Source of the DNA: Steroidobacteraceae bacterium
Lineage (GTDB): Bacteria > Pseudomonadota > Gammaproteobacteria > Steroidobacterales > Steroidobacteraceae
Direction of reading: 5' to 3'
DNA length: 64,000 nucleotides
Assembly: GCA_040080215.1 (NCBI GenBank)
Contig: JBEBIT010000008.1
Location: 14,487-78,486 of the forward strand
The position numbers were made by a program, and so were the translations under genes. The notes beneath the pieces were generated by a model, which worked only from the letters and a program-made list of their open reading frames with translations, searched no databases and had not been told where the DNA came from. Below are positions 1 to 64,000 of the stretch, in pieces; positions within the stretch are counted from its first letter, which is position 1, and every line of letters begins with the position of its first letter.

Positions 1-1334
1 GTCTCGGCCTTGTAGTACATGGCCCACGACTCGGCGACCGGCACATAGAACAAGCCGTAGTCCGGGCTGTAGCTCGGCGGCGGCCAATTGGCGGCACCCT
101 GGTTCGCGCTCGAGACCAGCGCGCCCGAGATGTGGCTGTCCTTCTCCGGAATGCGCACCGGCTGGCCCTTTGCGTTGAGCTTCGGTTCCGCCCAGTTGGT
201 CGTTCTCGAGAACTTGGATGTGAGCAGGTGTTCACCGGTCGTGCGATCAACGACAAAGAAATAGCCGTTGCGGGCCGCCGTCATCGCTACCTTGCGCATG
301 CGGCCACCGATCTCGATATCTGCGAGCACCGGCGTCTGCGCGGAGTCCCAGTCATGCGTATCGTTCGGCGAAGTCTGGTAGTACCAGGCCATCTTGCCGG
401 TTTCGACGTTGATCGCGACGAGCGAGCAGGTGTACAGCGCATCCATGTTCCCGCGGACATCGGCGAAATAGGACGGCGACGGATTGCCGGTACCGATGAT
501 GTACAGGTTGGTTTCCGGGTCGTACGAACCGGGTACCCACGGATTGCCGCCGCCGTGGCGAGCAGCGTAGAGGTCTTTCCACGTCTCGAGCCCCGGATCG
601 CCGGCCTTCATCGGGACGGCATACCACTTCCACTGCAATGCGCCGGTTTCGGGATCGAACGACTGCAGGAAGCCCGGCGCATCGAGATCGTTGCCGGCGC
701 CCACCAGGACATGATTGCCGACCACGATGGGCGCGGGTGTCGAGAAATACTGTTCCTCGAAGCTCGCGATCTCGACGTGCCAGCGCTCCTTGCCTGTGGT
801 TGCATCGAGCGACACGAGGTAGTTGTCGGGCGTTTCCATGAATAGGTAGTTGCCCCACATGCCGAGGCCGCGGTTGCCGATATGGGTGCCTCCGCGCGTC
901 TTCCAGTGGTAATGCCACAAAATCTTGCCGCCCCGCGCATCGACCGCCCAGGCGTTGTCGGGCGTGGAGACATACAGGATGCCGTTCACCTGCAGGATGG
1001 ACGCACGGATGTTCGCGACCAGCGCCGCAAACAGCTTGCCCTCACCGACACCGCCGATGTTTACGGGATGGGGGCCGCGATCGCCAGCGCCTGCAACGAC
1101 GCGGGTGCTCCAGGCGAGCGAGAGCTGCGTGACGTTGGATTGGTTGATCTGGTCGAGCGAGCTGTAGCGTTTGCCGCTGTAGTCCCCGGAATAAGTCGGC
1201 CATGAGTCCGGAGCAGGCTTCAGGATGCTGGAGGGATGCAGTCCCTGAGCCGGTTCGGCAGCGAGGAGCGGGGAGCCGAGGGTTACGGCGAAACCCAGGA
1301 AGCATCCGAGCAGGCGATATGCGGTTGTCGTCAT
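1..1334 (-). CDS. PQQ-dependent quinoprotein dehydrogenase (beta-propeller); N-terminal ~444 aa only, the C-terminus runs off the left edge of the window
   Basis: Absent from the ORF track because there is no stop codon inside the window. My own minus-strand translation from the ATG at 1334-1332 gives MTTTAYRLLGCFLGFAVTLGSPLLAAEPAQG...PDSWPTYSGDYSGKRYSSLDQINQSNVTQLSLAWS...ILYVSTPDNAWAVDARGGKILWHY...LVSLDATTGKERWH...SFDPETGALQWKW. This is a signal peptide followed by the repeated W-motif blades typical of PQQ alcohol/sugar dehydrogenases. The start lies 1 nt after the stop of the upstream cytochrome c gene. Confidence 0.85.
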   Translation of the reverse strand, partial: MTTTAYRLLGCFLGFAVTLGSPLLAAEPAQGLHPSSILKPAPDSWPTYSGDYSGKRYSSLDQINQSNVTQLSLAWSTRVVAGAGDRGPHPVNIGGVGEGKLFAALVANIRASILQVNGILYVSTPDNAWAVDARGGKILWHYHWKTRGGTHIGNRGLGMWGNYLFMETPDNYLVSLDATTGKERWHVEIASFEEQYFSTPAPIVVGNHVLVGAGNDLDAPGFLQSFDPETGALQWKWYAVPMKAGDPGLETWKDLYAARHGGGNPWVPGSYDPETNLYIIGTGNPSPSYFADVRGNMDALYTCSLVAINVETGKMAWYYQTSPNDTHDWDSAQTPVLADIEIGGRMRKVAMTAARNGYFFVVDRTTGEHLLTSKFSRTTNWAEPKLNAKGQPVRIPEKDSHISGALVSSANQGAANWPPPSYSPDYGLFYVPVAESWAMYYKAE

Positions 1335-1335
1335 G

Positions 1336-2169
1336 TTATTTGACCGTAACGAGGTAAGCGGTGACGTCGTGGATGTTCTTGTCGGTGTACTTCGGCAGCA
1401 GTGCCTTGTGGCCGACAAGCGGGTCCATGATCTCGACCTTCGGCGAGTCGCCCTTGCGCGTGAAGGTCCGCTGGGCGCCGTCGGGCAGCCGGATCGTCAG
1501 CGTGAACTCATCGATCCGCAGCAGGTCGCCGGTGGCGGTGCCGGTTGTCGTGGTGACACTCGCTCTCGAACAAGTGCCGCTCGCGGGCATCAGCCAGCGC
1601 TGCTGCAGGGGACGCGCCTCGGTGTACTTGGCGCCGATGCCCTTCAAGTCGCCGGTAACCGAGTGGCAGCTGGCGCAGTTCTCGCCGAAGAAGCGCTTGC
1701 CTGCGTTCGCGTTGCCGGTGACGAACTCGGCTGGCCGCATGCGGGCCGGGTCGCGGCTGCTGATCGAGAAGCTGTGCAGGAACTCGGCGATGTCCGCCAT
1801 CTGTTCCTTCGACAGCGAGAACGCGGCCATTGCGGTTCCCGGCACACCCTTGGTCACGATGTCGGAGATCAGCTCGCCTTTCTGGTCCCTCAGTACGAGC
1901 TGCGAACGCAGCAGGCTCGGGCCGCCGTCGCCGCCGCGCGTATCCTTGCCGTGGCAGAAGGCGCAGCCGTTCAACTGGTACAGGGCCGAGCCGCGTTCGA
2001 CGGCCGCCGGATCGGTCGTGCGTTCCGGATAGGCCTGCACTTGCTGGAAGGCGGGGATCTCCGACTCGCATTGCTTGAGGGCCTGGGCAGCCGCGTTGCC
2101 CGACAGCGTGAGCAAAGTGGCGATTGCGGTGCTCAGCTGCAACGTCTTAAGCAATTTCCGGTTGCGCAA
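1336..2169 (-). CDS. Di-haem c-type cytochrome, exported
   Basis: ORF 1336..2424(-). It has two CxxCH motifs (NGCAFCHGK and ENCASCHSV). I place the start at the TTG at 2169-2167, which has an AGGGGAA Shine-Dalgarno 6-7 nt upstream and gives the signal peptide (M)RNRKLLKTLQLSTAIATLLTLSGNAAAQA. It is adjacent to the downstream PQQ dehydrogenase with a 1-nt gap. Confidence 0.85.
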   Translation of the reverse strand: MRNRKLLKTLQLSTAIATLLTLSGNAAAQALKQCESEIPAFQQVQAYPERTTDPAAVERGSALYQLNGCAFCHGKDTRGGDGGPSLLRSQLVLRDQKGELISDIVTKGVPGTAMAAFSLSKEQMADIAEFLHSFSISSRDPARMRPAEFVTGNANAGKRFFGENCASCHSVTGDLKGIGAKYTEARPLQQRWLMPASGTCSRASVTTTTGTATGDLLRIDEFTLTIRLPDGAQRTFTRKGDSPKVEIMDPLVGHKALLPKYTDKNIHDVTAYLVTVK

Positions 2170-2300
2170 ACGGGTTCCCCTGTCTTTTAGGTCGCCCCTC
2201 GATGTCGGGGCGGATTGTCGATGCGGATTCTGCAATTGCGGAAGCGGCAGCACAAACCCAAGTGCGGGGCGCTGCCGGCAGTCATCACGCGGCGATAGTA

Positions 2301-2312
2301 GTAATCGATTAC
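2301..2312. promoter_or_regulatory. Perfect 12-bp palindrome GTAATCGATTAC; candidate LacI-family operator (site 1)
   Basis: Read directly from the sequence. It is self-complementary with a central CG, which is the architecture of LacI/GalR-family operators. It lies about 130 nt upstream of the cytochrome c start, in the 490-bp divergent intergenic region. Confidence 0.6.
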
Positions 2313-2496
2313 AGGGTTTTAGGGAAGCACCCGAAGCGCGGCAGCGGACACGTTGTTCGCCGCTTGCGCGGGCGTGGACCTTCACGGACTGTTTTGCTGC
2401 GATGCCGCATAGACTCCCTGCCAAACCGGGGCACAGACAAAATCAATTCGTGCTCTGGACATAAACCCCACTTCGCGCGCATATTCCCGACCAAAG

Positions 2497-2508
2497 GTAA
2501 TCGATTAC
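2497..2508. promoter_or_regulatory. Second identical palindrome GTAATCGATTAC; candidate LacI-family operator (site 2)
   Basis: Exact repeat of site 1. It lies about 150 nt upstream of the ATG at 2661 in the same divergent region. Confidence 0.6.
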
Positions 2509-2660
2509 AAGAATCAGATACCGCGACGGGGGAAAGGTGGACGCAGTCGGATCGTTCCGCATTCAGGGCGAAGTGCGTGCTGCGCGCGCGCCGAAGTTCG
2601 TCGTGGACCGATTGTGCCATCGACTGAACCTGCCCTGACAGCGCTGCCACCTATTCACGA

Positions 2661-3404
2661 ATGATCGACTTCATGGCCATACACCGTCGCTTTCACGATT
2701 CGCGCCTCCGACGCGCTGCCGTTGCGTGGCTCGCGAGCTGCCTTTTGTCGCCGGTCGCGTCTTACGCGATGGCGCCCGCAGCAGAAGCCCAGGATCTTTC
2801 GGGCACCTGGGAAGTGCGCTACGACAGCCAGAGCGTGCCTGTGGCCAGGCTTACTGCAAAAGCCAAGGCGGCCAGCGCGGCCATGGCAGTGAAGGACATC
2901 GAGTCCCGTCGCTGGTGCCGCATCGGCGGCATGCCTTTCCTCATGCTCGAATCCCCGTTGCTGATTATCCGCCAGAGCCGTGCCGAGATCGTGGTCGCAC
3001 CGCAGGTGCAGGCCGTCGCCCGGCACCTCTATACCGATGGCGTCGCCCGTGCCGACCTCAAGGACTTCGATCCCGCCACGAATGGCTACACGGTGGCTCG
3101 CTGGGAAGGCAGCGTGCTGGTAGCGGAAACGAGCGGCTTCTCGGACCTCGGCATCGTCACGATTCCCGGCGGCGGCTATCGCACGGAGAACTCGCGGCTC
3201 GTGGAGCGCTTTCGGGTGCTCGACGGCGGCAAGCGCTTGTCGGTGACGTCCACGTGGACGGATCCGGGTGTCTTTGCGCAGCCCCATACCTATGAGGTCC
3301 GCTATTACCGGGCCGATGCCGGCGCGAGCGCATCCGCGCAGGCCTGCAATCCCTTCGAGGCCGGCCGCGAGGCATTCTTCGCGCCGGCGTTAGGTAAGAA
3401 GTAA
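2661..3404 (+). CDS. Secreted protein of unknown function, family A subtype I (copy A1)
   Basis: ORF 2661..3404. It has an N-terminal hydrophobic leader followed by DLSGTWE. Motifs shared with the paralog at 10679..11419(-) are SRRWC-x3-GMP, RWEGxxLVxET, PGGGYRT, LVERFRV and TWTDPGVFxQPHTY, plus a second Cys near the C-terminus. The start could instead be the ATG at 2673. Confidence 0.75.
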   Translation: MIDFMAIHRRFHDSRLRRAAVAWLASCLLSPVASYAMAPAAEAQDLSGTWEVRYDSQSVPVARLTAKAKAASAAMAVKDIESRRWCRIGGMPFLMLESPLLIIRQSRAEIVVAPQVQAVARHLYTDGVARADLKDFDPATNGYTVARWEGSVLVAETSGFSDLGIVTIPGGGYRTENSRLVERFRVLDGGKRLSVTSTWTDPGVFAQPHTYEVRYYRADAGASASAQACNPFEAGREAFFAPALGKK

Positions 3405-3416
3405 GGAGTCCACACG

Positions 3417-3809
3417 ATGAAGTTCCATTTCGCCGCGGCGCTTGCGCTTGGCTTTTCGGGTGCTGCGTTCGCGCATCATTCGTTCTCCATGTTCGACATG
3501 GACAAGGACGTGACGCTGGAAGGCAGCGTCATCGAATACCGCTTCGGGAATCCGCATTCCCACATCATCATCAAGGTTCCTGCCGGCAAGGCACAGGCAG
3601 AGTACGCCGGCAACTGGGATGTCGAGGGCGGCAGCGCGACCATCATGCGCCGGCAAGGCTGGTCGCGGGAAACCTTCAAGCCGGGTGACGGCATCAAGAT
3701 AGTCGGGCACCCGATGCGCGATGGCACCAAGGGCATTTCACTGTTCTACGCGATCATGCCGGACGGCACCCGCCTGTACCACGACATCGCCCGGCCGAAG
3801 GCCGACTGA
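3417..3809 (+). CDS. Small secreted protein, family B (copy B1); I recall similar proteins annotated as DUF6152, which needs checking
   Basis: ORF 3417..3809, with an AAGGAG Shine-Dalgarno upstream. The signal peptide MKFHFAAALALGFSGAAFA ends in an AxA site and is followed directly by HHSFSMFD. Conserved NPHSH and GHPMRDG motifs are present. The paralog is at 10224..10637(-). Confidence 0.8.
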   Translation: MKFHFAAALALGFSGAAFAHHSFSMFDMDKDVTLEGSVIEYRFGNPHSHIIIKVPAGKAQAEYAGNWDVEGGSATIMRRQGWSRETFKPGDGIKIVGHPMRDGTKGISLFYAIMPDGTRLYHDIARPKAD

Positions 3810-3823
3810 TCTGCGGAGCCAAC

Positions 3824-4597
3824 ATGACCACGCAGACTTCGATGTGGCTGTCCCTCGTGCTTGCGTTGCCGGTGCTGACGGCGACCCAGGCTGTCCATGC
3901 GGCGGCCGCGCCGAACGTCGATCTCAGCGGCTTCTGGGAGCGGCGCGACACGCAGGGCGGCGGCAGCTTCGGCGGCATGCTGGCCAGTTTGCCAAAGGCA
4001 GTGCTCGTGCCGGATTTCGTGCCGCCGCGTGCACCCTCCACGCAGGTTGATCCGCCGAGCACCGGCAAGCCGAATGCGGTCGGGGTGCCGTATATCGTCA
4101 CGACCGGCAACTGCAGCACGAGTGCCAGCCTCAACATTCCCTTCATGATGACCCACTCCACGCCGATCGACATCGTGCAGGGTGCGGACGAAATCCTGAT
4201 CGTTCCTGAAATGCCGGGCGCGCAGCGGATCTACATGGACGGCCGTGCGCATCCCGCGACGGGTCGCGTGGCGCCGACCGGCCTCGGACATTCCGTCGGC
4301 CGATGGGAAGGCAATGAACTCGTTGTCCATACGGTCGGCATGTCGGCGGGGGGAGGCATTCCGGGCGGGGGCTTTCGCACGCCGGAGACCGAGCTCACGC
4401 AGCGCTGGCGTCTCAAGGAAGGTGGCGCACAGCTCGAGGTCGAGTTCACGTGGGTCGATCCCAAGATCTATGCAAAGCCGCATACCTTCTCGCTGACGTA
4501 CTTCCGCATGCCTCAATCGACCTACGCGCTCGAGGAATGGTGCGATTCCGGCGACCCGTTGCAGCGGCAGTCGATCGTCCCCCCGAAGCAGGACTGA
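3824..4597 (+). CDS. Secreted protein of unknown function, family A subtype II (copy A2)
   Basis: ORF 3824..4597. It has a signal peptide followed by VDLSGFWE. Core motifs are RIYMDGRAHP, GHSVGRWEGNELVVHT, PGGGFRT, LTQRWRL and FTWVDPKIYAKPHTF, and the C-terminus is EEWCDSGDP...VPPKQD. The closest paralog is 11428..12264(-), which ends in PPKQE. Confidence 0.8.
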   Translation: MTTQTSMWLSLVLALPVLTATQAVHAAAAPNVDLSGFWERRDTQGGGSFGGMLASLPKAVLVPDFVPPRAPSTQVDPPSTGKPNAVGVPYIVTTGNCSTSASLNIPFMMTHSTPIDIVQGADEILIVPEMPGAQRIYMDGRAHPATGRVAPTGLGHSVGRWEGNELVVHTVGMSAGGGIPGGGFRTPETELTQRWRLKEGGAQLEVEFTWVDPKIYAKPHTFSLTYFRMPQSTYALEEWCDSGDPLQRQSIVPPKQD

Positions 4598-4608
4598 AGC
4601 CGACTCAC

Positions 4609-5556
4609 ATGCCCTTGCTCAATCGACGGGAATTCTCGCTGGGCCTGCTCGCGGCTGCTGCCGCGTGGCGCACCGCAGAGGCGGCCGGCAAGTTGAGCGC
4701 CACGATTGGTGGCGTGCGCGTCGGTGCGATCACCTACAGTTTCCGCGAGGTGCCGCGGACGCCGGGCAAGGACTTCCTCGAGACGGGCCTCGAGAGCTGC
4801 GTGGCATCCGGGCTGGGCGTTGCCGAGCTGTGGGCCACGATGGTCCAGCCCGACCAGCCGCTGCTGCCGCGGGGTGGCCAGTACGAGATCGACCCGGCGA
4901 ATGCCGCGATGGTGAAGGCCCGGGAAGACATTCGTCGTTGGCGCGTCGATACACCGGCATCGTACTGGCAGGGTGTCCGCCGCCGGTTCGACAAAGCCGG
5001 CATCGAGCTGATCGGCTACTCGCTGACGCTGGCCGATGACTTCACCGACGAGGAAATCGACAAAACGCTGCTCGCCGTGCGCGCCATGGGCATCCGCGAC
5101 ATCGGCACGAACCAGACGCGCGTTTCGATGGGCAAGCGCGTTGCGCCCTTCGCTGACAAGCACGGTGTCCGCCTGTGCTTCCACAACCATGCGAATGTCG
5201 ACCATCCGAATGAAGTCGCGACGATTGCCAGCATGGAAGAGGTCCTGGCCCAGTCGAAACACTACATGATCAACCTCGACGTCGGCCATTTCGTGGCCGC
5301 CAACCTCGATCCGGTGGCGTTCATCACCAAGTATCATGGCCGGATCAGCTACCTTCATCTCAAGGACCGCAAGCGCGACAATGGGGCCAACATGCCCTGG
5401 GGTCAGGGGGATACGCCGCTCAAGGAAGTGCTGCAGCTCGTGAAGAAGGAGCGCTATCCGATCCCGTGCCTCATCGAGTACGAATACAAAGGCGAGCAGT
5501 CGCCGCTCGTCGAGGTTGGCAAGTGTGTGGAATACATCCGTCAGGCGCTGGCCTGA
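4609..5556 (+). CDS. Xylose-isomerase-like TIM-barrel enzyme (sugar phosphate isomerase/epimerase family) with a twin-arginine signal
   Basis: Internal ATG at 4609 of ORF 4450..5556. The N-terminus MPLLNRREFSLGLLAAAAAWRTAEAAG is a Tat-type leader. The body carries FHNHANVDHPNE, NLDVGH, LHLKDR and LIEYEY, which are typical of this TIM-barrel family. Confidence 0.8.
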   Translation: MPLLNRREFSLGLLAAAAAWRTAEAAGKLSATIGGVRVGAITYSFREVPRTPGKDFLETGLESCVASGLGVAELWATMVQPDQPLLPRGGQYEIDPANAAMVKAREDIRRWRVDTPASYWQGVRRRFDKAGIELIGYSLTLADDFTDEEIDKTLLAVRAMGIRDIGTNQTRVSMGKRVAPFADKHGVRLCFHNHANVDHPNEVATIASMEEVLAQSKHYMINLDVGHFVAANLDPVAFITKYHGRISYLHLKDRKRDNGANMPWGQGDTPLKEVLQLVKKERYPIPCLIEYEYKGEQSPLVEVGKCVEYIRQALA

Positions 5557-5674
5557 AGGCTTTTCTGTTTTCGATGTATTGATTTGATTGCGTTTTGCAA
5601 CGTGGCCATGCAGGGCAGGGGGCTGTCACTGGCTGGCTTGGATTCAGGAACAATAATCAGGGGAGATCCTGCTC

Positions 5675-7933
5675 ATGACCGAGAAAAGACCGGCTATCCA
5701 TCTTTCGCACCTCACCAGGCTGTGCCTGGGACTCGGTGCGCTTACCTTCACGTCGGCCTCGATGGCGCAAGCGCTCGAGGAAGTGGTCGTCACGGCGTTG
5801 CGCGTCGAGTCGAACGTGCAGAAGACCCCGATCGCGATGGAAGTGCTCGACAGCGACGCACTCAAGGACCAGGGCATCGTCAACGTCGCGACGCTCGCCG
5901 CAGTGAGCCCCAGCGTGAACATCACCGGCTTCGGTGGCGGCACCGTGCTCACGGTGCGCGGTGTCTCGAGCCGTGACACGACCGAGATCGGCGATCCGGC
6001 CGTGGTCGTGAGCGTCGACGGCTTCTACCAGGACCGTTCGTATGCGCTCGGCCTCTCCCAGTACGATCTCGCCCGCATGGAAATCCTGCGCGGACCTCAG
6101 GGCACGCTGTATGGCCGCAATGCGACCGGCGGTGCGATCAACATGTTCACCGTGCGACCGAGCAAGGAAGCCGGCGGCTACGCACAGGCGGACTTCGGCA
6201 ACTACGGTGCGATCAATGCAGAAGGTGCCATCAACGTGCCGTTCGGCGACCGCGTGCAGATGCGGGCGTCGTTTGGTTCGCTGTACCACGACGGGTATCG
6301 CGACGGCGGCTTCTTCGGCAAGATGGACGACGCCAACTCCCGCTCGGGGCGGTTGCAGTTTGCCTTCCAGCCCACCGAAAACCTTGATCTGTGGATCCTC
6401 GCGCAGCACACCAAGCAGACGTCGCTTGGCAACTCCGCGAATCTGAGAGGCTATAACGTCCTGCCGGCGACAACCTGCAACATGGTGGCCGCAGGTGCTG
6501 TACCGGCAAGAACCGGACCCTGCCAGCTGGTCAACCACAGCGCGATTCCCGAGCTCGGTGATCCGCAGGTGTATACGAAGTATTACATGTCGCAGCTCAA
6601 CCTGGATGACACGGTCGTCAAATGGAATGCGACCCTTCGCACGCCGATCGCGACCATCACGTACCTCGGTGGTTACGACCGTCTGGATTGGGATTCCTAC
6701 AATCCGGGAGCCACCTTCCCGAGTCCGCTCAACGTAGCCACCGTGCAAGCGAACTTCGCCACCGTCTACAACCAGACGGAAAAGCCGCGGACGACGAACC
6801 ACGAACTGCGGTTCCAGTCGGTCGACCCGGACGCAAGGTTGACGTGGCAGTTCGGTGCGTTCTACTTCAAGAACGACAACGACCTGGACTCTTTCAACCA
6901 GCGTCCGAACGGCACGGCGAACCCGACGCCGGTCATCCACTTCATCTACGACGTCGGCATCAAGTCGCTGGCCGAGATGGCCCAGGTGGCGTTCAAGGTG
7001 ACGGACGACTTCAAGGTCACGGCCGGCTTCCGGCACAACAAGGACGAGAAGTCGCGCCAGGGTTACTTTGGTGGGTTCCAGTACCTGCCGCCGACGCAGC
7101 CGCTGGTCATCAGCCCCGGAAGCGACATCAGCAAGAACACGTACCACCTCGGCCTCGACTGGCAGCTGAACCCGGACTCGCTCCTCTATGCGAAGTACGG
7201 CACAGGCTACAAGTCGGGCGGCTTCACGGACATCGCGCCGTACGGTCCCGAAGAGATCAAGACCTACGAAGTGGGTTCGAAGAACCGCTTCTTCAACAAC
7301 CAGGTTCAGTTGAACCTGTCGGCCTACCGCAGCGACTACAGCGGCCAGCAGGTGCAACAGATCGTCCAGGGTGGTGGTGGACTCAAGATCGAGAACGCGG
7401 GCGAGACCAAGCTGCAGGGTCTTGAAGCCGAACTCACCATGTCCTCGGACCTTGGACAGCTCGAGTTCAACCTGGCCTACCTCGATGCCGAGTTCACGAA
7501 GTTCGACCTTGCGTACGGTGCGCCCGTGTTCGACGTCACCCGCCAGGCATGGGCCAGTCTTGCGACGGTCAATGTCGACCTCTCGGGCAATCGTCCGCAG
7601 CAGGCCCCGGAGTGGACGATCGGTGCGGCCGTGCAGCGCTCGTTCAATGTCTGGGACGGCGAGCTGACGACGCGTGTGCAGACCAAGTACCAGACGGAGC
7701 AGTTCTACACGTTCTTCAACCGTCCGGACGACATGCAGAAGGCGTATGCCACCATCAACTTCCTCGCGACGTATGCGCCCACCGGCAGTCCGTGGCAGTT
7801 CCAGGCGTACGTGAACAACCTGAGCAACGAAACGGTGTTCTCGAACGCGGGTCCCAACGATCGCTCGTTTGTGTACTCCTACACGTATCAGGCGCCGCGC
7901 ACGTATGGAGGCCGCGTCAGCTACAAGTGGTAA
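5675..7933 (+). CDS. TonB-dependent outer-membrane receptor
   Basis: ORF 5675..7933, 752 aa. It has a signal peptide ending in MAQA and a plug domain (EEVVVTALRVESNVQKTPIAMEVL...LRGPQGTLYGRNATGGAIN). A long beta-barrel follows, with the C-terminal motif RTYGGRVSYKW. Confidence 0.95.
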   Translation: MTEKRPAIHLSHLTRLCLGLGALTFTSASMAQALEEVVVTALRVESNVQKTPIAMEVLDSDALKDQGIVNVATLAAVSPSVNITGFGGGTVLTVRGVSSRDTTEIGDPAVVVSVDGFYQDRSYALGLSQYDLARMEILRGPQGTLYGRNATGGAINMFTVRPSKEAGGYAQADFGNYGAINAEGAINVPFGDRVQMRASFGSLYHDGYRDGGFFGKMDDANSRSGRLQFAFQPTENLDLWILAQHTKQTSLGNSANLRGYNVLPATTCNMVAAGAVPARTGPCQLVNHSAIPELGDPQVYTKYYMSQLNLDDTVVKWNATLRTPIATITYLGGYDRLDWDSYNPGATFPSPLNVATVQANFATVYNQTEKPRTTNHELRFQSVDPDARLTWQFGAFYFKNDNDLDSFNQRPNGTANPTPVIHFIYDVGIKSLAEMAQVAFKVTDDFKVTAGFRHNKDEKSRQGYFGGFQYLPPTQPLVISPGSDISKNTYHLGLDWQLNPDSLLYAKYGTGYKSGGFTDIAPYGPEEIKTYEVGSKNRFFNNQVQLNLSAYRSDYSGQQVQQIVQGGGGLKIENAGETKLQGLEAELTMSSDLGQLEFNLAYLDAEFTKFDLAYGAPVFDVTRQAWASLATVNVDLSGNRPQQAPEWTIGAAVQRSFNVWDGELTTRVQTKYQTEQFYTFFNRPDDMQKAYATINFLATYAPTGSPWQFQAYVNNLSNETVFSNAGPNDRSFVYSYTYQAPRTYGGRVSYKW

Positions 7934-7963
7934 GCCTGGAATAGGGCGCTGTCAGAGACTCCA

Positions 7964-7998
7964 GCCGCGACGTGCTCAAGGCGTCGCGGCTTTTTTTT
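7964..7998 (+). terminator. Rho-independent terminator after the TonB receptor gene
   Basis: A 9-bp GC stem (GCCGCGACG at 7964-7972 pairing with CGTCGCGGC at 7982-7990) is followed by T8 at 7991-7998, about 30 nt after the stop codon. Confidence 0.85.
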
Positions 7999-8039
7999 GC
8001 TCGATGACGGCAGCGATGAACCCATTTGCAAGGTGCAGG

Positions 8040-10202
8040 ATGAAGTACCGGATGCCCGTCGCCGTGTTGGTGGCAACACTCTGTTCCCCGCTGGGTGGGT
8101 GCGATCGCGATGGGGCGTCTGCAGGCCAGGCCGACGCCGATTGGCCCGCGTACGGTGGGCATGAAACCGGCGACCGCTATTCGGGCCTCACGCAGATCAC
8201 GCCTGCCAACGTCACCAGCCTCAAGGTCGCGTGGCGCGTCGATCACGCAGGGACCGGCGAATCCCAGACGCAGCCGCTGGTCGTGGGCGGCACCGTGTAC
8301 ACGTATACGCCGGACCACAAGGTGCTGGCCCTCGATGCCGCTACAGGCGAACGTCGCTGGCAGTTCGATTCCGGACTCGTCGGCACTGGCCCTGCGCGCG
8401 GCCTGACGTGGTGGACGGACGGCAAGACGAGCCGCGTGTTTGCAAGCGTAATGAATTACCTCTTTGCGCTCGATCCTGCCACCGGCACGCCGCTGCAGGA
8501 CTTCGGCGTTCAAGGCGCGGTCGACTTGCGGCAGGGTCTGCGGGGCGACCCCCACGATCACTTCGTCGCGCTGACTTCGCCCGGCATTGTCTACAAGGAC
8601 CTCCTCATCGTCGGCTTCCGCACCAGCGAGACGATGCCTGCGCCGCCCGGCGATATCCGTGCGTACGATGTCCGCACCGGCGAGCTGCGCTGGACTTTCC
8701 ATACCCTGCCTGAGGCCAACGAGCCCGGCGCAGGAAGCTGGCCGGGCGACGCTCGTGCAACATCCGGAGCAGCCAACAACTGGGTAGGCATGGTGATCGA
8801 TGCGGGACGGGGCATCGTCTACGTGCCCACCGGATCCGCGGTGCCCGACTTCATCGGCATCGATCGCAAAGGCGACAACCTGTATGCGAACTCGCTGCTG
8901 GCGCTCGATGCCGCGACGGGCAAGCGCCTGTGGCATTTCCAGCTGGTGCACCACGATATCTGGGACCGCGATCCGCCGTCGCCCCCGGTGCTACTCACGA
9001 TCCGGCGCAATGGCAAGCAGATCGATGCCGTCGCACAGACGACGAAGCAGGGTTTCGTGTTCGTGTTCGATCGCGTGAGCGGCGAGCCGCTGTTTCCGGT
9101 CGAGGAACGCGCCTACCCGGCCAGCTCGCTCCCCGGTGAAGTGGCTTCACCTACGCAGCCCTTTCCGGTGCTGCCCGAACCCATCGCGCGGCAGCGGCTG
9201 ACAGAAGACATGCTGACGACAAGGACGCCTGAGGCCCATGCTGCGGCGCTGGATCGGTTCCGGACAATGCGCAGCGACGGGCAGTTTGTTCCGCTCGCGC
9301 TTGGCAAGCCCACCGTGGTCTTCCCGGGCTTCGACGGGGGAGCCGAGTGGGGCGGCGCCGCTGTGGATCCGCGGTCGGGCGTGCTGTACGTCAATGCGAA
9401 CGATGTGGCGTGGACCGGCGAGCTCGCACCTAACGTACCCGTCACGGGCGTCGCCGCGTCGCTGTACCAGGTACAGTGCGCCGCGTGTCATGGCGTCGAG
9501 CGCAAGGGCTCGCCACCCGCGTTTCCGTCACTCGTCGATGTGGGGCGGCGTCTCCCGGCTGCCGACGTTGTGACGGTCATCCGTGACGGGCGAGGCCGGA
9601 TGCCGCCGTTCGGCGCGCTGGGCGCGGAATCCATTGCCCTGCTCCAGGATTATCTGGTCACCGGCAACGATCGGCCTCTGCCGAGCCCCGTGGCATCCGC
9701 AGGCCCGGTGACTGCAGCACAGGCCGGCAGGGAGCCGATGACGAGGACGCTGCGCAACCCCAGCTCGCCGGGCAAGTACCGCTTCACGGGGTACCAGAAG
9801 TTCCTGGATGCAGACGGCTATCCCGCGATCGTACCCCCGTGGGGAACGCTCAACGCCATCGACCTCAACACCGGAAAGTATTTATGGAAGGTGCCGCTCG
9901 GCGAATATCCTGAGCTGGTGGCGCAGGGCATGAAGGACACGGGGTCGGAAAACTACGGTGGCCCGGTCGTTACCGAGGGCGGGCTGGTGTTCATCGGCGC
10001 GACGGTGTTCGACCACAAGCTGCGCGCATTCGACAGCAGGACCGGGAAGGTGTTGTGGCAGTACGAGCTGCCCTATGCGGGGACCGCGACGCCGGCGGTC
10101 TACAGCGTGGCAGGCAAGCAGTATGTCGTCATTTCCACCAGCAACGCGCGCAACCGCAATGCGCCGCAGGGGAGCGCGCTGATCGCCTTTTCACTTCCGT
10201 GA
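8040..10202 (+). CDS. PQQ-dependent beta-propeller dehydrogenase (glucose/quinate dehydrogenase-like) with an internally inserted c-type cytochrome domain; probable lipoprotein
   Basis: The ATG at 8040 lies downstream of the terminator and is preceded by AGGTGCAGG. The leader MKYRMPVAVLVATLCSPLGGCD contains the lipobox LGGC. The propeller motifs are DWPAYGGHETGDRYSGLTQITPANVTSLKVAWR, ALDAATGERRWQF and ALDAATGKRLWHF. The CAACHG haem site (YQVQCAACHGVERKG...GRMPPFG) sits between propeller segments. Confidence 0.9.
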   Translation: MKYRMPVAVLVATLCSPLGGCDRDGASAGQADADWPAYGGHETGDRYSGLTQITPANVTSLKVAWRVDHAGTGESQTQPLVVGGTVYTYTPDHKVLALDAATGERRWQFDSGLVGTGPARGLTWWTDGKTSRVFASVMNYLFALDPATGTPLQDFGVQGAVDLRQGLRGDPHDHFVALTSPGIVYKDLLIVGFRTSETMPAPPGDIRAYDVRTGELRWTFHTLPEANEPGAGSWPGDARATSGAANNWVGMVIDAGRGIVYVPTGSAVPDFIGIDRKGDNLYANSLLALDAATGKRLWHFQLVHHDIWDRDPPSPPVLLTIRRNGKQIDAVAQTTKQGFVFVFDRVSGEPLFPVEERAYPASSLPGEVASPTQPFPVLPEPIARQRLTEDMLTTRTPEAHAAALDRFRTMRSDGQFVPLALGKPTVVFPGFDGGAEWGGAAVDPRSGVLYVNANDVAWTGELAPNVPVTGVAASLYQVQCAACHGVERKGSPPAFPSLVDVGRRLPAADVVTVIRDGRGRMPPFGALGAESIALLQDYLVTGNDRPLPSPVASAGPVTAAQAGREPMTRTLRNPSSPGKYRFTGYQKFLDADGYPAIVPPWGTLNAIDLNTGKYLWKVPLGEYPELVAQGMKDTGSENYGGPVVTEGGLVFIGATVFDHKLRAFDSRTGKVLWQYELPYAGTATPAVYSVAGKQYVVISTSNARNRNAPQGSALIAFSLP

Positions 10203-10223
10203 GCAGGCGATCAGCGCGGCGTC

Positions 10224-10637
10224 TTACTCGGCCTTGGGACGAGCGATGTCCGTATACAGCCGCGTGCCGTCCGGCTTGTTGATGTAGAACAGGGCGCCGC
10301 CCTTGTTGCCGTCGCGCAGCGGATGGATCACCGCGTCGATGGGCTCACCGGCCTTCAGGGTCGACTTGGTCCAGCCCTGGCGGCCCATGATGACCGTGCC
10401 GCCGCCGCACTCGAAGTCCCACAGGCCGACCAGCGCCGGGTCGATGCCGGGCGCTGCGTCAACCTTGACGGTCACGTGCACGTGCGGGTTCATCCACTTG
10501 TATTCGACTACCGTGCCCTTCACGGCGACATTCTTGTCCATCTCGAACATGGCAAACGAATGATGGGCGAGGGCCGGCATCGCGATCGCGCCAGCCAGTG
10601 CCAGGGAAGCGAGCCATCGGGAAAGGTTGGGTCTCAT
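10224..10637 (-). CDS. Small secreted protein, family B (copy B2); paralog of 3417..3809
   Basis: Internal ATG at 10637-10635 of ORF 10224..10988(-). The sequence MRPNLSRWLASLALAGAIAMPALA is followed directly by HHSFAMFEMDKNVAVKGTVVEYKWMNPHVHVTVKV and, later, IHPLRDGNKG. Confidence 0.8.
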   Translation of the reverse strand: MRPNLSRWLASLALAGAIAMPALAHHSFAMFEMDKNVAVKGTVVEYKWMNPHVHVTVKVDAAPGIDPALVGLWDFECGGGTVIMGRQGWTKSTLKAGEPIDAVIHPLRDGNKGGALFYINKPDGTRLYTDIARPKAE

Positions 10638-10678
10638 CGCAGTTACTCCGTCAGTAGCCGGGCAGTCCGCTGGCAGTG

Positions 10679-11419
10679 CTATTTCGCGGACGGCGGGTTG
10701 GCAAAGAACTCGGCGCGCTCCTTGTCGAGCGGATCGCAGTCGAGCGTTGTTTGTACTTCGTAGAACTTCGGCGCCCGCGTATAGCGGTACGCGTAGGTGT
10801 GCGGCGTCTTGAAGACCTTGGGGTCCTCCCAGGTGAACGTGACGATCAGCGCATTGCCGTTGTTCGCGAGGCGATAACGTTCGGTGAGCTTGCTGTCCGT
10901 CGTGCGGAACCCGCCTCCGGGCAGCAGCGTCAGGCCCTTGTCGCCGTCGATGCCGACGGTCGTGACGACGAACGTATTGCCTTCCCAATGCCCGACGGAG
11001 TCGCCCGTCGACGTGAAGTCATAGTCGTCGAGGAGCATGTTGTCCTTGCGGTCGAGGTAGATGTGCCTCGGCGTCGCGCGCGTCTCGAAGTTGACCAGGA
11101 CCTCGTGGGCGGACTGGCGGATGTCGATCGGGCGCGGTGAATCCATGGCCATCGGCATGCCGATGAAGTAGCACCACCTGCGGGAGTTCGCATCCTTGGC
11201 CCGGTGTTCGGCAATGACGGCAGGCGTGACGGACGGCTGCAGGTTCGCTTGCGGAATATTGCGGCCGTCGTAGGGGAGTTCCCAGAAGCCGCTGATGTTA
11301 TGCGGATCGAACGACGCAGCCGGTGCCGCAGCCTGGGCAGGCAACACCATCGAGAGCGCCGTCGCCACGGTGGCGGCACGCAGCGAGGCGCGTACGAGAT
11401 TCTTGAGTGCGAATGCCAT
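10679..11419 (-). CDS. Secreted protein of unknown function, family A subtype I (copy A3)
   Basis: The ATG at 11419-11417 (MAFALKNLVRASLRAATVATALSMVLPAQAAAP) is preceded by AGGAG. Motifs present are NISGFWE, SRRWCYFIGMP, GHWEGNTFVVTT, PGGGFRT, LTERYRL, FTWEDPKVFKTPHTY and LDCDP. Confidence 0.8.
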   Translation of the reverse strand: MAFALKNLVRASLRAATVATALSMVLPAQAAAPAASFDPHNISGFWELPYDGRNIPQANLQPSVTPAVIAEHRAKDANSRRWCYFIGMPMAMDSPRPIDIRQSAHEVLVNFETRATPRHIYLDRKDNMLLDDYDFTSTGDSVGHWEGNTFVVTTVGIDGDKGLTLLPGGGFRTTDSKLTERYRLANNGNALIVTFTWEDPKVFKTPHTYAYRYTRAPKFYEVQTTLDCDPLDKERAEFFANPPSAK

Positions 11420-11427
11420 GGACGTCG

Positions 11428-12264
11428 TTACTCCTGCTTGGGCGGAGCCACGCCCTGTGACTGCTTGGGATCCGCGGCGTCGCAGTACCACTCGAACGCG
11501 AGCTGCCTTGGTAGTCCGCGTTCCGCGAGGATCTCGAACGTATGCGGCTTCGTGTAGATCTTCGGGTCCGTGAAGGTGTAGCGCATCGTGAGGCGATTGC
11601 CATCGGGGGACAGGCTGTAGCGCTCGACCAGGACCGTCTCCGGCGTCTTGTAGCCGCCGGCCGGGACACCGCCTGGCGTGAGTCCGACGGTTTCGAACAC
11701 CAGCGCACCGCCTTCATAGCGGCCTACCGAATGGCCGGTCGCGGTCGGCACAAAGCGCTTGAGGTCGGGATGCGGACGGCCGTCCATGTAGATGTTCCGG
11801 CCAAGGCCCGGATTCTCACGGACGATCACGACCTCGTCGCGGTCCTGCACGATGTGGAACGCGGCCGAGTTCGGTTCAATTCCGCCAGGGAAGCCGCACG
11901 TGCCGGCAGTAACCACGTAGGCCTCGCCGTTCTGGTACTTCTTGTTCGGATCCCATGCACCCGTCCGCGGGCCTGCCTTCTTCTCGCGTTCCCGCTGTTC
12001 CGCGTAGGCCGGAGTCAGGGAGGCTTGCGGAAAACCCGCGGCGAGGTTGTCGAAACTGCCGGACCCGGTCGCATCGATGCGAACCCAGGCACCAGTCAGG
12101 TCCGGAATGCCACCGGCCGGCTGTGCCGCGCTTGCGGGTGCGACAGTACCGAGCGCGCCCGCGGCGACCGTGATCGGGATCGCCAGCCACCGTGAGAAGC
12201 GGCGGACAGCAGGCGGACTGCGTCTTGCAATCGTCGCGTTGGTTAGCGAAGCGTGGGCTGGCAT
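11428..12264 (-). CDS. Secreted protein of unknown function, family A subtype II (copy A4)
   Basis: ORF 11428..12303(-). I prefer the ATG at 12264 because GGAG lies about 8 nt upstream. Motifs present are IPDLTGAW, RNIYMDGRPHP, GHSVGRYEGGALVFET, AGGYKTP, LVERYSL, YTFTDPKIYTKPHTF and WYCDAADP...APPKQE. Confidence 0.8.
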   Translation of the reverse strand: MPAHASLTNATIARRSPPAVRRFSRWLAIPITVAAGALGTVAPASAAQPAGGIPDLTGAWVRIDATGSGSFDNLAAGFPQASLTPAYAEQREREKKAGPRTGAWDPNKKYQNGEAYVVTAGTCGFPGGIEPNSAAFHIVQDRDEVVIVRENPGLGRNIYMDGRPHPDLKRFVPTATGHSVGRYEGGALVFETVGLTPGGVPAGGYKTPETVLVERYSLSPDGNRLTMRYTFTDPKIYTKPHTFEILAERGLPRQLAFEWYCDAADPKQSQGVAPPKQE

Positions 12265-12309
12265 TGTGGGTCTCCGGAGGGCTCCATCCAGCGGCCTCGG
12301 CACTGAAAT

Positions 12310-12321
12310 GGAAACGATTAC
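12310..12321. promoter_or_regulatory. Degenerate copy (10/12) of the GTAATCGATTAC palindrome: GGAAACGATTAC
   Basis: Read directly from the sequence. It lies about 46-57 nt upstream of the proposed start of the A4-A3-B2 operon. It has two mismatches, both in one half-site. Confidence 0.35.
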
Positions 12322-12408
12322 ACCGTTACGATGTCGGGAATCTAGCGCAATCGATGCGCAGAGGGCAATGCTGGATCTTCGCTGCTGCAGTGCGATATCG
12401 CGAGGCGG

Positions 12409-13461
12409 TCAGTCGGCCCGGCCGGTCGAGGTACGAACGATCAGCGAATGCGGCAGGACGATGGTGCGCACCGCATCGCCCGACAGGTCGGCCTCGTCCT
12501 GCAGCATCTCGATCATGAGCTGCATGGCCATTTCGCCGATGGCGGCCTGTGGCTGGTGGATCGTGGTCAGCGGCGGGTCGCAGTAGCCGGAAAAGCGGAT
12601 GTCGTCAAAGCCGACGATCGAGATATCGCGGGGTATCCTCAGTCGGGTTTCCTTGATCGCACGAGCAGCGCCGATCGCCATTTCGTCGTTGGAGCAGAAC
12701 ACGCCGGTCGGCTTCATTGGCTTGCCGAGCAGCGTTTTCATCGCGGCATAGCCAGAGGGCGCCGAGAAGTCGCCGTTGACGATGAGTTCCTCGTCGACCT
12801 TGATCTTTGCCTGGGCCATGCATTGCCTGAAGCCGGCAAGCCGGTCCTTGCTCAAGGGGTTGTGCATCGGGCCCGTGATCTTGGCGATGCGCGTGTGCCC
12901 GAGGCGGATCAGGTGCTCCGTTGCCATGGCCGCCGCCGCGACGTTGTCGATCCTCACGTTCGGCAGCTTGATGTGGTCGAAATATTCGCAAGCGGTAACG
13001 ACCGGGATGGATGAGCGCTCGTCGTCCGTCGCATTCTTGAGGATCGAGGGCAGCAGGGCGCCGAGCAGGATCAGGCCATCCGCTTCCTTGCGTGCCAGCA
13101 TGGAGGCATAGCTGTCCAGCCTTTCCTGGTTGCCCTGGCTTTCCCCAAGCAGCACCTTGTAACCGCTCAGGTGGGCGAGGTTCTCGATGCCACGGATGAC
13201 GTTCGAGAAGAACGGGTTATGGATGGAAGGCACGACGACGACGATGCTGTCGCTCTTCTGGCGGCGCAGGCGGCTCGCGAGCGCATTGGGGCGGTAGCCG
13301 GACTTGCGGATTGCGTTCTCGACCCGCTCGCGGGTGGCGGCACGGACGGTGTCCGGGGAGGCCAGGGTCCTGGAGACGGTTGCGACCGAAACCTTGGCAA
13401 CGCGGGCCACGTCCCGGATCGTGGGCGTCTGGCTCGTCTTCGTGCGGGTTCGGCGTGTCAT
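12409..13461 (-). CDS. LacI-family transcriptional regulator
   Basis: ORF 12409..13461(-), 350 aa. It has an N-terminal HTH (TIRDVARVAKVSVATVSRTLASPDTVRAATRERVENAIRKSGYRPNALA) followed by a periplasmic-binding-protein-like sugar-binding fold. Confidence 0.95.
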   Translation of the reverse strand: MTRRTRTKTSQTPTIRDVARVAKVSVATVSRTLASPDTVRAATRERVENAIRKSGYRPNALASRLRRQKSDSIVVVVPSIHNPFFSNVIRGIENLAHLSGYKVLLGESQGNQERLDSYASMLARKEADGLILLGALLPSILKNATDDERSSIPVVTACEYFDHIKLPNVRIDNVAAAAMATEHLIRLGHTRIAKITGPMHNPLSKDRLAGFRQCMAQAKIKVDEELIVNGDFSAPSGYAAMKTLLGKPMKPTGVFCSNDEMAIGAARAIKETRLRIPRDISIVGFDDIRFSGYCDPPLTTIHQPQAAIGEMAMQLMIEMLQDEADLSGDAVRTIVLPHSLIVRTSTGRAD

Positions 13462-13654
13462 TTTTGTGGCAAGTCACAGCGGGGACCCATTGTTGCGGAT
13501 GCCCGTATACGCTGCAATGGCAAGGGACGTTTGACAGCGGTGTCAGTCGCGCTGCAAGCTCCCGCGGGCCTGCCGGTCGCGTAATTGGGGATGCGCTGAC
13601 CCGGCGCTGCGGGTCGCGGCGCAGTGGATAATCGAAGTCCTTGTCCCCACTGGC

Positions 13655-14923
13655 ATGCCATCAGAATCGTTGCGGGAACCGACCATGATCCAGTCTTTCA
13701 AGCCTCGCGCCATGAAGCTCAGCGTGTTGACCGCTGCATTGCGCGGACTCGTGCCGGCTGCGCGCCGCGAAGCCGACCCGGATCTGGAAGTGGAGGCGTG
13801 GCTCGATTTCGCCCGTGAGATCGGCTCGCCCAACATCCAGCTGTCGTGTGCCCTGCATCCGGACGAAAGCGACATCCCTGCCGAGGCGATGCTCGATCCC
13901 GTGGCCAATACGCTCGATCTGCGCAAGCCGCTGGACGCGAGGCGCGTGGCCCGTATCGAGCTTGCGATGCGTTCGACCGGAACGGGTTTGTCCGATCTCG
14001 CGTACTTCGACAACATGCTGGTTGCCGCGCCCGCCGCGCGTCGCTTGCGCCACGAGTTGATGCTGCGTGTGTTCGATGCCGCGACGGCATTGGGCGTCAA
14101 GGCGGTGTGCGGCTTTGTCGGGCGCAATCCCGATCTCGAGATGGACCAGAACCTCGCCATGTTCGAGGAGGTATTCGTGCCGCTCCTGCGCGAAGCGAAG
14201 GCGCGCGGCCTCGTGTACCGCGTCGAGCAGTGCCCGATGCCGGGCTGGAATGTCTCGGACAAGTGGCACAACAACATTGCCTACGCTCCAGGACCGTGGA
14301 TTGCGTTGCACCGGATCTGCGAGAAGCACGGTGTCGGTGACCAGTTCCGCATCCACTACGATCCTTCGCATGCCATCCTCATGGGGCAGGACACCCGCTC
14401 GCTGTTCCAGTACCTCAAGGATGAGGGCTACGGGTTCCTCATCGACGGCTTCCACGTGAAGGGACAAGTGATCGATGCGCGCGGCGTGTCGGCGTGGGGG
14501 TACGGTGGCCAGACGATGCAGCGCGGCGACTGGGTGGACGGCAAGCCGGCGAGGGATCCGTCACTGCAACGAAACGCATGGAAGAAGCAGGTGGTGCTCG
14601 CGGAACACGAATTGCCGGGCACAGCGCGACACGATCCGCTTGCATACCTGCAAAACCGCAGTGTCGACTGGCTCGATCACCAGCTCGCGGCTCGTGAGTT
14701 GCTGTCGATCGATGCGTCGCAGACGTATCTCGTCGTCGAGCACGAGTATCCCCCGGCGCGCGTCGACGACCGCCAGAAGCTCGGGCCGATCCTCCAGGGC
14801 TCGATGGCGTTCATCAAGGCCATCGACGAGGCCGCCGCCGCAATGCACGCGCTGCAGACGGAAGTGCTTGCGGCGCAGGGGATCCCGGTCCAGGGAATCG
14901 GCCGCGAGCCCTATCGCTCCTGA
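13655..14923 (+). CDS. Xylose-isomerase-like TIM-barrel protein (sugar phosphate isomerase/epimerase family), cytoplasmic; the start is uncertain (13655, 13685 or 13712)
   Basis: ORF 13655..14923. It has no signal peptide. The length and motifs ([22 protein letters not shown]) fit the large TIM-barrel members that commonly pair with Gfo/Idh/MocA oxidoreductases. Confidence 0.75.
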
Positions 14924-14965
14924 GTGATCGCGGCCGGACAAGAACAACAAGACGAGGGAAGCAAG

Positions 14966-16114
14966 ATGAGCTCGGAAGTGAAGGCCGACAGGCCGCTGCG
15001 TGCCGGCATCGTGGGAGGCGGTCAGGGTGCCTTCATCGGTCGCGTGCACCGCATGGCAGTCGAGCTCGACGGTGCGGCGCGCATTGTCGCCGGGGCGCTG
15101 TCGTCTGATCCTGCGCGCAACCGCGCGAGCGCGGCGGAATGGTTCCTCGATCGGGCCTACGACTCCTACGCGACGATGGCTATGGAAGAGGCAAAGCGGC
15201 CCGACGGTATCGACTTCGTCATCATCGCGACACCGAATCACCTGCATTTCCCGGTCGCAAAGGCCTTCCTGGATGCGGGCATCCATGTCGTGTGCGACAA
15301 GCCGATTGCGCTCTCCGTCGACGAGGCAACGACGCTCAAGACGCTCGCGGAGCAGCGGTCGCTGGTGTTCGGCCTGACCCACACTTACACGGGCTATCCC
15401 GCCGTCATCGAAGCTCGCGAGCGGGTCCGCTCGGGCCAGGTGGGCGAAGTCCGCAAGGTGCTTGTCGAATACCTGCAGGACTGGTTGATGGATCCGCTCG
15501 AGTCCACCGGCCAGAAGCAGGCCTCGTGGCGCACCGATCCGAAGAAGTCGGGCGAGAGCGGCTGTGTCGCCGACATCGGCACGCACTGCGAGAACCTGCT
15601 GGAGTTCATCACTGGCCTTGAGATCAAGTCGCTGTGCGCGGACTTCAGGATCTTCGTGGAAGGCCGGCTGCTCGACGACGACGCGAACATCCTGCTGCGC
15701 ATGAACAACGGCGCGACAGGCGTGCTGACCTGCTCGCAGGTGGCATGCGGCGAATCGAACGGCCTCAGTATCCGCATCTACGGATCGGAGGGCGGGCTCG
15801 AATGGCACCAGCAGGATCCGAACATCCTTGTCTTCAAGCCGAAAGGCCAGCCACACCAGCGTCTCGAAGTCGGTAACGGTTACATGGGCTCAGGCGCGAA
15901 GGGCGTCACGCGACTGCCGTCCGGTCATCCCGAGGGCTACATCGAAGCGTTTGCGACTTTGTATCGCAGCATCATCCGCGACATCTGGCGCCATCGCAGC
16001 GGCGTGCCGCTCGCGAGGGACTATCCAACTGCAGCGGACGGCGTCCGCGGTCTTGCGTTCCTGGCTTGCGCGATCGATAGCGCGCGGCGCGGCGCTCAGT
16101 GGGTGGATCTGTAG
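14966..16114 (+). CDS. Gfo/Idh/MocA-family NAD(P)-dependent oxidoreductase
   Basis: The ATG at 14966 is preceded by GAGGGAAG. The N-terminal Rossmann motif is LRAGIVGGGQGAFIGRVH, and IIATPNHLHFPVAKAFLDAGIHVVCDKP is typical of the family. Confidence 0.9.
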   Translation: MSSEVKADRPLRAGIVGGGQGAFIGRVHRMAVELDGAARIVAGALSSDPARNRASAAEWFLDRAYDSYATMAMEEAKRPDGIDFVIIATPNHLHFPVAKAFLDAGIHVVCDKPIALSVDEATTLKTLAEQRSLVFGLTHTYTGYPAVIEARERVRSGQVGEVRKVLVEYLQDWLMDPLESTGQKQASWRTDPKKSGESGCVADIGTHCENLLEFITGLEIKSLCADFRIFVEGRLLDDDANILLRMNNGATGVLTCSQVACGESNGLSIRIYGSEGGLEWHQQDPNILVFKPKGQPHQRLEVGNGYMGSGAKGVTRLPSGHPEGYIEAFATLYRSIIRDIWRHRSGVPLARDYPTAADGVRGLAFLACAIDSARRGAQWVDL

Positions 16115-16366
16115 TCGCTGATGACGCGGTTGCCGTTGGCTCCCAAAGGACGCTTGTGAACAGACGTGACCTTCTCGATTCAGCCTCACTTGCGACTGCG
16201 GTTTCGTTGCCCGGATCGTCCCGATCGTTCAAAACGGCCACGGCTGCGTGAGGCGACCGCTTAGCGGCTACGTTCTTCCTGCAGTTGGGGAGCGTTGCAA
16301 CCACCCCAACGACAACGGGTAACATTGCCCGCCTGACGTGGTTCAAGGCCGAACGAGGGGGAAAGT

Positions 16367-17509
16367 GTGGCGGTGATCAACAGCATTGCGGATTTGCGGG
16401 ACCTTGCCCGCAAGCGGGTTCCCCGGGCTATTTTCGAGTATGCGGATCGAGGTTCATACGACGAGATTACGCTGAGGCGCAATCGCGCGGACCTCGAGGC
16501 GCTAGAACTCAGGCAGCGCGTGATGATCGACCTGTCGCAGCTGTCGGTGGCGACCACCGTGCTCGGTGAGCCGTGGAGCTTCCCGGTGGCAATTGCTCCC
16601 ACTGGTCTCACGGGGCTTTTCCACGGCAATGGCGAGATTCACGGCGCGAGAGCAGCACAACAGGTCGGCGTGCCATTCACGTTGAGTACGATGTCCATCT
16701 GCTCGATTGAGGACGTCGCAGGCTCAGTCACGAAGCCGTTCTGGTTCCAGTTGTACCTGATGAAGGACCGCAGCTTCAATGAGGAGCTGATCGCACGGGC
16801 GGTGGCCGCCCGATGCAGTGCGTTGATGCTGACGCTCGACCTGACGGTGATGGGAGTGCGGCGACGCGATGCGAAGAACGGCCTCAGCATTCCCCCGCGC
16901 CTGACGCTGCGCAACGCGCTCGATATCGCGAGCAAGCCCGCATGGGCGATGGGTGTCCTGTTCGGCAAGCGTCGCACGTTCGGCAACCTTGTGGCGCGCA
17001 TGCCGGACACAGGCGGTCTGCTGACGTTGTCCCAGTGGATCGCGACGCAGTTCGATCCTTCCATCACATGGGCAGACCTCGAATGGGTGCGGGCGCGTTG
17101 GCCCGGAAAGCTCATCGTCAAGGGCGTGCTAGACGCCGAGGATGCCCGCCTCGCGGCAGAGCACGGGGTTGATGCGCTCGTGGTGTCGAACCACGGGGGC
17201 CGGCAGCTCGACAGCGCGCCGTCGACGATCTCTGTCCTGCCTGAAGTCGTTGAGGCCGTGGCCGGACGCTGCGAGGTGCTCTTCGATGGCGGCGTCCAGA
17301 GCGGCCAGGATGTCTTGAAGGCGCTTGCGCTGGGTGCTCGTGGCTGCCTTATTGGCAAGGCGTTCCTGTACGCGCTGGCAGCAAGGGGCGAAGCCGGGGT
17401 GCTGCTGGCGCTTGAGATCCTGCGCAAAGAGCTTGAAGTGAGCATGGCCCTGTCCGGCTGCACGGATGCCCGCAAGATCGACGCATCAATCCTGCGGGGG
17501 ACGCGATGA
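16367..17509 (+). CDS. FMN-dependent alpha-hydroxy-acid dehydrogenase/oxidase (LldD/MdlB/glycolate oxidase family)
   Basis: ORF 16367..17509 with a GTG start. Motifs present are IADLRDLARKRVPRAIFEYADRGSYDEITLRRN, WFQLY, VVSNHGGRQLD and a C-terminal FLYALA. Confidence 0.9.
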   Translation: MAVINSIADLRDLARKRVPRAIFEYADRGSYDEITLRRNRADLEALELRQRVMIDLSQLSVATTVLGEPWSFPVAIAPTGLTGLFHGNGEIHGARAAQQVGVPFTLSTMSICSIEDVAGSVTKPFWFQLYLMKDRSFNEELIARAVAARCSALMLTLDLTVMGVRRRDAKNGLSIPPRLTLRNALDIASKPAWAMGVLFGKRRTFGNLVARMPDTGGLLTLSQWIATQFDPSITWADLEWVRARWPGKLIVKGVLDAEDARLAAEHGVDALVVSNHGGRQLDSAPSTISVLPEVVEAVAGRCEVLFDGGVQSGQDVLKALALGARGCLIGKAFLYALAARGEAGVLLALEILRKELEVSMALSGCTDARKIDASILRGTR

Positions 17510-17528
17510 AAATGACGGGCAGTACCTG

Positions 17529-18404
17529 TTACTGCCAGCCGTTGCGCCAGTAAAGGCACATGCGGTCGACGTTGAGCGGCAGGTACTCGTCGTAGGTCAC
17601 CCAGCTCGCGTATTTCGGGAGCTTGATTTCCTTTGGCGCGACGTCGGGGCACTTGCCCTGCATGTGGGCGACGCGGACGGCTTCCTTCAGGTCCGTGAAG
17701 TAGCCCTTCATCGCGCGGATGTCGTCCTTGTCGCCCCAGCCCTTGGGGTTGTTCGCACGCGGATGGCTGACGACCAGCTTCTCCCAGTCGAGCGCGAGCA
17801 CGCGGTCGATACCTTCCAGCCATTCGTCGACGTAGGAGTCGAACATGCTGCGCCAGAAGATTTCCTTCACCGGCAGCCAGTCGGCGGCGTAGATGACCTT
17901 CTGGTCGGGTACCGAGATCACGAGACTGTTGTCGGAGTGATTGCGGCCAAGGTAGAGCAGGTCGACGCGGGTCTTGCCTACTTTAAGCGTCATCTTGTCG
18001 TTGACCAGCTTCGTCGGCAGCGGGATGGCCGGGTTCTTCAGGCGATCAAGCTGCACACGGGCAAGTCGATGCGCAACGAACTCAGTGCCTTTCTCCTGGA
18101 ATACCGCGCCACCTTCGATGTGGTCGTAATGATGATGGCTGTAGACCACATACTTGATCGGCGCCTGCGTGATCTTGCGAATCTCCGCGAGGTACACGGG
18201 CGCCGTGGTCGTGCTGATCGGATCAGTGACGACGACGCCTGCCGGGTCGACGACGAACATCGACTGGTAACCGCGGTACTGGAAGATGTACACGCCCGGC
18301 ATGACGTTCTTCACCTCAGCGGGAGGCGGTTCGGCTCCCATGAGCACGCTGCTCACGGCGCCCAGGCACAGCAGGGCGATCAGTCGAAAGAGTCGGTGGT
18401 GCAT
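17529..18404 (-). CDS. Secreted MBL-fold metallo-hydrolase
   Basis: ORF 17529..18404(-). It has the signal peptide MHHRLFRLIALLCLGAVSSVLMGA and the HxHxDH motif SHHHYDHIEGG. Confidence 0.85.
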   Translation of the reverse strand: MHHRLFRLIALLCLGAVSSVLMGAEPPPAEVKNVMPGVYIFQYRGYQSMFVVDPAGVVVTDPISTTTAPVYLAEIRKITQAPIKYVVYSHHHYDHIEGGAVFQEKGTEFVAHRLARVQLDRLKNPAIPLPTKLVNDKMTLKVGKTRVDLLYLGRNHSDNSLVISVPDQKVIYAADWLPVKEIFWRSMFDSYVDEWLEGIDRVLALDWEKLVVSHPRANNPKGWGDKDDIRAMKGYFTDLKEAVRVAHMQGKCPDVAPKEIKLPKYASWVTYDEYLPLNVDRMCLYWRNGWQ

Positions 18405-18508
18405 TGTCGTTCCTCTAGATCATTCCATCTGTTCATGAGCAGTTTTCTTCCAGGGTCCCGCAGAGGCGATGGCCGGACGCAAGCCTGGCAGACTCGGGTC
18501 CGTCGAGT

Positions 18509-19369
18509 TCACGGACGCGGTTCGCCACGCGCCGCGGCAATCGCCGCTGTTGCCAGTGGCTTCATCAATGCATATCCGTCCCTGTTGGGATGGACGCCGT
18601 CGTTGGTCAGCGTCTTGGTCAGGCCAAGTGCCTTGTCGGCAAGCACGGCGTGATAGTCGACGTAACGAATGCCCTTGCCGGCAGCATAACCTTGCAGCCA
18701 TGCGTTCAGGCGCGCGATGGTCGGCGCCGGATCGAGCCCGGGTTTCCACGGGAAATCGGCAGCAGGCGGAACCGACGCGAGGATGACCTCGATGCCATGT
18801 GCCTCGGCCAGCTCCACCATCGACTGGATATTCGCCTGCACCGTCTCGAGCGTGGTCGGCCCGGAGTTGCCGGCGACATCGTTGGTGCCCCCCATGATGT
18901 GGACCGCGATGGGTTCGAGTGCCACGACATCCTGGCGGAAGCGCACCAGCATCTGCCCCGTGGTCTGGCCGCTGATGCCACGATCGATGACGCCGGCAGA
19001 AAACAGGGCGGGATCGCCCAGCTTCCAGAATTCGGTAATCGAATCACCCATGAAGACGACGCGCTGTTCATCCGCGGCGGGCGAGCCGAGCGCACGATTC
19101 TCGGCTTCGTAACGGCACAACTGGGCCCAGTCGTTCGCGAGGCGTTCCGCATCGGTGCGCTGGCGGGCGGCCGCAGTGGCCGGGTCCGCTGGCAGCTGGG
19201 TTGCCCCTGGCTCGAGGAGCCGGGCAAGCCGCGGCGTCAGCGTGCCGGCTGCCGCGGCCGGTGGGGGACAGGGTTGCCCGGTGATGCCAACGGCGCGCTG
19301 CGGTGCGGCAGCCCCAATCAGTGCCATCGGGAATGTGACCAGCACGACGACGGCGATCAAGCGCTTCAT
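18509..19369 (-). CDS. Secreted SGNH/GDSL-family hydrolase
   Basis: Internal ATG at 19369 of ORF 18509..19690(-). It has the signal peptide MKRLIAVVVLVTFPMALIGAAAP. The catalytic blocks are FMGDSITEFW (block I), GISGQTT, GGTNDVAGN and NDGVHPN (block V). Confidence 0.85.
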   Translation of the reverse strand: MKRLIAVVVLVTFPMALIGAAAPQRAVGITGQPCPPPAAAAGTLTPRLARLLEPGATQLPADPATAAARQRTDAERLANDWAQLCRYEAENRALGSPAADEQRVVFMGDSITEFWKLGDPALFSAGVIDRGISGQTTGQMLVRFRQDVVALEPIAVHIMGGTNDVAGNSGPTTLETVQANIQSMVELAEAHGIEVILASVPPAADFPWKPGLDPAPTIARLNAWLQGYAAGKGIRYVDYHAVLADKALGLTKTLTNDGVHPNRDGYALMKPLATAAIAAARGEPRP

Positions 19370-19508
19370 GCAGACAACTCCGGATGAAAACAGGCTGCGG
19401 GCGCAATGTTGACAGCGCTGTCTAGGCCACGCAAGCTGCATCAAACAAATACGGGTGTCACGCCTGATGCCCGCGACAACACCAAGGTTTGCACACGGAG
19501 GGGAACCC

Positions 19509-20414
19509 ATGCGAGTCGCGAACTGTTCGAGACGGGAATTCATCACCGGCGCGCTGTCGGCAGCCGCAGTGGTCGGAGGCTTGGGCCTCTCGCGCAACGC
19601 GTTCGCGCTCGATACGCCTTTCCTGTTCCAGACGCATTCGCTCAGGGACTGGTTCATCCGCGATTTCGCCGGCACCCTCAAGGAGCTCAAGGACGTGGGC
19701 TACACCGGGATGGAGATCACTTCGTTCCACGGCTTCAAGGGCAACGTGCGCGGTGACTACGGCCCGCTCACCGACATGCCGCCGGCGCAGATCCGCAAGA
19801 TCATCACGGACTCGGGCCTCAGCTGCGAGAGCAGCCACTTCATGGCGAATGAGTTCGACGAGGCAGGCTTTGGCGCCGCGGTCGACTGGGCGCATGGCGT
19901 CGGCCTCAAGTACATGGTCGCGACGGGCTTGCCCACCGCAAAGACGTCGGCGGAATGGCGGCAGCAGTTCGACTGGATGAATCGCGTGGGCGAGCGGGTC
20001 CGCCGCGAAGGCATGCGGCTTGGCTTCCATACCGACGCATCCGTATGGACGCGCTACGACGGCAAGCTCGCGATGGACGAGATGCTGCGTAACGTGCCCG
20101 ACGAGAACTGCCTGCAGCAGCTCGATCTTGCCGGCGTCATCGAACACGACGTGGATGCAGGGGCGTACCTTTCGGCCCATCCCGGTCGTTTCTATTGGCT
20201 GCACCTGCGCGACGGCGTGAAGCCCGCGCAAGCCGGCGCCTACCTGCCCGCCCTCGTGCCGGGGCAGGGTGTGATCAACTGGAAGAGCGTGATGGCCGGC
20301 GCAAAGAAGGCGGGCGTCAAGAGTTACATCGTCGAGATGCAGGTGCGTCCGGTGGAAGGTTCGATGGATGCTTTCAAGGAAAGCTACAAGTACCTGCGCG
20401 CGATGACGCTCTGA
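19509..20414 (+). CDS. Xylose-isomerase-like TIM-barrel enzyme with a twin-arginine signal (second exported copy)
   Basis: Internal ATG at 19509. The leader MRVANCSRREFITGALSAAAVVGGLGLSRNAFA is Tat-type. The body carries GYTGMEI, GFHTD, WLHLRD and IVEMQ. Confidence 0.8.
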   Translation: MRVANCSRREFITGALSAAAVVGGLGLSRNAFALDTPFLFQTHSLRDWFIRDFAGTLKELKDVGYTGMEITSFHGFKGNVRGDYGPLTDMPPAQIRKIITDSGLSCESSHFMANEFDEAGFGAAVDWAHGVGLKYMVATGLPTAKTSAEWRQQFDWMNRVGERVRREGMRLGFHTDASVWTRYDGKLAMDEMLRNVPDENCLQQLDLAGVIEHDVDAGAYLSAHPGRFYWLHLRDGVKPAQAGAYLPALVPGQGVINWKSVMAGAKKAGVKSYIVEMQVRPVEGSMDAFKESYKYLRAMTL

Positions 20415-20436
20415 TCGCAGGATTGGGAAGTCCGAT

Positions 20437-21306
20437 ATGCCCGATACCCACGCTACGCACTCGTCAATGGTGCCGCTGCTGCGCCTAAGCGATGGTCGCA
20501 CCGCGCCGCAGCTTGGCCTCGGCGTATGGCAGGTTCCCGACGACACAGTGGCTCGCGTCGTCCGCGACGCGATTGGTCTCGGCTACCGCTCCATCGACAC
20601 CGCAACGATCTATGGCAATGAACGGGGAATCGGGCAGGGCATTCGAGAGTCCGCGTTGCCTCGAGGGCAGTTATTCATCACGACCAAGCTGTGGAACACC
20701 AGCCACGGCTACGATGCAACACTATTGGCATTCAGCGAGAGCCTCGCGAAATTGCAGCTCGACTATGTGGACCTCTACCTGATCCACTGGCCCGTTGCGA
20801 GTTCAGGCGAGTTCATCGAGAGCTGGCGCGCGATGATCAAGTTGAGGCAGGACGGGCGCGTGCGGTCGATCGGTGTCTGCAATTTCAATCCGGCGCACCT
20901 CGTCCGGTTGATTGAAGAGACGGGCGTCCGGCCGGTGGTCAACCAGATCGAGTTGCACCCGGGCTTCCAGCAGCACGAGGTGTCGAAGTTCAATGCGACG
21001 CTCGACGTCGTGACTGAATCGTGGAGCCCGCTGGGGCAGGGCAAGGTCCTCACCCATCCGGTGGTGGCGGCCATGGCGCGGAAGCACCAGCGCACACCCG
21101 CGCAGGTCGTGCTGCGCTGGCATCTCGACCAGGGGTTCATGGTGATACCAAAGACCGTCCATGCCGAGCGCCTGCGGGAGAACCTAGCACCTTTCGGTTT
21201 CTCGCTGGACGACGATGATCATGCCGCGATCGCCACCCTCGATAACCCGCAAGGCAGGCTCGGGGAAGATCCCGAGCTCGTGGGACTGCCGCCGCCGCAT
21301 GCTTGA
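20437..21306 (+). CDS. Aldo-keto reductase (DkgA/2,5-diketo-D-gluconate reductase-like)
   Basis: ORF 20437..21306. Motifs present are LGLGVWQV, YRSIDTATIYGNE, LFITTKLW, DLYLIHWP, GVCNF, NQIELHP and LRWHLDQG. Confidence 0.9.
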   Translation: MPDTHATHSSMVPLLRLSDGRTAPQLGLGVWQVPDDTVARVVRDAIGLGYRSIDTATIYGNERGIGQGIRESALPRGQLFITTKLWNTSHGYDATLLAFSESLAKLQLDYVDLYLIHWPVASSGEFIESWRAMIKLRQDGRVRSIGVCNFNPAHLVRLIEETGVRPVVNQIELHPGFQQHEVSKFNATLDVVTESWSPLGQGKVLTHPVVAAMARKHQRTPAQVVLRWHLDQGFMVIPKTVHAERLRENLAPFGFSLDDDDHAAIATLDNPQGRLGEDPELVGLPPPHA

Positions 21307-21316
21307 TGGAGCCGCG

Positions 21317-22351
21317 ATGGATACAGTGACACCTGACTTGATGCGCCGTGCGGTGCTGCAGGGCCTCGGGGCCAGCGGACTCGGTGCCCTGCTGTCACCC
21401 CGAGCGACGTTCGCCGCAGCGACTGCGCCCCATCGCATCGACATTCATTCGCACATTGCGCCTCCCGAGTGGATACGCAGCCTGACGCCCGAGGGCGTCA
21501 TCCTGCCGCCGCTCGCCAACTGGACGATTGCGCGACATCTCGACGACATGGATGGGGCGGGCGTTGCCACGGCCATCACGTCGATGACCTCGCCGGGATT
21601 GTGGTTTGGCGACCCTGCGGTCGCGAGGCCGCTCGCCCGCGCGTGCAATGATTACGCGGCGCAGCTGCGGGCAGACTATCCTGGCCGATTCGGCGTCTTC
21701 GTCGTGCTACCGCTGCCTGACATCGACGGCAGCCTCAAGGAGCTCGAATACGGTCTCGATGTGCTCAAGGCCGACGGAGTGTGCCTGTTCACCAGCTATG
21801 GCGACAAATGGCTCGGTGACCCGGCGTTCGATCCGGTGTTCGCCGAACTGAACCGCCGCAAGACCGTGGTGTACACCCATCCGATCAGCGCGAACTGCTG
21901 CCGCAACCTCGTGCCCGGCATCAATGACCCCTCCATCGAGTTCGGTACGGATACCACGCGTGCGATCGCGCGCTTCGTCTACAGCGGCAGCGCAGCGCGG
22001 TTCCCCGACGTGAAGCTGATCTTCAGCCATGCTGGCGGCACGATGCCGTTCCTGATCGAGCGGTTCGACCTGTTGTCGCGAACCCCGCCGTATCCGCAAT
22101 CGCTGCCCGCCGGCTTCCGATCGTACGCGCGGAACTTCTATTACGACACGGCGCAATCGTCGAACGCGGTGGCGCTCACTGCATTGAAGGCCGTGGTGCC
22201 CACATCGCATATTCTGTTCGGCACGGACTATCCGTTCCGCACGTCGCTGGAACACGTCGAAGGATTGCAGAAAGCCGGTGTGTTTACCGCGGAGGAAGTC
22301 CGCGGGATCGAACGCGATCACGCGCTGGCGTTGCTCGGAAGGCCCCGATAG
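21317..22351 (+). CDS. Amidohydrolase-2 (ACMSD/LigI/LigJ/LigW superfamily) enzyme with a twin-arginine signal
   Basis: Internal ATG at 21317. The Tat-type leader is MDTVTPDLMRRAVLQGLGASGLGALLSPRATFAAA. The metal-binding HxH follows in HRIDIHSHIAPPEW, and FSHAGG and GTDYPF come later. Confidence 0.8.
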   Translation: MDTVTPDLMRRAVLQGLGASGLGALLSPRATFAAATAPHRIDIHSHIAPPEWIRSLTPEGVILPPLANWTIARHLDDMDGAGVATAITSMTSPGLWFGDPAVARPLARACNDYAAQLRADYPGRFGVFVVLPLPDIDGSLKELEYGLDVLKADGVCLFTSYGDKWLGDPAFDPVFAELNRRKTVVYTHPISANCCRNLVPGINDPSIEFGTDTTRAIARFVYSGSAARFPDVKLIFSHAGGTMPFLIERFDLLSRTPPYPQSLPAGFRSYARNFYYDTAQSSNAVALTALKAVVPTSHILFGTDYPFRTSLEHVEGLQKAGVFTAEEVRGIERDHALALLGRPR

Positions 22352-22388
22352 ACCGCTGCGTCCGGACCAGCGCAGCGTCGCCCTGAGT

Positions 22389-23438
22389 TCAGCCGCGGAA
22401 ACGCGGCAGCAGTTTCAGCGCGTTGTCGCGCCGCACGGCGAGCAACTCGGCCGCCGACAAGCCGAGTCCGGCGAGGCCGTCATTCGTCGCACCCACGGGG
22501 ACGTAAGGGTAATCGCTGCCCAGCATGATCTGCGAGATCGGTGCGACGGTGGCCAGGGCGGCCCATGCCGCGCGATTGGCCGCATTGGCCATTTCGTAGT
22601 GCAAGCGCGCGAGTTCCGCGTTCAGGCCTTGTGGCATCTTCTCCGCCTTGTCCTTCGCCGTGGCGAGCTGCGAGATGCGGCCCGCGAGGACCGGCAGCGT
22701 GCCGCCTGCATGCGAGAACACGAAGCGGATGTCCCGGTACTTCATCAGGCTGCCGGTAAACAGCAGGCTGGTGATGGCGCGCGCCGTGTCGTGCGGATAT
22801 TCAATGAGGTTGGGTGTCACTGACGACATCAGCGTGCGGCAGCAGTCAGCGCCCGTCGGGTGATAGTAGACGACGGCCTTGCGACGGTTGAGTTCCTCGA
22901 GGACCGGGGCAAACAGCGGATCGCCGGCCCACTTGTCGCCATGGCTCGTCATCATGCCGATGCCGTCTGCCTTGAGCACATCAAGGGCGTAGGCAAGTTC
23001 GCGCAGGCTCCCCTCCGTGTCGGGCAGGGGCAATGCAGCGAAGAAGCCGAAGCGGCCGGGGTGGTCGGCCGCCAGTTTCGCCATGTATTCATTGCACTGC
23101 CGCGCGAGCTTGCGGCCCTGTTCGACGTCGCCGAACCAGACGCCCGGCTGCGTGATCGACGCTACGGCCGACGCGATGCCGTTGCGGTCCATTTCCTCGA
23201 GCGTGCGCGCCAGCGTCCATTGTTCGATGATCGCGGGACTGACTGAATTCGCGCGGGCGACGGCAAGGAAATCCGGCGGGAACACGTGGTGATGGACGTC
23301 GATGAAGCCCTTGCCGGCGGCTGGCGCCGCAGTCCACCCGCTGCCTGGCAACAGGAGCGCACTGGCGGCAGCACCGAGGCCGGCCAGTACCTGTCGTCTC
23401 GACACAGCCGATTCGTTGTCCGATTGGAAGGGATGCAT
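22389..23438 (-). CDS. Amidohydrolase-2 family enzyme with a twin-arginine signal (paralog of 21317..22351)
   Basis: Internal ATG at 23438. The leader includes VSRRQVLAGLGAAASALLLPGSGWTAAPAAG. FIDVHHHVFPPDF, FSHAGGT and GSDYPY follow. It is colinear with its neighbour over most of its length. Confidence 0.8.
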   Translation of the reverse strand: MHPFQSDNESAVSRRQVLAGLGAAASALLLPGSGWTAAPAAGKGFIDVHHHVFPPDFLAVARANSVSPAIIEQWTLARTLEEMDRNGIASAVASITQPGVWFGDVEQGRKLARQCNEYMAKLAADHPGRFGFFAALPLPDTEGSLRELAYALDVLKADGIGMMTSHGDKWAGDPLFAPVLEELNRRKAVVYYHPTGADCCRTLMSSVTPNLIEYPHDTARAITSLLFTGSLMKYRDIRFVFSHAGGTLPVLAGRISQLATAKDKAEKMPQGLNAELARLHYEMANAANRAAWAALATVAPISQIMLGSDYPYVPVGATNDGLAGLGLSAAELLAVRRDNALKLLPRFRG

Positions 23439-23464
23439 GACGCCGTCCTCCTGATCCGATGCGA

Positions 23465-24298
23465 TTAGTCGCAGACTTGCTGCCACTCGGCAAGCGCAAT
23501 GCCGGTATACCACGTGGTCAGCGGCCTGTAGAAGAAGCTGTCGAAGCGGGCACCCGGGCCGGCCACGCCACGCGCCATCAGCCACGTGCGGATCTCTTCG
23601 GTGCCGTTGCCGGCCAGGTTGACGTTGTCGGTCGCGTAGCGGACGACGGCTTCATCCGTGCCTTCGCGCAGCAAGCGCAGGAACTCCTTGTCGAACGCTT
23701 CGTTGATCATGCCCATGCGGGGCGTGCCGACGTCATGGCTCAAGCCTCCCGTGCCGAGAAAGCACACGCGCTCGACACCTTTGAAGCTCGCGATCGCCTC
23801 GCGCAGGAGCTTTCCCCATTGCAGGCAACGTTGCATGGTCGGCAACGGCGGCTGCACGCAATTCACAAGCAGCGGCACCACGGGGAGGTCACCAGGAACG
23901 CCCGCCAGTTCGAGCGGCGTGAGCATCCCGTGATCGAGGATCAGCTCCATGGACAGCGCCGGATCGAAGCCCGCAGCATAGGCTTCGCCGATCAGATGGG
24001 CACCGAGCGCCGCATTGCCTTGCAGCCAGCGTCGCTTGGCCTTGAGCCAGGGCTCGATCGGTGTCTCGTAGCTGTCCGCCGCGCCGATGCAGAAGGCGGG
24101 CAGGTTGTTGAGGAAGAAGTTGTGCAGGTGGTCATCCGCGGCGATGACGATGGCCTGCGGGCGCGCGGCCGCAATGCGCTTCCCGAGTTCCTTGAAGCTG
24201 GCGTAGACCGCCTCCCGGTCCGCTACCGACACGGCGTCGGGGAAATTCAGCATCACCGGAGTATGGGTTGCGGCGAAGACGCCGGTGATGTCAGCCAT
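23465..24298 (-). CDS. Class III extradiol ring-cleavage dioxygenase, catalytic (LigB-like) subunit
   Basis: ORF 23465..24298(-). Motifs MADITGVFAATHTP, IVIAADDHLHNFF, LPAFCIG, LDHG and GTGGLSHD match the LigB/protocatechuate 4,5-dioxygenase beta family. Confidence 0.85.
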   Translation of the reverse strand: MADITGVFAATHTPVMLNFPDAVSVADREAVYASFKELGKRIAAARPQAIVIAADDHLHNFFLNNLPAFCIGAADSYETPIEPWLKAKRRWLQGNAALGAHLIGEAYAAGFDPALSMELILDHGMLTPLELAGVPGDLPVVPLLVNCVQPPLPTMQRCLQWGKLLREAIASFKGVERVCFLGTGGLSHDVGTPRMGMINEAFDKEFLRLLREGTDEAVVRYATDNVNLAGNGTEEIRTWLMARGVAGPGARFDSFFYRPLTTWYTGIALAEWQQVCD

Positions 24299-24620
24299 GG
24301 ACCGGACCTACTGCGCGCAAGGAGTCGAGGAAAGTGTCTTCGGGAATCCTGAGCGCGAGGCAATGGGCACGGATCAGGTACGGATTGGCGCCCGCGAGAT
24401 ACATCTGGCCGAAGTCATTGTCGTAGAGCGCCTGCTTGAGGGCCTGGGGCAACGGGATCTTGGCCATGTACGCGACGCGATCGGCCACGAAGCGCTCGAA
24501 GTCGGGACGCTTGTGTTGCACGTCGAACAGGATGCGGTCGATCCAGTACGCGTCCGCATCCGGCATGCCGAGCTGCCAGTTCTTGCCGTTGTAGCGCGGC
24601 TTCGCGGTCGCCTCCGTCAT
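24291..24620 (-). CDS. LigA-like small subunit of the extradiol dioxygenase
   Basis: Internal ATG at 24620 of ORF 24291..24947(-), giving 109 aa (MTEATAKPRYNGKNWQL...ILFDVQHKRPDFERFVADRVAYMAKIPLPQALKQALYDNDFGQMYLAGANPY). It overlaps the LigB start by 8 nt and the upstream hydrolase stop by ATGA. Confidence 0.7.
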   Translation of the reverse strand: MTEATAKPRYNGKNWQLGMPDADAYWIDRILFDVQHKRPDFERFVADRVAYMAKIPLPQALKQALYDNDFGQMYLAGANPYLIRAHCLALRIPEDTFLDSLRAVGPVHG

Positions 24621-25756
24621 GCACGGACCTGTTCGACGAGCCACTCGACGATCGTCGGCACGGTACGGGGCGTGTGGCCCATGTGGCCGCCCGGAAAGAG
24701 CCGCACGGATTTCGGACTGCCGTGATCGAGGAGCAGGAAGATATCCTCGACAGGACACTGCTTGTCGAACTTGCCGTTGACGAGCAGGAGCGGGGCGCAC
24801 GGCCGGTCGAGAAGCCCCAAGTCCACAAGCGAGAGCTTCTGGAAGAACTCGATGTACTCGGCGTCGCTCGATGCACCGAGCATGCGGCTGCGGGTCTCGA
24901 CGAGTTCCATCAGGTAGCTGTCTGGGTAGCGCGAGGCTTCGACCCAATCCTTCTGGAACATGTGGTGTGCACCGCCGCCCCAGCTCACGGCGCCTGCGAT
25001 GCGTTCCGGATGCAGGTGCGCGAGCTTGGTCGCCCAGTAACCGCCAAAGGAGCGGCCGAGGCAGCCCACCTTCGCGCCGCTCAAGTCGGCCTGCGCTGCG
25101 ATCCAGTCGAACACGGGCAGGAACTGGCGCTCCGCGTCGAACGAACCGACGACAGGCGATTCGCCGGTGCCGGCGTTATCCATGGCAATCGTGGCAACGC
25201 CCGCGGCGAGCAGGGCATTGCTGACTTCCGTCATCTGCTCCTTCCACGCATCCACGCCGCCCCACATCACGACGACAGGCGGCTTCGCCACATTGACTGG
25301 ACGGCGGACGAGAATCGGAATGACAGTGCCTTCGCCGGGTCGCCCGGAAAAGGGCACCTCGACACGCTCGATGCCTATCTTGAAGTAGCGCGCGGCATCG
25401 AGGTACGTCTCGCGTTCGCGGCGGGCGCATTCCAGCTTGCGCGGGTGATTGGGGCACGGAAAGCGGCCAAAGAAGTAGTAGCCGTGTGCGCGCATATACA
25501 ACCCGGCGGCCAAGGTGGCGTCGCCTCGCACTTCGGCGGCCCGCGCGAGTTCCGCCGTGCGGTCGCCGGCCTTGCCCCAGACATCGACCCAGCTGTCGCC
25601 GTCCAGTCCCTTGAGGCTGTCGATCAGCGGCGCGGCTTCCCGCGGGTCGAGCAGTGAAAGCGGATGGGCACGCGCGGCCAGCTTGTCGTGCATCCACTGC
25701 TTGGCTTCGGCCAAGGTTCGCGGACGGCCGGTGGGCAGGGGGGGCGACTCAGCCAT
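24617..25756 (-). CDS. Alpha/beta-fold hydrolase (FrsA/DHPON-hydrolase-like); candidate C-C hydrolase for the ring-fission product
   Basis: ORF 24617..25756(-), 379 aa. It has the nucleophile elbow GRSFGG and a typical alpha/beta layout. It is translationally coupled (ATGA overlap) to the LigA-like gene. Confidence 0.7.
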   Translation of the reverse strand: MAESPPLPTGRPRTLAEAKQWMHDKLAARAHPLSLLDPREAAPLIDSLKGLDGDSWVDVWGKAGDRTAELARAAEVRGDATLAAGLYMRAHGYYFFGRFPCPNHPRKLECARRERETYLDAARYFKIGIERVEVPFSGRPGEGTVIPILVRRPVNVAKPPVVVMWGGVDAWKEQMTEVSNALLAAGVATIAMDNAGTGESPVVGSFDAERQFLPVFDWIAAQADLSGAKVGCLGRSFGGYWATKLAHLHPERIAGAVSWGGGAHHMFQKDWVEASRYPDSYLMELVETRSRMLGASSDAEYIEFFQKLSLVDLGLLDRPCAPLLLVNGKFDKQCPVEDIFLLLDHGSPKSVRLFPGGHMGHTPRTVPTIVEWLVEQVRA

Positions 25757-25898
25757 GGGTGTCAGTTCCGGGGACGAGCAAGAAGAGAGGCAACTGCCTG
25801 GTCAGGCATTGTCCCTGCTGGGTGTCGGGGGACGTTTGACGAATGCGCGATGGATGTTGCCTTGCCCTGCACAGGGGCGCGGCAAGGACGGACCGGGG

Positions 25899-26540
25899 TC
25901 AGGCCAGGCTGACGGAGAAAGCGGCGGTCGTCCTCGATTTGACATCATCAAGCGTGACGCCGGGTGCGAGTTCGCGCAGTTCGAACCCGGAATGTCGGTC
26001 CGATCTCGCGAAGACGGCGAGGTCCGTGATCAGCAAATCGACGACGTTGACACCGGTGAGGGGAAGTTCGCAGCGCGGCTTGAACTTCGGCGCGCCCTTG
26101 CTCGTGTGTTCCATCACGACGACGACGCGCTTGACGCCGGCGACGAGGTCCATCGCGCCGCCCATGCCCTTGACCATCTTGCCGGGTACCATCCAGTTGG
26201 CGATGTCCCCTCCCTCGGAGATTTCCATCGCGCCGAGTACCGAGAGATCGATGTGCCCGCCGCGGATCATTGCGAAGCTGTCGGCCGAGGAAAAGTACGA
26301 CGAGAAGGGCAGTTCACTGACCGTCTGCTTGCCTGCGTTGATGAGGTCCGCGTCCTCCTGGCCCCTGAGCGGAAACGGTCCCATGCCCAGCATGCCGTTC
26401 TCCGACTGCAGGATGACGTGCACGCCGGCAGGGATGTAGTTGGCAACCAGCGTCGGGATGCCGATGCCGAGGTTCACGTAATAGCCATCCTGCAGTTCGC
26501 GCGCTGCGCGCTCGGCCATCTGTTCGCGAGTCCACGGCAT
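25899..26540 (-). CDS. 3-oxoacid CoA-transferase subunit B (PcaJ/ScoB family)
   Basis: ORF 25899..26540(-). The sequence [31 protein letters not shown]...SENG is the canonical B-subunit N-terminus and includes the catalytic-Glu SENG motif. Confidence 0.9.
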
Positions 26541-26546
26541 GATTCG

Positions 26547-27251
26547 TCACGCCTCCCGCACAGTGCGGTTTTCGATGGGCTTCACGTAGTTCGCGCCCTG
26601 GAAAATGCGCTGCACGTAAATGCCTGGCGTGTGGATCGCGTCGGGATCCAGCTCGCCAACCGGCACCAGATGTTCGACTTCGGCGATCGTCACGCGCCCG
26701 GCGGTGGCCATGTTCGGATTGAAGTTGCGCGCGGTCTTGCGGTAGATCAGGTTGCCTTCCGTATCGCCTTTCCAGGCTTTCACGAGCGAGATGTCCGCAG
26801 TGAGTCCCGTCTCGAAGACGTAAGTCTCCCCGTCGACGACGCGCTGTTCCTTGCCTTCGGCCACCAGCGTGCCGGCTCCCGTGCGCGTGAAGAACCCGTA
26901 AATGCCGGCGCCGCCTGCGCGGATACGCTCGGCGAGCGTGCCTTGCGGATTGAACTCGACTGCGAGCTCGCCCGTCAGGTACTGCTTTTCGAACAGCTTG
27001 TTCTCGCCGACATACGACGACACCATCTTGGCGATCTGGCGCTGCTCAAGCAGCAGGCCAAGGCCGAAGCCGTCGAGGCCCGCATTGTTCGAGATGACGG
27101 TGAGGCCGCGCACCCCGGAGTCGCGCAGCGCAAGGATCAGGTTCTCGGGCAGGCCGCTCACGCCGAAGCCGCCGGCCATGATCGTCAAGTTGTCACGCAG
27201 CAGTCCCGACAACGCCGTCTTTGCGTCCGGGTAGACCTTGCCGTGCTTCAA
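26547..27251 (-). CDS. 3-oxoacid CoA-transferase subunit A (PcaI/ScoA family)
   Basis: ORF 26547..27251(-). The sequences KVYPDAKTALSGLLRDNLTIMAGGFGVSGLPENLI and AERIRAGGAGI are typical of the A subunit. Confidence 0.9.
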   Translation of the reverse strand: MKHGKVYPDAKTALSGLLRDNLTIMAGGFGVSGLPENLILALRDSGVRGLTVISNNAGLDGFGLGLLLEQRQIAKMVSSYVGENKLFEKQYLTGELAVEFNPQGTLAERIRAGGAGIYGFFTRTGAGTLVAEGKEQRVVDGETYVFETGLTADISLVKAWKGDTEGNLIYRKTARNFNPNMATAGRVTIAEVEHLVPVGELDPDAIHTPGIYVQRIFQGANYVKPIENRTVREA

Positions 27252-28249
27252 GACGAGAGGTTTCCCGTTGCATCGCCCTGCGCACTGTCTGGAGTGGCGG
27301 CGAGCATGCGGCGGCGGAATTCACGCGGGGTTTGCTGGAAGCGGGTGCGGAAGGACCGGCTGAAATGGGCGAGGTCGCGGAAGCCCCAGGAATAAGCGAT
27401 CTCGCTGATCGTGCGGTGGCGCAGCAGCGGCAGCGACAGTTCATCGCGGCACCGCTCGAGGCGCTCGAGCCAGATGCTCTTCATCAGCGTGACAGGCTCG
27501 CCGGAAAACAGCTCGTAGACATGGCGGGGCGACAGGTCCACGCCGCGGGCAATCATGTCTGCCGTGAGGTTGGGGTCGTGGAGGTTGGCGCGCACGAAGC
27601 GGCGGATCCGGTCCTTGTGGTAACGCTCAAGGCGCGGCGGAATGGCCACGGCAGTCCGTGCGAGCGAGCTCAGCGCCATGGCCAGCACATGCGGCGTGGC
27701 GGTGGAGATGCGAGTGGCCATCACCTCGTCGAGATTGGGTGCGAGGTCGAACAACTCATCAAGCATGCCACGCAACATGGCGCCGGCACCCGAATCGCCC
27801 CGGATGCGGACGGCCGTCAGCGCGTCGGCTTCGGCGAAGACTTCGCGCAACTGGTTTGCCGGGATGTAGAGCGAGTTCGTCTGGATGGCGCCTGTCTTGA
27901 GGTGAAACGGCCGGCCGGTGTCCACCAGGAAGAGGTCGCCGGGTTCGATAGCGGCCTCGCGGCCGTCCTGGACCACGGTGGTCTTGCCTTCCTTCTGCAG
28001 TCCGAGGAGGAAGTAGGTCTGGACGCTGGCATCCGCGATGACGCGACGGGTGGTCGAATGCGCCGAGAACCGCAGGGAGGCAAAGCGCAGCAGCGGCGAC
28101 GAGTACGCCGTCATGCGCATGTCGAAGGGTTCCTGCTCGTCGGGGTTGATCTGCAGGCCGAGGGAAAACAGCCGGTTCATCGTGTCCTGATAGACACGCG
28201 TCCGCTTTGCGATCGGGATATCGTGAGTCGAAAAGGTTGCTGGACTCAT
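27248..28249 (-). CDS. AraC-family transcriptional regulator
   Basis: Internal ATG at 28249 (MSPATFSTHDIPIAKRTRVY...). The C-terminal double HTH is RRFVRANLHDPNLTADMIARGVDLSPRHVYELF...ISEIAYSWGFRDLAHFSRSFRTRFQQTPREFR. The stop overlaps the CoA-transferase A start by 4 nt. Confidence 0.85.
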   Translation of the reverse strand: MSPATFSTHDIPIAKRTRVYQDTMNRLFSLGLQINPDEQEPFDMRMTAYSSPLLRFASLRFSAHSTTRRVIADASVQTYFLLGLQKEGKTTVVQDGREAAIEPGDLFLVDTGRPFHLKTGAIQTNSLYIPANQLREVFAEADALTAVRIRGDSGAGAMLRGMLDELFDLAPNLDEVMATRISTATPHVLAMALSSLARTAVAIPPRLERYHKDRIRRFVRANLHDPNLTADMIARGVDLSPRHVYELFSGEPVTLMKSIWLERLERCRDELSLPLLRHRTISEIAYSWGFRDLAHFSRSFRTRFQQTPREFRRRMLAATPDSAQGDATGNLSS

Positions 28250-28377
28250 GGACTGGCTCCCCCTCAAGGCATGCCCCCGCCTCTGTCTGGCTGAGCGGAG
28301 GCCGCGCCGCATTTCAGCACAACAGGACAAGGATCGGTTTACCGGCAGATCGCCCGCCGCGCCAGTGGAGGGCGGGA

Positions 28378-28391
28378 TGTAATCGATTCCA
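28378..28391. promoter_or_regulatory. Near-palindrome TGTAATCGATTCCA, related to the GTAATCGATTAC sites
   Basis: Read directly from the sequence. It matches the perfect sites at 11 of 12 core positions. It lies in the divergent AraC / MFS intergenic region. Confidence 0.4.
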
Positions 28392-28587
28392 ATTGTGCCA
28401 CGCCCTGCGCGGAACCGGAACGGCACTGTGCAGGTCGAGGCAAACTCTTGAGCAAACCTGAGCAAGCCCCGGCAGACCGCCTGTGGTGCCATGCGTCGGC
28501 TGGCGGAAAGGCACGCTGGGCACCGCCGGCAGACCGGGGGCCGGGTCAAATGAAGAGCCTGAGAGCGTAGAGGTCCCAAAGGAAACC

Positions 28588-29865
28588 ATGGCAAGCGAAA
28601 CCGGCAAGCCCGCGGGCGGGAGCGTCCCGGCGGAATCCAGCACGGGCGTACGAACCGGCCTCTGGACCACCTTTGCGTCGGTGGTCGGACTGACATTTGG
28701 CCCGAGCGCCATCGCCGTGCTCGGGTTCGGGGTGTTCGTCCGCCCGCTCGAAGCCGAGTTCGGCTGGACGCGGACCCAGGTCTCGCTGGCTTCCGTGATC
28801 ATCTCGTGGATGATCGTGCTGGTGTCGCCGCTGCAGGGCATCCTGATCGACCGCTTCGGCGCGCGCCCGGTGGTGTTGTGCTCGATCCCGGCCTTCGCGG
28901 CCGGCATTGCGGCGCTGTATGTCCTGCCCAACAACCTTGCCGTGTTCTATCTCATGTGGGTGATCATTCCCGTGCTGGCCGTCGGGCTGTGGCCGCTCGC
29001 GTACCTCAAGGCGGTGAGCACATGGTTCGATCGACGCCTCGGACTCGCGATCGGTATCGCCAACGCAGGGATCGGCATCGGCAGTGCGCTGGTGCCGCTG
29101 ATCGCGGGTGCCCTGATTGCCACCTACGGCTGGCGCTCGGGCTATCTCGGCCTCGCCGTCATTGCACTCGTCGTCACCTGGCCCGTCTCGTGGCTGTTCC
29201 TGCGTGAGCAGCACGCGGTCGGCGATGCCGGCAAGCCAGGGGCGACCGCCGCACCGGCACTGTTCGGGATCGCGTTCAGGGAGGCGGCCCGCACGCGCAC
29301 GTTCTGGCTGCTCGGCGGGGCGTATTTCCTGCTGGGCGTCATCAACACCGCGCTGATCACGCAGCAGATTCCGATGCTGATCGACTCCGGGCTCACCCCG
29401 CAAGCGGCCGCGGTCGTGCAGTCCATCTTTGGCATCGCGATGATGGTCGGAAGGCTCGGTACCGGGTACGTCATCGATCGCGTGTTCGCCCCGTGGGTGA
29501 TGATCGTCGTGTCCCTGGGAGCCGCCATCGCCTGTGCGCTGTACGGTACCGGCGTGACCGGAGGCATGGTGTTCGTGTCCGCTTGCCTGATCGGACTCGT
29601 CGTCGGCGCGGAGTTCGATGTGCTCGCTTTCATGATCAAGCGTTATTTCGGCATCGTTGCGTACGGCAAGTTGTACGGCGTGATCTTTGCGGTGTTCCAG
29701 TTCGGCGCAGGCATCGGTGCCGCAGCGTTGCCGATCAGCCGCGGCCAGTTCGGCAGCTACACGCCCGGTCTCTACGCTTTCGGCATCGTGCTGGTCCTCG
29801 CCGCAGTCGTTTTCAGTCGGCTGGGCGCGTATACGTTCCAGCCGTCGCCGCCTGCGGCAAGGTGA
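28588..29865 (+). CDS. MFS transporter
   Basis: Internal ATG at 28588. The protein has about 12 hydrophobic segments, with the loop motif GILIDRFGARP between TM2 and TM3. Confidence 0.9.
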   Translation: MASETGKPAGGSVPAESSTGVRTGLWTTFASVVGLTFGPSAIAVLGFGVFVRPLEAEFGWTRTQVSLASVIISWMIVLVSPLQGILIDRFGARPVVLCSIPAFAAGIAALYVLPNNLAVFYLMWVIIPVLAVGLWPLAYLKAVSTWFDRRLGLAIGIANAGIGIGSALVPLIAGALIATYGWRSGYLGLAVIALVVTWPVSWLFLREQHAVGDAGKPGATAAPALFGIAFREAARTRTFWLLGGAYFLLGVINTALITQQIPMLIDSGLTPQAAAVVQSIFGIAMMVGRLGTGYVIDRVFAPWVMIVVSLGAAIACALYGTGVTGGMVFVSACLIGLVVGAEFDVLAFMIKRYFGIVAYGKLYGVIFAVFQFGAGIGAAALPISRGQFGSYTPGLYAFGIVLVLAAVVFSRLGAYTFQPSPPAAR

Positions 29866-29875
29866 AGGGTCCGGC

Positions 29876-30400
29876 ATGAAAGCCCGCATGGCACTGCCTG
29901 ACGAACCGGGACTGACGGAAGACCAACGGCGCGTACGCGCAGCCATCCTCGCAACCCGGCGCAATCTCGACGGTCCTTTTCCTGCGTGGTTGCACAGCCC
30001 CGAGCTTGCCGACCTCGCGCAAGCGCTTGGGGCATTCTGCCGGTACCGAACGGGGCTGCCCTTGCTCGAGTCCGAGCTGCTCATCCTGTGCGTGGCAAGT
30101 CACTGCCGCTGTGTCGGTGAGCAGCAGATCCACGAGCCCATCGCGCGCTCGGCAGGCCTTGGCGATTCCGTGATCGCCGCGCTGCGCCGGGGCGACCAGG
30201 CTGAACTGCCGACCGTCCGATTGCAGGTGCTGCATGACCTCGCGCGGCAGCTGCTGACGACGCATCGGATCGACGATGCCTTGTTCGGGGCGGCACAGAC
30301 GGAATTCGGAGACCGGCTGCTGGTCGAAATCGTCGGCATCATCGGGTACTACACGCTGGCGGCACAGACGCTGAACGCGTTCGACATGGTGAAGGAATGA
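29876..30400 (+). CDS. Carboxymuconolactone decarboxylase (CMD/AhpD-like) family protein
   Basis: Internal ATG at 29876, 174 aa. The length and helical pattern (LTEDQRRVRAAI...LILCVASHCRCVGEQQIHEPIA...GYYTLAAQTLNAF) are reminiscent of CMD-family proteins. Confidence 0.6.
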   Translation: MKARMALPDEPGLTEDQRRVRAAILATRRNLDGPFPAWLHSPELADLAQALGAFCRYRTGLPLLESELLILCVASHCRCVGEQQIHEPIARSAGLGDSVIAALRRGDQAELPTVRLQVLHDLARQLLTTHRIDDALFGAAQTEFGDRLLVEIVGIIGYYTLAAQTLNAFDMVKE

Positions 30401-31524
30401 GTATTGCGGCGAGCCGAGTGCTCGTGGTGGGCGGGGGCATCGGCGGGATGTCGAGTGCCATTGTCTTGCGGCGTCTTGGCATCGCAGTTGACGTCGTCGA
30501 ACTCGATCGTGAGTGGCGCGTCTACGGCGCTGGTATCACGATCACCGGGCCGACGCTCCGTGCCTTCAAGGCGCTCGGCATCTATGATTCCGTGATGGCC
30601 GATGCGTACGTGGGTCACGGCATCCAGATCTGCTCCGTGGCGGGCGAGCCGATTCGCGTGGTCGCAACGCCCACTCCAGTGGGCAGCGATGTCGCAGGCA
30701 GTGGCGGCATCATGCGGCCGGTGCTGCACCGGATATTGTCGGCCTCGACGCTCGAATCTGGAGCACAGGTACGCCTCGGGCTCGGCATCGAAGCGCTCGA
30801 CCAGCATGACGATCGCGTCACGGCGACTTTCACCGACGGGAGGCAGGCAACCTACGACGCAGTGATCGGTGCCGATGGTCTCTTCTCGAGGACCCGGGAG
30901 CTGATCTTTCCCGATGCGCCGCGGCCTGAGTACGTCGGCCAGTTCATCTGGCGGGTCACCGTGCCGCGGGATCCCGCCATCGAGCGGCGGCATTTCTTCC
31001 TTGGAGGTCCCGTCAAGGTGGGCCTCAATCCCGTTTCGCGCGACGAGATGTACATGTTCGTGCTCGAAGGCGCGCCGGCCAAGGTCAAGATCGAAGACGA
31101 CGTACTGGTGCCGAGACTCAAGGCGCTGCTCGCACCCTACGGAGGCGCTGTCGGCCGGGTACGCGACAGCCTTGATGAGCGTTTCCAGATCATCGCCCGC
31201 CCGCTCGAGGCGTTCCTGCTTCCGAGTCCGTGGTATTCGGGCCGCGTAATGCTGGTCGGGGATGCCGCTCATCCGACGACCCCACAGCTCGCGTCCGGCG
31301 CCGGCATGGCGGTGGAGGATGCACTCGTCCTCGGGGCAGAGATGGAAGGGGCGGCCTCGGTACCGGAGGCGTTCGCTGCCATGATGGCTCGCCGCCATGA
31401 CCGGTGCCGCATGGTGGTCGAGAATTCCCTCGAGATCGGCCGCCGCGAGCGGACCGGCGCGCCGCCGGAGTCGCAGACGGAAATACTCGAGCGTTCGCTC
31501 GCGATCCTCGCGCAGCCGATTTGA
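30397..31524 (+). CDS. FAD-dependent aromatic monooxygenase (salicylate hydroxylase/UbiH-like)
   Basis: ORF 30397..31524. Motifs present are the GxGxxG element VLVVGGGIGGMSSA, GADGLFSRTR and GRVMLVGDAAHPTTPQLASGAGMAVEDA. There is a 4-nt overlap with the upstream gene. Confidence 0.85.
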   Translation: MSIAASRVLVVGGGIGGMSSAIVLRRLGIAVDVVELDREWRVYGAGITITGPTLRAFKALGIYDSVMADAYVGHGIQICSVAGEPIRVVATPTPVGSDVAGSGGIMRPVLHRILSASTLESGAQVRLGLGIEALDQHDDRVTATFTDGRQATYDAVIGADGLFSRTRELIFPDAPRPEYVGQFIWRVTVPRDPAIERRHFFLGGPVKVGLNPVSRDEMYMFVLEGAPAKVKIEDDVLVPRLKALLAPYGGAVGRVRDSLDERFQIIARPLEAFLLPSPWYSGRVMLVGDAAHPTTPQLASGAGMAVEDALVLGAEMEGAASVPEAFAAMMARRHDRCRMVVENSLEIGRRERTGAPPESQTEILERSLAILAQPI

Positions 31525-31585
31525 GGCGAGGGAAGGTATAATCGGGCGCCTTTTCCGCCCACCTGCCGTGAGGTCCTGAAGATCC

Positions 31586-31873
31586 ATGCTGAAGCACAAC
31601 ACCTACTTCGATGGCCGCGTCCAGAGCCTGGGATTCGAGCGCAATGCGCTCAAGGCCACGGTAGGCGTCATCGCTCCGGGCGAGTATCACTTCAATACGG
31701 GCGCAGCCGAACGGATGACCGTCGTCAGTGGCGAACTGCGTGCGAAGCTGAAGGACGGCGCATGGCAGACGTACGCTCAGGGCACTTCATTCGAGGTTGC
31801 GGCCAACAGCGGCTTCGATGTGCAGGCCGTCGGCGGTCCCGCTGCCTACCTGTGCGAGTTCCTGGGCGGCTGA
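31586..31873 (+). CDS. ppnP: Pyrimidine/purine nucleoside phosphorylase PpnP (YaiE/DUF1255)
   Basis: 95 aa. The sequence MLKHNTYFDGRVQSLGF...GEYHFNTGAAERMTVVSGEL...YLCEF is colinear with E. coli PpnP. Confidence 0.85.
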   Translation: MLKHNTYFDGRVQSLGFERNALKATVGVIAPGEYHFNTGAAERMTVVSGELRAKLKDGAWQTYAQGTSFEVAANSGFDVQAVGGPAAYLCEFLGG

Positions 31874-32183
31874 TCCAGTCGGGCAATTGGATGGTGGTTT
31901 GCTGGCCATAAAGGCCAATTGCAGTATTGAGCCAATTCCTGCGCAGCCACGGACATGAATCCTGGGAGTGATCAGGCAGTCTGTGCCCCGCGCTCACTGG
32001 GCTCGCCTGCCGCGCCTTGGCCGGGCACGGCGTCTGTCTCGCCTGATTGAGTGGAAAAAGTGGTGGCCGTTGGTCCTGCATTCCGCATCCGGTCATGGCA
32101 CGATCCGATTTCCCGGTTGTCAGTGGGGCTGTGGAGCCTGTGCGGCTGGGCGGCCGATTTGTCTTTTCGATGGAGTTGCCACC

Positions 32184-33041
32184 ATGAAATTCCCTGGATT
32201 GCCCCTCTGTGCGTTTGCTGCGTTGCTGTTCGCCGGCAGCGCGGCCCACGCCCAGGTCGACCTCACTGGCATGTGGGGTCAGTTGACGACCTCGGACGGA
32301 CCCGAACGTGGCGCCGGTCCCGACTACGGCGACTACACCGGGCTACCGCTGAGCGCAGCAGGCCTGCTGCGGGCCGAAACCTGGAGCGACCAGAAATGGA
32401 CGGTACCGGAGCATCAGTGCGAGCCGCATCCGATCGACTATGCGCCATTCGGTCCTGCCGGCATGCGCGTCTGGGGCGACGTCGATCACCCGACGCAGCG
32501 GATAACAGCGCTGCACCAGACGTTCCAGTGGATGATCACGCATCGAGTGATCTGGCTTGACGGCCGCCCGCACCCGTCGCAGTACGCCCCGCACACATGG
32601 ATGGGGTTTAGCACGGGCAAGTGGATCGGCGACATGCTGGTCGTAAACACCACCCATATCAAGGAAGGCTGGATACGGCGCAATGGACCTTCCCGCAGCG
32701 AGAAGGGCAAGCTGACCGAATACTGGATGCGGCACGACAACCTGCTGACGATCACCAGCATTACCGAAGACCCGGTGTACCTGACGGAACCGGTTGTCCG
32801 CAGCATGAACTGGCAGCTGGATCCGGGTTACCAGCACGGCCCCTATCCGTGCTCGGCACGCGTCGAGATCGAACGGCCGCAGGGCTTTGTCGCGCACTTC
32901 CTGCCTGGGACGAATCCGCTGCTTGCCGAGTTCCGCGACAAGCTGGGAGTGCCTGTCCAGGCCGCGCAGGGGGGCGCTGAAGCGCTGTACCCGGAGTACG
33001 AGCAGAAGCTGCGCGACATGATCAAGGCTGCGAAGAAGTAG
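32184..33041 (+). CDS. Secreted protein of unknown function, family A subtype III (copy A5)
   Basis: Internal ATG at 32184. The signal peptide MKFPGLPLCAFAALLFAGSAAHAQ is followed by VDLTGMWGQL. Motifs present are RVIWLDGRPHP, GFSTGKWIGDMLVVNTTHIKEGWIRRNG and EDPVYLTEP. The two Cys residues are in equivalent positions to those of A1-A4. Confidence 0.7.
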   Translation: MKFPGLPLCAFAALLFAGSAAHAQVDLTGMWGQLTTSDGPERGAGPDYGDYTGLPLSAAGLLRAETWSDQKWTVPEHQCEPHPIDYAPFGPAGMRVWGDVDHPTQRITALHQTFQWMITHRVIWLDGRPHPSQYAPHTWMGFSTGKWIGDMLVVNTTHIKEGWIRRNGPSRSEKGKLTEYWMRHDNLLTITSITEDPVYLTEPVVRSMNWQLDPGYQHGPYPCSARVEIERPQGFVAHFLPGTNPLLAEFRDKLGVPVQAAQGGAEALYPEYEQKLRDMIKAAKK

Positions 33042-33053
33042 TGGAGCGTATTC

Positions 33054-34085
33054 GTGATGAGACGACTGCAAATGAAACTAAATGACGGGTGCGCGTTCGC
33101 CGTCGCGTTGCTGCTCGTGGTTGCGGGCGCTGCGGCAGTGCAGGCTGCACAACCAGCGCGTCGCGGCCAGGCTGCCGCGCCCGCCGCGCCGCCACCGCTG
33201 GAACTCGTCACGGAGCACCTCCGCGGCAATCTCTACATGATTGGCGGCGACGGTGGCAACGTTACGGTGCAGATCGGTGAGCAGGGCGTGGTGGTTATCG
33301 ATACCGGCTTTGTGCAGAACGCACCCGCGTTGCTTGGGGAAATCCGCAAGCTTTCAGACAAGAAGATCACCTATATCATCAACACCCACTATCACGCGGA
33401 TCACACGGGCGGCAACGCGTTCATTGCCCCTACCGGACAGTATGTCGGTGGCGTTGGCATCGGCGTCGCGCCGCGGGCAGCCATCTGGGCCCACGAAAAC
33501 GTATTGACGCGAGTGAGTACGACCACTGGCAGTGGCAAGGAGCCGCTGGTTCCGCCGCAGGGCTGGCCGATCGAGACCTACTTCACCGCCGAGCAGGAGA
33601 TCTTTTTCAACGGTGAACCCATTCAGCTGATCCACATGCCCAACGCGCATACGGATGGTGACAGCATCGTGTTCTTCCGGCGCTCCGACGTGATTGCAAC
33701 GGGAGACCTGTTCAATACAACGATGTATCCGTACATCGATGCAGCAGCGGGCGGGAACATCAATGGTTATATCGATGCGCTGAACCACATTATCGATCTC
33801 GCGATACCGGCCGAGAACGAGGAGGGGGGCACGATGATCGTGTCGGGCCATGGCCGGATCGGCGATGAATACGATCTGCTGGTCTACCGGGATGCCATCA
33901 CGATCATCCGCGATCGTATTGCGGACTTGATCGGCAAGGGATTGACGCTTGAGCAGGTGCAGGCCGCAAAGCCGACGCTGGATTACGACGGCATCTACGG
34001 AGCGACATCGGGGTTCTGGACCACGACACAGTTTGTAGCCGCTGTTTACGGCGACCTGAAACAGGCCAGGGCGGAAGCGAAGTAA
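33054..34085 (+). CDS. Secreted MBL-fold metallo-hydrolase
   Basis: ORF 33054..34085. It has a hydrophobic leader ending AAAVQAA, the HxHxDH motif NTHYHADHTGGN, and later HMPNAHTDGD and SGHG. Confidence 0.85.
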   Translation: MMRRLQMKLNDGCAFAVALLLVVAGAAAVQAAQPARRGQAAAPAAPPPLELVTEHLRGNLYMIGGDGGNVTVQIGEQGVVVIDTGFVQNAPALLGEIRKLSDKKITYIINTHYHADHTGGNAFIAPTGQYVGGVGIGVAPRAAIWAHENVLTRVSTTTGSGKEPLVPPQGWPIETYFTAEQEIFFNGEPIQLIHMPNAHTDGDSIVFFRRSDVIATGDLFNTTMYPYIDAAAGGNINGYIDALNHIIDLAIPAENEEGGTMIVSGHGRIGDEYDLLVYRDAITIIRDRIADLIGKGLTLEQVQAAKPTLDYDGIYGATSGFWTTTQFVAAVYGDLKQARAEAK

Positions 34086-34961
34086 ATGAACACTTCAACA
34101 AGGATCACTAGAGCGGGAATGGCTGCGGTGCTGGCGTTTGCCTGTGTTGCAACAAGTCATGCCGGCGCCCCTCCTGCAGGTGCGCCACGCGCCGCGGCGC
34201 CCAATCCATTTGCCCCTGCCCCACAAGGCAAGCCTGGCGCGACGATTGACCTTACCGGCAACTGGGTGCCGATCATCAGCCAGGACTGGCGCTGGCGAAT
34301 GATTACTCCGCCGAAGGGCGACTATTCAGCTGTGCCGTTGAATCCCAATGGCACGCGGGTCGCGGACAGTTGGGATCTTGCCAGGGACGACGCGGCGGGC
34401 GAGCAGTGCAAGGCGTTTGGCGCTCCTGCGATCATGCGGGTACCCGGCAGACTGCGCATCAGCTGGCAGGATGACATGACACTGAAGCTTGAGTTCGATG
34501 CGGGTCAGCAGACCCGCCTGCTGAGGTTCAGCGCGCCGAACACGCCTCCACTGATGGCATCAGGGGAGCGAACCTGGCAGGGCTTTTCGACAGCGAGCTG
34601 GTTCAAGCAACAGCAGCGGCGCGGGTTCGTGCCGTTTGCACCTCCGGGAGAAATTGCACCAGGGGGGAGCCTGACGGTGGAGACGACAAATCTGAAGGCA
34701 GGTTACCTGCGCAAGAACGGCGTGCCATACAGCGAGAACGCGCAGCTCAAGGAATACTTTGACCGGTTGCAGCAGCCGGACGGAACCGAATGGCTGGTGG
34801 TGACAACGGTCGTGACCGATCCGATGTACCTTCGCCAGCCCTTCGTTGTCGCCACACACTTCAAGAAGGAGCCTGACGGTTCGAAGTGGAATCCGCAGCC
34901 GTGCCGGACCGATCCGCCGGTCGTCGACAATTTCAAGAACCGGCCGGCGGGCTTCCGCTGA
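34086..34961 (+). CDS. Secreted protein of unknown function, family A subtype III (copy A6)
   Basis: ORF 34086..34961, starting immediately after the MBL stop. Motifs present are IDLTGNWVPI, GEQCKAFGAP, TTNLKAGYLRKNGVPYSE, TDPMYLRQP and a C-terminal NPQPC. Confidence 0.7.
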   Translation: MNTSTRITRAGMAAVLAFACVATSHAGAPPAGAPRAAAPNPFAPAPQGKPGATIDLTGNWVPIISQDWRWRMITPPKGDYSAVPLNPNGTRVADSWDLARDDAAGEQCKAFGAPAIMRVPGRLRISWQDDMTLKLEFDAGQQTRLLRFSAPNTPPLMASGERTWQGFSTASWFKQQQRRGFVPFAPPGEIAPGGSLTVETTNLKAGYLRKNGVPYSENAQLKEYFDRLQQPDGTEWLVVTTVVTDPMYLRQPFVVATHFKKEPDGSKWNPQPCRTDPPVVDNFKNRPAGFR

Positions 34962-34963
34962 AC

Positions 34964-34995
34964 GACTTCCCGCCCCGTCTGGGGCGAGAAGTCGA
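34964..34995. repeat. Strong GC hairpin (13-bp stem with one mismatch, GTCT loop)
   Basis: The sequence is CGACTTCCCGCCCC-GTCT-GGGGCGAGAAGTCG, directly after the stop at 34961. Confidence 0.6.
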
Positions 34996-35009
34996 CGCTC
35001 CCCCTTGAC

Positions 35010-35050
35010 TGGGAACCGCTTGCCATGGGGTTCCCAGCTTTTTTCGTTTT
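35010..35050 (+). terminator. Rho-independent terminator
   Basis: The stem is TGGGAACC (35010-35017) pairing with GGTTCCCA (35029-35036). It is followed by GCTTTTTTCGTTTT. Confidence 0.75.
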
Positions 35051-35127
35051 GTAGTAGAGCGGAGCGTTGCTTGCCGGGTGATAGGATCGTTGATGTCACT
35101 TGAGCGATATCACGAAGGGCATCCCGC

Positions 35128-35607
35128 ATGCGCATCCTGTTCGTCTGCATGGGCAATATCTGTCGATCGCCGAGCGCGGAAGGTGTATTCCGCAAGCTGG
35201 TGAGCGAGCGCCGGCCCGATCTGGTGCTGGAAATCGACTCGGCCGGTACCCATGACTACCACACCGGCCATCCTCCTGACCGTCGATCCATCGCGGCTGC
35301 GGCACGACGTGGCATCGACTTGTCCGACCTGCGCGCGAGGACGGTTACACAGGAGGATTTCGAGCGCTTCGACCTGATCCTTGCGATGGATCGGGACAAC
35401 CTCGCGTTGCTGCACCAGAGAGTACCTGCAGTCCATCGGGAGCGGGTGCGCCTGATGATGGAATTTGCACCCGACGCGAGTACCCGTGAAGTGCCGGATC
35501 CGTACTACGGCGGTGCCAACGGATTCGAAGCAGTACTCGACCTGCTGGAAGAAGCCGCGGAAGGGCTGTTGCAGTCGATCGGACAAGCGAAGAACGTGTC
35601 CCGCTGA
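35128..35607 (+). CDS. Low-molecular-weight protein-tyrosine phosphatase
   Basis: The N-terminus MRILFVCMGNICRSPSAEGVF contains the CX5R(S) P-loop. A C-terminal DPYYG motif is also present. Confidence 0.9.
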   Translation: MRILFVCMGNICRSPSAEGVFRKLVSERRPDLVLEIDSAGTHDYHTGHPPDRRSIAAAARRGIDLSDLRARTVTQEDFERFDLILAMDRDNLALLHQRVPAVHRERVRLMMEFAPDASTREVPDPYYGGANGFEAVLDLLEEAAEGLLQSIGQAKNVSR

Positions 35608-35614
35608 ATCAACA

Positions 35615-35643
35615 GCAGGAGCCAGCCATGCGCTGGCTCCTGC
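35615..35643. terminator. Perfect 12-bp hairpin between convergent genes (possible bidirectional terminator; no U-tract)
   Basis: GCAGGAGCCAGC (35615-35626) pairs with GCTGGCTCCTGC (35632-35643) across a 5-nt loop. Confidence 0.5.
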
Positions 35644-35653
35644 GTCAAGTGCC

Positions 35654-38256
35654 CTACTCGCTGCGAGGCGTCGAGTCCCTTTCGGGTGAGAACGACATCG
35701 TGCCCGTGCTCGGGCTGCTTGACCACACTGTCACCGGCTTATCGTTGCTGCTTGCAGGTGCGGACGCCGGCGCTTCGCTCTGGCGAGGCTCCGAGGGCTG
35801 CGGTGCTTCGCGAGGAGCAGCAGGGGGAACCGGGGGAGCGAGTTCAAAACTGCGCTGCGGCTCGGCGGGCCGGGAATCCGGACGCGGCTCATGTGACTGG
35901 AACTCGGAAGTGGACTGCGAAGTCCCCGACTCGGATGATTGCGGCTGCGAGTCGAATGACCGCTCCTGACCGTCGTCACGCGCCTCGTCATTCGCTTGGC
36001 CCGGACCTGCGTTGCCTGGCGCCTCGTCTCCACCACGACCACCACGGCCGCGACGACGACGACCACCACGGCGCGAGCGGCCGCTGCGTTCACCGCGTGC
36101 ATTCGCATCCGGTGCGCCCTCGGCGGGCTTGTCTGCACCTTCAATCCTCTCTTGACCCTGCGGCTGCGCTTCGCGCTGCCGTTCCGGACGCGGCTGATTC
36201 TGTTGCTGCGGCGGCCTCGGCTGCTGGGGCGCTGCAACTGCCTGTGCTGTTGCCGGGTTCGCTGCGGGGTTTGCAGCTGCGGGTGCAGGCGGACGTTGCC
36301 TGTCGCCGCGATCGCGATTGCCCTGGTCCTGGGGGCGACGCTCATCGCGCGGGCGATCGCGCCTTGCATCGGGACGGCGCTCGCCGCCACTGCCGCTGCG
36401 CGGGCCGCGGTCGCGATCCCCGCGATGGCCTTCATCACGATTGCGATCACGATCCCGTCCGTGGCGCTCGGGCCGCGAATCACGACTGCGCTCTGGGCGT
36501 GAGGGGGTGATGGGCTTCACTTCCTCGACCGGTGCGGAACCGGCGCCGCCGAAGAAGAATCGCCACAGCTTAACGAGGATACCGATCTGCTCGACCGGAG
36601 CAGGCTGAGGAGTCACGGCTTCCTGCGCGATGCTGGGCGGTGGCGGCAGGCTTGCGACCGCGCTCGTGACGACGGGTACTTGCGCTTCGGTCTTCGCTTC
36701 GTTGCGATTGGCGATGCCATCCACGTCGACCAGCGGCTGGACTGCGAGCTGGTGGCTGACGATGCTGTTCTCGAGCAACGCCGTTTCATCGTCGCGCACG
36801 CGACGGATGTCGTAAGCGGGCGTCTCGATGTACTTGTTCGGAATCAGCACGACCTGCACGCCACCCTTGGCTTCGATGTTGTGCAACCACTCGCGCTTCT
36901 CGTTCATGAGATACGTGGCGACATCGACGGGCAGCTGGGCGATGACCTTGGCGGTGCGGTCCTTGCGGGCCTCTTCGCCGATGAGACGCAGGATGGCGAG
37001 TGCCAACGACTCGACGCCGCGGATGCTGCCCATGCCCGAGCAGCGCGGGCACGCAATGTGCGTGGCATCGCTGATCGACGGGCGCAGGCGTTGGCGCGAC
37101 ATCTCGAGCAAGCCGAACCGCGACAGGCGGCCGATCTGGATGCGGGCGCGATCCTGCTTGACGGCATCGCGCAACCGGTCTTCGACGGCACGCTGGTTCT
37201 TCTGCGACAGCATGTCGATGAAGTCGATGACGATGAGGCCACCCAGGTCGCGAAGTCGCAGCTGGCGGGCGATTTCATCTGCCGCTTCGAGATTCGTGTT
37301 GAACGCCGTGGTCTCGATGTCGCCTCCACGCGTGGCCCGCGCGGAGTTGATGTCGATGGAGACCAGCGCTTCCGTCGGGTCGATGACCACGGAGCCACCC
37401 GAGGGCAGATGAACCTTGTGCGAGTGTGCCGACTCGATCTGGTTCTCGATCTGGAAGCGCGTGAACAGCGGCACGTCTTCTTCGTACAGCTTCAGCTTGC
37501 GCAGGGAAGCCGGCATGAAGCGCTGCATGTATTCCTGCGCTTCGGCAAAGATGGCGGGGCTGTCGACGAGGATCTCGCCGATGTCGTCATTCAGGTAATC
37601 GCGCAGTGCACGGATGATGGCCTTCGATTCCTGGTAGATCAGGAACGGGGCAGGGCGGTCCTTGGCGGCTTCTTCGATGGCCTTCCAGACTTCCTGCAGG
37701 TTCGCGAGGTCCCACTGCAGTTCCTCCGTCGACCGGCCGACGCCGGCCGTGCGGACGATGGCGCCCATGTTCTCGGGGATGTCCACGGCTTCCAGCGCCT
37801 CACGGAGCTGGTCGCGGTCTTCGCCCTCGATACGACGGGAAACGCCGCCGGCGCGCGGGTTGTTCGGCATCAGCACGAGGAAGCGGCCGGCGAGGCTGAC
37901 GAAGGTGGTCAGCGCAGCGCCCTTGGTGCCGCGTTCTTCCTTCTCGACCTGGACGATGATGTCCTGGCCTTCGGACAGGAGTTCCCGGATGTTGAGCTTG
38001 CCGCTCGCGGCCGCCTGGGTCTTGAAGTATTCCTTCGAGACTTCCTTCAGCGGCAGGAAGCCATGGCGCTCGGCGCCATATTCGACAAAGCACGCCTCGA
38101 GGCTCGGCTCGACGCGCGTGATGCGACCTTTATAGACGTTGGCTTTTTTCTGTTCGCGTGACGGTAATTCGACGTCGAGATCGTAAATGCGCTGGCCATC
38201 AACCAGCGCGACTCGCAACTCCTCTTCCTGGGTTGCATTGACGAGCATTCTTTTCA
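35654..38256 (-). CDS. rne: Ribonuclease E
   Basis: Internal ATG at 38256. The conserved catalytic N-terminal half begins [30 protein letters not shown]. It is followed by a long Arg/Pro/Asp-rich low-complexity C-terminal scaffold. Confidence 0.95.
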
Positions 38257-38689
38257 TGGGCCCCTTCTTTTCGTGGGTACGGGGCCGCAACTCTGCGCAC
38301 GGACGGCGCCAGCTCAAGGCTCAAGGATTGATCGGGGAGTAAGGTCATCCGATTGTCTTCGGCGACGGCCTAAAGGGGCCTTCGCATCAAGGAATCCTGT
38401 CCAGGTCTCTGGCATCCCGCCCGGTGCGGTTTGATCGACCCGGATCCCGAGTTGCGGGTCCGGCGCCGGTCCGACTGCGGCCGAGCGATGGTCTGACTGT
38501 TCAGAACCAACTAAGATGCGGCGCTTTGAGGCGACTTTCGCGCTTCCCAAGGCCACCGCGTGTGGATCGCGTTGCGAACTAAATTGCCCGCACCGCGATA
38601 TGTTTCGCGACGGACTATATCAGGACAGTCTCCCTTTATTCAATGGCTTACGTGTGTCCAGTCCGCAGTTTTCTGCGGGGTCCCCAGTC
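38257..38689 (-). promoter_or_regulatory. Long rne leader / divergent rne-rluC promoter region
   Basis: About 430 nt of non-coding sequence lies between the rne start and the probable rluC start. Long structured rne 5' UTRs that mediate autoregulation are established in enterobacteria. I did not verify the structure here. Confidence 0.35.
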
Positions 38690-39691
38690 GTGACTGCTCC
38701 GAAGCAGAGGTCCGCGCCCGAAACCGCTGCCGGGGAAGGGCCACGGGCCCAGGTTTCCTATGTCGATGCGACCGAGGGTGATGCCGGGCAGCGCATCGAC
38801 AACTTCCTCATGCGCGTGCTCAAGCACGTGCCGAAAAGCCATGTTTACCGGGTTTTGCGCAAGGGCGAAGTCCGAGTCAACGGCAAACGCGCCAAGCCGG
38901 AATACCGGCTGGTCGAAGGTGACAAGGTCCGGATCCCGCCGCTGCGCATCGAGACGGAGGCCCCACAGCAGAAGCCGTCTCATTCCCTGCAGGACGCCTT
39001 GCAGGCAGCTGTTATCCACGAGGATCGGGACATTCTGATCGTCAACAAGCCATCTGGTATCGCCGTGCATGGCGGCAGTGGGCAGTCCTTCGGCGTCATC
39101 GAAGCCCTGCGGGAGGCGCGGCCTGAGCTAAAGGAGCTTGAGCTGGTGCACCGGCTGGATCGGGATACCAGCGGCGTGCTGCTGCTGGCCAAGCGCCGGG
39201 CTGCCTTGCGTGAATTGCACGCGAGGCTTCGCGAGCGGGAGATGGACAAGAAGTACCTGGCGCTGGTCATGGGGCGCTGGACGCTTGGACCCAAGAAGAT
39301 CGATCTGGCGCTCAAGACCAACCTGCGCCAGGGCGGGGAACGGATGGTCCAGGTGCACCCGGAAGGCCAGACGGCGACCAGTCGCTTCAAGCCGATCCAG
39401 TTCTTCGGCAAGGTGGCGACGCTGATGGAAGTGTCGATCGGGACGGGACGGACGCACCAGATCCGCGTGCATGCGGCAGCCGCAGGACACCCGGTCCTCG
39501 GCGACGAGAAGTATGGTGATCGCGACGGCAACAACGCGCTCAAGGCCTATGGCCTCAGGCGCATGTTCCTGCATGCCCAATCGCTCGGGTTCCAGAAGCC
39601 GGGCAGTACCGAGAAATTCAGCATCAGCGCGCCCCTGGACGAGGAGCTGCAGAAGGTGCTCGACAACCTGAAGAAGGCGGAGAAGGGCTAG
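38690..39691 (+). CDS. rluC: 23S rRNA pseudouridine synthase RluC (RluA family); the start is uncertain (a GTG at 38690 is proposed, and the ORF opens at 38516)
   Basis: It has an S4 domain (RIDNFLMRVLKHVPKSHVYRVLRKGEVRVNGKR) and the catalytic motif HRLDRDTSGVLLLAK, with a late GRTHQIRVH. The gene is divergent from rne as in E. coli. Confidence 0.9.
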   Translation: MTAPKQRSAPETAAGEGPRAQVSYVDATEGDAGQRIDNFLMRVLKHVPKSHVYRVLRKGEVRVNGKRAKPEYRLVEGDKVRIPPLRIETEAPQQKPSHSLQDALQAAVIHEDRDILIVNKPSGIAVHGGSGQSFGVIEALREARPELKELELVHRLDRDTSGVLLLAKRRAALRELHARLREREMDKKYLALVMGRWTLGPKKIDLALKTNLRQGGERMVQVHPEGQTATSRFKPIQFFGKVATLMEVSIGTGRTHQIRVHAAAAGHPVLGDEKYGDRDGNNALKAYGLRRMFLHAQSLGFQKPGSTEKFSISAPLDEELQKVLDNLKKAEKG

Positions 39692-39722
39692 TAGCTCGCT
39701 TTTGCGGCAGCCCTGCGGCTAC

Positions 39723-40325
39723 TCACGGCAGTTCGAATCCCGCCCGGCGCAACGCGCCGCTCAGCCAGATCAGCGGCAGTCCCATGAGCCCCGTTGGGTC
39801 CTGGGAGTCGATGCGGTCGAACAGCGAGATGCCGAGTCCCTCGCACTTGAAGCCGCCTGCGCAGTCGAAAGGCTGCTCCGCATCCACATACCGCTTGATC
39901 TCGGCATCCGTCAGCGTCCGGAACGTGACGGTGGTGGTGTCGACATGGCTCTCCTGCCGACCGGTGCGGGTGTCGAGGAGCTGGACACCCGAGTGGAACA
40001 GGACCCTCTGGCCGCTGGCGTCGCGCAGTTGCTCGATGCACTTGTCCCTGGAGCCTGGCTTGCCGAGGACGATCCTGCCCCGCAAGGCAACCTGGTCCGA
40101 CCCGATGATGATGCTGTTGGGATAGCGGGCAGCCACCGCGGCGGCCTTTTCCCGTGAAAGGCGCTGCGACAGGGTCAGGGCGTCCTCGTCCGGGCCGCGG
40201 GTTTCATCCACTTGGGAACCGCAGGTCACGAACGGGATTCTGAGGCGCTCCAGCAGCTCGCGGCGGTAGCGGGAAGTGGAGGCCAGTACGAGGGGCAGTG
40301 CGGGGCGCGGCGAATGGGGGCTCAT
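39723..40325 (-). CDS. Maf-family nucleoside triphosphate pyrophosphatase (YceF-like)
   Basis: Motifs present are LVLASTSRYRRELLERL, IIGSDQV, GKPG and AGGFKCEGLG. The gene occupies the yceF position of the conserved cluster. Confidence 0.9.
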   Translation of the reverse strand: MSPHSPRPALPLVLASTSRYRRELLERLRIPFVTCGSQVDETRGPDEDALTLSQRLSREKAAAVAARYPNSIIIGSDQVALRGRIVLGKPGSRDKCIEQLRDASGQRVLFHSGVQLLDTRTGRQESHVDTTTVTFRTLTDAEIKRYVDAEQPFDCAGGFKCEGLGISLFDRIDSQDPTGLMGLPLIWLSGALRRAGFELP

Positions 40326-40389
40326 GGTCGCAAGTCCGGGTCTCTATCTTTATGAAAAAACAAGGATTTAGGGAGCAGAAAACTTTGAC

Positions 40390-40941
40390 ATGCTCCGGCT
40401 CGATCCCTATCATACGCGCCCCATGCCGGCCACCCCGGACGAACCTGTCGATGCTATTGTGCTGGCTGGCCGCGAAGCGGTCGTCGAGCGCAGCTACGAC
40501 CTTGCGGGTTTGCCGCGTGCGGGCTTGGCAGGCTGTTTGCCGGGGACGGCAGTTGCCGTGCAGTTCCGGTTTTCGCGGGCCGAAGGCGGCATCGGGATCG
40601 ACACTGAGTTGGACGGCCAAGTGGTGCTGACATGTCAGCGCTGCCTGAAGCCGGTCGCGGTGCCGGTCCAGGGCGACAGTGCGCTGGTTCTGGTTGCAGA
40701 CGATGCTGCAGCGGAGCAGGTGCCGGATGGGCGAGAGCCCATTGTTGCCGAGGCCAATCAGGTAGACCTGACCTGGCTGGCGGAAGAAGAAATGTTGCTT
40801 GCGTTGCCGCTCGTGCCGTTGCACGAGGAAGCGTGCAGCGCGGCGGTCGACAGTGAAGCGGTTGCAGTTGTGAGCGAGGTCCCGGAAGGGAAGCGCCAGA
40901 AGCCTTTTGAGAACCTGCGGGATCTGTTGAAGAAGCAGTGA
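40390..40941 (+). CDS. yceD: YceD (DUF177) large-ribosomal-subunit accumulation protein
   Basis: It carries CQRCLKPV and a C-terminal acidic/PLVPLHEE region. It lies directly upstream of rpmF, as in most bacteria. Confidence 0.85.
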   Translation: MLRLDPYHTRPMPATPDEPVDAIVLAGREAVVERSYDLAGLPRAGLAGCLPGTAVAVQFRFSRAEGGIGIDTELDGQVVLTCQRCLKPVAVPVQGDSALVLVADDAAAEQVPDGREPIVAEANQVDLTWLAEEEMLLALPLVPLHEEACSAAVDSEAVAVVSEVPEGKRQKPFENLRDLLKKQ

Positions 40942-40965
40942 CCTCGCACCAGTAGAGTACGAACC

Positions 40966-41157
40966 ATGCCAGTCCAGAAAAGCAGAAAGACTCCTTCCAA
41001 GCGCGGTATGCACCGGTCGCACGACGGCCTTGCACGCCCGGCCCTGTCCATCGACCCGACGTCCGGCGAGACGCACCTGCGTCATCGCATCACCCCGGAT
41101 GGTTTCTATCGCGGGAAGAAGGTCATCGAAGGCCGCGTCGAAGAAGACAAGGAATAG
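40966..41157 (+). CDS. rpmF: 50S ribosomal protein L32
   Basis: The N-terminus is [22 protein letters not shown]. Confidence 0.95.
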
Positions 41158-41220
41158 CATTCCTTTGAGCAAGCGGACGTCTGCAGTCCCCTGCACACGT
41201 AAGGCCACTGATCGTCTGCG

Positions 41221-42276
41221 GTGGCCGACGATCTTCCCGGCCGAAGCGCCTTGACCAGGCGCATTACCATTGCGATCGATGCGATGGGAGGGGATCACGG
41301 CCCTTCGATCACCGTGCCCGCCGCGCTCTCTGTATTGAGGGCGGAACCCGACCTCCACGTCATCCTGGTAGGCAAGCGGGAAGTCGTTGAGCCGCTGGCC
41401 GGATCTTCGCTCCATTCCCTTGGCGAACGGTTGACGCTGCAGGACGCGACGCAGGTCGTCACGATGGACGAGCGCCCGCAGGACGCGTTGCGCAAGAAGA
41501 AGGACTCTTCGATGCGTGTCGCCATTGACCTGGTGAAATCCGACGCCGCGGACGCTTGCGTCAGCGCCGGCAACACGGGCGCGTTGATGGCGACTGCCCG
41601 ATTCGTGCTGAAGACCGTCACGGGGATCGACCGCCCTGCGATCCTGGCACGAATTCCCTCGCGGACCGGCCATACACACATGCTGGATCTCGGAGCCAAC
41701 GCCGATTGCACGGCGGAACAGCTTTTCCAGTTTGCGGTGATGGGTGCGGTAGTCGCCGCCGATGTGAATGGCGTCGACCGGCCACGAGTGGGTCTCCTCA
41801 ACATCGGCGAGGAAGAGATGAAGGGCAACGAAGTTGTCCAACAGGCGGCAAACCTGCTTGTGAAAAGCACGCTCAATTACATCGGTTTCGTCGAAGGCAC
41901 GGATATTTTCACTGGCGAAGTGGACGTGGTGGTGACGGACGGCTTTACCGGCAATATCGCCCTCAAGACCATGGAAGGCGTTGCCGCCATGCTGGTCGGT
42001 GCGCTGCGTACGGAATACACTCGAAACCCGATCCGCCGTCTCGGCGCCCTGGCGTCATGGCCGGCGCTGAAGGCGATACGCCGGCGATTTGATACACGTA
42101 CCCTGAATGGTGCCAGCATGGTCGGATTGACCGGTGTGGTCATCAAGAGTCATGGCGGCGCCGACCAGGTCGCCTTTGCCAACGCGATTCGCGTTGGGTT
42201 GGCCGAAGCGCGCAAGGGTGCGCCTACCGAGATAAGCCAGCTCCTCGCGGCCCAACCTACGCAGCAGACACACTGA
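41221..42276 (+). CDS. plsX: Phosphate acyltransferase PlsX
   Basis: Motifs present are ITIAIDAMGGDHGP, SAGNTGALMA, LLNIGEE and DGFTGN. The start is a GTG. Confidence 0.95.
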   Translation: MADDLPGRSALTRRITIAIDAMGGDHGPSITVPAALSVLRAEPDLHVILVGKREVVEPLAGSSLHSLGERLTLQDATQVVTMDERPQDALRKKKDSSMRVAIDLVKSDAADACVSAGNTGALMATARFVLKTVTGIDRPAILARIPSRTGHTHMLDLGANADCTAEQLFQFAVMGAVVAADVNGVDRPRVGLLNIGEEEMKGNEVVQQAANLLVKSTLNYIGFVEGTDIFTGEVDVVVTDGFTGNIALKTMEGVAAMLVGALRTEYTRNPIRRLGALASWPALKAIRRRFDTRTLNGASMVGLTGVVIKSHGGADQVAFANAIRVGLAEARKGAPTEISQLLAAQPTQQTH

Positions 42277-42285
42277 GAAGACCGA

Positions 42286-43251
42286 ATGTATTCCAGAATT
42301 GCAGGCACAGGCAGCTACCTTCCCGAGAAGGTGCTGACCAATTTCGACCTCGAGAAGATCGTCGAGACGACGGACGAATGGATCCGTACGCGCACCGGCA
42401 TCGAACGTCGGCACGTCGCGGCGCCCGAACAGACCACCTGCGACATGGCCGAGCAGGCGGCGCGCAGGGCGATGGAGTCGGCCGGTGTCGGTCCCGAAGA
42501 GATCGACCTCATCGTCATCGGGACAACCACGCCGGATCAGGTTTTTCCAAATACCGGGTGTCTGCTGCAGGCTCGTCTCGGCATCCACGGACCGCCGGCC
42601 ATCCAGCTCGAAGCAGCCTGCTCGGGATTCATCTATGGCCTCAGCATTGCCGACCGATTCATTCGCACGGGGGGCGCCAAGTGCGCACTCGTGATCGGTG
42701 CCGACATGTTGACGCGCATCGTGGACTGGACTGATCGCACCACGTGCGTCCTGTTCGCCGATGGCGCGGGCGCCGTCATCCTGAAGCCCTCGGACGAGGC
42801 GGGCATCATGTCGACGCACATCCACGCCGATGGCGCCTATTCCAACCTGCTGTACGTCCCGACGGGCGTGTCCAAGAAGCATGATCCCGCAGTCGCCAAC
42901 CAGCACTGCGTCATCATGAAGGGCAACGAAGTGTTCAAGGTGGCGGTCAACACGCTGGGCCGCATCGTCGATGAAACCCTCGAGGCCAACCAGCTCGACA
43001 AGTCGGCCATCGACTGGCTGGTACCGCATCAGGCCAACATGAGGATCATCCAGGCCACGGCGAAGAAGCTCGACATGCCGATGGAAAAGGTCATCGTCAC
43101 CGTCCAGGACCAGGGTAATACCTCGGCCGCGTCGGTGCCGCTGGCGCTCGATACCGGCGTTCGTGACGGGCGGATCAAGCGGGGAGACCTGTTGCTGCTC
43201 GAGGCATTCGGCGGCGGATTTACCTGGGGATCGGCCCTGGTCCGCTATTGA
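42286..43251 (+). CDS. fabH: Beta-ketoacyl-ACP synthase III
   Basis: The N-terminus is MYSRIAGTGSYLPEKVLTNFDLEKIVETTDEWIRTRTGI. The active-site Cys is in AACSGF, with HQAN and GNTSAAS also present. Confidence 0.95.
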   Translation: MYSRIAGTGSYLPEKVLTNFDLEKIVETTDEWIRTRTGIERRHVAAPEQTTCDMAEQAARRAMESAGVGPEEIDLIVIGTTTPDQVFPNTGCLLQARLGIHGPPAIQLEAACSGFIYGLSIADRFIRTGGAKCALVIGADMLTRIVDWTDRTTCVLFADGAGAVILKPSDEAGIMSTHIHADGAYSNLLYVPTGVSKKHDPAVANQHCVIMKGNEVFKVAVNTLGRIVDETLEANQLDKSAIDWLVPHQANMRIIQATAKKLDMPMEKVIVTVQDQGNTSAASVPLALDTGVRDGRIKRGDLLLLEAFGGGFTWGSALVRY

Positions 43252-43252
43252 G

Positions 43253-43297
43253 TCGCTGCGCTGCGATTCCGGGACCGGTGCAGCGGCAGCGATTTTC
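43253..43297 (+). terminator. Rho-independent terminator immediately after fabH
   Basis: TCGCTGCGCTGC (43253-43264) pairs with GCAGCGGCAGCGA (43280-43292) with one bulge. TTTT follows. Confidence 0.7.
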
Positions 43298-43338
43298 CAC
43301 TTTCCTGCTAGACTCCTGCGCAAGTTTCGCTTAAGTTC

Positions 43339-44313
43339 ATGAAACCCATGGAATACCCGCGCCCGTTCGCACTGTCAGTCCTTCTCTGCCTGTTGGCTGG
43401 GGCCTCTGCGTCCGCGGCGACCTATCCTTTGCCCGCCGAGGCCGACTCGGTCGTCGGCGAGATCCAGTATGTAGTCACCCGATACGAGGACACCCTGCTC
43501 GATATCGGCAGGCGTTTCGGCATCGGCTACGAAGAAATCGTGAATGCCAATCCCGGGGTTGACGCCTGGGTTCCGGGCACTGGCGTGCGGGTCACCATTC
43601 CTTCCCGTTTCATCCTTCCCGACGCACCCCGCGAGGGTATCGTCGTGAACCTGCCCGAACACAGGCTCTATTACTTCCCGAAGCCGAAGGCGGGGGAGCC
43701 TGCTGTGGTGCAGACCTATCCGGTCAGCGTCGGCAAGGAAGACTGGACGACGCCCGTGGGCGTTACTCGAGTCGTCGACAAGCGAGTGCGTCCGACGTGG
43801 TACCCGCCCGAATCCGTCCGCGCAGAGCATGCAGCCCAAGGCCGGTTCCTGGCCAAGGCGGTGCCACCGGGGCCTGACAATCCGCTGGGCGAGTTCGCAA
43901 TGCGCTTGGGCTTGCCGGGCGGCGCCTATCTGATCCATGGCACCAACAAGCCCACGGGTGTTGGCATGCCGGTCACGCACGGCTGCATCCGCATGTTCCC
44001 CGAGGACATCGAGAACGTATTCCAGCAAGTGCCGGTGAATACAACTGTCCGGATCCTGCACCAGCCGAGCAAGATGGGATGGCTAGGGGACAATCTGTAC
44101 CTGGAAGTACACGGCATGCTGGAAGGGCAGAAAGACCCAGAGACCTACGGGCTCACCCAGTTGACGCGCGCGGTGGTGGCGGCCACGAAGGATCGGCCGG
44201 TGCAGCTCGACTGGAAGCATGCAGAGCAGGTTTTCGCCAAGGCCACCGGCGTTCCGGAGCCGCTCTCGCACCTGCCTCCCGTGGTTGCAAGTACAGAAAG
44301 CGGCGCTCGCTAG
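43339..44313 (+). CDS. Periplasmic L,D-transpeptidase (LysM + YkuD domains; ErfK/YbiS/YcfS-like)
   Basis: It has a signal peptide and a LysM segment (YVVTRYEDTLLDIGRRFGIGYEEIVNANPGV). The YkuD catalytic motif is IHGTNKPTGVGMPVTHGCIRM. Confidence 0.9.
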   Translation: MKPMEYPRPFALSVLLCLLAGASASAATYPLPAEADSVVGEIQYVVTRYEDTLLDIGRRFGIGYEEIVNANPGVDAWVPGTGVRVTIPSRFILPDAPREGIVVNLPEHRLYYFPKPKAGEPAVVQTYPVSVGKEDWTTPVGVTRVVDKRVRPTWYPPESVRAEHAAQGRFLAKAVPPGPDNPLGEFAMRLGLPGGAYLIHGTNKPTGVGMPVTHGCIRMFPEDIENVFQQVPVNTTVRILHQPSKMGWLGDNLYLEVHGMLEGQKDPETYGLTQLTRAVVAATKDRPVQLDWKHAEQVFAKATGVPEPLSHLPPVVASTESGAR

Positions 44314-44502
44314 CCTCGCTGGCTGCCGCGCTCCGCGGCGGACTGAACTGCCCTATCGGCAAACTCTGGCTGCGTTCGCTTGCGGCGCTGGTACACTGCG
44401 GGCCGCGGGTCCTGCGGTTCTGATCTGTCCATACCTATTGGGGTTAGTCCACGGTGATGTCCGTGGGGCCCGCCTATCCCCCCCCAACTAGAAGACTCCC
44501 CT

Positions 44503-44540
44503 CCCGAAAACGAAAACGCCGCGAGGTTTCCCCCGCGGCG
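44503..44540 (-). terminator. Rho-independent terminator of the lipoprotein gene
   Basis: On the minus strand the hairpin CGCCGCG..CGCGGCG (44517-44540) is followed by TTTTCGTTTTCGGG, about 30 nt after the stop. Confidence 0.8.
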
Positions 44541-44569
44541 CTCGTAGAAAGACCTGAAAACGAGTCGAA

Positions 44570-44881
44570 TTACTTCGACTGCGTCTGCTTGAACATGCGG
44601 TCGATCTTCTCGTTGGTGGCATCGCAGCAGGCCTGGCTGGCCTGGGCAGCCGTCAACGCACGGTTGGCGGCATTCTGCGCGCCATCCGCAGCGGTGCGGG
44701 CAGCAGCAGCTGCTGCAGCAGCGGCATCGGCAGCAGACTTTGCAGCTGCAGCATCCTGCACGCCCTTGTCAGCAGTCGCCTTGACGGCATTCAACTGCTC
44801 GGTGGTTACGCAGCCCGTGGCGGCGACGAGGAAGAGGGCAGCGACGCCCACCTTCAGGGTGTTGGCAACAGTATTTTTCAT
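44570..44881 (-). CDS. Alanine-rich outer-membrane lipoprotein with a C-terminal Lys (Lpp/OprI-like)
   Basis: 103 aa. It has the lipobox LVAATGC and an Ala-rich coiled-coil-like body. The C-terminus DRMFKQTQSK ends in Lys, like Braun lipoprotein and Pseudomonas OprI. The upstream region is AT-rich and the gene has its own terminator. Confidence 0.75.
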   Translation of the reverse strand: MKNTVANTLKVGVAALFLVAATGCVTTEQLNAVKATADKGVQDAAAAKSAADAAAAAAAAARTAADGAQNAANRALTAAQASQACCDATNEKIDRMFKQTQSK

Positions 44882-45158
44882 CTTCGTTCCCCTCTTGCTG
44901 GGTCAGAGTTTGGATCAAGTAAAAGCTTCTTCTTAACTCGCCGTGGGCAGAATCGTCCCTTCCACGAATCCCCCGCATCACCTGCGAGCAGGTACTGCGG
45001 GATGAGTCGATGTGGAGAATACAAGATTGCAGCGGTGCAATAAAGCTTATGTTATGAACCGTCGGCAGACGGCGACATAAAAAGCTGCGGGATTCCAGCT
45101 GCTTGCGAGGTGTAGGATTGCGCTGACTCTGCGAAGGGCGAACCCTACCCGCTAGAGG

Positions 45159-45611
45159 CTACCGCCAGCAGTCTGTATTGGTCGCGCTCTTGGCGCCCGC
45201 CGACGTCAGTGAGAAAGAGTCGCAATGGCTGTCGGTTGCTTGGGCCCCACCTGAGACTGGTGTGGCAGTGACCGTGAATTCCCGGGTGAGATCGCCGCTC
45301 GTGATCGCGAGGTTGTACCAGCCGTTTTCGGTCCCGTTTATACCCAGTCCAGCCGGGGGAGCGTCCGCCAGCGCGTCATTGTCGGCATAGGTGTTGTTCT
45401 GCAGATAGAACTTTTCCTGAGCTGCGGCCACGCGCAAAAGCGCAGACATGGCGTCCGTTCTCTGCGCACGAATGACATAGTTGCGGTAGCTGGGTACGGC
45501 GATGGCGGACAGGATGCCGATGATGACGATCACGATCATCAGTTCGATCAGCGTCACGCCTTGCATACGAAATCGGGTCGCGAGCGGTTTGGTGTGTCTG
45601 TTCGTATGCAT
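45159..45611 (-). CDS. pilE: Type IV pilin-like protein PilE
   Basis: The prepilin leader ends ...RFRMQG and is followed by VTLIELMIVIVIIGILSAIAVPSYRNYV. A C-terminal Cys pair is present (HCDSF...TDCW). It is the last gene of the minor-pilin operon. Confidence 0.85.
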   Translation of the reverse strand: MHTNRHTKPLATRFRMQGVTLIELMIVIVIIGILSAIAVPSYRNYVIRAQRTDAMSALLRVAAAQEKFYLQNNTYADNDALADAPPAGLGINGTENGWYNLAITSGDLTREFTVTATPVSGGAQATDSHCDSFSLTSAGAKSATNTDCWR

Positions 45612-45678
45612 GGCGTCAGTCCGTTGTATTCGCAAGCGTCAGGCGGGACCGTGGAATTCACGGTCCCGCCTGGGCGAG

Positions 45679-48600
45679 CTAATTTGTGTCCGTATTCTGC
45701 TGCGTCCAGAAAGTGCGGACCGGCACGTTGAAGATGTCCACAGGGCATTTCTCCAAACCAACTAGGCACGTTCCAGGTGGCTTGCAATCCAGTCCGATAC
45801 ACGCAGTTGGCGGTGGTGGTGGTGGCGTACATGCGTCACCTACACAAGGTGGGGGATCATCAGTCGGCGGTGGCGGATCATCGGATGGCGGGAACAAAAT
45901 GACCGGTGTCGGCGCGATACCGGTCTGCTGCAGTTCATTCTGCACAAGAATCTCGCCATTCACCGCGCTGATTGCGTAGAAAGTATTCTTCACGCCGCTG
46001 ACTACACAGGCGTTACGTGCCGACTCGCTCGCGACGGGTGTGAATGTCGAGAAAAGGATCTTGCCGTCGAACGTTCGCGATTCAGTCAGCACCTTTTCGC
46101 CCTGCCAAGACGGCAGATTGAGGAGCATCTTCCAGCCGAGTGCGCTACTCGCTACGGTTGGCGTTTCGACGCCTGTTACATCGATCAGGCCAGTCACATC
46201 ATCCGTGATTGGTGTGAGGCTATCGTATGTCGATTGGGTGAAGGCCTGGAAGGGCTGTTTGTCTCTCAATGAGTAGAATCGGTCCTGTATTTCCTCGTTG
46301 ATGGGGTGGGCTCGGAACCCACTTCCCAACGCAAGATTGATAACGGGACGACCGTCTATTCTCAGCAGCGAAGCGTCAGGTGCGTTATAGAAGCGGCGCG
46401 TCGAGGCGTTGGGGTGGCTTCCGCTGTCGGCGTTGCCCAAAGAAGCAAACACGCCGCCCGTAACGAGAGATGCCTTGGTCGTCGCGTTGTTGTTGATGTC
46501 GAAGCGCCAGACCCGCCCACCTGTATCAGCGGCATACATGCGGTCGGCAAAGTCATCGTTGGTAAGGTCGATGACGCGAATGTCTGCGGGAATCGAATGT
46601 GTCAGCTTGGCGTGCGTGAAGTTTGCCGTACTGTCGTAGCCGAGGCCGGTCACGTTCGTCGGCCCGGCATGCCACAGCAAGTCGCCGGTGATGGCATCGA
46701 TCATGTAGATGCGATTGCCAGTGTCGTCGACATTGTACGGAACGCCGTCCTGTGACGGATCGTACCCGCCACCCACGATCATCACGAGCTTTTCGCTGTT
46801 CTGTGTGACGCCAGAGATCTGTGACAGATTCACGCGCGTAATGATGGGAGTCGACCAGGTTTCACCACCGCCGGCCAGGATATCGTTACGCCCCTTGCGC
46901 CACAGTAGCTTCGGCTGGGTCTTGTTGGTGACATCGAGTGCGTAGTAGTTATATCCGCCGCGACCCATGCCGAAGAACAGGAATACGCGATCGTTGCCGT
47001 CCGTAACATTGGCCGGGTTCACGATACCGTCGCCATTGTGATCCAGCTTATAGGCGACGACATTGCCGTCCAGGCCGAATCCCTTGGTGGCAGAAGGATC
47101 GTTTTCGCGGAGCGCTGCCATCCTGGGAAGCAATTCGCTGGGGATGTATGTCCAGATCTCCTCGCCAGCGTCAACGCCACTCATCCCATTCGGGTGGATG
47201 GCATGCAAGTACCCGTCATTGGTCGCTGCGTACACTACCGCATCGTTGATATCGGGTGAGTTTACTGTGCCTCCGTAGATTACAGGGACCGGGCGTGCGT
47301 GCAGTGGGTCGCCAATGCTGTAACGAGTCTCGTCGGGAAGTCCGCCGTCTACGTTGCCGCCTCTTACCCACTGGATCATATCGCTTACCGTGCCTCCCGA
47401 CGATCCGCTCGGCAAGCCGAGTACCGTATCGATCAGCAGCGTATTGCTGCTGGAAATGCCATTATTAGTGACACCATACAAGTTGGCGGGCTTGCTGGCC
47501 GTCAATGCCGCGAGATCCGTATACACATTGCGATCTGCTGGCGACGGAAGCTTGTGGGCTGCGCCACCGAGCTCCACTTTCGAGCCGTCAACTGCATCTG
47601 ACCAGAAGCTCTGTGCGTTGTTCGCGAAGAAGCCCGTTGCCGTATCGACCGCTGGACGATCTCGAGAATCTGCGATCGTGCCATCAGCCTTCAGCTTGTA
47701 CTTCTTCAGATTGCCCGGCCAGTGCATGTTGGCGGAAGGCTGGAATACGGTCACGAAGAGGTCGCTCAGGTTCTGCGTCCGGTTGAATGCATTCACCGAA
47801 ACGGCGGGCGCCGTGAACGAGGTGTCCTGACTGATGATCTCGCGGATGATGGTTTCGAAGACATTGGTCAGTGACGCCGTGTCGCTGGCTTCATAGGCCG
47901 TGCCGCCGCCTGCCTCAGCGGTGGCAGCCAGCGTCGTCGAACCCACTACATCGCCGCCGAACCCCACCGTGTAGGTGGTGACGGTGTCCTGCACGGAAGT
48001 CGACGATAACAAGTCATGGGTATACATGTACTTGGCAATGTCATCCAGGCACCGACCATTCTCGCCGCCTGTGCTGTTGTTGGAGCACTGTGTCGGGTGC
48101 GCCAGATCGGTGCCGACGAATCCAGTCAACTGCGGGATGACTGTATTGGCGTCAATGTCCGAGGTTGGCTCGCCGTCGGTCAACAACAAGTTATAGTTCT
48201 TTGCGCAAGACTCCGTTCCCAGCGGTGTAATGAATACGCCATTGCCATTGACTCTGGTGCTTGCATCACTATTTAGGTAGCGAGGGCTCAAGCCTGCCCA
48301 ATAGCGGTACACCTCGAAAAGAGTTTCAGACAAAGGCGTAAATCCGTCCGGTGTCAGCGCCTTCACGGTGTCCTGCATGGTGCTGCGGATGGTCTCGATG
48401 GGGGTCATCGGGATGAGTACCTTGCCGCCCTGATTGTTGTTGTACACCGTCAGGCCGACATTGACGTTGCTGAGCCTGTCCAGCGTCGTCACCGTCACGT
48501 CCTGCACGATTTCAAGTCGTGTTCTGGAGATTGTCCCGCCGCCATTCAGGTAGTTCAGGTAGTTGCCGCTGTAGAACGTATAGCTGCCATTGCGTCCAGC

Positions 48601-49206
48601 GGCGGAGCTCCACCAGCTGTCTTGTCTCGCTCCGTTGTTGGTGCCGTAGGGATTGCCTGTGCTGCTTTCGATGGGGTAACGATTGTCGTCGGTCGATCGG
48701 CCGTCCGCCGTGGCCGATTGTGCGTCGGCCTTGCAATCGATTACTTCGCGGCTGCCACTGGTGACAGCCTGCCAGACGCTGCGGTTGCGACTACGGTCGC
48801 GATACTGCGCCACGTTGCTGATCGAGACAATGCCGGTTGAATCCAGCGGCGGCTGCGCGGACTGGCAGAGAAACTCGTTCTTGTCGACATAGTTGTCGGT
48901 TGCCCGCCTTCCCGAACAACTTGGTGCCGTGGCGTTGCTACCGGTGGCCCAATAGACATTGTTCTTGTCGCAACTGCCACTGTAGGTGACACCGGGGTCC
49001 CAGGCGACCTGAGTCAACACGGCGCTATCCATGCTGCCGGACGTATCGATGATGAACATGATGTTCGCAGCAGTACTTGTGCCGGGCGGAGGTACAGCCA
49101 CGAAGATCTCCGTGTCGTCTGCGCTGGCCGGCTTGCCTGCTCCTGAGAGCACAACCAGCAGGGCCGCGGAGACAAGGCTAGCCAGGCGGCGAAAGTTCGG
49201 GTTCAT
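45679..49206 (-). CDS. pilY1: Type IV pilus tip protein PilY1 with an N-terminal vWA domain
   Basis: 1175 aa. It has a signal peptide and the MIDAS motif IIDTSGSMDS. The PilY1 propeller carries the Ca-site-like loops LDHNGDGIVN and IDLTNDDFADRMYAADTGGRVWRFD. Confidence 0.9.
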   Translation of the reverse strand: MNPNFRRLASLVSAALLVVLSGAGKPASADDTEIFVAVPPPGTSTAANIMFIIDTSGSMDSAVLTQVAWDPGVTYSGSCDKNNVYWATGSNATAPSCSGRRATDNYVDKNEFLCQSAQPPLDSTGIVSISNVAQYRDRSRNRSVWQAVTSGSREVIDCKADAQSATADGRSTDDNRYPIESSTGNPYGTNNGARQDSWWSSAAGRNGSYTFYSGNYLNYLNGGGTISRTRLEIVQDVTVTTLDRLSNVNVGLTVYNNNQGGKVLIPMTPIETIRSTMQDTVKALTPDGFTPLSETLFEVYRYWAGLSPRYLNSDASTRVNGNGVFITPLGTESCAKNYNLLLTDGEPTSDIDANTVIPQLTGFVGTDLAHPTQCSNNSTGGENGRCLDDIAKYMYTHDLLSSTSVQDTVTTYTVGFGGDVVGSTTLAATAEAGGGTAYEASDTASLTNVFETIIREIISQDTSFTAPAVSVNAFNRTQNLSDLFVTVFQPSANMHWPGNLKKYKLKADGTIADSRDRPAVDTATGFFANNAQSFWSDAVDGSKVELGGAAHKLPSPADRNVYTDLAALTASKPANLYGVTNNGISSSNTLLIDTVLGLPSGSSGGTVSDMIQWVRGGNVDGGLPDETRYSIGDPLHARPVPVIYGGTVNSPDINDAVVYAATNDGYLHAIHPNGMSGVDAGEEIWTYIPSELLPRMAALRENDPSATKGFGLDGNVVAYKLDHNGDGIVNPANVTDGNDRVFLFFGMGRGGYNYYALDVTNKTQPKLLWRKGRNDILAGGGETWSTPIITRVNLSQISGVTQNSEKLVMIVGGGYDPSQDGVPYNVDDTGNRIYMIDAITGDLLWHAGPTNVTGLGYDSTANFTHAKLTHSIPADIRVIDLTNDDFADRMYAADTGGRVWRFDINNNATTKASLVTGGVFASLGNADSGSHPNASTRRFYNAPDASLLRIDGRPVINLALGSGFRAHPINEEIQDRFYSLRDKQPFQAFTQSTYDSLTPITDDVTGLIDVTGVETPTVASSALGWKMLLNLPSWQGEKVLTESRTFDGKILFSTFTPVASESARNACVVSGVKNTFYAISAVNGEILVQNELQQTGIAPTPVILFPPSDDPPPPTDDPPPCVGDACTPPPPPPTACIGLDCKPPGTCLVGLEKCPVDIFNVPVRTFWTQQNTDTN

Positions 49207-49240
49207 GATTGAGTCCTCAATGTCCTGCTGACGGCGACGT

Positions 49241-49630
49241 TCATTTGCCGCGGCGGCTCTTGGTGGAGGTTGCAGGCTTGTTGCCTACGCCGAAGGCGAC
49301 CAGCCGGGTCACTTCGGAGGTCTTGCTGTCGTAAAAGATGCCGAGTGTCGGGTCCGGATCGGCCTGCTGCAGGGCTAGGTTGAATCCAGTCTGTGTCGCA
49401 GCAGTCTTGCCAAGGAGGAAGCGAGTGGCCTGCGTCAACTGCAAGGTCAATGCGGGGCAAGTCTCGCAACTTCTTACGATGAACGAAGAAGGTGCGCGAT
49501 CAGGCACGCGTATTGAGGCGCTGGATACTTCGATGGCTTGCTCCAGCGCCTGAAGGCGCGGGGTCTCCGCAGCCTGCGATACGCCAATGGCAACAAGTGC
49601 CGAAATCAGCGGTAGTAGTCGTTTGGACAT
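49241..49630 (-). CDS. Small secreted hypothetical protein inserted between pilX and pilY1
   Basis: ORF of 129 aa. It has the signal peptide MSKRLLPLISALVAIGVSQAAE, a single CxxC (SCETCP) and a basic tail. No family was recognised. Confidence 0.55.
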   Translation of the reverse strand: MSKRLLPLISALVAIGVSQAAETPRLQALEQAIEVSSASIRVPDRAPSSFIVRSCETCPALTLQLTQATRFLLGKTAATQTGFNLALQQADPDPTLGIFYDSKTSEVTRLVAFGVGNKPATSTKSRRGK

Positions 49631-49660
49631 GGTCTTGCTCCTGGCAGCCTCTCGCCGGGC

Positions 49661-50125
49661 CTAGAGGCCGGGCACGGGGATATAAAAGCTCTGTGTATTT
49701 GTAGAAGTGGCGTCTTGGTTGGTGGTTCCGGTGCTCACAATGTCGTAGTGAAGCGCTCGGGGGGCACCTGTGCCGACGCCAATACTTGAATTCGGTAGGT
49801 CAGTCTCGCCATTGTCTGGATTGTTCGTTACCGTCACGTCGAACGTGTCGCCCGAGTCTGGATTGGTTATCGGACCTGGCGCATAGACGGTACCTGGAAC
49901 CCAATTTGTGAGTGCAGTTTCAACGCCGGATTCTGCCGCCTGGAATGCGTTCTGTGAGAATTGGTTGTTTCCCGCCATGCGCAACTCAAGCGTCGCCGTA
50001 TTCATGCCTGACACGGCAAGTAACGTCAGCACCAGGAGCAGAATCAATCCGATAACAAGTGCGGCACCTTGCTGCCTGACCTTTGAAGCGGACCTTGCTG
50101 CAAATGAGCGGGTTGGGGCATTCAT
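49661..50125 (-). CDS. pilX: Minor pilin assembly protein PilX
   Basis: The sequence QQGAALVIGLILLLVLTLLAVSGMNTATLELRMAGN is the PilX N-terminal motif. Confidence 0.8.
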   Translation of the reverse strand: MNAPTRSFAARSASKVRQQGAALVIGLILLLVLTLLAVSGMNTATLELRMAGNNQFSQNAFQAAESGVETALTNWVPGTVYAPGPITNPDSGDTFDVTVTNNPDNGETDLPNSSIGVGTGAPRALHYDIVSTGTTNQDATSTNTQSFYIPVPGL

Positions 50126-50139
50126 GGTTGACTCAACGA

Positions 50140-51087
50140 CTATCCCGGAGGAGGGAGTGTGGAATTTCGGATCTGGATGGTCTTGGAGACGAGAAGGCGG
50201 CGACGGTGGTCGCTAAAAGCCCCGGGAGCCGCGTTGGCATACGCATAGTCCGTGCCATCTTCAAAGCCCACTTCCATGTCTGGTGCGACAACCAGTAACC
50301 AGATCCTTGCGGAGACGACCTGCGCACCCACAGGTACGGCATCGCTGTTGACGTACTGGTCTGCGCTGTTGTCGCCTCCGGTAAGGTCTATGCCGAATTG
50401 CACTTGCAAATCTTGTACACCCTGGATGATTTCCTGATCCTCGATGGTCATGCCATTCAAGGTTTGCCTCCGTAACGCGAATGTACCGGTGCCCGCGGGA
50501 TTGCTGATGTAGTAGGCATTGACGAGCAGATCGTGAGTCTCCGTACGCGCCGGATCGGCGCCGAGTGGGGATGTGCCATCATTTACGAAGCGCGCTATAC
50601 CCCGGTTGCTCTGGATCTGGAAGCGTCCATTCGAAGGAGCGCTGACGTTGGCATTCGCGCGTCGGACAATCAGCGTATCCGCACCAGCAGCGGGATCTAT
50701 GCCATCGCAGTCCAAATCGTAGCCGGTACTGTTCTGATCCCGGCCGTCCAGGTAGTGTTCGGCGTCGACTGTCCAGTTGTTGCCGCAGTCATTTGTTACA
50801 CCAACGGCGACTGCTGCCGTGCCTTCCAAGGGGCCCGCCTTATCAACCACGTTTATTGCAAAATTGGTCAGTCCCCAGTAACCCGCCATTCTCACATCAG
50901 GCTCGATCACGTCCAGAGCGTATCGAGCCACTTCCTGCAATCGAGCGGCTGCATCGTTGGTGCGGTACGTGCTGCGACTCTGCATGTACACAGATACTGC
51001 ACCGATGATCAGCAATGTGCCGATGACCAGGGAGACCATCAGTTCGATGAGACTCACGCCCCCTTGAAGGTGCTTGGCGTTGCTCAT
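50140..51087 (-). CDS. pilW: Minor pilin PilW
   Basis: It has a prepilin-type N-terminus, GVSLIELMVSLVIGTLLIIGAVSVY. Its size and operon position also fit PilW. Confidence 0.85.
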   Translation of the reverse strand: MSNAKHLQGGVSLIELMVSLVIGTLLIIGAVSVYMQSRSTYRTNDAAARLQEVARYALDVIEPDVRMAGYWGLTNFAINVVDKAGPLEGTAAVAVGVTNDCGNNWTVDAEHYLDGRDQNSTGYDLDCDGIDPAAGADTLIVRRANANVSAPSNGRFQIQSNRGIARFVNDGTSPLGADPARTETHDLLVNAYYISNPAGTGTFALRRQTLNGMTIEDQEIIQGVQDLQVQFGIDLTGGDNSADQYVNSDAVPVGAQVVSARIWLLVVAPDMEVGFEDGTDYAYANAAPGAFSDHRRRLLVSKTIQIRNSTLPPPG

Positions 51088-51566
51088 ATCTGGACCCTCA
51101 TGACGTAGCTGACCATGCCATCCTGGCCGGCTTCCACCCAGCTAACGGTGATCACATAGGAATCCGGAGTCGTGGTGCCGTCGTAATCGATTTGGGCAGT
51201 GCCTCCGGGCAACGCCTGCACAATTTCAGCGTTCCAGACTGCTTTGTCATGATTCGCCATGACGTCTGGTGTACAGCTGGCGCTGTCTCCGCCCTCTTCG
51301 CAGTTACCATCGAATGCTCCCGTGTCGTCCACGGCCTTGGCATATGTGGCGGCTCCCAAGCGATTGGCTCGGATGCGGTCAGCCATGCTGGCGGCGAGGT
51401 TTACGGCCTCGGTTCGTATTAAAGCGGTACGGCCGGCGCGCAGGCTTTCCACATACAGCGCGGCGATGCCGAGCATGCCAATCGACAGGACGACCAGGGC
51501 AACGAGAGCCTCGACGAGGGTGAACCCTCGTGCCCGATGAAACGGATGCGTGTTGAAGGAATTCAT
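51084..51566 (-). CDS. pilV: Minor pilin PilV
   Basis: Internal ATG at 51566, giving RGFTLVEALVALVVLSIGMLGIAALYVESL. It overlaps pilW by ATGA. Confidence 0.85.
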   Translation of the reverse strand: MNSFNTHPFHRARGFTLVEALVALVVLSIGMLGIAALYVESLRAGRTALIRTEAVNLAASMADRIRANRLGAATYAKAVDDTGAFDGNCEEGGDSASCTPDVMANHDKAVWNAEIVQALPGGTAQIDYDGTTTPDSYVITVSWVEAGQDGMVSYVMRVQI

Positions 51567-51571
51567 TGTGA

Positions 51572-52228
51572 TCAGCAACCGCCCAGGGCTGTGATGTCAT
51601 CCACCAGGCGGGTGACCTGCGGGCGACCTGTTTGCGAAATCGTGATGGCTCGTGCCGCCGAATTGTCGGCACCGTAAATAGTCGTGTTACCGCGGCTGTC
51701 GCACAAACGGATGCTGGTGAGGGGCGTTCCGGCGGCAACAGTTCTTGAGAAGCCCGAAGACGTGAAGGCGATATAGCCTCGATTGGCATTCGGTGCGGTT
51801 AGCGGCGTGATTGTGTCGGGTACGGTGTCGTGCCGCAGCAGTATGGCTTCATCATCGTCCACCACGAGGTTGCCATCATTGGCGTCGGACATGGTCGGGT
51901 CAGCGTCATCAACGAAGACGATCCAGCCCCGGCCCGCAGCAGTGCAGGTGGGTGTCGCGGCATTCGGGTCGGTGCTCATGCACATCACGGTCCAGGCGCG
52001 ACGCTTGACGGCTTCGGTTCTCGCCATGTGCAGGGCTGCCAGGACGTCATTGGCGGAGGACGTCATGCGGCTGTTGCGAATGAACTCGGCCATGTTGGGG
52101 GCGCCGAGCCCGAGGATGACGGCTGCCACGGTGATGGTCAGCATCAGCTCGAGCAGCGTGAACCCTTTGACCGGGGCGGGAGACGCCATGGGCCGGGACC
52201 GGGTGCGGAGTTTGGGCTTGATGCTCAT
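51572..52228 (-). CDS. GspH/FimT-family minor pilin (FimT/FimU)
   Basis: It carries KGFTLLELMLTITVAAVILGLGAPNMAEFIRNSRMTSSANDVLAALHMARTEAVKR. It is the first gene of the operon. Confidence 0.8.
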   Translation of the reverse strand: MSIKPKLRTRSRPMASPAPVKGFTLLELMLTITVAAVILGLGAPNMAEFIRNSRMTSSANDVLAALHMARTEAVKRRAWTVMCMSTDPNAATPTCTAAGRGWIVFVDDADPTMSDANDGNLVVDDDEAILLRHDTVPDTITPLTAPNANRGYIAFTSSGFSRTVAAGTPLTSIRLCDSRGNTTIYGADNSAARAITISQTGRPQVTRLVDDITALGGC

Positions 52229-52402
52229 GGAGGCGACTCTAGATGGCGTGAATGGGGCGGGGCGGGGTTTCCGATCAGTGGTCGAGTTGGGCGGACAAGC
52301 GGCTGTCGTGGCTGATTTCTGTCAAGTCGGGAGAGGGGTGATGCGCGAGCAATCGCACTGGCATGGGGTGGATGAAGGACTATTGTGTTTCATTGTCCGG
52401 GT

Positions 52403-52418
52403 CTGTATAAAATACCAG
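52403..52418. promoter_or_regulatory. SOS (LexA) box-like site CTGTATAAAATACCAG
   Basis: It matches the gammaproteobacterial CTGT-N8-ACAG consensus with one mismatch in the right arm. It lies 59 nt upstream of the lexA ATG. Confidence 0.6.
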
Positions 52419-52421
52419 TTA

Positions 52422-52437
52422 CTGGGTGTTCGTACAG
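52422..52437. promoter_or_regulatory. Second SOS box-like site CTGGGTGTTCGTACAG
   Basis: It has the form CTGG-N8-ACAG, with one mismatch in the left arm. It lies 3 nt after the first box. Confidence 0.5.
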
Positions 52438-52476
52438 AATCCTCTCCTTCAAAGAGTATTTAAAGAGTAATCGGCC

Positions 52477-53103
52477 ATGAATGAACTGACACCGCGCCAG
52501 CGGCAGATCGTCGAATTCATCCAGCAGTGGCTGATGGACGCGGGCAGACCGCCCACCCGAGCCGAAATTGCCAAGGCTTTCGGCTTCAAGTCCCCGAACG
52601 CAGCGGAAGAGCATCTCAGGGCCTTGCAGCGCAAAGGGGTGCTGGATCTGTCGCCGGGAGCGTCCCGCGGTATCCAGCTCAAGGATTCGCTGCGTGAGCA
52701 GATGGGGTTGCCGCTGATCGGCCGGGTGGCGGCGGGCAAGCCCATCCTTGCCGAGGAGAACATCGAGGCCCGGTATCAGATCGATCCGCAGCTGTTCAGT
52801 CCCCGGCCGCACTATCTGCTCAAGGTCAAGGGCATGAGCATGAAGGACGCCGGCATCCTCGATGGCGATCTCGTTGCCGTGCATCGCACGCCCGAGGTGC
52901 GTAGTCGCCAGATCGTCGTGGCACGCCTCGAGAATGAAGTGACCGTGAAGCGGTACAAGCAGGACGGGCCGATCGTGTGGCTCATGCCGGCGAATGACGA
53001 CTTCGATCCCATCCGGGTGGATCTCAAGGAGCAGTCGCTCATCATCGAGGGTGTCGTTGTCGGCGTGCTGCGGCAGGGCACAGGCAAGGGTTTTCTCCAA
53101 TAG
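52477..53103 (+). CDS. lexA: LexA repressor
   Basis: It begins [16 protein letters not shown]. The Ala-Gly cleavage site is in GRVAAGKP, the Ser nucleophile in GMSMKDAGI and the Lys in VTVKRY. Confidence 0.95.
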
Positions 53104-53105
53104 AG

Positions 53106-53232
53106 GCGACAGGCAGCCGGCGGGCACACAGTCCCCACGACCCACTCATTCGTGCGCTGTGCTTGCCTGTAGTAGTCCACCGTTAGTAGTCCATCGGTCG
53201 AGTCCAAGGCCCGTCCGTCGGCTGCCTGTCGC
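53106..53232 (+). other. Structured intergenic element: a perfect 14-bp inverted repeat enclosing 99 nt, followed by a T-tract; it contains a 10-bp direct repeat
   Basis: GCGACAGGCAGCCG (53106-53119) is the exact reverse complement of CGGCTGCCTGTCGC (53219-53232). TTTTGATTT follows. TAGTAGTCCA occurs at 53170-53179 and again at 53184-53193. Confidence 0.6.
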
Positions 53233-53279
53233 TTTTGATTTCCCGGCTGCGGGGTTTCAGTGAACTTCTGTGGAAATGA

Positions 53280-53975
53280 ATGTGTGCCGATCGCAACGAT
53301 CACCGCAGCGATCCCCCCGGTGACTCCCGGAGCGATCCCCGAAGTGATCCCCGTATCGATGCGCTGCTCGGCAATCCGGCGGTGTGGCGTGCGGGGAAGG
53401 GCGGGGTAGCCAACGCTGCGGTCGTTCCGACCGGATTTGCATCGCTCGATCAGCAGCTTCCCGGGGGTGGCTGGCCTGCCCAAGGACTGGTTGAGTTCCT
53501 GATTGATCGGCCTGGCATAGGCGAGTTGGGTGTGTTGTTGCCGGCACTGGTGGCGCTTCAGCAGCTGTCTCCCGAGAGCTGGCTGATGCTGGTCTCGCCC
53601 CCTCATGAGCCCTATGCGCCCGCGCTCGCGGCGCGAGGAGTCGACCTCAAGCGACTGCTCGTGACCCGAACGCCGGAGATTCTGTGGACGATGGAACAGG
53701 CGCTGCGGTCCATGGTCTGTCGCGCAGTCATTGCGTGGGTAGGCGATACGCAGACTATGCGTATGCAGTGGCTGCGTCGATTGCAGCTGGCCGCTACGCA
53801 GTCTGGCTCCCTGGCGGTGCTGTGCAGGCCACGCCGCCATGCCCGGGAGTCTTCTCCGGCGGTGTTGCGCCTTGAGCTTGAGCCCGCGGCAGCAGGCCTG
53901 ACTGTCAGGGTCGTGAAGAGCCGTGGCGGACCGCTCGGATCAGTGTGCCTCGGCTTTGAGGATGCTGACGACTGA
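53280..53975 (+). CDS. imuA: ImuA (SulA/RecA-like translesion-synthesis accessory protein)
   Basis: The sequence VPTGFASLDQQLPGGGWPAQGLVEFL...PPHEPYAPALAARGVDLKRLLV is typical of ImuA. The gene lies upstream of imuB and dnaE2. Confidence 0.85.
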   Translation: MCADRNDHRSDPPGDSRSDPRSDPRIDALLGNPAVWRAGKGGVANAAVVPTGFASLDQQLPGGGWPAQGLVEFLIDRPGIGELGVLLPALVALQQLSPESWLMLVSPPHEPYAPALAARGVDLKRLLVTRTPEILWTMEQALRSMVCRAVIAWVGDTQTMRMQWLRRLQLAATQSGSLAVLCRPRRHARESSPAVLRLELEPAAAGLTVRVVKSRGGPLGSVCLGFEDADD

Positions 53976-53999
53976 CACTTTAACCTGTGGAATTCCTGC

Positions 54000-55619
54000 A
54001 TGGCCGTCCCTGGCAAGTCATTTGATCTCTTTCCGTCGCAAAGCCCTGATGAGAATAGGGCTGGCATGCGCGGTGAAGAGGGGAGTGCTTTGCTCAAAAG
54101 CATGCCTTCCGCAGGCGTTGCATCAGGGACCCAGCCGGCCGTAGCCACTGCGCGCGAACTGTGGCTGGCACTGCACTTGCCGAGTCTGCCCTTCGAAGCC
54201 CTCTACGCTGCGGGCCTTGTTGCGGAACCGGCCCATCACGGCCCGATGGCTGTCGTCGAGCGTGCAGGCCAACAGCAGGTGATTGCCTGTAATGCGGCCG
54301 CAGTGGGTGTCGGTGTCACGGCAGGGATGGGCATCAATGCAGCCTATGCGCTGGCAAGACAGCTGCGCATTCACGAAAGACAACCTGAGGTGGAGCGCTT
54401 GCTACTCGAACGTGTTGCGGGATGGGCCGGAAAGTTCACGCCTCGCGTCAGTCTTGAAGCGCCCGATGCGGTACTGCTCGAAGTCAAAGGGAGTCGCCGG
54501 CTTTTCGGTGGGCTCACCGCACTCTCTGAACAGGTTGCTGCGGGAGTACGCGAGCTGGGCGTGACGCCATCGATTGCGCTTGCACCCACGCCGCGCGCGG
54601 CACTCTGGTTTGCGAGAGCGGGGGAGAAGATCAGTGTCACCGCCGTTCGCGATCTTCCGGGCTTGCTTGCACGCCTGCCTGTCGCTGTATTGCGTTGGCC
54701 TGAACACGTTGTGACGTTGCTTGCTTCGATGGGCGTGCATGCGGTGGGGGATTGCCTGCGATTGCCACGGGACGGCCTTGCCCGGCGCATGGGGCAGGAG
54801 CTGCTGCTCGAGCTGGATCGGGCGACAGGCCGGCTGCCTGATGTCCGTCGCGATTTTCGACCTCAGGTGCGTTTCAGTGGTGCTCGTGATTTCGATGACG
54901 AGATTGCACAGGGCGCCTGGTTGCTCGAACGGCTCGATTCGCTGCTCGATGACCTCGCTGAGTTCCTCGAGGCGAGGCAGGCTGGCGTGCAGTCGCTGTT
55001 GCTCATGCTGTTGCACCGGGACCGGCCACCGACCCGACAGGTCTTTCGTTTTGCATCGCTCGCTACGCAGCGCGAGCATTTCGTTGCCGTCATGGGCGAA
55101 CAGCTTTCGCGGATGCAGTTGCAGGCACCCGTGCGGGGGGCGAAATTGCGCTCCGGGCCGCTCTTGATGAATGCCCCCGTCTCGAAGTCGTTCTTTTTTG
55201 CCGCGAATGCCCACGCACCCGAGCAGGTGTCGCGGCTGCTTGAGCGGTTGCGGGCGAGGCTCGGTGCGGCTGCGCTGTATCGCCTGCAAACCCTTGCGGA
55301 CCACCGCCCGGAACACGCATGGGGCAAGGTGGAGTCATGGCAGGCGGGCAAAGCAACAGAAAGAGGCCAGCCTGGCCGCTGTCGTCCCCTCTGGCTGCTG
55401 GCCGAGCCGCAGCCACTCGAGCAGGCTGGTGGTTGGCCGGCTTATGGCGGGCCGCTTGAGATCAAACGCGGTCCTGAACGCATCGAAGGGGGATGGTGGG
55501 CCGGCAGGGATGTTGCACGGGATTACTACACCGCATGCACTCAGGAAGGCGTGCGGTTGTGGGTCTACAGGGACCGCCGTGCGCCACAGGGATGGTTCCT
55601 GCACGGTATCTTTGGATGA
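54000..55619 (+). CDS. imuB: ImuB (Y-family polymerase-like protein); the start is uncertain (54000, 54066 or 54102)
   Basis: ELWLALHLPSLPFEAL is the characteristic N-terminus, and the C-terminus is GWFLHGIFG. The cassette position also fits. Confidence 0.85.
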   Translation: MAVPGKSFDLFPSQSPDENRAGMRGEEGSALLKSMPSAGVASGTQPAVATARELWLALHLPSLPFEALYAAGLVAEPAHHGPMAVVERAGQQQVIACNAAAVGVGVTAGMGINAAYALARQLRIHERQPEVERLLLERVAGWAGKFTPRVSLEAPDAVLLEVKGSRRLFGGLTALSEQVAAGVRELGVTPSIALAPTPRAALWFARAGEKISVTAVRDLPGLLARLPVAVLRWPEHVVTLLASMGVHAVGDCLRLPRDGLARRMGQELLLELDRATGRLPDVRRDFRPQVRFSGARDFDDEIAQGAWLLERLDSLLDDLAEFLEARQAGVQSLLLMLLHRDRPPTRQVFRFASLATQREHFVAVMGEQLSRMQLQAPVRGAKLRSGPLLMNAPVSKSFFFAANAHAPEQVSRLLERLRARLGAAALYRLQTLADHRPEHAWGKVESWQAGKATERGQPGRCRPLWLLAEPQPLEQAGGWPAYGGPLEIKRGPERIEGGWWAGRDVARDYYTACTQEGVRLWVYRDRRAPQGWFLHGIFG

Positions 55620-55629
55620 AGCTTCGTCC

Positions 55630-58600
55630 ATGTACGCAGAGCTTCACTGCCTTTCCAATTTCACGTTTCTGCGTGGCGCATCTTCTCCCGAAGAGCTGGT
55701 GAGGCGCGCCGCGCAGTTGGGATATACAGCGCTCGCGTTGACGGACGAATGCTCGGTGGCTGGCGTCGTGCGCGCCCATGTTGCTGCGAAAGCAGTCGGG
55801 CTCAAGCTCATCATCGGCAGCGAGTTCCGTCTTGTTGATGGTTTGCGGCTGGTGGTTCTCGCCACCAGCCGAAGGGGATACGCGGAGCTGTGTCGCCTGA
55901 TCACCGTTGGCCGCCGTGCGGCAGAAAAGGGCAGCTATCACCTCAAACGGGAGGATTTTTCAGGGTTCCCCTCTGCAGTTTCTTTCCTTCAGGAATGCAT
56001 CGCGCTGTGGCTGCCGGGATCTGAATCCGATCCGGATGAAGGCGCATGGGTAAGAGATGTCTTTCCCGGGCGCGCCTGGATTGCAACCGAGCTCCTGAGC
56101 GATGGCATCGACCGCAAGCGACTTTCCGGCTTGCGGATGCTGTCGCGGAGTCTTGCGATGCCGCTGGTTGCGAGTGGCGATGTCCACATGCATGTGCCGG
56201 AGCGACGACCCTTGCAGGATGCCGTGACGGCGATTCGCATCGGGGTGCCGCTCGCTTCAGCAGGACTGCACCTGCATGCCAATGGCGAACGTCATCTGCG
56301 CCCCCTGGCGCGCATCAGGAAGCGCTATCCGGCCGACTTGCTGGCCCAGACGATTGAGGTCGCGAAAGGCTGCGATTTCTCCCTCGACGAGGTTCGCTAC
56401 GAATATCCGGACGAAATCGTGCCGCAGGGTGCAACGCCTGCGAGCTATCTCAGGCAACTCGCGGAAGAGGGGATGCAGCGCTATTGGCCGGCGGGCGTAC
56501 CGGACAAGGTGCGTATCCAGGTCGATGAGGAGCTCGCGCTCATCCACGAGCTCAACTATGAAGCCTTCTTTCTTACCGTCTACGACGTGGTGAAGTTTGC
56601 TCGTTCAGTCGGGATTCTCTGCCAGGGGCGGGGCTCGGCTGCGAATTCCGCCGTGTGCTACTGCATCGGTATCACCGCCGTCGATCCCGCCAGGAGCTCG
56701 TTGCTCTTTGGTCGCTTCCTGTCGAAGGAACGCAACGAGCCGCCCGACATCGATGTCGATTTCGAGCATGAGCGGCGCGAAGAGGTCATCCAGTACATCT
56801 ACCGGAAATACGGCCGGCATCGTGCTGCCCTTGCGGCTACGGTCATCACTTACCAGCCACGCAGTGCTATTCGGGACTTGGGGAAGGCGCTCGGGCTCGA
56901 CGTCATGCAGACAGACCGCCTGGCGCGCACGCTGCAGTGGTGGGATGGCAAGCAGCCGGATGCCGAGCGGATCCGGGAAGCGGGGCTCGATCCGCAAAGC
57001 CCGCTGCTCAGGCAGCTGTTTGTGCTCGTGGGACAGTTGTGCGGGTTCCCCCGACATCTTTCGCAGCACGTCGGCGGCTTCGTCATCGCGCGCGATTCGC
57101 TCGACAACCTGGTGCCCGTGGAGAACGCGGCCATGCCGGAGCGGACAGTCATCCAGTGGGAGAAGGACGACCTCGAGGCGCTCGGCCTGCTGAAAGTCGA
57201 CGTATTGGCCCTCGGCATGCTGACGACCATCCGCCGCAGCTTCGATCTCGTGCGGCGGTTCCGCGGCAGGGAGTACAGCTTCGATGGCATCCCGGCCGAA
57301 GAAGCGTGTGTCTACGAAATGATCAGCGAGGCCGACACCATCGGCGTATTCCAGATCGAATCACGGGCCCAGATGTCGATGTTGCCGCGGCTCAAGCCAA
57401 GCACTTTCTATGACCTCGTCATTGAAGTCGCTATCGTGCGCCCCGGTCCCATCCAGGGAGGCATGGTGCATCCGTACCTGCGCAGGCGGACAGGGGTGGA
57501 GCCGGTCTCTTACCCCGGACCGGGGATCGAAAGCGTACTCAGCCGTACGCTCGGGGTGCCCATCTTCCAGGAGCAGGTCATGCAACTCGCCGTGGTGGCG
57601 GCCGGGTTCACGCCCGGCGAGGCTGATCAGCTGCGCCGTGCAATGGCAGCGTGGAAGCGCAAGGGCGGACTCGAGCCGTTCGAGCAGAATCTGATCGAGG
57701 GCATGCGTGCACGAGGCTATGAAGAGAGCTTCGCACGGCAGATCTTCGAGCAGATCAAGGGGTTTGGCGACTATGGCTTTCCGGAGTCGCATGCAGCCAG
57801 CTTCGCCTTGCTCGTCTATGTTTCCGCCTGGCTCAAGCGCCATGAGCCCGCTGCATTTACCGCCGCACTGCTCAACAGCCAGCCCATGGGGTTCTATGCG
57901 CCGGCACAGCTTGTCCGGGATGCCCGGGAACACCATGTCGAGGTGCGTGGCGTGGACGTGCAATGCAGCGACTGGGAAAGCACGTTGGAACGACGCAACG
58001 ATGGCGAGCCCGCATTGCGCCTTGGCTTCAAGCTGCTGAAGGGACTCGGGCAGGCAGCGGCGGAGCGAATCGCAGCCGCGAGGGAGGCTCACGGTGCATT
58101 CGAAAGCGTGCAACGTCTCGCCGAGCGAACCGGCCTTGGACGGCGCGAATTGCAAGTACTCGCTGCAGGAGGGGCGCTCAAGTCTCTGGTAGGCGATCGC
58201 CATCAGGCGGTCTGGGGAGTGAGTGGTGTCGAAGCTCCCTTGCCGGTTTTCGCGGAGCTGCGGATTGCGGAAGGGACGCCGCTGCTGGTGCGGCCACTGG
58301 AAGGCCAGGATATCGCTGCCGACTATCGAAGCCTGGGTTTGACGCTGGGTCGTCACCCGCTTGCGCTGCTCCGGCGTCGCTTTGAACGCGAGAAGGCGGT
58401 GGCTGCAGTCGAACTCAAGGCCTTGTCGCCAGGCCTTGGCGTCAGGGTAGCGGGGCTGGTGATAGGCCGGCAGCGTCCCGGCAACGGCAATGCCATCTTC
58501 GTGACGCTCGAAGACGAGACGGGGCAGGTCAACCTGATTGTCTGGGCGAGTCTTGCCGAGCGCCAGCGCAAGGTCCTGCTGGGTTCAAGGCTGCTGCAAG

Positions 58601-58713
58601 CGAACGGAATCCTGCAGCGCGAAGGCAAGGTCATCCACGTGGTGGCCCGGCAACTGCTGGACCGCAGCCGGTGGCTGGGCCGGCTCAACGTCCTGTCACG
58701 GGACTTTCATTGA
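55630..58713 (+). CDS. dnaE2: Error-prone DNA polymerase DnaE2 (ImuC)
   Basis: The internal ATG at 55630 gives a PHP-domain N-terminus, MYAELHCLSNFTFLRGASSPEELVRRAAQLGYTALALTDE. The protein is 1027 aa with Pol III alpha core motifs. Confidence 0.95.
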   Translation: MYAELHCLSNFTFLRGASSPEELVRRAAQLGYTALALTDECSVAGVVRAHVAAKAVGLKLIIGSEFRLVDGLRLVVLATSRRGYAELCRLITVGRRAAEKGSYHLKREDFSGFPSAVSFLQECIALWLPGSESDPDEGAWVRDVFPGRAWIATELLSDGIDRKRLSGLRMLSRSLAMPLVASGDVHMHVPERRPLQDAVTAIRIGVPLASAGLHLHANGERHLRPLARIRKRYPADLLAQTIEVAKGCDFSLDEVRYEYPDEIVPQGATPASYLRQLAEEGMQRYWPAGVPDKVRIQVDEELALIHELNYEAFFLTVYDVVKFARSVGILCQGRGSAANSAVCYCIGITAVDPARSSLLFGRFLSKERNEPPDIDVDFEHERREEVIQYIYRKYGRHRAALAATVITYQPRSAIRDLGKALGLDVMQTDRLARTLQWWDGKQPDAERIREAGLDPQSPLLRQLFVLVGQLCGFPRHLSQHVGGFVIARDSLDNLVPVENAAMPERTVIQWEKDDLEALGLLKVDVLALGMLTTIRRSFDLVRRFRGREYSFDGIPAEEACVYEMISEADTIGVFQIESRAQMSMLPRLKPSTFYDLVIEVAIVRPGPIQGGMVHPYLRRRTGVEPVSYPGPGIESVLSRTLGVPIFQEQVMQLAVVAAGFTPGEADQLRRAMAAWKRKGGLEPFEQNLIEGMRARGYEESFARQIFEQIKGFGDYGFPESHAASFALLVYVSAWLKRHEPAAFTAALLNSQPMGFYAPAQLVRDAREHHVEVRGVDVQCSDWESTLERRNDGEPALRLGFKLLKGLGQAAAERIAAAREAHGAFESVQRLAERTGLGRRELQVLAAGGALKSLVGDRHQAVWGVSGVEAPLPVFAELRIAEGTPLLVRPLEGQDIAADYRSLGLTLGRHPLALLRRRFEREKAVAAVELKALSPGLGVRVAGLVIGRQRPGNGNAIFVTLEDETGQVNLIVWASLAERQRKVLLGSRLLQANGILQREGKVIHVVARQLLDRSRWLGRLNVLSRDFH

Positions 58714-58725
58714 TAACGGCAGCGC

Positions 58726-59025
58726 TCACCTGCGCTTGCTGCCAGATTTGGCGCCACGTCCAGTCCTGCCTGCTCCGTCCGGAACGCCCTCGATTTCATA
58801 GTCGTTGAAATCAGACACGAGCTCGGCCGTCATCTTTTCTTCACGGAGACGTTCGAGGCGGCGCCACGCCGGCTCGCCCGCTTTGGGTGCGCCCCGTTTG
58901 CGCTTGTCCAGGTCGTCGATGAGATGCTCGATGTCCAGCTCATCGCCGGCACCGGCCGATTCCTCGGCTTCATCTTCTTCGTCGAACTCTTCCGATTGCG
59001 TCTTCTCGCTCATCGACCCCCTCAA
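58726..59025 (-). CDS. Small hypothetical protein with an acidic N-terminal half and a basic C-terminal tail
   Basis: ORF of 99 aa; the start may be the ATG at 59013. It has no signal peptide or TM segment. The sequence runs EEFDEEDEAEE...PAWRRLERLREEKMTAEL...SGSKRR. No function was recognised. Confidence 0.5.
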   Translation of the reverse strand: MRGSMSEKTQSEEFDEEDEAEESAGAGDELDIEHLIDDLDKRKRGAPKAGEPAWRRLERLREEKMTAELVSDFNDYEIEGVPDGAGRTGRGAKSGSKRR

Positions 59026-59114
59026 GCGGGACTGCGTTGCGCCAGATATATAGAGCGATTCGCGTGAGGGTGCAAGGGGCTACTGCACGTGTCGTCAGCA
59101 GCAGCGGAAGCGCG

Positions 59115-60332
59115 TCAGGCAATCAGCTCGTTGAGCTGGAAGATCGGCAGGAGCATCGCGAGCACGATGAGCAGAACGAAGCCGCCCATCACGAGGATCA
59201 TGAGCGGGCCCAGCAGTCCCACGAACGTGCTCAAGGTCGCATCCATCTCCCGTTCCTGGTTGCTCGCGGCACGGTCCAGCATGGTCTCGAGGTCGCCGCT
59301 GGTCTCGCCGCTCGCGATGAGATGAATCATCATCGGTGGGAAGAGGCGGGAAGTGCTCAAGGACTTGGCGATGGCAGCACCTTCCCGAACCCGGGCGGCG
59401 GCTTCCTCGACGGCATCCCGCATCGGGAGGTTGGTGACGACCTCGCCCGCGATCTTGAGCGCATCCAGCACGGGAACGGAACTCGATGTCAGCGTGGAGA
59501 ACGTGCGGGCAAAGCGCGCTGTATTGGTGCCCCGGACGACCTTGCCGACGAGAGGCAGGTTGAGCAGCATGCGGTGGAAGCGGCGTCGCGCTGCGGGCGC
59601 CCTGAGCCAGCGACGGAACAGCAAGGCGGCTGCAATGCAGAGGAGAATCACCAGCCAGCCCCAGTTGCGCATGAAATCGGAGAACCCGATGAGGATCTGG
59701 GTCAGCAGCGGCAAGGCAGCCTTGGAGTTCTCGAACTGGCGCACGATCTTCGGTACTACGAACGTCAACAGCATTGCGACGATTGAGGCGCACACCACGA
59801 ACAGAAGGATGGGATAGAGCATCGCATTCAGGGTGCGGCTGCGCAGCAGTTCCCGGCTTTCCGTGTAGTCCGCGAGCCGCTCGAGAACCGTATCCAGGTG
59901 GCCCGACTGCTCGCCCGCCGCGACGGTAGCGCGATAGATCTCGGGGAAAGCCTTGGGAAAATCGCCGAGGCCATCCGCCAGCGCGTGTCCCTGCATGACC
60001 TTGGATCGCACGCCAAGGAGCACGCTGCGGGTGCGGGGTCGCTCGGACTGTTCCGACACCGCCAGCAGGGCTTCTTCAAGCGGCAGTCCCGAGCGAACCA
60101 GCGTGGCCAATTGTCGCGTTAGAAGCGCCAGATCCTTGGCGGTCAACCCGCGCGTCAGGGAGAAACGGCCTTCCTCCCTGCGGGCTTCCCGTTGAGCGAC
60201 TTCGGTAACGGTGACGGGTAGCAAGCTGCGTTCGCGCAGCATCTGCCGAACCTGCCGGGCCGTGTCGCCTTCGAGAACACCGGTCTTCTCGCGGCCACCC
60301 GCATCGACGGCGGTGTATTCGAATGCGCCCAC
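59115..60332 (-). CDS. gspF: Type II secretion system inner-membrane platform protein GspF
   Basis: It begins MGAFEYTAVDAGGREKTGVLEGDTARQVRQMLRERSLLPVTV. Two GspF repeats and three TM segments follow. Confidence 0.95.
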   Translation of the reverse strand: MGAFEYTAVDAGGREKTGVLEGDTARQVRQMLRERSLLPVTVTEVAQREARREEGRFSLTRGLTAKDLALLTRQLATLVRSGLPLEEALLAVSEQSERPRTRSVLLGVRSKVMQGHALADGLGDFPKAFPEIYRATVAAGEQSGHLDTVLERLADYTESRELLRSRTLNAMLYPILLFVVCASIVAMLLTFVVPKIVRQFENSKAALPLLTQILIGFSDFMRNWGWLVILLCIAAALLFRRWLRAPAARRRFHRMLLNLPLVGKVVRGTNTARFARTFSTLTSSSVPVLDALKIAGEVVTNLPMRDAVEEAAARVREGAAIAKSLSTSRLFPPMMIHLIASGETSGDLETMLDRAASNQEREMDATLSTFVGLLGPLMILVMGGFVLLIVLAMLLPIFQLNELIA

Positions 60333-60342
60333 CGGGGTGCCC

Positions 60343-61857
60343 CTAGTCCTCGCGCGTGACGCGCAGGACTTCTTCGATGGTCGTGATGCCCGCGAGTATC
60401 TTCTGCCGGCCGTCGTCGCGGATGCTGGGAGTCATGGTGCGGGCATGGCGCTCGAGTTCGTGCTCGCCGGCTCCGTCGTGGATCATGGTGCGCATGGTGT
60501 CGTCCACGATCGCGAGTTCGTGGATGCCAGTGCGGCCCTTGAATCCATGTGCACTGTCTGCGCCGGGACGATACAGGATAGGCGAGGGGGCACCTGCCGG
60601 AATATTGAGCAGACGACGTTCATACTCGCCTGCCTCGTAAGCCTGCTTGGTGTCCGGGTTCAATACGCGAACCAGCCGCTGCGCCATGACGCCGAGCAGG
60701 CTGGAGGACAGCAGGAACGGTTCCACTCCCATGTCACGGAGCCGGGTTACGGCGCCGACCGCGGTATTCGTGTGCAGCGTCGATAGAACGAGGTGGCCGG
60801 TCAGCGAGGCCTGGACGGCGATATGCGCCGTCTCGAGATCGCGGATTTCGCCGACCATGACGACGTCCGGGTCCTGGCGGAGGATGGCTCGCAAGCCGCG
60901 CGCAAAGGTCATTTCCACCTTGGTATTGACCTGGGTCTGGCCGATGCCGTCGATGTAGTACTCGATCGGATCCTCGACCGTCATGATGTTGCGGGTGTTG
61001 TCGTTGATTCGCTCGAGGGCGGCATACAGCGTGGTCGTCTTGCCCGAGCCCGTTGGTCCCGTCACCAGGATGATGCCGTGCGGTTTGTGCACCAGCTCAT
61101 CCATCCGGTCCTGCGTGTGCTGTTCCATGCCGAGGGAACTCAATTCGAGGCGGCCCGCCTGCTTGTCCAGCAAGCGCAATACCACACGTTCGCCGTGGCC
61201 TGCGGGGATCGTCGACACACGCACGTCGACTGCACGGCCGGCGATGCGCAGGCTGATGCGGCCGTCCTGTGGGAGTCGCTTCTCTGCGATATCCAGCTTC
61301 GACATGACCTTGACCCGCGATACGACCAGCGGCGCCACGGCGCGACGAGACTGCAACACTTCACGCAGGACGCCGTCGATCCGGAAGCGGATGACGAGAC
61401 GATTCTCGAACGGTTCGATATGGATGTCGGATGCGTTGTCACGGACTGCCTGCGTGAGGATCGCATTGATCAGCTTGATGATGGGCGCGTGGTCGTCGCT
61501 TTCAAGCAGGTCGGACGGTTCCGGCAGATCCTGGACCAGGTGAGTCAGGTCGGTGTCGTCCTCGAAGCCACCTGCCATCTGCATCGCCGTGCTGGTGCCG
61601 CCTTCGTAGCGCTCGCGCAGCAATTGGTCGAATGCGTCGGATTCGACTCGCCGTAGCCGCAACGGGACGCCGAGGAATCGCCGCACCTCTGCGATGCTGG
61701 CTGGCGTGGCTCCGGCGCGATAGATGGCATCCGCCACCCCGTCCACCAATTGCTGCACGAGGATGCCGTGCCGCTTGGCGAATGTGAAAGACAGCAGAGG
61801 CGCCGTGCTCGGGGCCTTCGCTGTCTCCTCGATTGCGATGGGAGGAGAGGCTGCCAT
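60343..61857 (-). CDS. gspE: Type II secretion ATPase GspE
   Basis: It has an N-terminal FAKRHGIL, the Walker A motif VTGPTGSGKTTTLYA, and Asp and His boxes. Its ATG overlaps the gspD stop (TAATG). Confidence 0.95.
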   Translation of the reverse strand: MAASPPIAIEETAKAPSTAPLLSFTFAKRHGILVQQLVDGVADAIYRAGATPASIAEVRRFLGVPLRLRRVESDAFDQLLRERYEGGTSTAMQMAGGFEDDTDLTHLVQDLPEPSDLLESDDHAPIIKLINAILTQAVRDNASDIHIEPFENRLVIRFRIDGVLREVLQSRRAVAPLVVSRVKVMSKLDIAEKRLPQDGRISLRIAGRAVDVRVSTIPAGHGERVVLRLLDKQAGRLELSSLGMEQHTQDRMDELVHKPHGIILVTGPTGSGKTTTLYAALERINDNTRNIMTVEDPIEYYIDGIGQTQVNTKVEMTFARGLRAILRQDPDVVMVGEIRDLETAHIAVQASLTGHLVLSTLHTNTAVGAVTRLRDMGVEPFLLSSSLLGVMAQRLVRVLNPDTKQAYEAGEYERRLLNIPAGAPSPILYRPGADSAHGFKGRTGIHELAIVDDTMRTMIHDGAGEHELERHARTMTPSIRDDGRQKILAGITTIEEVLRVTRED

Positions 61858-64000
61858 TACCTGGGACCGGCGCGACTTGCAGGCGGCGCGGCAGCGGGTG
61901 CTTCAGGCGTCGGTGCCGGCGTTGTCACCGGAGTTGGCGAGACTGCGCGCACCCCTTCATTGGTCGTGTTCTGAACCGCGGGTGTTCCGCCCGCAGCAGG
62001 CGCTGCAGGTGGATACTTCGCATATTCCTCGATTGGCGCGAGGGTGGGTTGCTTGTCGCCCGGAAGCATCCTTACATTGCCGTTGCTGCGATTGAGCTGC
62101 TGGTCGCGGATCAGGTTGTACTTGCTGTTGGTCTCGAAGGCAGCCTCGACGCCGTCCCGGATGATGGTCGGGCGGATGAAGACCATCAGGTTGGTCTTCA
62201 CCTTCTTCACGCTGCGTGTCTTGAACAGTTCTCCCAGCAGCGGAATGGCACCGAGGAACGGCACGCGATTCTCGCCTTCGCGGAGGTTGTCCTCGATCAG
62301 CCCGCCCAGCACGATTACGCCGCCATCGTCGACCAGCACCTTCGTGTTGATGGTCCGCTTGTTGGTGATGAGGTCGACCGCACCGGAAGTGCCTTGGGCA
62401 AGGCTGGAAGCCTCCTGCTCGATCTTCATCAATACGGAGCCGCTGTCATTGATCTGGGGCGTGATCTTCAGGATCGTGCCGACTTCCTGTCGCTGGATGG
62501 TCTGGAAGGGATTCACGGTGCCGGTGGCCCCGCCCGTGGTGCTTCCCGTCGTGTTCGTGTACTGGCCGGTGATGAAAGGTACTTCCTGCGCAATCTTGAT
62601 CTCGGCTTCCTCGTTGTCCAGCGTCATGATCGAGGGAGTGGAGATGATGTTCGTGTTGGCGTCGCCGCGCAGAGCACGCAGGATTACCGCGAAGTTCATG
62701 CCGCCGCCGGCCTGGTCGAACCGCCCGCCACCCAACGTGAGGCCATTCGGAACTGTCGTCGTCGCAGTTGGATTCGCGATGCCGCGCAGGATGTCGCCCA
62801 GGCTGGTACCGCCGACGGCCTGATTGAAGACGCCGAGCGGAATCGGATTCCCCGCGGAATCGTTGCCGGTTGCCGCCCAGTTGAGTCCGAGCTCCGAGGC
62901 TTTGTCGGAATCGATCTCGACCACGATGGCCTCGACCTGGACCTGCGCGCGGCGGATGTCGAGCTTGTCGATGATCGACATGACCTGGCGCATCATCTTG
63001 GGGGGTGCCGTGATGACGAGCGCGTTGGTTTGCACATCCGCCCAGATCGTCACGTTGCGGTCTGCGGCCGCTGCGCCGGCGGCAGCAGCGCCGCCGGGTG
63101 CAGCCTGCGTGACGCCCTGCACCTGCTCCTTGAGTTTGGTCGCGATTTTTTCAGCATCTGCGTAGTGCAGGTAGCGGACCTGGGTATCACCGCCGCTTTC
63201 GAGCGGCGTGTCCAGGTGCGTAATCAGGGTCTTGATCCGCAGGCGCTGGGACGCTTCGCCAGTCACGAGCACGCTGTTGCTGCGGTCGTCTGCCACGACC
63301 TTTACCTGCATGGCGCCACCGCCGCCTTCAGCGGCGGCACCGCCCGCGGCGAACAGGGTGTTGACGACGCGGACGATCTCACCGGAGCTCGCGTTCTGCA
63401 GCTGGATGATGTCGATGTCGCCGTCGCCCGCCTGGTCGATGCGGGCGATGATCCGCATGATCCGGTTCACGTTGTTCGCGCGGTCGGAAATGATCAGCAC
63501 GTTCGATGACGGGGATGCGACGAGATGGCCTTCCTGCGGGATGAGCGGGCGCAGGATCGGGACCAGCTGTACCGCGCTGATGTTCCGTACGGTAATGACC
63601 TGGGTGACGATCTCGTCCGAAGTCGCACTGACGCGATCTGGCAAGTCGACCGAGGGCGAGGTGCGCGCATTGGCCATAGGAATCACACGGACGATGTTCC
63701 CGGTCTCGACGGCCGTGAAGCCATGCACCTGCAATATCGACAGGAAGGCCTGGTAGAACGCATCTGGGGACATCGGTGTCGATGACAGCATGGTCACCTG
63801 TGCGCGCACCCGGGGATCGATGATGAAGTTCTTGCCGGTGATGGCGCTTACCGCATCGACGATCTGCGCAAGGTCTGCATCCTTGTAGTTAGGCGTGATG
63901 GTGGCTTGCTGTGCGTTGGCGCTGGCTGAGCTCAGCAACAGCACTGCGCAGACCCATGCCGGGAGTACGCCCCTGGCCCGACCTTGCGCTGCTTGCGGGT
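61857..64000 (-). CDS. gspD: Type II secretion secretin GspD; the extreme N-terminus (start codon) lies beyond the right edge of the window
   Basis: It has N0-N3 domains and a secretin domain (VVLGGLI, VPFLGAIPLLGELFK). The in-frame sequence upstream of the listed M reads ...RARGVLPAWVCAVLLLSSASANAQQ (a signal peptide) with no start before position 64000. The C-terminus is a Pro/Ala/Thr-rich tail. Confidence 0.95.
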   Translation of the reverse strand, partial: PQAAQGRARGVLPAWVCAVLLLSSASANAQQATITPNYKDADLAQIVDAVSAITGKNFIIDPRVRAQVTMLSSTPMSPDAFYQAFLSILQVHGFTAVETGNIVRVIPMANARTSPSVDLPDRVSATSDEIVTQVITVRNISAVQLVPILRPLIPQEGHLVASPSSNVLIISDRANNVNRIMRIIARIDQAGDGDIDIIQLQNASSGEIVRVVNTLFAAGGAAAEGGGGAMQVKVVADDRSNSVLVTGEASQRLRIKTLITHLDTPLESGGDTQVRYLHYADAEKIATKLKEQVQGVTQAAPGGAAAAGAAAADRNVTIWADVQTNALVITAPPKMMRQVMSIIDKLDIRRAQVQVEAIVVEIDSDKASELGLNWAATGNDSAGNPIPLGVFNQAVGGTSLGDILRGIANPTATTTVPNGLTLGGGRFDQAGGGMNFAVILRALRGDANTNIISTPSIMTLDNEEAEIKIAQEVPFITGQYTNTTGSTTGGATGTVNPFQTIQRQEVGTILKITPQINDSGSVLMKIEQEASSLAQGTSGAVDLITNKRTINTKVLVDDGGVIVLGGLIEDNLREGENRVPFLGAIPLLGELFKTRSVKKVKTNLMVFIRPTIIRDGVEAAFETNSKYNLIRDQQLNRSNGNVRMLPGDKQPTLAPIEEYAKYPPAAPAAGGTPAVQNTTNEGVRAVSPTPVTTPAPTPEAPAAAPPASRAGPR

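Follow-up and report, generated by a model that had tools for sequence, protein, structure and literature searches.

A candidate LacI-controlled periplasmic oxidation system with paralogous DUF6152 modules in a Steroidobacteraceae bacterium

In a 64,000-nucleotide stretch of DNA from a Steroidobacteraceae bacterium (hereafter the window) we identify a set of putatively exported proteins that recurs in about 100 loci of soil bacteria and therefore probably represents a genuine, previously undescribed periplasmic catabolic system. Its conserved core is a pair of proteins of an uncharacterized family, here called family X, together with a TIM barrel and a haem-linked PQQ enzyme. We give about even chances to the reading that it is a LacI-controlled envelope system oxidizing an imported carbohydrate-like compound, i.e. 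a sugar, glycoside, cyclitol or sugar acid.

Gene content and predicted export

Genes were called using a GC3 frame plot and translations, and domains were detected by scans against Pfam and NCBIfam. Positions 1-12321 contain 11 genes, g1 to g11 (Table 1), and an N-terminal export signal with signal-peptide-like n-, h- and c-regions, as judged by eye and hydropathy, is predicted in all 11 products. The original prediction that nearly every product of this span is exported is borne out to this extent by the sequences. Such signals are absent from the next four products, namely a LacI-family regulator, a 422-residue TIM-barrel protein, a GFO/IDH/MocA oxidoreductase and an FMN dehydrogenase. If ~25-30% of proteins are taken to be exported, the chance of 11 in a row is ~1e-6, a figure to be read in light of the genes not being independent owing to operon structure. 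The parts list given earlier (two PQQ dehydrogenases, a di-haem cytochrome c, a TonB-dependent receptor, a Tat-exported TIM barrel and six secreted proteins without assigned function) was likewise recovered; the last six do carry export signals, but belong to only two families arranged as two paralogous triplets, one of these families being Pfam DUF6152. The tight spacing claimed for the genes (gaps of 1-15 nt) holds inside three sub-operons, g2-g1, g3-g6 and g11-g10, with gaps of 1-14 nt (1 nt between g1 and g2, the latter having a TTG start). It does not hold around the receptor gene g7, which is flanked by gaps of 118 nt and 106 nt and followed by a terminator-like hairpin; it is unlikely that g7 and g8 share a tight operon.

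Table 1. Features of the locus and its flank (window coordinates)
Feature	Position	Strand	Evidence and details
g1, PQQ quinoprotein dehydrogenase, methanol/ethanol type	<3..1334	-	PF01011 1.4e-61; Sec signal; active-site region HDWDSA at 339-356
g2, di-haem cytochrome c	1336..2169	-	Pfam Cytochrom_C and Cytochrome_CBB3, two stretches each; Sec signal; CAFCH at 1951-1965, CASCH at 1663-1677
LacI-type operator-like palindrome AGTAATCGATTACA	2300-2313		divergent g2/g3 promoter region
LacI-type operator-like palindrome GGTAATCGATTACA	2496-2509		divergent g2/g3 promoter region
Second palindrome TGACAGCGCTGCCA	2636..2649		12 nt upstream of g3 ATG; further copies at 13532-13545 and 19410-19423
g3, family X subtype A, exported	2661..3404	+	alignment; predicted signal peptide
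g4, DUF6152	3417..3809	+	PF19649 4e-28; signal peptide ends AFA, mature HHSF (3471-3485)
g5, family X subtype C, exported	3824..4597	+	alignment; predicted signal peptide
g6, xylose-isomerase-like TIM barrel	4609..5556	+	PF01261 4.1e-17; twin-arginine signal NRREF (4621-4635)
g7, TonB-dependent receptor	5675..7933	+	Pfam Plug and TonB_dep_Rec_b-barrel; Sec signal; TonB box EEVVVTA at 5777-5797
Terminator-like hairpin	7963..7991	+	11-bp stem, 8 G-C pairs, then T7; just 3' of g7 stop
g8, lipoprotein PQQ dehydrogenase, glucose/quinate type	8040..10202	+	Pfam PQQ 9.7e-188, two stretches; lipobox LGG/CD at 8091-8102; HHDIWDRD at 8949-8972; CAACH at 9477-9491
g9, second DUF6152	10224..10637	-	Pfam; 54% identical to g4; ALA/HHSF at 10554-10568
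g10, family X subtype A, paralogue of g3, exported	10679..11419	-	alignment; predicted signal peptide
g11, family X subtype C, paralogue of g5, exported	11428..12264	-	alignment; predicted signal peptide
Operator-like palindrome TGGAAACGATTACA	12309..12322		45 nt upstream of g11 ATG
g12, LacI-family regulator	12409..13461	-	Pfam LacI and Peripla_BP
Cytoplasmic TIM-barrel protein (422 aa) and GFO/IDH/MocA oxidoreductase	13655..16114	+	divergent from LacI; operator-like site at 13532

The closest PDB relatives of g1, whose C-terminus is cut off by the window edge, are quinohaemoprotein alcohol dehydrogenases (2.6e-59), and the truncated protein scores 581 bits against the TIGR04528 model ('acido-empty-quinoprotein group A'; cut-off 650). 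As far as can be read from the sequence by eye, the vicinal Cys-Cys typical of alcohol dehydrogenases is presumably missing from it. In g8 we find HHDxWDxD, presumably the active-site motif of the glucose-dehydrogenase type, to which the E. coli enzyme belongs; its score against TIGR03074 is 461 bits (cut-off 833). As predicted, g8 is a lipoprotein PQQ enzyme with a built-in cytochrome c, except that the c-type haem domain (Cytochrome_CBB3, residues 473-539) is inserted within the propeller instead of being appended to it. These proteins resemble type II quinohaemoprotein alcohol dehydrogenases (1kv9/1yiq/1kb0) and TIGR03074 enzymes in their eight-bladed PQQ propellers delivering electrons to haem c. 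However, the haem domain of the former is C-terminal, and the membrane-bound glucose/quinate/shikimate dehydrogenases typical of TIGR03074 have five transmembrane helices in place of the lipid anchor of g8.

The TIM barrel g6 weakly matches periplasmic Bacteroidales 'sugar isomerases' (~1e-10), a 2-hydroxy-3-keto-glucal hydratase (8ro4; 8e-5) and 8tcs/8tcd (1e-4) in PDB. For the receptor g7 no specific subfamily model reaches its cut-off, and none of the solved TonB receptors is specifically similar to it, the plug region alone matching iron and haem receptors.

Paralogous triplets and their conserved linkage

The two triplets, g3-g4-g5 and g10-g9-g11, share the composition X(A)-DUF6152-X(C). 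Family X has no Pfam model (g3 has no match in Pfam or NCBIfam) and comprises about 18,800 clusters divided into A and C subtypes. The mature proteins are ~230 residues long, with an invariant GxW at their start, a conserved arginine near the C-terminus and two conserved cysteines; g11 has a long n-region containing RRFSRW. A structure model of g5 (pLDDT 78) predicts a calycin/FABP-like barrel, and the best structural matches of the family are fatty-acid-binding and lipocalin proteins (Foldseek E 4e-3, TM 0.54 on target). The predicted up-and-down beta-barrel, the GxW and the C-terminal arginine are features shared with calycins (lipocalins, fatty-acid-binding proteins, avidins), from which family X differs in the lack of a detectable sequence relationship, the two cysteines and the A/C pairing. 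The DUF6152 protein g4, 100% identical to NCBI's 'DUF6152 family protein [Steroidobacteraceae bacterium]', is modeled with an OB-like fold (pLDDT 88). The Foldseek matches of both families (X, E 4e-3; DUF6152, E 3e-2) are below conventional significance. The invariant motifs of DUF6152 are A/HH, NPHxH, GHPM and YHD, the His-His lying exactly at the signal-peptidase site. X pairs almost always combine one A-type and one C-type protein, X-X fusions are common, and in one example X is fused to a DUF6152-like domain, all of which argues that X and DUF6152 work together. The module may bind a ligand or hold a metal centre. Our literature search retrieved no paper mentioning either family.

We then collected gene-neighborhoods, all from uncultured genomes. 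Within +-10 kb of DUF6152 in 78 MAG loci, mostly from Acidobacteriota and some from Steroidobacteraceae, we recovered X in 62 (median gap 4 nt), a TIM barrel in 49, cytochrome c with PQQ in 30, TonB receptors in ~29, GFO in 20, ROK in 14, MFS in 13 and LacI in 9. An independent survey, anchored on X and covering 33 soil-metagenome loci, recovered TIM in 21, DUF6152 and TonB receptors in 16 each, cytochrome c with PQQ in 11, and the g8-type PQQ-haem enzyme, following X-X pairs, in 10; the operon order TIM-X-X-PQQ(haem) recurs among them, and GFO and TIM pairs recur in related loci. X-X pairs are thus associated across phyla with DUF6152, with the TIM barrel, with cytochrome c and PQQ enzymes and with TonB receptors, in agreement with the linkage of the uncharacterized proteins that had been proposed as a check; genes of a sugar type (GFO, ROK, MFS, LacI) are likewise linked. 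The description of the locus as receptor-centred overstates the role of the receptor, because only about 40-50% of related loci have one.

A LacI-type operator and the extent of the regulon

In the window, and likewise in relatives, a LacI-type palindrome, TGTAAYCGRTTACA, lies upstream of these operons. The window has 6 matches (0.65 expected), of which 3 fall within promoter regions belonging to the locus, and related loci have 20 (1.0 expected; 25 against 0.06 for a degenerate form), situated upstream of X, DUF6152, GFO, LacI, TIM, receptor and DUF6644 genes. A second palindrome, TGACAGCGCTGCCA, has 3 matches in the window against 0.44 expected, and the closest related locus likewise has three copies. 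The conservation of the LacI-type operator upstream of several operons argues for their co-regulation. Of the 9 related loci that encode a LacI regulator, 8 have the operator, and g12, which lies just beyond position 12,321, probably represses the locus; it is closest to CytR, PurR and RbsR (342 bits against NCBIfam CytR, below cut-off). The adjacent cytoplasmic TIM/GFO genes are likely to form the cytoplasmic arm of the same regulon, the GFO protein resembling levoglucosan, inositol and glycoside 3-dehydrogenases. That no inner-membrane transporter or cytoplasmic enzyme lies among g1 to g11 is a boundary artefact, as the same putative regulon holds these genes and, in relatives, also MFS and ROK genes and a pair of DUF6644 membrane proteins, which are CopD-like.

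These data also bear on whether unrelated exported proteins are juxtaposed by chance with no joint function. The receptor and g8 do appear to be separate transcription units, as such an arrangement might have it; but in Acidobacteriota and Gammaproteobacteria the same families recur as a group, their order often conserved, the operons have operators in common, and the uncharacterized families are joined in fusion proteins. Chance juxtaposition is contradicted by the synteny and the operator statistics, and we consider it highly improbable.

Proposed function and competing readings

The earlier suggestion that an imported substrate is oxidized in the periplasm by the exported set is partly supported, by the cross-phylum linkage and the shared operator. 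In the order of reactions that we infer, the receptor g7 would carry the substrate into the periplasm, where the two PQQ dehydrogenases would turn a hydroxyl into a carbonyl, g1 being paired with the di-haem cytochrome g2, and g8, with its own inserted haem c, being possibly held at the inner membrane because it has Asp at +2. The c-type haems would relay electrons to the respiratory chain. Related TIM barrels act on keto-intermediates in 3-keto-glycoside pathways, and the putatively metal-dependent g6 might then isomerize, eliminate or hydrate such an intermediate. In the cytoplasm, the adjacent GFO/TIM genes, along with a DkgA-like AKR encoded farther along the window, would deal with the products that enter. 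The triplets may serve as periplasmic accessory modules, with the A and C barrels probably pairing as a heterodimer to bind either the small-molecule substrate or an intermediate that is labile, and DUF6152 as an OB-fold partner, probably with a histidine-ligated metal centre. Export, co-expression and activity are all predicted. The computation itself establishes which genes are present, their sequence-based export signals, paralogy and conserved linkage, the operator enrichment and the predicted folds, whereas the class of substrate, the reaction order, the heterodimer and the binding of metal are inferred.

The CUT loci of Xanthomonas and Caulobacter and the PULs of Bacteroidetes are TonB-dependent-receptor carbohydrate utilization loci. 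The present locus resembles them in combining a TonB-dependent receptor with a LacI-type regulator, sugar-metabolic genes and palindromic operators before operons. Unlike them, it lacks a glycoside hydrolase, a SusD-like protein and, in 1-12321, an inner-membrane transporter; its periplasmic enzymes are PQQ/haem dehydrogenases and a Tat TIM barrel, and the X/DUF6152 module is added. Oxidative (3-keto) cleavage of glycosides draws on a glucoside 3-dehydrogenase that has a cytochrome c subunit, on glycoside 3-dehydrogenases of the GFO type, on xylose-isomerase-like lyases/hydratases and on the DUF1080 3-keto-disaccharide hydrolase. Here, too, the proposed periplasmic oxidation of a sugar hydroxyl would precede a xylose-isomerase-like TIM step; enzymes are Tat-exported, GFO and TIM pairs lie nearby, and in the closest related locus a Tat-exported DUF1080 gene is co-operonic with X-X-DUF6152. 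The oxidants differ, being PQQ quinoproteins rather than FAD/NAD enzymes, the TIM barrel here is no more than a distant relative (E ~1e-4), and X/DUF6152 has no counterpart there.

Several observations count against a sugar. Characterized keto-sugar enzymes match g6 weakly (E ~1e-4), g1 sits in the alcohol-dehydrogenase branch of quinoproteins rather than in a proven sugar-oxidizing one, and regulators like g12, with its best matches to CytR/PurR/RbsR, can answer to nucleosides or purines. Glycoside hydrolases, sugar ABC transporters and phosphotransferase components are all missing from the locus. Moreover, genes for aromatic ring cleavage are found at a distance of 7-14 kb. The stretch at 19-28 kb encodes a LigB-type extradiol dioxygenase, two proteins of the amidohydrolase_2 family, a CoA-transferase and an AraC regulator, and there are operator-like sites at 19410 and 28378. 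Together with the alcohol-dehydrogenase affinities of g1 and the lipid-binding structural matches of X, these genes would suit as substrate either an alcohol other than a carbohydrate or an aromatic compound of plant or lignin origin, with X proteins as hydrophobic carriers and the products feeding ring cleavage. We find this unlikely: in the 111 surveyed loci the conserved neighbors of X/DUF6152 are not aromatic genes but GFO, ROK, xylose-isomerase-like TIM barrels, MFS and LacI, g8 is of the glucose/quinate/shikimate dehydrogenase type, and the co-operonic DUF1080 gene points the same way.

The histidines of DUF6152 raise a different prospect, in which the conserved set of TonB receptor, X-X, DUF6152 and (CopD-like) proteins would be a route for acquiring and inserting a metal or cofactor (copper, another transition metal or PQQ scavenged from outside) that services periplasmic redox enzymes without taking part in substrate catabolism itself. 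CopC/CopD (YobA/YebZ) and YcnI/YcnJ are copper-handling pairs, and like these and the histidine-brace proteins DUF6152 is small, exported and has an invariant mature N-terminal histidine; beyond the His-His it has four more (nearly) invariant histidines and an HPM motif. In 50 of the 78 relatives it is followed by two DUF6644 proteins, small four-helix membrane proteins of a CopD-like superfamily (weak matches to DUF2214 and CopD, best 7.5e-5), echoing CopC-CopD; one member is annotated 'YcnI' by JGI. A double-redoxin (TlpA-like) gene often comes before X-X, TonB receptors are typical of metal-chelate uptake, and NCBI names the family of g1 'empty quinoprotein'. Yet the predicted OB-like fold is unlike the CopC beta-sandwich or any known histidine-brace protein, one fused DUF6152-like domain lacks the histidines, DUF6644, though common in relatives, is absent from the 64-kb window, and g7 has neither specific similarity to solved receptors nor a PQQ receptor among its matches. 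We therefore hold this reading, too, to be rather improbable, the more so as regulation is of the sugar type, with a LacI-type operator and LacI/ROK regulators but no metal-sensor gene among the recurrent gene clusters, and X pairs also occur with the TIM barrel and PQQ enzymes in operons devoid of DUF6152.

Gene organization and predicted export

Genes were called by combining third-position GC frame plots with translations. Because the window has a G+C content of 64%, raw ORF lists are crowded with spurious frames, as exemplified by the ORF 2202-2627(+), which shows no coding signal and is typical of the high-GC ORFs that dominate such a list.

Features of the locus and its predicted control elements
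Feature	Position	Strand	Basis or remark
g1, PQQ propeller	<3-1334	-	Pfam; gene runs off window edge
g2, cytochrome c, two CxxCH motifs	1336-2169	-	Pfam/NCBIfam
Divergent control region between g2 and g3			491 nt long
14-bp palindrome, central CG, A/GGTAATCGATTACA	2300 and 2496		divergent g2-g3 region
g3, family X, subtype A	2661-3404	+	no Pfam/NCBIfam match; alignment
g4, DUF6152	3417-3809	+	Pfam PF19649
g5, family X, subtype C	3824-4597	+	no Pfam/NCBIfam match; alignment
g6, xylose-isomerase-like TIM barrel	4609-5556	+	PF01261
g7, TonB-dependent receptor	5675-7933	+	Plug + barrel
g8, PQQ propeller with inserted c-type haem domain	8040-10202	+	Pfam
g9, DUF6152	10224-10637	-	Pfam PF19649
g10, family X, subtype A	10679-11419	-	no Pfam/NCBIfam match; alignment
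g11, family X, subtype C	11428-12264	-	no Pfam/NCBIfam match; alignment
14-bp palindrome, third copy	12309		45 nt upstream of g11
g12, regulator (LacI)	12409-13461	-	

Export signals were judged by inspection of the N-termini together with hydropathy, and on this basis the original observation that almost every protein of the locus looks exported is borne out, in that all eleven N-termini look like export signals. Sec-type signal peptides are predicted for g1, g2, g3, g4, g5, g7, g9 and g10. The TIM-barrel protein g6 has a putative twin-arginine peptide (NRREFS) followed by a hydrophobic segment and an AxA-like site, with cleavage predicted between MPLLNRREFSLGLLAAAAAWRTAEA and A; g8 displays a lipobox (LGG before the lipidated C, with Asp at +2); and g11 begins with a long n-region containing RRFSRW. 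By the same inspection, the products of the next genes, namely the LacI regulator, a 422-aa TIM-barrel protein, a GFO/IDH/MocA (GFO) oxidoreductase and an FMN dehydrogenase, lack export signals. The tight operon structure that had been proposed holds within g2-g1, g3-g6 and g11-g10, where the gaps are 1-14 nt, but not around the receptor gene g7, which is flanked by 118 and 106 nt and has a strong terminator-like hairpin (7963-7991) just 3' of it, arguing against a single tight run across it. There are indeed six predicted secreted proteins of previously unassigned function, but they resolve into two paralogous triplets drawn from two families, X and DUF6152, one operon being arranged A-DUF6152-C and the second C-A-DUF6152.

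Both quinoproteins far exceed the PF01011 propeller cut-off of 26.7 bits (g1, 209 bits; g8, 626 bits). The best NCBIfam match of g1 is TIGR04528, "acido-empty-quinoprotein group A" (581 bits against a cut-off of 650, with only profile positions 2-380 of 493 present in a gene truncated by the window edge). Beyond this left edge, identical proteins led only to short Logan contigs. A lanthanide dependence of g1 was considered and dropped: the position two residues beyond the catalytic Asp is occupied by Ala (WDSA, read by eye against known motifs), which we take to be the calcium-type pattern. The second enzyme, g8, is a glucose/quinate/shikimate-type PQQ propeller, whose score to TIGR03074 (461 bits against 833, matching from profile position 150 onward) places it outside that family; unlike these membrane-bound dehydrogenases, it bears a lipoprotein signal in place of an N-terminal multi-helix membrane anchor. 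The built-in cytochrome c domain first noticed in g8 is present, but it lies inside the propeller: the haem domain (CAACH) occupies residues 473-539 and the propeller blades resume after about residue 600 in the Pfam matches, whereas type II quinohaemoprotein alcohol dehydrogenases, from which g8 is thereby set apart, carry it C-terminal to a complete propeller. The PDB match of g8 spans residues 28-350 only. No pqq biosynthesis genes were found within the 64-kb window.

The g7 protein combines Plug (1.9e-15) and barrel (1.6e-34) domains with a signal peptide and a TonB box (EEVVVTA), as expected of a TonB-dependent receptor. Its relationship to the PQQ receptor YncD/PqqU was considered and is unsupported, the PDB sequence search having matched only the plug regions of iron/haem receptors.

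The X and DUF6152 families

The products of g3, g10, g5 and g11 align over their full length and share two cysteines along with several motifs, and the alignment separates subtype A (g3, g10) from subtype C (g5, g11). A word-indexed search recovered only ~200 relatives, all annotated as hypothetical and devoid of Pfam domains. An exhaustive search with the X profile, by comparison, recovered 18,829 representative clusters at E<=1e-3, 2,248 of them at E<=1e-30, and many of the top matches are X-X tandem fusions of 450-530 residues. A Pfam scan of 80 X members, even down to E<=1, yielded only noise, and PDB sequence searches with the X and DUF6152 profiles recovered no relative of either.

Examination of the X alignment revealed an invariant tryptophan (W38) and a nearly invariant glycine (G36), which make up a G-x-W motif where the mature protein begins; an arginine near the C-terminus (R228) is also nearly invariant. 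The classical calycin signature comprises an antiparallel beta-barrel in which a first-strand G-x-W packs against a C-terminal basic residue. The structural model of g5 (pLDDT 78) has a confident beta-rich core, and its best match is FABP5 (E 4e-3, probability 1.0, TM 0.54 on the target and 0.30 on the query), with further weak matches to fatty-acid-binding proteins, avidins and lipocalins. On the basis of the model and these residues we tentatively propose a calycin-like fold for X.

The DUF6152 proteins g4 and g9 are 54% identical to each other and score 97.8 and 88.9 bits against the PF19649 cut-off of 27; an NCBI protein from a metagenome-assembled genome (MAG) of Steroidobacteraceae matches g4 with 100% identity, which fixes the taxonomic placement of the window. 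Members from Acidobacteriota and Gammaproteobacteria retain ~60% identity, and the family is marked by the invariant motifs Ala-His-His at the predicted signal-peptidase site, NPHxH, WDxEGG, GHPM(K/R)D and YHDIARP. Despite variable signal peptides, the A-H-H motif, with cleavage predicted after the Ala, is invariant in 51 sequences, such that the first His would be residue 1 of the mature protein. A histidine brace binds copper through the amine and imidazole of the N-terminal histidine together with a second histidine. DUF6152 thus shares with histidine-brace proteins such as CopC, YcnI and LPMO a histidine as residue 1, if the predicted cleavage is correct, but differs from them in fold, as those proteins are beta-sandwiches of the immunoglobulin or cupredoxin-like kind whereas the DUF6152 model (pLDDT 88) is an OB-like barrel. 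The best PDB matches of the model are the anticodon-binding OB domains of tRNA synthetases and the molybdate/tungstate-binding Mop/ModE domains, none of them significant (E>=0.03), and the OB-like assignment is likewise a tentative one. One metagenome protein fuses X to a divergent DUF6152-like OB domain (P0349, P0241 and similar proteins are X fusions); this domain has lost the histidine cluster, so the putative metal site is not an obligatory part of the OB domain.

A more distant second X-type arrangement is encoded at 31959-34961 (+), where an X-like protein (360 aa), a metallo-beta-lactamase-fold (MBL) protein (347 aa) and another X-like protein (291 aa), all with signal peptides, are specified by genes that abut directly, from stop codon to next frame. 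In NCBIfam this MBL protein comes closest to "quinoprotein relay system zinc metallohydrolase 2" (89 bits, well short of the cut-off). The layout mirrors X-DUF6152-X, and X-MBL pairs also recur among the related loci (e.g. L021, L026, L049 and L116).

Conserved neighborhoods and a predicted LacI-family regulon

A DUF6152-profile scan of one genome per species gave 78 loci, in which neighbors were counted within 10 kb of DUF6152. All 78 come from MAGs, mostly of Bryobacterales, Vicinamibacterales and Terriglobia along with several Steroidobacteraceae, and no cultured isolate occurs among the best 80 matches of this DUF6152 subfamily, which constrains experimental work in the short term. X lies near DUF6152 in 62 of the 78 (median gap 4 nt), and X pairs nearly always combine one A with one C. 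Other recurrent neighbors are TIM barrels of the g6 type (49/78), a cytochrome c gene followed by a PQQ gene (30/78), TonB receptors (~29/78; 25 of a long acidobacterial type and four g7-like ones beside Steroidobacteraceae copies), and genes for GFO (20), ROK (14), MFS (13), double-redoxin (13) and LacI (9) proteins. A recurrent acidobacterial order runs MFS, membrane regulator-like, TonB receptor, (TIM), redoxin, X, X, DUF6152, DUF6644, DUF6644, and continues with YncE-like propeller, ROK, TIM, cytochrome c, PQQ, X, X, TIM and GFO. The double AhpC/redoxin protein and the YncE-like propeller are themselves recurrent in the related loci. Soil metagenomes, scanned independently with X as the anchor, yielded 33 loci of at least 5 kb, with TIM barrels in 21, DUF6152 and TonB receptors in 16 each, the cytochrome c and PQQ pair in 11 and g8-type PQQ-haem proteins in 10; here the operon TIM-X-X-PQQ(haem) recurs. 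Both surveys therefore uphold the expectation that homologs of the unassigned proteins would cluster with TonB receptors, PQQ enzymes and cytochromes c.

Within the window the 14-bp palindrome has six matches with up to three mismatches against 0.65 expected, and a second, TGACAGCGCTGTCA-like palindrome has three against 0.44 expected: 12 nt upstream of g3, in the intergenic region between the LacI gene and the divergent 422-aa TIM-barrel gene, and at 19410, the start of a TIM-barrel operon. In the related loci, 1.3 Mb in all, the first motif is found 20 times when up to two mismatches are allowed, compared with 1.0 +- 1.0 in shuffled sequences, while a degenerate form occurs 25 times against 0.06 expected. 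A slightly broader form gives 27 sites upstream of X, DUF6152, GFO, LacI, TIM, receptor, DUF6644 and MFS genes, and eight of the nine related loci with a LacI gene carry the motif. Thus, there is good comparative evidence for a LacI-family regulon (motif TGTAAYCGRTTACA) with the 14-bp palindrome as its predicted operator. The product of g12 is closest to CytR, PurR and RbsR, with scores below the cut-offs; it is mainly the comparative evidence for such a regulon that favors a carbohydrate-like effector over a metal. A near-perfect TGTAATCGATTACA palindrome is also found at 28378-28391, just upstream of a lactate/monocarboxylate-type MFS gene (28462-29865), and another at 48732-48745 inside a PilY1-like gene is probably a chance match.

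A pair of small four-helix membrane proteins, DUF6644, is encoded 3' of DUF6152 in 50 of the 78 loci (L007-L083 and L090-L141). Helix 1 of these proteins contains an invariant His, and 8 of 18 members match DUF2214 and 3 of 18 match CopD, all below the cut-offs (best 7.5e-5). These features, taken with the N-terminal His-His of DUF6152 and the redoxin gene in the related loci, form the basis of the main alternative to a sugar pathway, in which the receptor, the X/DUF6152 proteins and DUF6644 would constitute a metal or cofactor route; set against it are the sugar-type regulation, the presence of X pairs in operons lacking DUF6152 and the absence of any DUF6644 gene from the 64-kb window.

Candidate substrate and the wider window

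The g6 protein matches PF01261 with 63 bits (cut-off 31) and in PDB searches weakly matches 8ro4 (8e-5) and 8tcs/8tcd (1e-4), with only ~80 residues covered; it is weakly similar to 2-hydroxy-3-keto-glucal hydratase and to enzymes of alternative glycoside-cleavage pathways. The GFO protein resembles levoglucosan, inositol and glycoside 3-dehydrogenases, and the aldo-keto reductase of the window is DkgA-like. The nearest related locus (L001/L006) is made up of the parts also seen in the window, with a Tat-exported 3-keto-disaccharide-hydrolase (DUF1080) gene 4 nt 3' of DUF6152. DUF1080 was rejected as a general partner of the module, having been seen only in this contig among the related loci. 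The g6 similarities, the GFO resemblance, the DkgA-like reductase and the DUF1080 gene of the closest relative are the hints that support a sugar pathway, to which we assign about an even chance: a carbohydrate-like substrate would enter through g7 and be oxidized by g1 with the di-haem cytochrome g2 and by g8, the electrons passing to the respiratory chain; the resulting keto-product would be transformed by the Tat-exported g6, and the pathway would be completed in the cytoplasm by the products of the GFO/TIM and DkgA-like reductase genes. In this scheme X(A) and X(C) would act together as a ligand-binding heterodimer, partnered by a metal-bearing DUF6152. No glycoside hydrolase family was detected among the scanned products, which covered most of the called window genes, so that the locus falls outside the definition of a carbohydrate utilization locus (CUT/PUL); the sole MFS gene, at 28.4 kb, resembles monocarboxylate transporters rather than the inner-membrane sugar transporter of that definition.

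A second alternative, that the substrate is a non-sugar alcohol or aromatic compound, would accord with the affinity of g1 to alcohol dehydrogenases, the lipid-binding-like fold of the X model and the ring-cleavage genes nearby, although the latter are not conserved with the X/DUF6152 module. A more far-reaching possibility, which we consider rather unlikely, is that X(A) and X(C) assemble with DUF6152 into a periplasmic metalloprotein complex of a new kind, whose metal centre would sit on the OB fold and use the N-terminal histidine. In such an assembly the substrate, a small molecule, would be held by the two calycin-like barrels, and the OB subunit would carry a histidine-brace-type metal, possibly copper, on its processed His-His; electrons would be exchanged with the PQQ/haem c dehydrogenases, and in Acidobacteriota CopD-like membrane proteins would serve as the docking site. 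If this is true, it would represent a new class of redox enzyme or carrier in thousands of soil lineages, going beyond accessory binding.

The general logic of TonB-fed sugar loci and of periplasmic PQQ/haem oxidation is already known. What the searched literature does not describe is this gene combination, the lipoprotein quinoprotein with its inserted haem domain and, most notably, the conserved X/DUF6152 module; that literature makes no mention of DUF6152, DUF6644, PF19649, PF20349, TIGR04528 or "acido-empty-quinoprotein", and offers nothing joining Acidobacteria, PQQ, TonB-dependent and xylose isomerase and nothing relevant on a Solibacter quinoprotein or PQQ. Little is understood of the carbon metabolism of Acidobacteriota and Steroidobacteraceae, which are abundant in soil and mostly uncultured. 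As this locus type, found in ~100 independent loci, joins an outer-membrane importer to periplasmic dehydrogenases linked to the respiratory chain, it could be a common route to energy from plant or microbial carbohydrates without their prior uptake into the cytoplasm. Its conserved core includes X (~18,800 clusters with no Pfam model) and the small, very strongly conserved DUF6152, which bears the feature typical of a metal site built on an N-terminal histidine, and the analysis offers an operator sequence, a candidate repressor, predicted heterodimer partners and fusion proteins as experimental handles.

Elsewhere in the window, 16337-19699 codes for an L-lactate-dehydrogenase-like FMN enzyme (440 bits to PRK11197), an MBL-fold protein and a GDSL esterase; this second, exported-looking MBL-fold protein (17529-18419) is also closest to the "quinoprotein relay" metallohydrolases. 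A catabolic cluster at 19413-28798, with the operator-like palindrome at 19410, comprises a xylose-isomerase-like TIM barrel, the DkgA-like aldo-keto reductase, two amidohydrolase_2 proteins, a LigB-type extradiol dioxygenase, an alpha/beta hydrolase, CoA-transferase subunits A and B and an AraC regulator. Housekeeping genes occupy 35654-44313 and 54402-63998 (RNase E, pseudouridine synthase, FabH, L,D-transpeptidase, DnaE and the type II secretion proteins GspF, GspE and GspD). Over 44000-52000, a type IV pilus block of minor pilins, PilY1 and PilW, the G+C content falls to ~0.58, and this block might be horizontally acquired or simply compositionally distinct.

Follow-up and report, generated by a model that had tools for sequence, protein, structure and literature searches.

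Two identical copies of the perfect 12-bp palindrome GTAATCGATTAC, lying 196 bp apart (start to start) in one divergent promoter region of a Steroidobacteraceae bacterium, are very probably operators of LacI1, the LacI-family regulator encoded at 12409-13461 on the minus strand of the same window. The window is the whole 64,000-nucleotide stretch that was analysed, C50:14487-78486 of the genome under study (G000, an assembly of 3.75 Mb in 169 contigs). The same palindrome adjoins relatives of LacI1 in dozens of distant bacteria, and for this reason the two copies are almost certainly LacI1 sites. Hereafter M1 denotes the GTAATCGATTAC-type motif and M2 a second, TGACAGCGYTGTCA-type motif; none of the palindromic sites is assigned a strand.

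The two copies are found at 2301-2312 and 2497-2508, exactly where the earlier note had placed a pair of identical perfect palindromes 196 bp apart. They have a stretch of 13 nt in common (GTAATCGATTACA) and otherwise unrelated flanks, and a longer duplicated segment or mobile element as their source was rejected, only these 13 nt being common to both. In the whole 3.75-Mb assembly there are two exact copies of GTAATCGATTAC, both in this spacer, while base composition predicts 0.045 genome-wide and 1e-5 in the spacer, in line with the earlier judgement that two exact 12-mers in some 490 bp are unlikely by chance. When up to two mismatches were allowed, 9 matches were found in the window against 0.77 expected, a number reached by none of 100 shuffles, and a look-elsewhere control gave only six pairs of identical perfect 12-bp palindromes within 500 bp of each other genome-wide. 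The possibility, raised beforehand, that the palindrome is a dispersed genome-wide repeat unrelated to promoters was rejected as well: the only two exact copies in G000 lie in a promoter spacer, and among 40 relatives 7 have one copy each and 33 have none. A non-regulatory reading, by which the palindrome would be a chance repeat, a mobile or dispersed remnant, or the target of some unrelated protein, for example a restriction-modification enzyme, can draw on nothing beyond the palindromic form and the 6-bp palindrome ATCGAT within the core. It is scarcely credible given two copies where 0.045 are expected, flanks that are unrelated, a spacer with no Rfam match (no riboswitch or known RNA at E up to 1), and conservation of the palindrome at orthologous promoters and beside LacI1 homologues across classes.

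Another perfect 12-bp palindrome of G000, TTTGCCGGCAAA, occurs three times within 230 bp at C58:1606, 1708 and 1833, and twice within 90 bp at C19:1661 and 1750; these repeats could represent a further operator array or a repeat element.

Both M1 copies lie in the 491-bp spacer (2170-2660) between the divergent cytochrome c/PQQ and A1 operons, as had been proposed, because the cytochrome c gene most likely starts at 2169, and A1 starts at 2661. The leftward target operon begins with a di-haem cytochrome c (1336-2169, minus strand), whose reading frame is open up to 2442 and whose start is most likely the TTG at 2169, with an AGGGGA ribosome site 6 nt upstream and a normal resulting signal peptide, MRNRKLLKTLQLSTAIATLLTLSGNAAAQA. 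It is followed by a PQQ-type propeller (3-1418, minus strand, from 1418 leftward past the window start), for which the best NCBIfam model is TIGR04528, "acido-empty-quinoprotein group A", at 581 bits (cut-off 650); going by the family name, propellers of this type may be without PQQ binding. The rightward target operon (2661-10202, plus strand), taken as such from common strand and short gaps, comprises A1 (start ATG at 2661; no Pfam family matched), a DUF6152 protein (B1), A2, a Tat-exported xylose-isomerase-like TIM barrel (TIM1), a TonB-dependent receptor and a PQQ quinohaemoprotein. Further along the window are the A4-A3-B2 operon (10224-12303, minus strand; B2 is again DUF6152) and LacI1, which is divergent from a cytoplasmic TIM barrel (TIM2) and a GFO/IDH/MocA oxidoreductase.

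The putative operator site 1 (2299-2314, core 2301-2312; PWM score 24.3 bits) is found 132 bp upstream of the first codon of cytochrome c, and we assign it to the cytochrome c/PQQ-propeller operon. The putative operator site 2 (2495-2510, core 2497-2508; 26.0 bits, the top PWM match of the genome) precedes the A1 ATG by 153 bp, and both sites thus fall within -400 to +100 of a start codon, in predicted promoter regions. For the A1 operon a sigma-70-like promoter is predicted at 2456-2485 on the plus strand (TGGACA, 18 nt, CATATT), and site 2 begins 11 nt downstream of its predicted -10, which would be the classic position of a repressor. The -35/-10 pair is also present in the sister genomes G003 (AGACAA, 16 nt, CATATT) and G004 (GGACAA, 16 nt, CATATT), so that (T/G)GACA(A), 16-18 nt, CATATT is conserved when the upstream regions on the A1 side are aligned, and the palindrome stands 1-11 bp further downstream in each of the three genomes. 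For cytochrome c, no promoter could be predicted with confidence, and aligning the three upstream regions with MAFFT gave no information; only in G000 and G004 is the palindrome immediately followed by a TAnnAT element.

It has been established that LacI/GalR operators are even palindromes of 16-22 nt with a central CG, located in promoter regions (Ravcheev et al. 2014, PMC4052901). The 12-bp core of M1 is an even-length perfect inverted repeat centred on CG within a full motif of about 16 bp (consensus aTGTAATCGATTACAt), and the centre-CG architecture that the earlier note had recognised agrees with LacI/GalR operators in every sequence-level feature given in that survey. Two LacI-family genes are encoded in the whole assembly. 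LacI1 is, as had been stated, the only one of the window, and LacI2 (C50:4963-6006; 31% identity to LacI1) is encoded on the same contig, 8 kb before the window begins. LacI1 (Pfam PF00356, PF13377, PF00532) consists of a LacI helix-turn-helix (PF00356, residues 14-59) and a periplasmic-binding-protein-like effector domain, and it has the hinge-helix leucine that, together with the helix-turn-helix, characterises a LacI-family regulator. Its recognition helix is VSVATVSR and its hinge YRPNALASRL; the recognition helix of LacI2 is VSIKTVSR. Orthologues of LacI1 (88-89% identity) are present in G002, G003 and G004 and absent from G001 and G005.

Palindrome and regulator are also linked outside the genus. 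Eighty loci with LacI1 homologues were fetched, 77 of them from outside the genus (36-59% identity) and spread over Gamma-, Alpha- and Betaproteobacteria, including Dyella, Luteibacter, Rhodanobacter, Frateuria, Inquilinus, Microvirga, Tranquillimonas, Salinarimonas, Rhodomicrobiaceae and a Comamonadaceae MAG. The loci were scanned with a 16-bp PWM trained on 18 sites; scores of 19 bits or more counted as matches, and the 400 bp preceding the regulator gene as its upstream region. An M1 match was found upstream of the regulator in 68 of the 77 loci, many of which are closely related Rhodanobacteraceae and not independent, leaving about 8 independent lineages. In the 400-bp upstream regions (30 kb in all) there were 110 matches against 5 in the other 1.35 Mb, an enrichment of about 1000-fold; the 5 matches elsewhere fall in three MAGs, two from Steroidobacteraceae and one from an uncultured gammaproteobacterium, and three of the 5 are in the MAG L075, before homologues of GFO, the TonB receptor and the PQQ protein. 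Across the homologue loci, the 16-bp palindrome ATGTAATCGATTACAT is the consensus. The Rhodanobacteraceae (Dyella, Luteibacter, Rhodanobacter, Frateuria) have two sites, ATGTATTCGATTACAT and ATGTAATCCATTACAT, 90-150 bp apart, and Inquilinus has GTACAATCGATTACAT; Microvirga, Tranquillimonas, Salinarimonas, the Rhodomicrobiaceae MAG and several alphaproteobacterial MAGs have exact sites or sites with one mismatch. The sites of the Comamonadaceae MAG and an Acetobacteraceae MAG, with 3 mismatches in the 12-bp core, score below 19 bits and stand outside the 68. The homologues carry the recognition helix VSVATVSR or VSTATVSR, and their helix and hinge match those of LacI1.

In Dyella (L102) the neighbours of the LacI1 homologue are a TIM barrel, a GFO oxidoreductase, a GMC oxidoreductase and an MFS transporter; in L115, an alphaproteobacterial MAG, they are a TIM barrel, a GFO oxidoreductase and an ABC transporter. 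A distant Steroidobacteraceae MAG (L075, DATEJM010000047.1) encodes a LacI1 homologue of 48% identity in the row GFO-TIM, TonB receptor-LacI, PQQ quinohaemoprotein, with M1 at 5357, 7566 and 11151, one before each unit; because M1 precedes each unit there, the inclusion of receptor and PQQ protein in the M1 regulon is older than the genus. In these three loci, the ones examined in detail, the cassette of the LacI1 group is a TIM barrel, a GFO oxidoreductase and a transporter, which is the likely pathway context. According to two reports, TIM-barrel/GFO enzymes act in the oxidation-elimination of levoglucosan and glycosides (PMC7676230; bioRxiv 10.1101/2024.03.25.586180).

In this genus the region upstream of LacI1 itself differs from those 68 loci in having no M1, and M2 in its place, so that LacI1 is evidently not autoregulated through M1 here. 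M2, a TGACAGCG(Y)TGTCA palindrome, is found upstream of both LacI1 and LacI2 in 4 of the 4 genus genomes that have both. In the window it occurs as TGACAGCGGTGTCA at 13532-13545, in the LacI1/TIM2 spacer 71 bp upstream of the LacI1 start, as TGACAGCGCTGTCT at 19410-19423, upstream of a third Tat-exported TIM-barrel gene, and as TGACAGCGCTGCCA at 2636-2649, upstream of A1 and 12 bp from its start codon, this last being a probable LacI2 site; a further copy lies at C50:6056 of G000, and M2-like sites are present in the same promoter regions of G003 and G004. The presence of M2 before LacI1 raises the question of whether the assignment should be reversed, with LacI2 binding the palindrome and LacI1 binding TGACAGCGYTGTCA before its own gene. 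LacI2 is indeed linked to the locus in every genus genome with LacI1, and autoregulation has been recorded for 72% of LacI-family regulators (PMC4052901), which would make the motif at the LacI1 promoter, M2, the LacI1 site. However, homologues of LacI2 from other families (G036, G035 and G029; 44-51% identity) carry M2 directly upstream and never M1, M2 precedes LacI2 itself in 4/4 genomes, and it is the LacI1 homologues that carry M1, LacI1 keeping their recognition helix and LacI2 having a different one. On the upstream motifs of the homologues and the recognition helix, LacI2 was rejected as the binder of the palindrome, a reversal that we regard as very improbable.

It is less improbable, though still unlikely, that LacI1 reads both M1 at its targets and M2 at its own promoter, sharing M2 with LacI2. 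The two motifs agree at 4 of 7 half-site positions (TG..A.C|G) and co-occur in the same promoter regions of G000, G003 and G004, but the positions at which they differ (±5, ±4 and ±2) are the discriminating ones in the LacI family, and all the data are accounted for if each of the two regulators has one of the two motifs. The data thus suggest the simple mapping of M1 to LacI1 and M2 to LacI2, with LacI1 and part of its regulon putatively also under LacI2.

With M1 assigned to LacI1, the sister genomes show how the sites are distributed among operons. The earlier note had proposed asking whether orthologous loci keep the palindrome, and G003 and G004 do keep M1 at the same operons despite rearrangement. 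The G003 locus has been rearranged, with a separate site at each of A1, cytochrome c and A4: an exact copy lies 46 bp from A1 in the A1 operon, and GTAACCGATTAC is found about 185 bp upstream of the start in the cytochrome c operon, 11 kb away. G004, a complete genome, is without A1-B1-A2 and has one exact palindrome between cytochrome c and TIM1. Site 2 aligns as a conserved island with the copies upstream of the G003 A1 orthologue and of G004 TIM1, and upstream of the A4 orthologue G004 has an identical GGAAACGATTAC and G003 has GTAAACGATTCC. G001 and G005, which are without LacI1, are also without an exact copy of the palindrome, and G002, of which the assembly is 77% complete, has LacI1 and only weak M1 sites.

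The plasticity of the locus can be seen in G003:C4:16000-41000 (L050-L052) and G004:C1:685000-710000 (L053-L054). The cytochrome c/PQQ operon has a new position in G003, and so has the TIM2-GFO pair, which is now divergent from LacI2; throughout the plastic locus of the two genomes each operon has retained its own operator. In G004 the operator centres a 26-bp perfect palindrome, CATATTAGTAATCGATTACTAATATG (G004:C1:699895-699920), with a -10-like CATATT on each side, and this single operator may serve two overlapping divergent promoters.

The distribution of sites bears directly on whether the two copies act as a cooperative pair, in which one repressor assembly would bridge both sites and loop the 196-bp spacer in the manner of lac O1-O3 or gal OE-OI. 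Two identical sites, putatively of high affinity, in one spacer would suit such an arrangement, as would the Rhodanobacteraceae loci with their two sites 90-150 bp apart. On the other hand, the G004 spacer has a single site, the G003 operons and their sites are 11 kb apart, and 196 bp corresponds to 18.7 helical turns, which puts the sites out of phase. In addition, dimeric CcpA and PurR can be aligned with LacI1 over its full length, the C-terminus of LacI1 ending where theirs end without a tetramerisation extension. Lacking both the tetramerisation helix and conservation of the pairing, a conserved lac-type looping pair was rejected, and looping across the spacer appears improbable. The earlier note had spoken of an operator pair for the LacI regulator; what stands is that these are very probably LacI1 operators (68 of 77 homologue loci from about 8 lineages, the recognition helix, the sister genomes), and the pair gives way to one operator per promoter.

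Beyond sites 1 and 2, a PWM scan of G000 places a few further sites in the same regulon. The scan gave seven matches of at least 20 bits (the next best having 16.9), five of them on this 78-kb contig, and is partly circular because 4 of the 18 training sites come from G000 and 4 more from G003 and G004. A weaker putative operator (12308-12323; 23.0 bits), with GGAAACGATTAC at 12310-12321, is located between the LacI1 stop codon and the A4-A3-B2 operon and is conserved. A candidate site, ATGTAATCGATTCCAA at 28377-28392 (25.9 bits), falls in the AraC/MFS spacer, with the MFS gene beginning some 90 bp further on at 28483; the MFS orthologues of G003 and G004 are not preceded by any M1 site, and the candidate is therefore putatively lineage-specific or non-functional. 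Both had been proposed as weaker copies, and both were recovered, the first with 10/12 identical positions and the second with 11/12 (GTAATCGATTCC), the second at 28379-28390 rather than 28378-28391. Two unlinked matches precede Tat-exported xylose-isomerase-like TIM barrels of the same PF01261 family as the TIM barrel of the target operon, namely C76:14808, about 10 bp upstream of the gene at C76:13837-14784, and C131:8833, about 45 bp upstream of that at C131:8895-9854. The C76 site is kept in the G002 orthologue, which has an in-frame TAG, and not in G003; for the C131 gene no clear orthologue with upstream sequence was found in the sister genomes. Judged from sequence, the set of genes picked out by the scan is functionally coherent.

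The match at 48731 (21.8 bits) is located inside a PilY1-like gene and looks like a chance occurrence; this gene, of the PilY1/VWA type, encodes 1175 aa at 45679-49206 on the minus strand, and the surrounding 44300-52500 has lower third-position G+C and few confident reading frames. As operators, 48733, within this PilY1-like gene, and C50:12533, within another gene, were treated as chance, C50:12533 not being conserved in G003 or G004, and the copies with 2 mismatches at 3528, 8448 and 10500 were likewise set aside because they are intragenic and have low PWM scores.

A full-text literature search for the 12-mer returned only Staphylococcus and Borrelia papers and no description of this regulator group or motif. 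The sites resemble the LacI/GalR operators reconstructed previously (PMC4052901) in their setting at putative sugar-utilisation promoters, in having the regulator in the locus and in the conservation of the motif with an orthologous group of regulators, and differ from them in that LacI1 does not control its own gene through M1 in this genus. Among solved structures, CcpA of Firmicutes (E 6e-61; structures 1rzr, 1zvv and 3oqm-o) is nearest to LacI1; its recognition helix VSMATVSR and hinge YRPNAVARGL are nearly identical to those of LacI1. M1, as TGTAATCGATTACA, also agrees with the consensus of CcpA cre sites, WTGNAANCGNWNNCW, and ATTGTAATCGATTACATT appears in PMC9598941 as the S. aureus hla cre. 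Because of this likeness to CcpA and the match to the hla cre, it is physically plausible that a DNA-binding domain of the LacI1 type reads M1. LacI1 nevertheless differs from CcpA in being gammaproteobacterial and putatively local rather than global, with nothing pointing to an HPr-Ser-P corepressor, and it scores 233.8 bits with the ccpA equivalog model against a cut-off of 442.35.

The best-scoring NCBIfam model for LacI1 is that of E. coli CytR, at 341.9 bits, below the cut-off of 436. CytR depends on CRP and binds octamer half-sites with loose spacing, unlike the tight perfect palindromes described here. The operator core of Cra/FruR is TGAATCGATTCA; it shares length and the central ATCGAT with M1, and the outer bases are GTAAT in Cra and TGAAT here. 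The Cra model gives 112.8 bits with LacI1 against a cut-off of 385, and since all three scores lie below their cut-offs, LacI1 is not an equivalog of CcpA, CytR or Cra.

The sites are observed to be rare, conserved and found together with LacI1 homologues; from this we infer a switch of an ordinary kind, with putative binding, repression, promoter positions and effector. A LacI1 dimer would sit on each palindrome with one helix-turn-helix per half-site and the hinge helices at the central CG. At site 2, directly downstream of the -10 of the A1 promoter, bound repressor would block initiation or promoter escape, and at site 1 it would exert the same block on the divergent cytochrome c/PQQ operon; a sugar-like effector bound by the C-terminal domain would free the repressor from DNA. 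The regulon would comprise the two divergent operons, the A4-A3-B2 operon (through the 12308 site), the two unlinked Tat-exported TIM-barrel genes and perhaps the MFS gene at 28483.

Tentatively, and with somewhat less than even confidence, the two regulators may form a two-tier cascade in which LacI2, acting through TGACAGCGYTGTCA, is the upper tier and LacI1, acting through GTAATCGATTAC, gates the exported machinery. LacI2 would control its own gene, LacI1, the cytoplasmic TIM2-GFO pair and the third TIM-barrel gene, and would co-repress the A1 operon from its site 12 bp before the start codon. LacI1 would gate the TonB receptor, the two PQQ propellers, the cytochrome c, the Tat-exported TIM barrels and the His-His DUF6152/barrel modules. 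If the cassette of TIM barrel, GFO oxidoreductase and transporter is ancestral, this genus would have shifted it to LacI2 and recruited M1 to a periplasmic oxidation system. If the cascade is true, the M1 regulon would define which uncharacterised proteins share one periplasmic glycoside-oxidation pathway.

While the switch itself is textbook, its value lies in the handle that it provides on the genes controlled. M1 links the uncharacterised DUF6152/barrel modules with a TonB receptor, two PQQ-type propellers, a cytochrome c and several Tat-exported xylose-isomerase-like TIM barrels, and by joining these genes in one regulon it supports the idea of one periplasmic pathway; M1 thus putatively marks the genes of an uncharacterised periplasmic sugar-oxidation system. 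The conservation of the regulator-motif pair from Alpha- to Gammaproteobacteria points to a widespread, unnamed LacI subfamily, of which the effector could reveal the substrate.

Follow-up and report, generated by a model that had tools for sequence, protein, structure and literature searches.

Secreted proteins with a conserved N-terminal histidine bind Ni, Co, or Cu regardless of fold, and the histidine-brace class of these metalloproteins includes the LPMOs, CopC, YcnI, DUF4198, DUF6702, and the "anglerases" (Franco Cairo et al. 2025, PMC12537917). Its members are small and extracytoplasmic, carry a conserved His at position 1 after cleavage with additional conserved His downstream, and in some cases adjoin TonB-dependent receptors (TBDRs). 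The same description applies to B, one of two exported protein families encoded in the 64,000-nucleotide stretch of Steroidobacteraceae DNA analyzed here (the window). However, B has no sequence relationship to any member of the class, and its predicted OB barrel is distinct from the Ig-like/cupredoxin sandwich of the other proteins. The predicted metal site of B would use His1, His2, and His28 in place of the His1/His28/His32 site exemplified by DUF6702, and His1 is conserved in approximately 100% of B sequences as opposed to the 65-79% reported for DUF4198 and DUF6702 (PMC12537917). B also differs in being under a sugar repressor and in having an obligate-looking barrel partner, termed A, with which it forms natural B-A fusions. 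DUF6152, the Pfam family that contains B, is absent from PMC12537917 and its supplements.

The partner barrel invites comparison with the calycins (FABP/CRBP, lipocalins, and avidins), since the A model shares their beta-barrel, N-terminal GxW strand, and helical segment. ZinT/YodA is a periplasmic calycin-like barrel paired with an N-terminal His-rich metal site. In contrast to the calycins, A is about twice the size of FABP, has a conserved, predicted disulfide pair and an invariant polar core, and occurs as subtype I/II pairs and tandem fusions; the structural scores are weak (TM ~0.5), and no sequence match was found between A and lipocalin, FABP, or ZinT models. CusF and CcmE are small exported OB-fold carriers of the periplasm whose five-stranded barrels use a handful of conserved residues to bind a metal or cofactor. 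The B model likewise matches OB-fold domains, but its best Foldseek matches are the OB domains of SSB and LysRS instead, there is no Pfam match to CusF or CcmE, and neither the Met/Trp site of the CusF type nor the CcmE HxxxY is among the conserved residues of B. Accessory proteins of TonB loci (SusD-like proteins, BtuG, and hemophores) resemble A and B in occupying variable catabolic or uptake loci, often in multiple copies and sometimes next to a TBDR. However, A and B are not lipoproteins and lack homology to those proteins. Only 9 of 80 loci have a TBDR at a distance of 3 kb or less, and the conserved partner of A is B rather than a receptor.

The first-pass annotation of this DNA described six genes for secreted proteins that fall into two diverged sets, one on the plus strand (A1-B1-A2) and the other on the minus strand (A4-A3-B2), and all six open reading frames are present where it placed them (Table 1), each with a Sec-type signal peptide. 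Paralogue identities range from 30 to 52% (BLASTP E values of 2e-26 to 2e-59), so the similarity between the sets is far past chance. The pairings it proposed are borne out, with 39% identity for A1/A3 (E 5e-51), 40% for A2/A4 (E 2e-59), and 52% for B1/B2, compared to 30% for A1/A2 (E 2e-26). A four-way alignment of the A proteins recovers every motif that had been quoted, namely GxSVG(R/H)(W/Y)EG, PGGG(F/Y)(R/K)T, DPxxYxxPHT, and the (D/N)(L/I)(S/T)GxW behind the signal peptide, and also aligns the two Cys. Gene order is indeed shuffled (A-I, B, A-II in one set and A-II, A-I, B in the other), and the DNA is not repeated: only inverted arms of 28-179 nt with 70-96% complementarity connect the sets, which indicates diverged coding similarity rather than a recent repeat. 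A related MAG (L001) shares the order and orientation of both sets, and its genes are one-to-one orthologues with 62-74% identity. The duplication is thus older than the split of these genomes, which agrees with the earlier view of an old duplication kept under selection.

Table 1. Features of the two A/B sets and of their surroundings in the window.
Feature	Position	Strand	Remarks
Second PQQ dehydrogenase, partial	ORF 3-1496	-	Clusters with PQQ dehydrogenases; after cytochrome c gene, runs off left end of window
Cytochrome c gene	1336..2169	-	Pfam Cytochrom_C, Cytochrome_CBB3; divergent from A1
LacI-type operator-like palindrome AGTAATCGATTACA	2300-2313		Divergent promoter region cytochrome c/A1
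Sigma-70-like site	2456-2485		Cytochrome c/A1 intergenic region
LacI-type operator-like palindrome GGTAATCGATTACA	2496-2509		Divergent promoter region cytochrome c/A1
A1, A-family subtype I (short form), 247 aa	2661-3404	+	Predicted exported FABP-like beta-barrel; NCBI name "hypothetical protein"
B1, DUF6152 protein, 130 aa	3417-3809	+	Pfam PF19649, E 4e-28
A2, A-family subtype II (long form), 257 aa	3824-4597	+	GSFGG-containing insertion; C-terminus PPKQ
Xylose-isomerase-like TIM barrel	4609..5556	+	Pfam AP_endonuc_2; twin-arginine signal NRREFSL
TonB-dependent receptor	5675..7933	+	Pfam Plug + TonB_dep_Rec_b-barrel; last gene of A1-B1-A2-TIM operon
Intrinsic-terminator-like hairpin	7963..7991	+	11 pairs then T7; operon end
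Quinohaemoprotein PQQ-dependent dehydrogenase	8040..10202	+	Pfam PQQ E 1e-187 + Cytochrome_CBB3
B2, DUF6152 protein, 137 aa	10637-10224	-	Pfam PF19649, E 2e-25; NCBI name "DUF6152 family protein"
A3, A-family subtype I, 246 aa	11419-10679	-	
A4, A-family subtype II, ~278 aa from ATG 12264	12264-11428	-	ORF extends to GTG at 12303
LacI-type operator-like site TGGAAACGATTACA	12309..12322		Between LacI stop codon and A4 start
LacI-family transcriptional regulator	12409..13461	-	Pfam LacI + Peripla_BP_1/3/4; upstream of A4-A3-B2, same strand
Third, divergent A-like pair	32184-33041 and 34086-34961	+	Flanks metallo-beta-lactamase-fold gene 33054-34085

No characterized member of either family had been recognized, and profile and sequence searches gave the same answer: the A proteins have no Pfam, NCBIfam, or PDB relative, and B belongs only to the uncharacterized DUF6152 (PF19649), with B1 scoring 97.8 bits and B2 89 bits against a 27-bit cut-off in the Pfam HMM search. 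This membership was already catalogued and is an addition to the first-pass annotation. DUF6152 is a sequence catalogue entry only, without function, structure, or literature; full-text literature searches found no paper that mentions it. Likewise, neither the Pfam, NCBI, and JGI names nor full-text searches show the link between DUF6152 and the A family, the existence of fusions, or the histidine site at the N-terminus. Predicted cleavage at AFA|HHS in B1 and ALA|HHS in B2 yields a mature His-His N-terminus, with the NPH motif of B1 at mature residues 26-28. In 236 of 236 B-type proteins with intact N-termini, the His-His pair follows a hydrophobic stretch with A, G, or S at position -1, and its median distance from the start is 24 residues. 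Both of these histidines and the His of NPH are 99-100% conserved over 292 B sequences and are the most conserved side chains of the family. His1-His2 together with His28 of Asn-Pro-His most likely constitute a predicted N-terminal-histidine (histidine-brace-like, tri-histidine) metal site. In the AF2 model of a fusion with its signal peptide still attached, the N-terminal His has a pLDDT below 55.

The A family comprises approximately 10,000 clusters at 50% identity. Structure prediction (pLDDT 78 for A2 with AF2) gives an FABP-like barrel with GxW on the N-terminal strand followed by a helical segment, and AlphaFold/Foldseek gives an OB-fold for B. Neither model has a close structural relative, and the best Foldseek matches (FABP, CRBP, UnaG, and SAHS barrels for A, and the domains mentioned above for B) are weak, with E values of 6e-4 to 3e-3 and TM ~0.5. 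The calycin GxW motif is nevertheless well kept on the first strand of A (G 97%, W 96%). Conservation over 365 family members is 92% for the first Cys and 75% for the second, with the remainder at the second position mostly gaps. Approximately 15 polar residues are 75-99% conserved despite the varying genomic context, including E129, R134, Y137, D139, R141, H143, S157, E162, T170, E193, R194, T209, and D212, which argues for constant chemistry over variable binding. Conservation of the A histidines reaches only 66-75%, so A is probably not completing the metal site.

Genes for the three proteins are found together widely outside this Steroidobacteraceae genome, an association that the first-pass annotation had raised as a check. 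A search with the A profile alone gathered 80 loci from Acidobacteriota and Alpha- and Gammaproteobacteria, and in 55 of these A is either fused to B or no more than 300 bp away from it. The reverse also holds, as plasmid loci found by B alone have an adjacent A in four of four cases. Single B-A polypeptides account for 23 ORFs in 15 loci, always with B first, and the A part begins at (S/T)L(E/A)GxW, the motif found behind the signal peptide when A is a separate protein. Protein databases contain more than 100 such fusions of ~340 aa, and among the best 149 A representatives, ~18 are A-A tandems with lengths of 450-530 aa. Of the new evidence, these natural B-A and A-A fusions speak most strongly for a functional unit, and the AF2 model of a fusion (pTM 0.77, pLDDT 81.5) is compatible with defined B-A packing. 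The division of A into subtypes is also real: adjacent I and II pairs recur in Acidobacteriota and Proteobacteria, and all adjacent A pairs of the closest clade combine one of each. A occurs without B in 20 of the 80 loci, and some acidobacterial loci have three to six tandem A genes and no B, which indicates that A is able to function on its own. The module is common among bacteria of soil and sediment, with up to five sets in 20 kb (L072), and probably encodes a periplasmic metal-binding complex that has not been described before.

The sets had been described as flanking the receptor and PQQ genes. That position is correct and can be refined, as the sets are co-operonic with those genes and have LacI-type operators in common. 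A1, B1, A2, the TIM barrel, and the TBDR are tightly spaced with a terminator at the end, and the TIM-barrel gene starts 12 bp past the end of A2. The nearest PDB relatives of the TIM barrel are uncharacterized "sugar isomerases" and, weakly, 3-keto-sugar pathway enzymes. The complete PQQ dehydrogenase has a lipobox-like LGGC and a cytochrome c domain inserted into its beta-propeller, and its PDB relatives are quinohaemoprotein alcohol dehydrogenases. LacI-type operator-like matches number six in the window against 0.65 expected and lie upstream of both A/B sets and of an MFS transporter gene also within the window. The site before A4 is an exact match to TGNAANCGNTTNCA, which is found twice in the window against 0.06 expected. 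The operator 12-mer is seen again in L001, a short way upstream of the A1 orthologue, and in L088, beside LacI. From these sites we propose that both sets are members of one LacI-controlled regulon, through which a sugar-like substrate would be taken up by a TonB-dependent route and oxidized in the periplasm.

Neighbors at the 80 loci were counted without a genome-wide background. PQQ dehydrogenase genes occur within 3 kb at 12 loci (17 anywhere in the flanks), cytochrome c genes at 11 (15), TIM barrels at 10 (11), and TBDRs at 9 (15); for TBDRs, the 9 of 80 may be no more than chance in TBDR-rich genomes. GH3, MFS, GFO/IDH/MocA, and FAD_binding_4 genes are also recurrent, peroxiredoxin or AhpC-type genes lie near A/B in two loci, and in Croceibacterium a TBDR stands directly behind B-B-A. 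The survey found no gene common to most loci, no recurrent metal transporter or metal regulator, and no recurrent protease or toxin gene near A/B.

The reading that we tentatively favor is that A and B form a complex in the periplasm, which would carry a metal centre at N-terminal histidines and support catabolism there. The six genes would be two paralogous copies of one conserved periplasmic module, in which B, a ~110-residue OB-fold protein, would expose the invariant His1-His2 upon cleavage and form a metal site with Asn-Pro-His28. The two subtypes of A, FABP-like barrels of an unnamed family encoded side by side, would be joined by B docking onto the A-I/A-II pair to give one complex. We suggest that the A barrels hold a small organic ligand and that B provides a constant metal centre for binding the ligand or acting on it. 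With a TAT-exported TIM barrel, quinohaemoprotein PQQ dehydrogenases, cytochrome c, and an MFS transporter as putative members of the same LacI regulon, the module would be an accessory component of periplasmic catabolism and not of metal homeostasis.

The invariant His-His and NPH of B would also suit periplasmic metal capture and hand-off, an explanation that we regard as unlikely, in which B takes Ni, Cu, Zn, or Co that enters via a TBDR or porin, A is a docking partner, and the metal is passed to a transporter or to enzymes folding in the periplasm, a route already put forward for DUF4198 and DUF6702. DUF4198 is an N-terminal-His protein that binds Ni and adjoins TonB receptors (PMC12537917), TBDRs lie near nine of the loci, one is part of the operon in the window and one follows B-B-A in Croceibacterium, and PQQ dehydrogenases, the most enriched neighbor, acquire their metal in the periplasm. 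However, those enzymes use Ca or lanthanide ions, for which His ligands are unsuited, the regulator is a LacI-type sugar repressor and not of the Fur, Zur, NikR, or CueR type, metal transporters and regulators do not recur, and the many paralogous sets per genome, with three A sets in this 64 kb window and up to five sets in L072, are unusual for metal chaperones. A new periplasmic oxidative metalloenzyme seems rather improbable. Here B would carry a histidine-brace-type copper or other redox metal and oxidize or cleave a substrate held by A, with electrons or H2O2 arriving via PQQ dehydrogenase and cytochrome c by analogy to the redox partners that drive LPMOs. The N-terminal His site, the polar core of A, the sugar-repressor regulation, and the PQQ dehydrogenase, cytochrome c, FAD_binding_4, and peroxiredoxin/AhpC-type neighbors are in keeping with this proposal, yet most loci have no redox partner gene of any kind, the predicted fold is OB and not an LPMO, CopC, or cupredoxin sandwich, the Pfam search matched none of LPMO, CopC, and YcnI, and the non-LPMO proteins DUF4198 and DUF6702 have little or no oxidase or peroxidase activity (PMC12537917).

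It is doubtful that the A barrels are a metal-free shuttle, carrying poorly soluble or labile substrates (glycosides, aromatics, or organosulfur compounds) across the periplasm from an outer-membrane receptor to enzymes or an inner-membrane transporter, with B serving as a lid or adaptor and using its histidines to bind the ligand or a partner instead of a metal. The FABP/CRBP-like model with its calycin GxW, the resemblance of the TBDR, GH3, and MFS contexts to carbohydrate utilization loci, and the many paralogues at 30-40% identity, which fit diversification by ligand, speak for such a role. The invariance of the A polar residues and of the B His triad over very different contexts points instead to constant chemistry, and the strict N-terminal His-His and B-first fusions are difficult to account for unless the free amino terminus has a role. 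The combination of a predicted OB-fold and an indispensable free N-terminus also brings to mind the TIMPs, which have an OB-fold and block metalloproteases by chelating the catalytic zinc with their N-terminal residue. That B is an inhibitor or immunity protein blocking a metalloenzyme in this manner is very improbable, given that neither a protease nor a toxin gene recurs around A/B, the recurrent partner is the A barrel, and the locus is sugar-regulated.

Beyond the four A genes of the first-pass annotation, the window contains two additional, more divergent A-like genes, which have no DUF6152 gene nearby. The upstream gene has an A-HMM score of 45, and the downstream gene aligns to the family by hhalign with an E value of 0.0024, including the Cys pair and core motifs.

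The two three-gene sets of exported proteins are real, and they are neither an artefact nor a system that has already been explained. All six ORFs that the first-pass annotation had placed between 2661 and 12303 are present in the window (see the table), and every product (A1-A4, B1, B2) carries a Sec-type signal peptide, as expected for the secreted proteins they had been taken to be. The NCBI annotation reads "hypothetical protein" for A and "DUF6152 family protein" for B. The motifs listed for the A proteins, together with the two Cys at equivalent positions, were all recovered in a full-length four-way alignment. By pairwise BLASTP, identity is 40% between A2 and A4 (E 2e-59), 39% between A1 and A3 (E 5e-51), and 30% across subtypes between A1 and A2 (E 2e-26); B1 and B2 are 52% identical. 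Because the sets share just short inverted arms at the DNA level (70-96% complementarity), they represent an old duplication and not a repeat, which is how they had been described. Both sets are also found, in the same order and orientation, in a related proteobacterial MAG (locus L001; L numbers denote loci from other genomes), where the orthologues correspond one-to-one at 62-74% identity. The earlier interpretation of the two sets is therefore supported, and it is extended below.

Coordinates of the genes and sequence elements discussed (window positions unless another locus is named)
Feature	Position	Strand	Remarks
Second PQQ dehydrogenase	3 to ~1330	-	partial, cut by window left end
Cytochrome c	1336-2169	-	upstream of A1, divergent
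Palindrome	2300-2313		divergent cytochrome c/A1 region
Palindrome	2496-2509		divergent cytochrome c/A1 region
A1	2661-3404	+	ORF call
B1	3417-3809	+	ORF call
A2	3824-4597	+	ORF call
Xylose-isomerase-like TIM barrel	12 bp after A2		twin-arginine signal
TonB-dependent receptor			next after TIM barrel
Strong terminator	7963-7991		after TonB-dependent receptor
Quinohaemoprotein PQQ dehydrogenase	8040-10202	+	converges on B2
B2	10637-10224	-	ORF call
A3	11419-10679	-	ORF call
A4	12264-11428	-	ORF call
Palindrome	12309-12322		between LacI and A4
LacI-family regulator			directly upstream of A4-A3-B2
Palindrome	28378-28391		upstream of MFS gene
MFS transporter	28591-29865		
Divergent A-like gene	32184-33041	+	
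Metallo-beta-lactamase-fold gene	33054-34085	+	between divergent A-like genes
Divergent A-like gene	34086-34961	+	
Operator-like match	48732		inside PilY1-like gene
12-mer GTAATCGATTAC, L001	8741-8752		directly upstream of A1 orthologue
12-mer GTAATCGATTAC, L088	458-469		adjoins LacI
A-B-A-B array, L091	5676-8330		Sphingobium sp. TomTYG65 plasmid pTomTYG65a
Plug/A ORF, L089	6436-7815		internal lipobox LLAAC
Three small unknown genes, L086	9266-10841		158, 162, 187 aa; after A-A-B

Family searches place B in a family and leave A on its own. B1 and B2 match Pfam DUF6152 (PF19649) with 97.8 bits (E 4e-28) and 89 bits (E 2.3e-25), respectively, against a gathering threshold of 27 bits, a membership that says nothing on function. 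A1-A4 matched no Pfam family at E<=0.1, and so no calycin model there, whether lipocalin, FABP, ZinT, or another; NCBIfam gave no match either. When 51 A-family members were compared with Pfam at E<=5, scattered noise such as Plk4_PB1 and GP38 was returned with nothing consistent, and profiles of A, B, and a B-A fusion found nothing better than E 0.2 among PDB sequences. The statement that neither family has a characterised member thus stands, with DUF6152 the one match across the Pfam, NCBIfam, and PDB sequence searches. DUF6152 and PF19649 are absent from papers in the searchable literature; in the literature searched on histidine braces, OB-folds, TonB, and PQQ, nothing was found on either the A family or DUF6152, and a paper on PQQ import by PqqU gives no gene context of relevance to A/B. 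The A family and an A/B complex are undescribed. The A family is also large: its profile has 10,168 matches at E<=1e-3 and 3,796 at E<=1e-10 among 1.84 billion cluster representatives, or about 10,000 clusters at 50% identity, and there are thousands of DUF6152 proteins and fusions. In GTDB contigs (one genome per species) the profile matches more than 596 places, in Acidobacteriota (Vicinamibacterales, Bryobacterales, Terriglobia), Gammaproteobacteria (Steroidobacteraceae, Rariloculaceae), and Alphaproteobacteria (Caulobacterales, Sphingomonadales, Rhodospirillaceae).

A is linked to B by adjacency and by fusion, and natural fusions are the strongest new evidence for a functional unit. In 80 loci that were found with the A profile alone and scanned in six frames with A and B HMMs, both families are present in 60, which answers the question raised with the first-pass annotation of whether these genes co-occur outside this genome. 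Of these 80 loci, all from other genomes, 55 have an A gene fused to B or no more than 300 bp away from it; both window sets likewise place an A gene next to a DUF6152 gene, and plasmid loci found with B alone had an adjacent A in every case (4/4). Single-polypeptide B-A ORFs number 23, in 15 loci, and they run from a signal peptide through DUF6152 and an Ala/Pro-rich linker into A, with B first in all of them. The A part opens at (S/T)L(E/A)GxW, as free A does after its signal peptide. With one such protein as query, the database yielded over 100 fusions, each about 340 aa long and at least 63% identical; Pfam sees just the DUF6152 half of the B-A fusions, whose B portions carry the PF19649 annotation as the free proteins do. 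A-A tandem proteins of 450-530 aa also occur (about 18 of the best 149 A representatives), and throughout the closest clade (L001-L011, L086, and L088) each adjacent A pair consists of one short (I) and one long (II) member. Fusion and a kept neighborhood are classic Rosetta-stone signals, and on these grounds of gene organization A-I, A-II, and B are predicted to form a physical complex. A occurs without B in the other 20 of the 80 loci. Bryobacteraceae and Solibacteraceae MAGs (L021, L022, L036, L064) have three to six tandem A genes and no DUF6152 gene in the locus, so in some Acidobacteriota the A genes can multiply, and A can presumably work, where B is missing.

The conserved residues of B include its predicted mature amino terminus. 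Among 236 database B proteins with intact N-termini, the median distance of the HH pair from the start is 24 residues, and the pair comes after a hydrophobic segment, with A, G, or S at -1 in all 236 and V, A, L, or I at -3 in 213. By these sequence rules, applied here in place of a predictor, signal peptidase I should cut so that the mature protein begins with His-His-Ser. Of all positions in 292 B domains, the most conserved are H1 (99%), H2 (100%), and the NPH motif (94%, 99%, and 100%), the His of which is His28 in mature numbering. In A, the GxW of the first strand (G 97%, W 96%) and the Cys pair (92% and 75%) are accompanied by a conserved polar set of E129, R134, Y137, D139, R141, H143, S157, E162, T170, E193, R194, T209, and D212-P213. 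An AF2 model of A2 (pLDDT 78, pTM 0.74) is a β-barrel with an N-terminal strand and a helical segment, for which the best Foldseek matches in the PDB were FABP, CRBP, and avidin barrels, all weak (E ~3e-3, TM ~0.5). In the model of a natural B-A fusion (pLDDT 81.5, pTM 0.77), the B half resembles OB-fold domains (SSB, PriB, and the LysRS N-domain) and the A half resembles FABP-like barrels (SAHS4, CRBP1, and UnaG). The barrel matches are all weak (E 6e-4 to 3e-3, target-normalised TM 0.47-0.56), and Foldseek found no close or specific structural relative in the PDB for A, B, or the fusion.

Of the systems compared, B would work most like the secreted proteins with a conserved N-terminal His, which chelate Ni, Co, or Cu irrespective of fold (PMC12537917). 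Like these proteins, B has a predicted cleavable signal peptide and a conserved His1, with further candidate ligands in His2 and His28 (both 100% conserved); in DUF6702 the site is His1, His28, and His32, and DUF4198 occurs near TonB receptors (PMC12537917). Neither that paper nor any of its six supplement files mentions DUF6152. B falls outside LPMO, CopC, YcnI, DUF4198, and DUF6702, in sequence and in predicted fold alike. LPMOs of family AA10 match LPMO_10 and have an Ig/FnIII-like histidine-brace sandwich, whereas B has no such match and an OB-like predicted fold; CopC and YcnI (DUF1775) are cupredoxin/Ig-like, whereas B has no Pfam, NCBIfam, or PDB sequence match to them and is a predicted OB. 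One JGI record of a DUF6152 protein bears the name YcnI, which neither any model nor the predicted fold supports. CusF binds Cu(I)/Ag(I) through a His/Met/Met(/Trp) site, but B has no conserved Met, does not match the CusF_Ec model, and has the OB-fold in common with CusF only in general topology. Calycins are antiparallel β-barrels with GxW at the first strand; A has a conserved GxW there, its barrel matches are weak, and its likeness to calycin and FABP barrels would be confined to topology. What would be new here is an OB-fold N-terminal-His protein, with a putative metal site, that has an obligate-looking barrel partner.

Beyond the genes listed in the table, the window contains a second TIM barrel, a GFO/IDH/MocA oxidoreductase, an aldo-keto reductase, and two amidohydrolase_2 genes further along. 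LacI-type palindromes related to TGTAATCGATTACA occur six times in the window against an expectation of 0.65. From the known family consensus we infer that they are putative LacI-family operators, and a LacI regulon that takes in both A/B sets, the cytochrome c/PQQ dehydrogenase operon, and the MFS transporter is probable from their upstream positions and from the recurrence of the palindrome core, GTAATCGATTAC, at two orthologous loci of other genomes. The operator-like match at 48732 was set aside as probably a chance occurrence. No riboswitch or other RNA family was found by Rfam in bases 1-36000. Gene content and palindromes together give the locus the look of a regulon that is induced by sugar and serves uptake across the outer membrane and oxidation in the periplasm, not of one for metal homeostasis. 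The PQQ dehydrogenase that converges on B2 has a lipobox-like LGGC after its signal sequence and a cytochrome c domain (residues ~476-542) inserted between propeller segments; its nearest NCBIfam family is that of the glucose/quinate/shikimate membrane dehydrogenases, although it has no membrane anchor. The second PQQ dehydrogenase lies downstream of the cytochrome c gene, divergent from A1, and the same cytochrome c-PQQ dehydrogenase order is seen in L001, L007, L009, and L011.

Elsewhere the neighbors of A and B vary. Counts were made over the 80 loci with flanks of 10 kb on either side and are indicative, being without a genome-wide background. No other family accompanies A/B in most loci. 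Genes for PQQ dehydrogenases are within 3 kb in 12 loci (17 anywhere in the flanks), cytochrome c in 11 (15), the AP_endonuc_2 TIM barrel in 10 (11), TonB-dependent receptors in 9 (15), FAD_binding_4 in 4 (4), and Amidohydrolase_2 in 3 (7). A role for A as a general receptor partner was rejected on the basis of these 9 of 80 loci. SusD-like accessories, by comparison, are regularly adjacent to the receptor to which they are coupled; a receptor gene is present at the window locus and at several individual A/B loci. The arrangements themselves range from LacI-TBDR-A-A-TIM-MFS-B-PQQ/cytochrome c-GFO-TIM-AKR in a Steroidobacteraceae MAG (TBDR, TonB-dependent receptor), through B-MFS-TBDR-GH3-A-TIM-B in Steroidobacter flavus, to B-B-A-TBDR on a Croceibacterium plasmid; a 2.86 Mb metagenome contig (L086) encodes a CarboxypepD_reg-domain protein, GH3, A-A-B, and the three small unknown genes. 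Several A/B copies are often found in one genome. This variety suggests that the module is a generic accessory of different extracytoplasmic catabolic loci. The neighbors of the Sphingobium array are a peroxiredoxin gene, two monooxygenase genes, a gene for a TonB-dependent receptor, and sulfonate utilisation genes of the TauD/SsuD type, which points to a link between sphingomonad A/B and the metabolism of organosulfur compounds or oxidative metabolism. The B-A fusions of Rariloculaceae and of a related gammaproteobacterium (L083, L089) are repeatedly found beside arylsulfotransferase (PF05935), carboxylesterase, YHYH-domain, and TonB-dependent receptor genes, a context quite unlike the sugar-oxidation locus of the window.

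The A and B genes lie together and in many genomes are fused, and their products bear export signals and carry a handful of invariant residues. We favor, tentatively and at somewhat less than an even chance, a composite reading in three parts. A and B would form a complex, made up of A-I, A-II, and B in the closest clade; the free His1-His2 terminus of B would form a metal site with His28, and the B-first order of all fusions fits the need for a free B amino terminus; and the complex would provide a constant, metal-dependent chemistry or binding function in periplasmic catabolism. The polar core of A is invariant despite the varied context, and the repressor is of a sugar type, which makes constant chemistry or binding likelier than variable recognition or metal homeostasis. 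The same His residues could serve metal capture and hand-off, an explanation we consider unlikely given the sugar-induced look of the locus.

A metal-free ligand shuttle would accord with the FABP and CRBP matches of the A barrel and is doubtful beside the near-invariance of the three candidate ligands of B. Equally doubtful is a more ambitious proposal in which A/B(/A) is a new class of periplasmic oxidative metalloenzyme electronically coupled to the PQQ dehydrogenase and cytochrome c. Here His1-His2 and His28 of the OB subunit would be a redox-active copper-type center clamped on FABP-like barrels that present small molecules, with oxidative or bond-cleaving chemistry on sugars, aromatics, or organosulfur compounds, and in heterotrophs of soil and sediment the complex would have diversified into numerous paralogues; genes for PQQ dehydrogenase and cytochrome c are among the commoner neighbors, each within 3 kb in a minority of loci. 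A TIMP-like inhibitor is highly improbable.

Whichever reading holds, these are large families in abundant heterotrophs of soil, freshwater, and marine sediment (Acidobacteriota, Steroidobacteraceae, Sphingomonadales, Caulobacterales, and Rariloculaceae), and yet A has no family model and neither has a function. Six "hypothetical proteins" become one defined and testable unit, with a candidate metal site that is placed precisely (mature DUF6152 residues His1, His2, and His28), putative LacI operators as a regulatory handle, and Steroidobacter flavus, Novosphingobium, and Croceibacterium as cultured carriers for genetics. If the metal site of the composite reading is correct, the expanding class of N-terminal-histidine metalloproteins would gain in DUF6152 a member that has an OB-fold and an obligate partner. 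An accessory step so far missing from the pathways that oxidise sugars or aromatics in the periplasm, which matter for carbon turnover, could then also come to light.

Several further observations concern the extent of the module. The window holds a third, much more divergent A-like pair at 32184-34961, with no DUF6152 gene close by, in which (V/I)DLTGxW follows the signal peptide and the Cys pair and TxxDP core are kept; its sequence suggests that the profile captures less than the full breadth of the A superfamily. In L089, one ORF joins a TonB-receptor Plug domain to an A-protein fragment. It was rejected as a true A-receptor fusion and is regarded as a read-through or frameshift chimera, given the internal lipobox and the long-read MAG source, and that lipobox hints at lipoproteins among the A proteins. 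In the acidobacterial loci L006, L007, L009, L023, and L054, B is followed by a protein (family "u9") that is about 300 aa long and matches nothing in Pfam, and this protein and the three small genes of L086 may be further components of the module.
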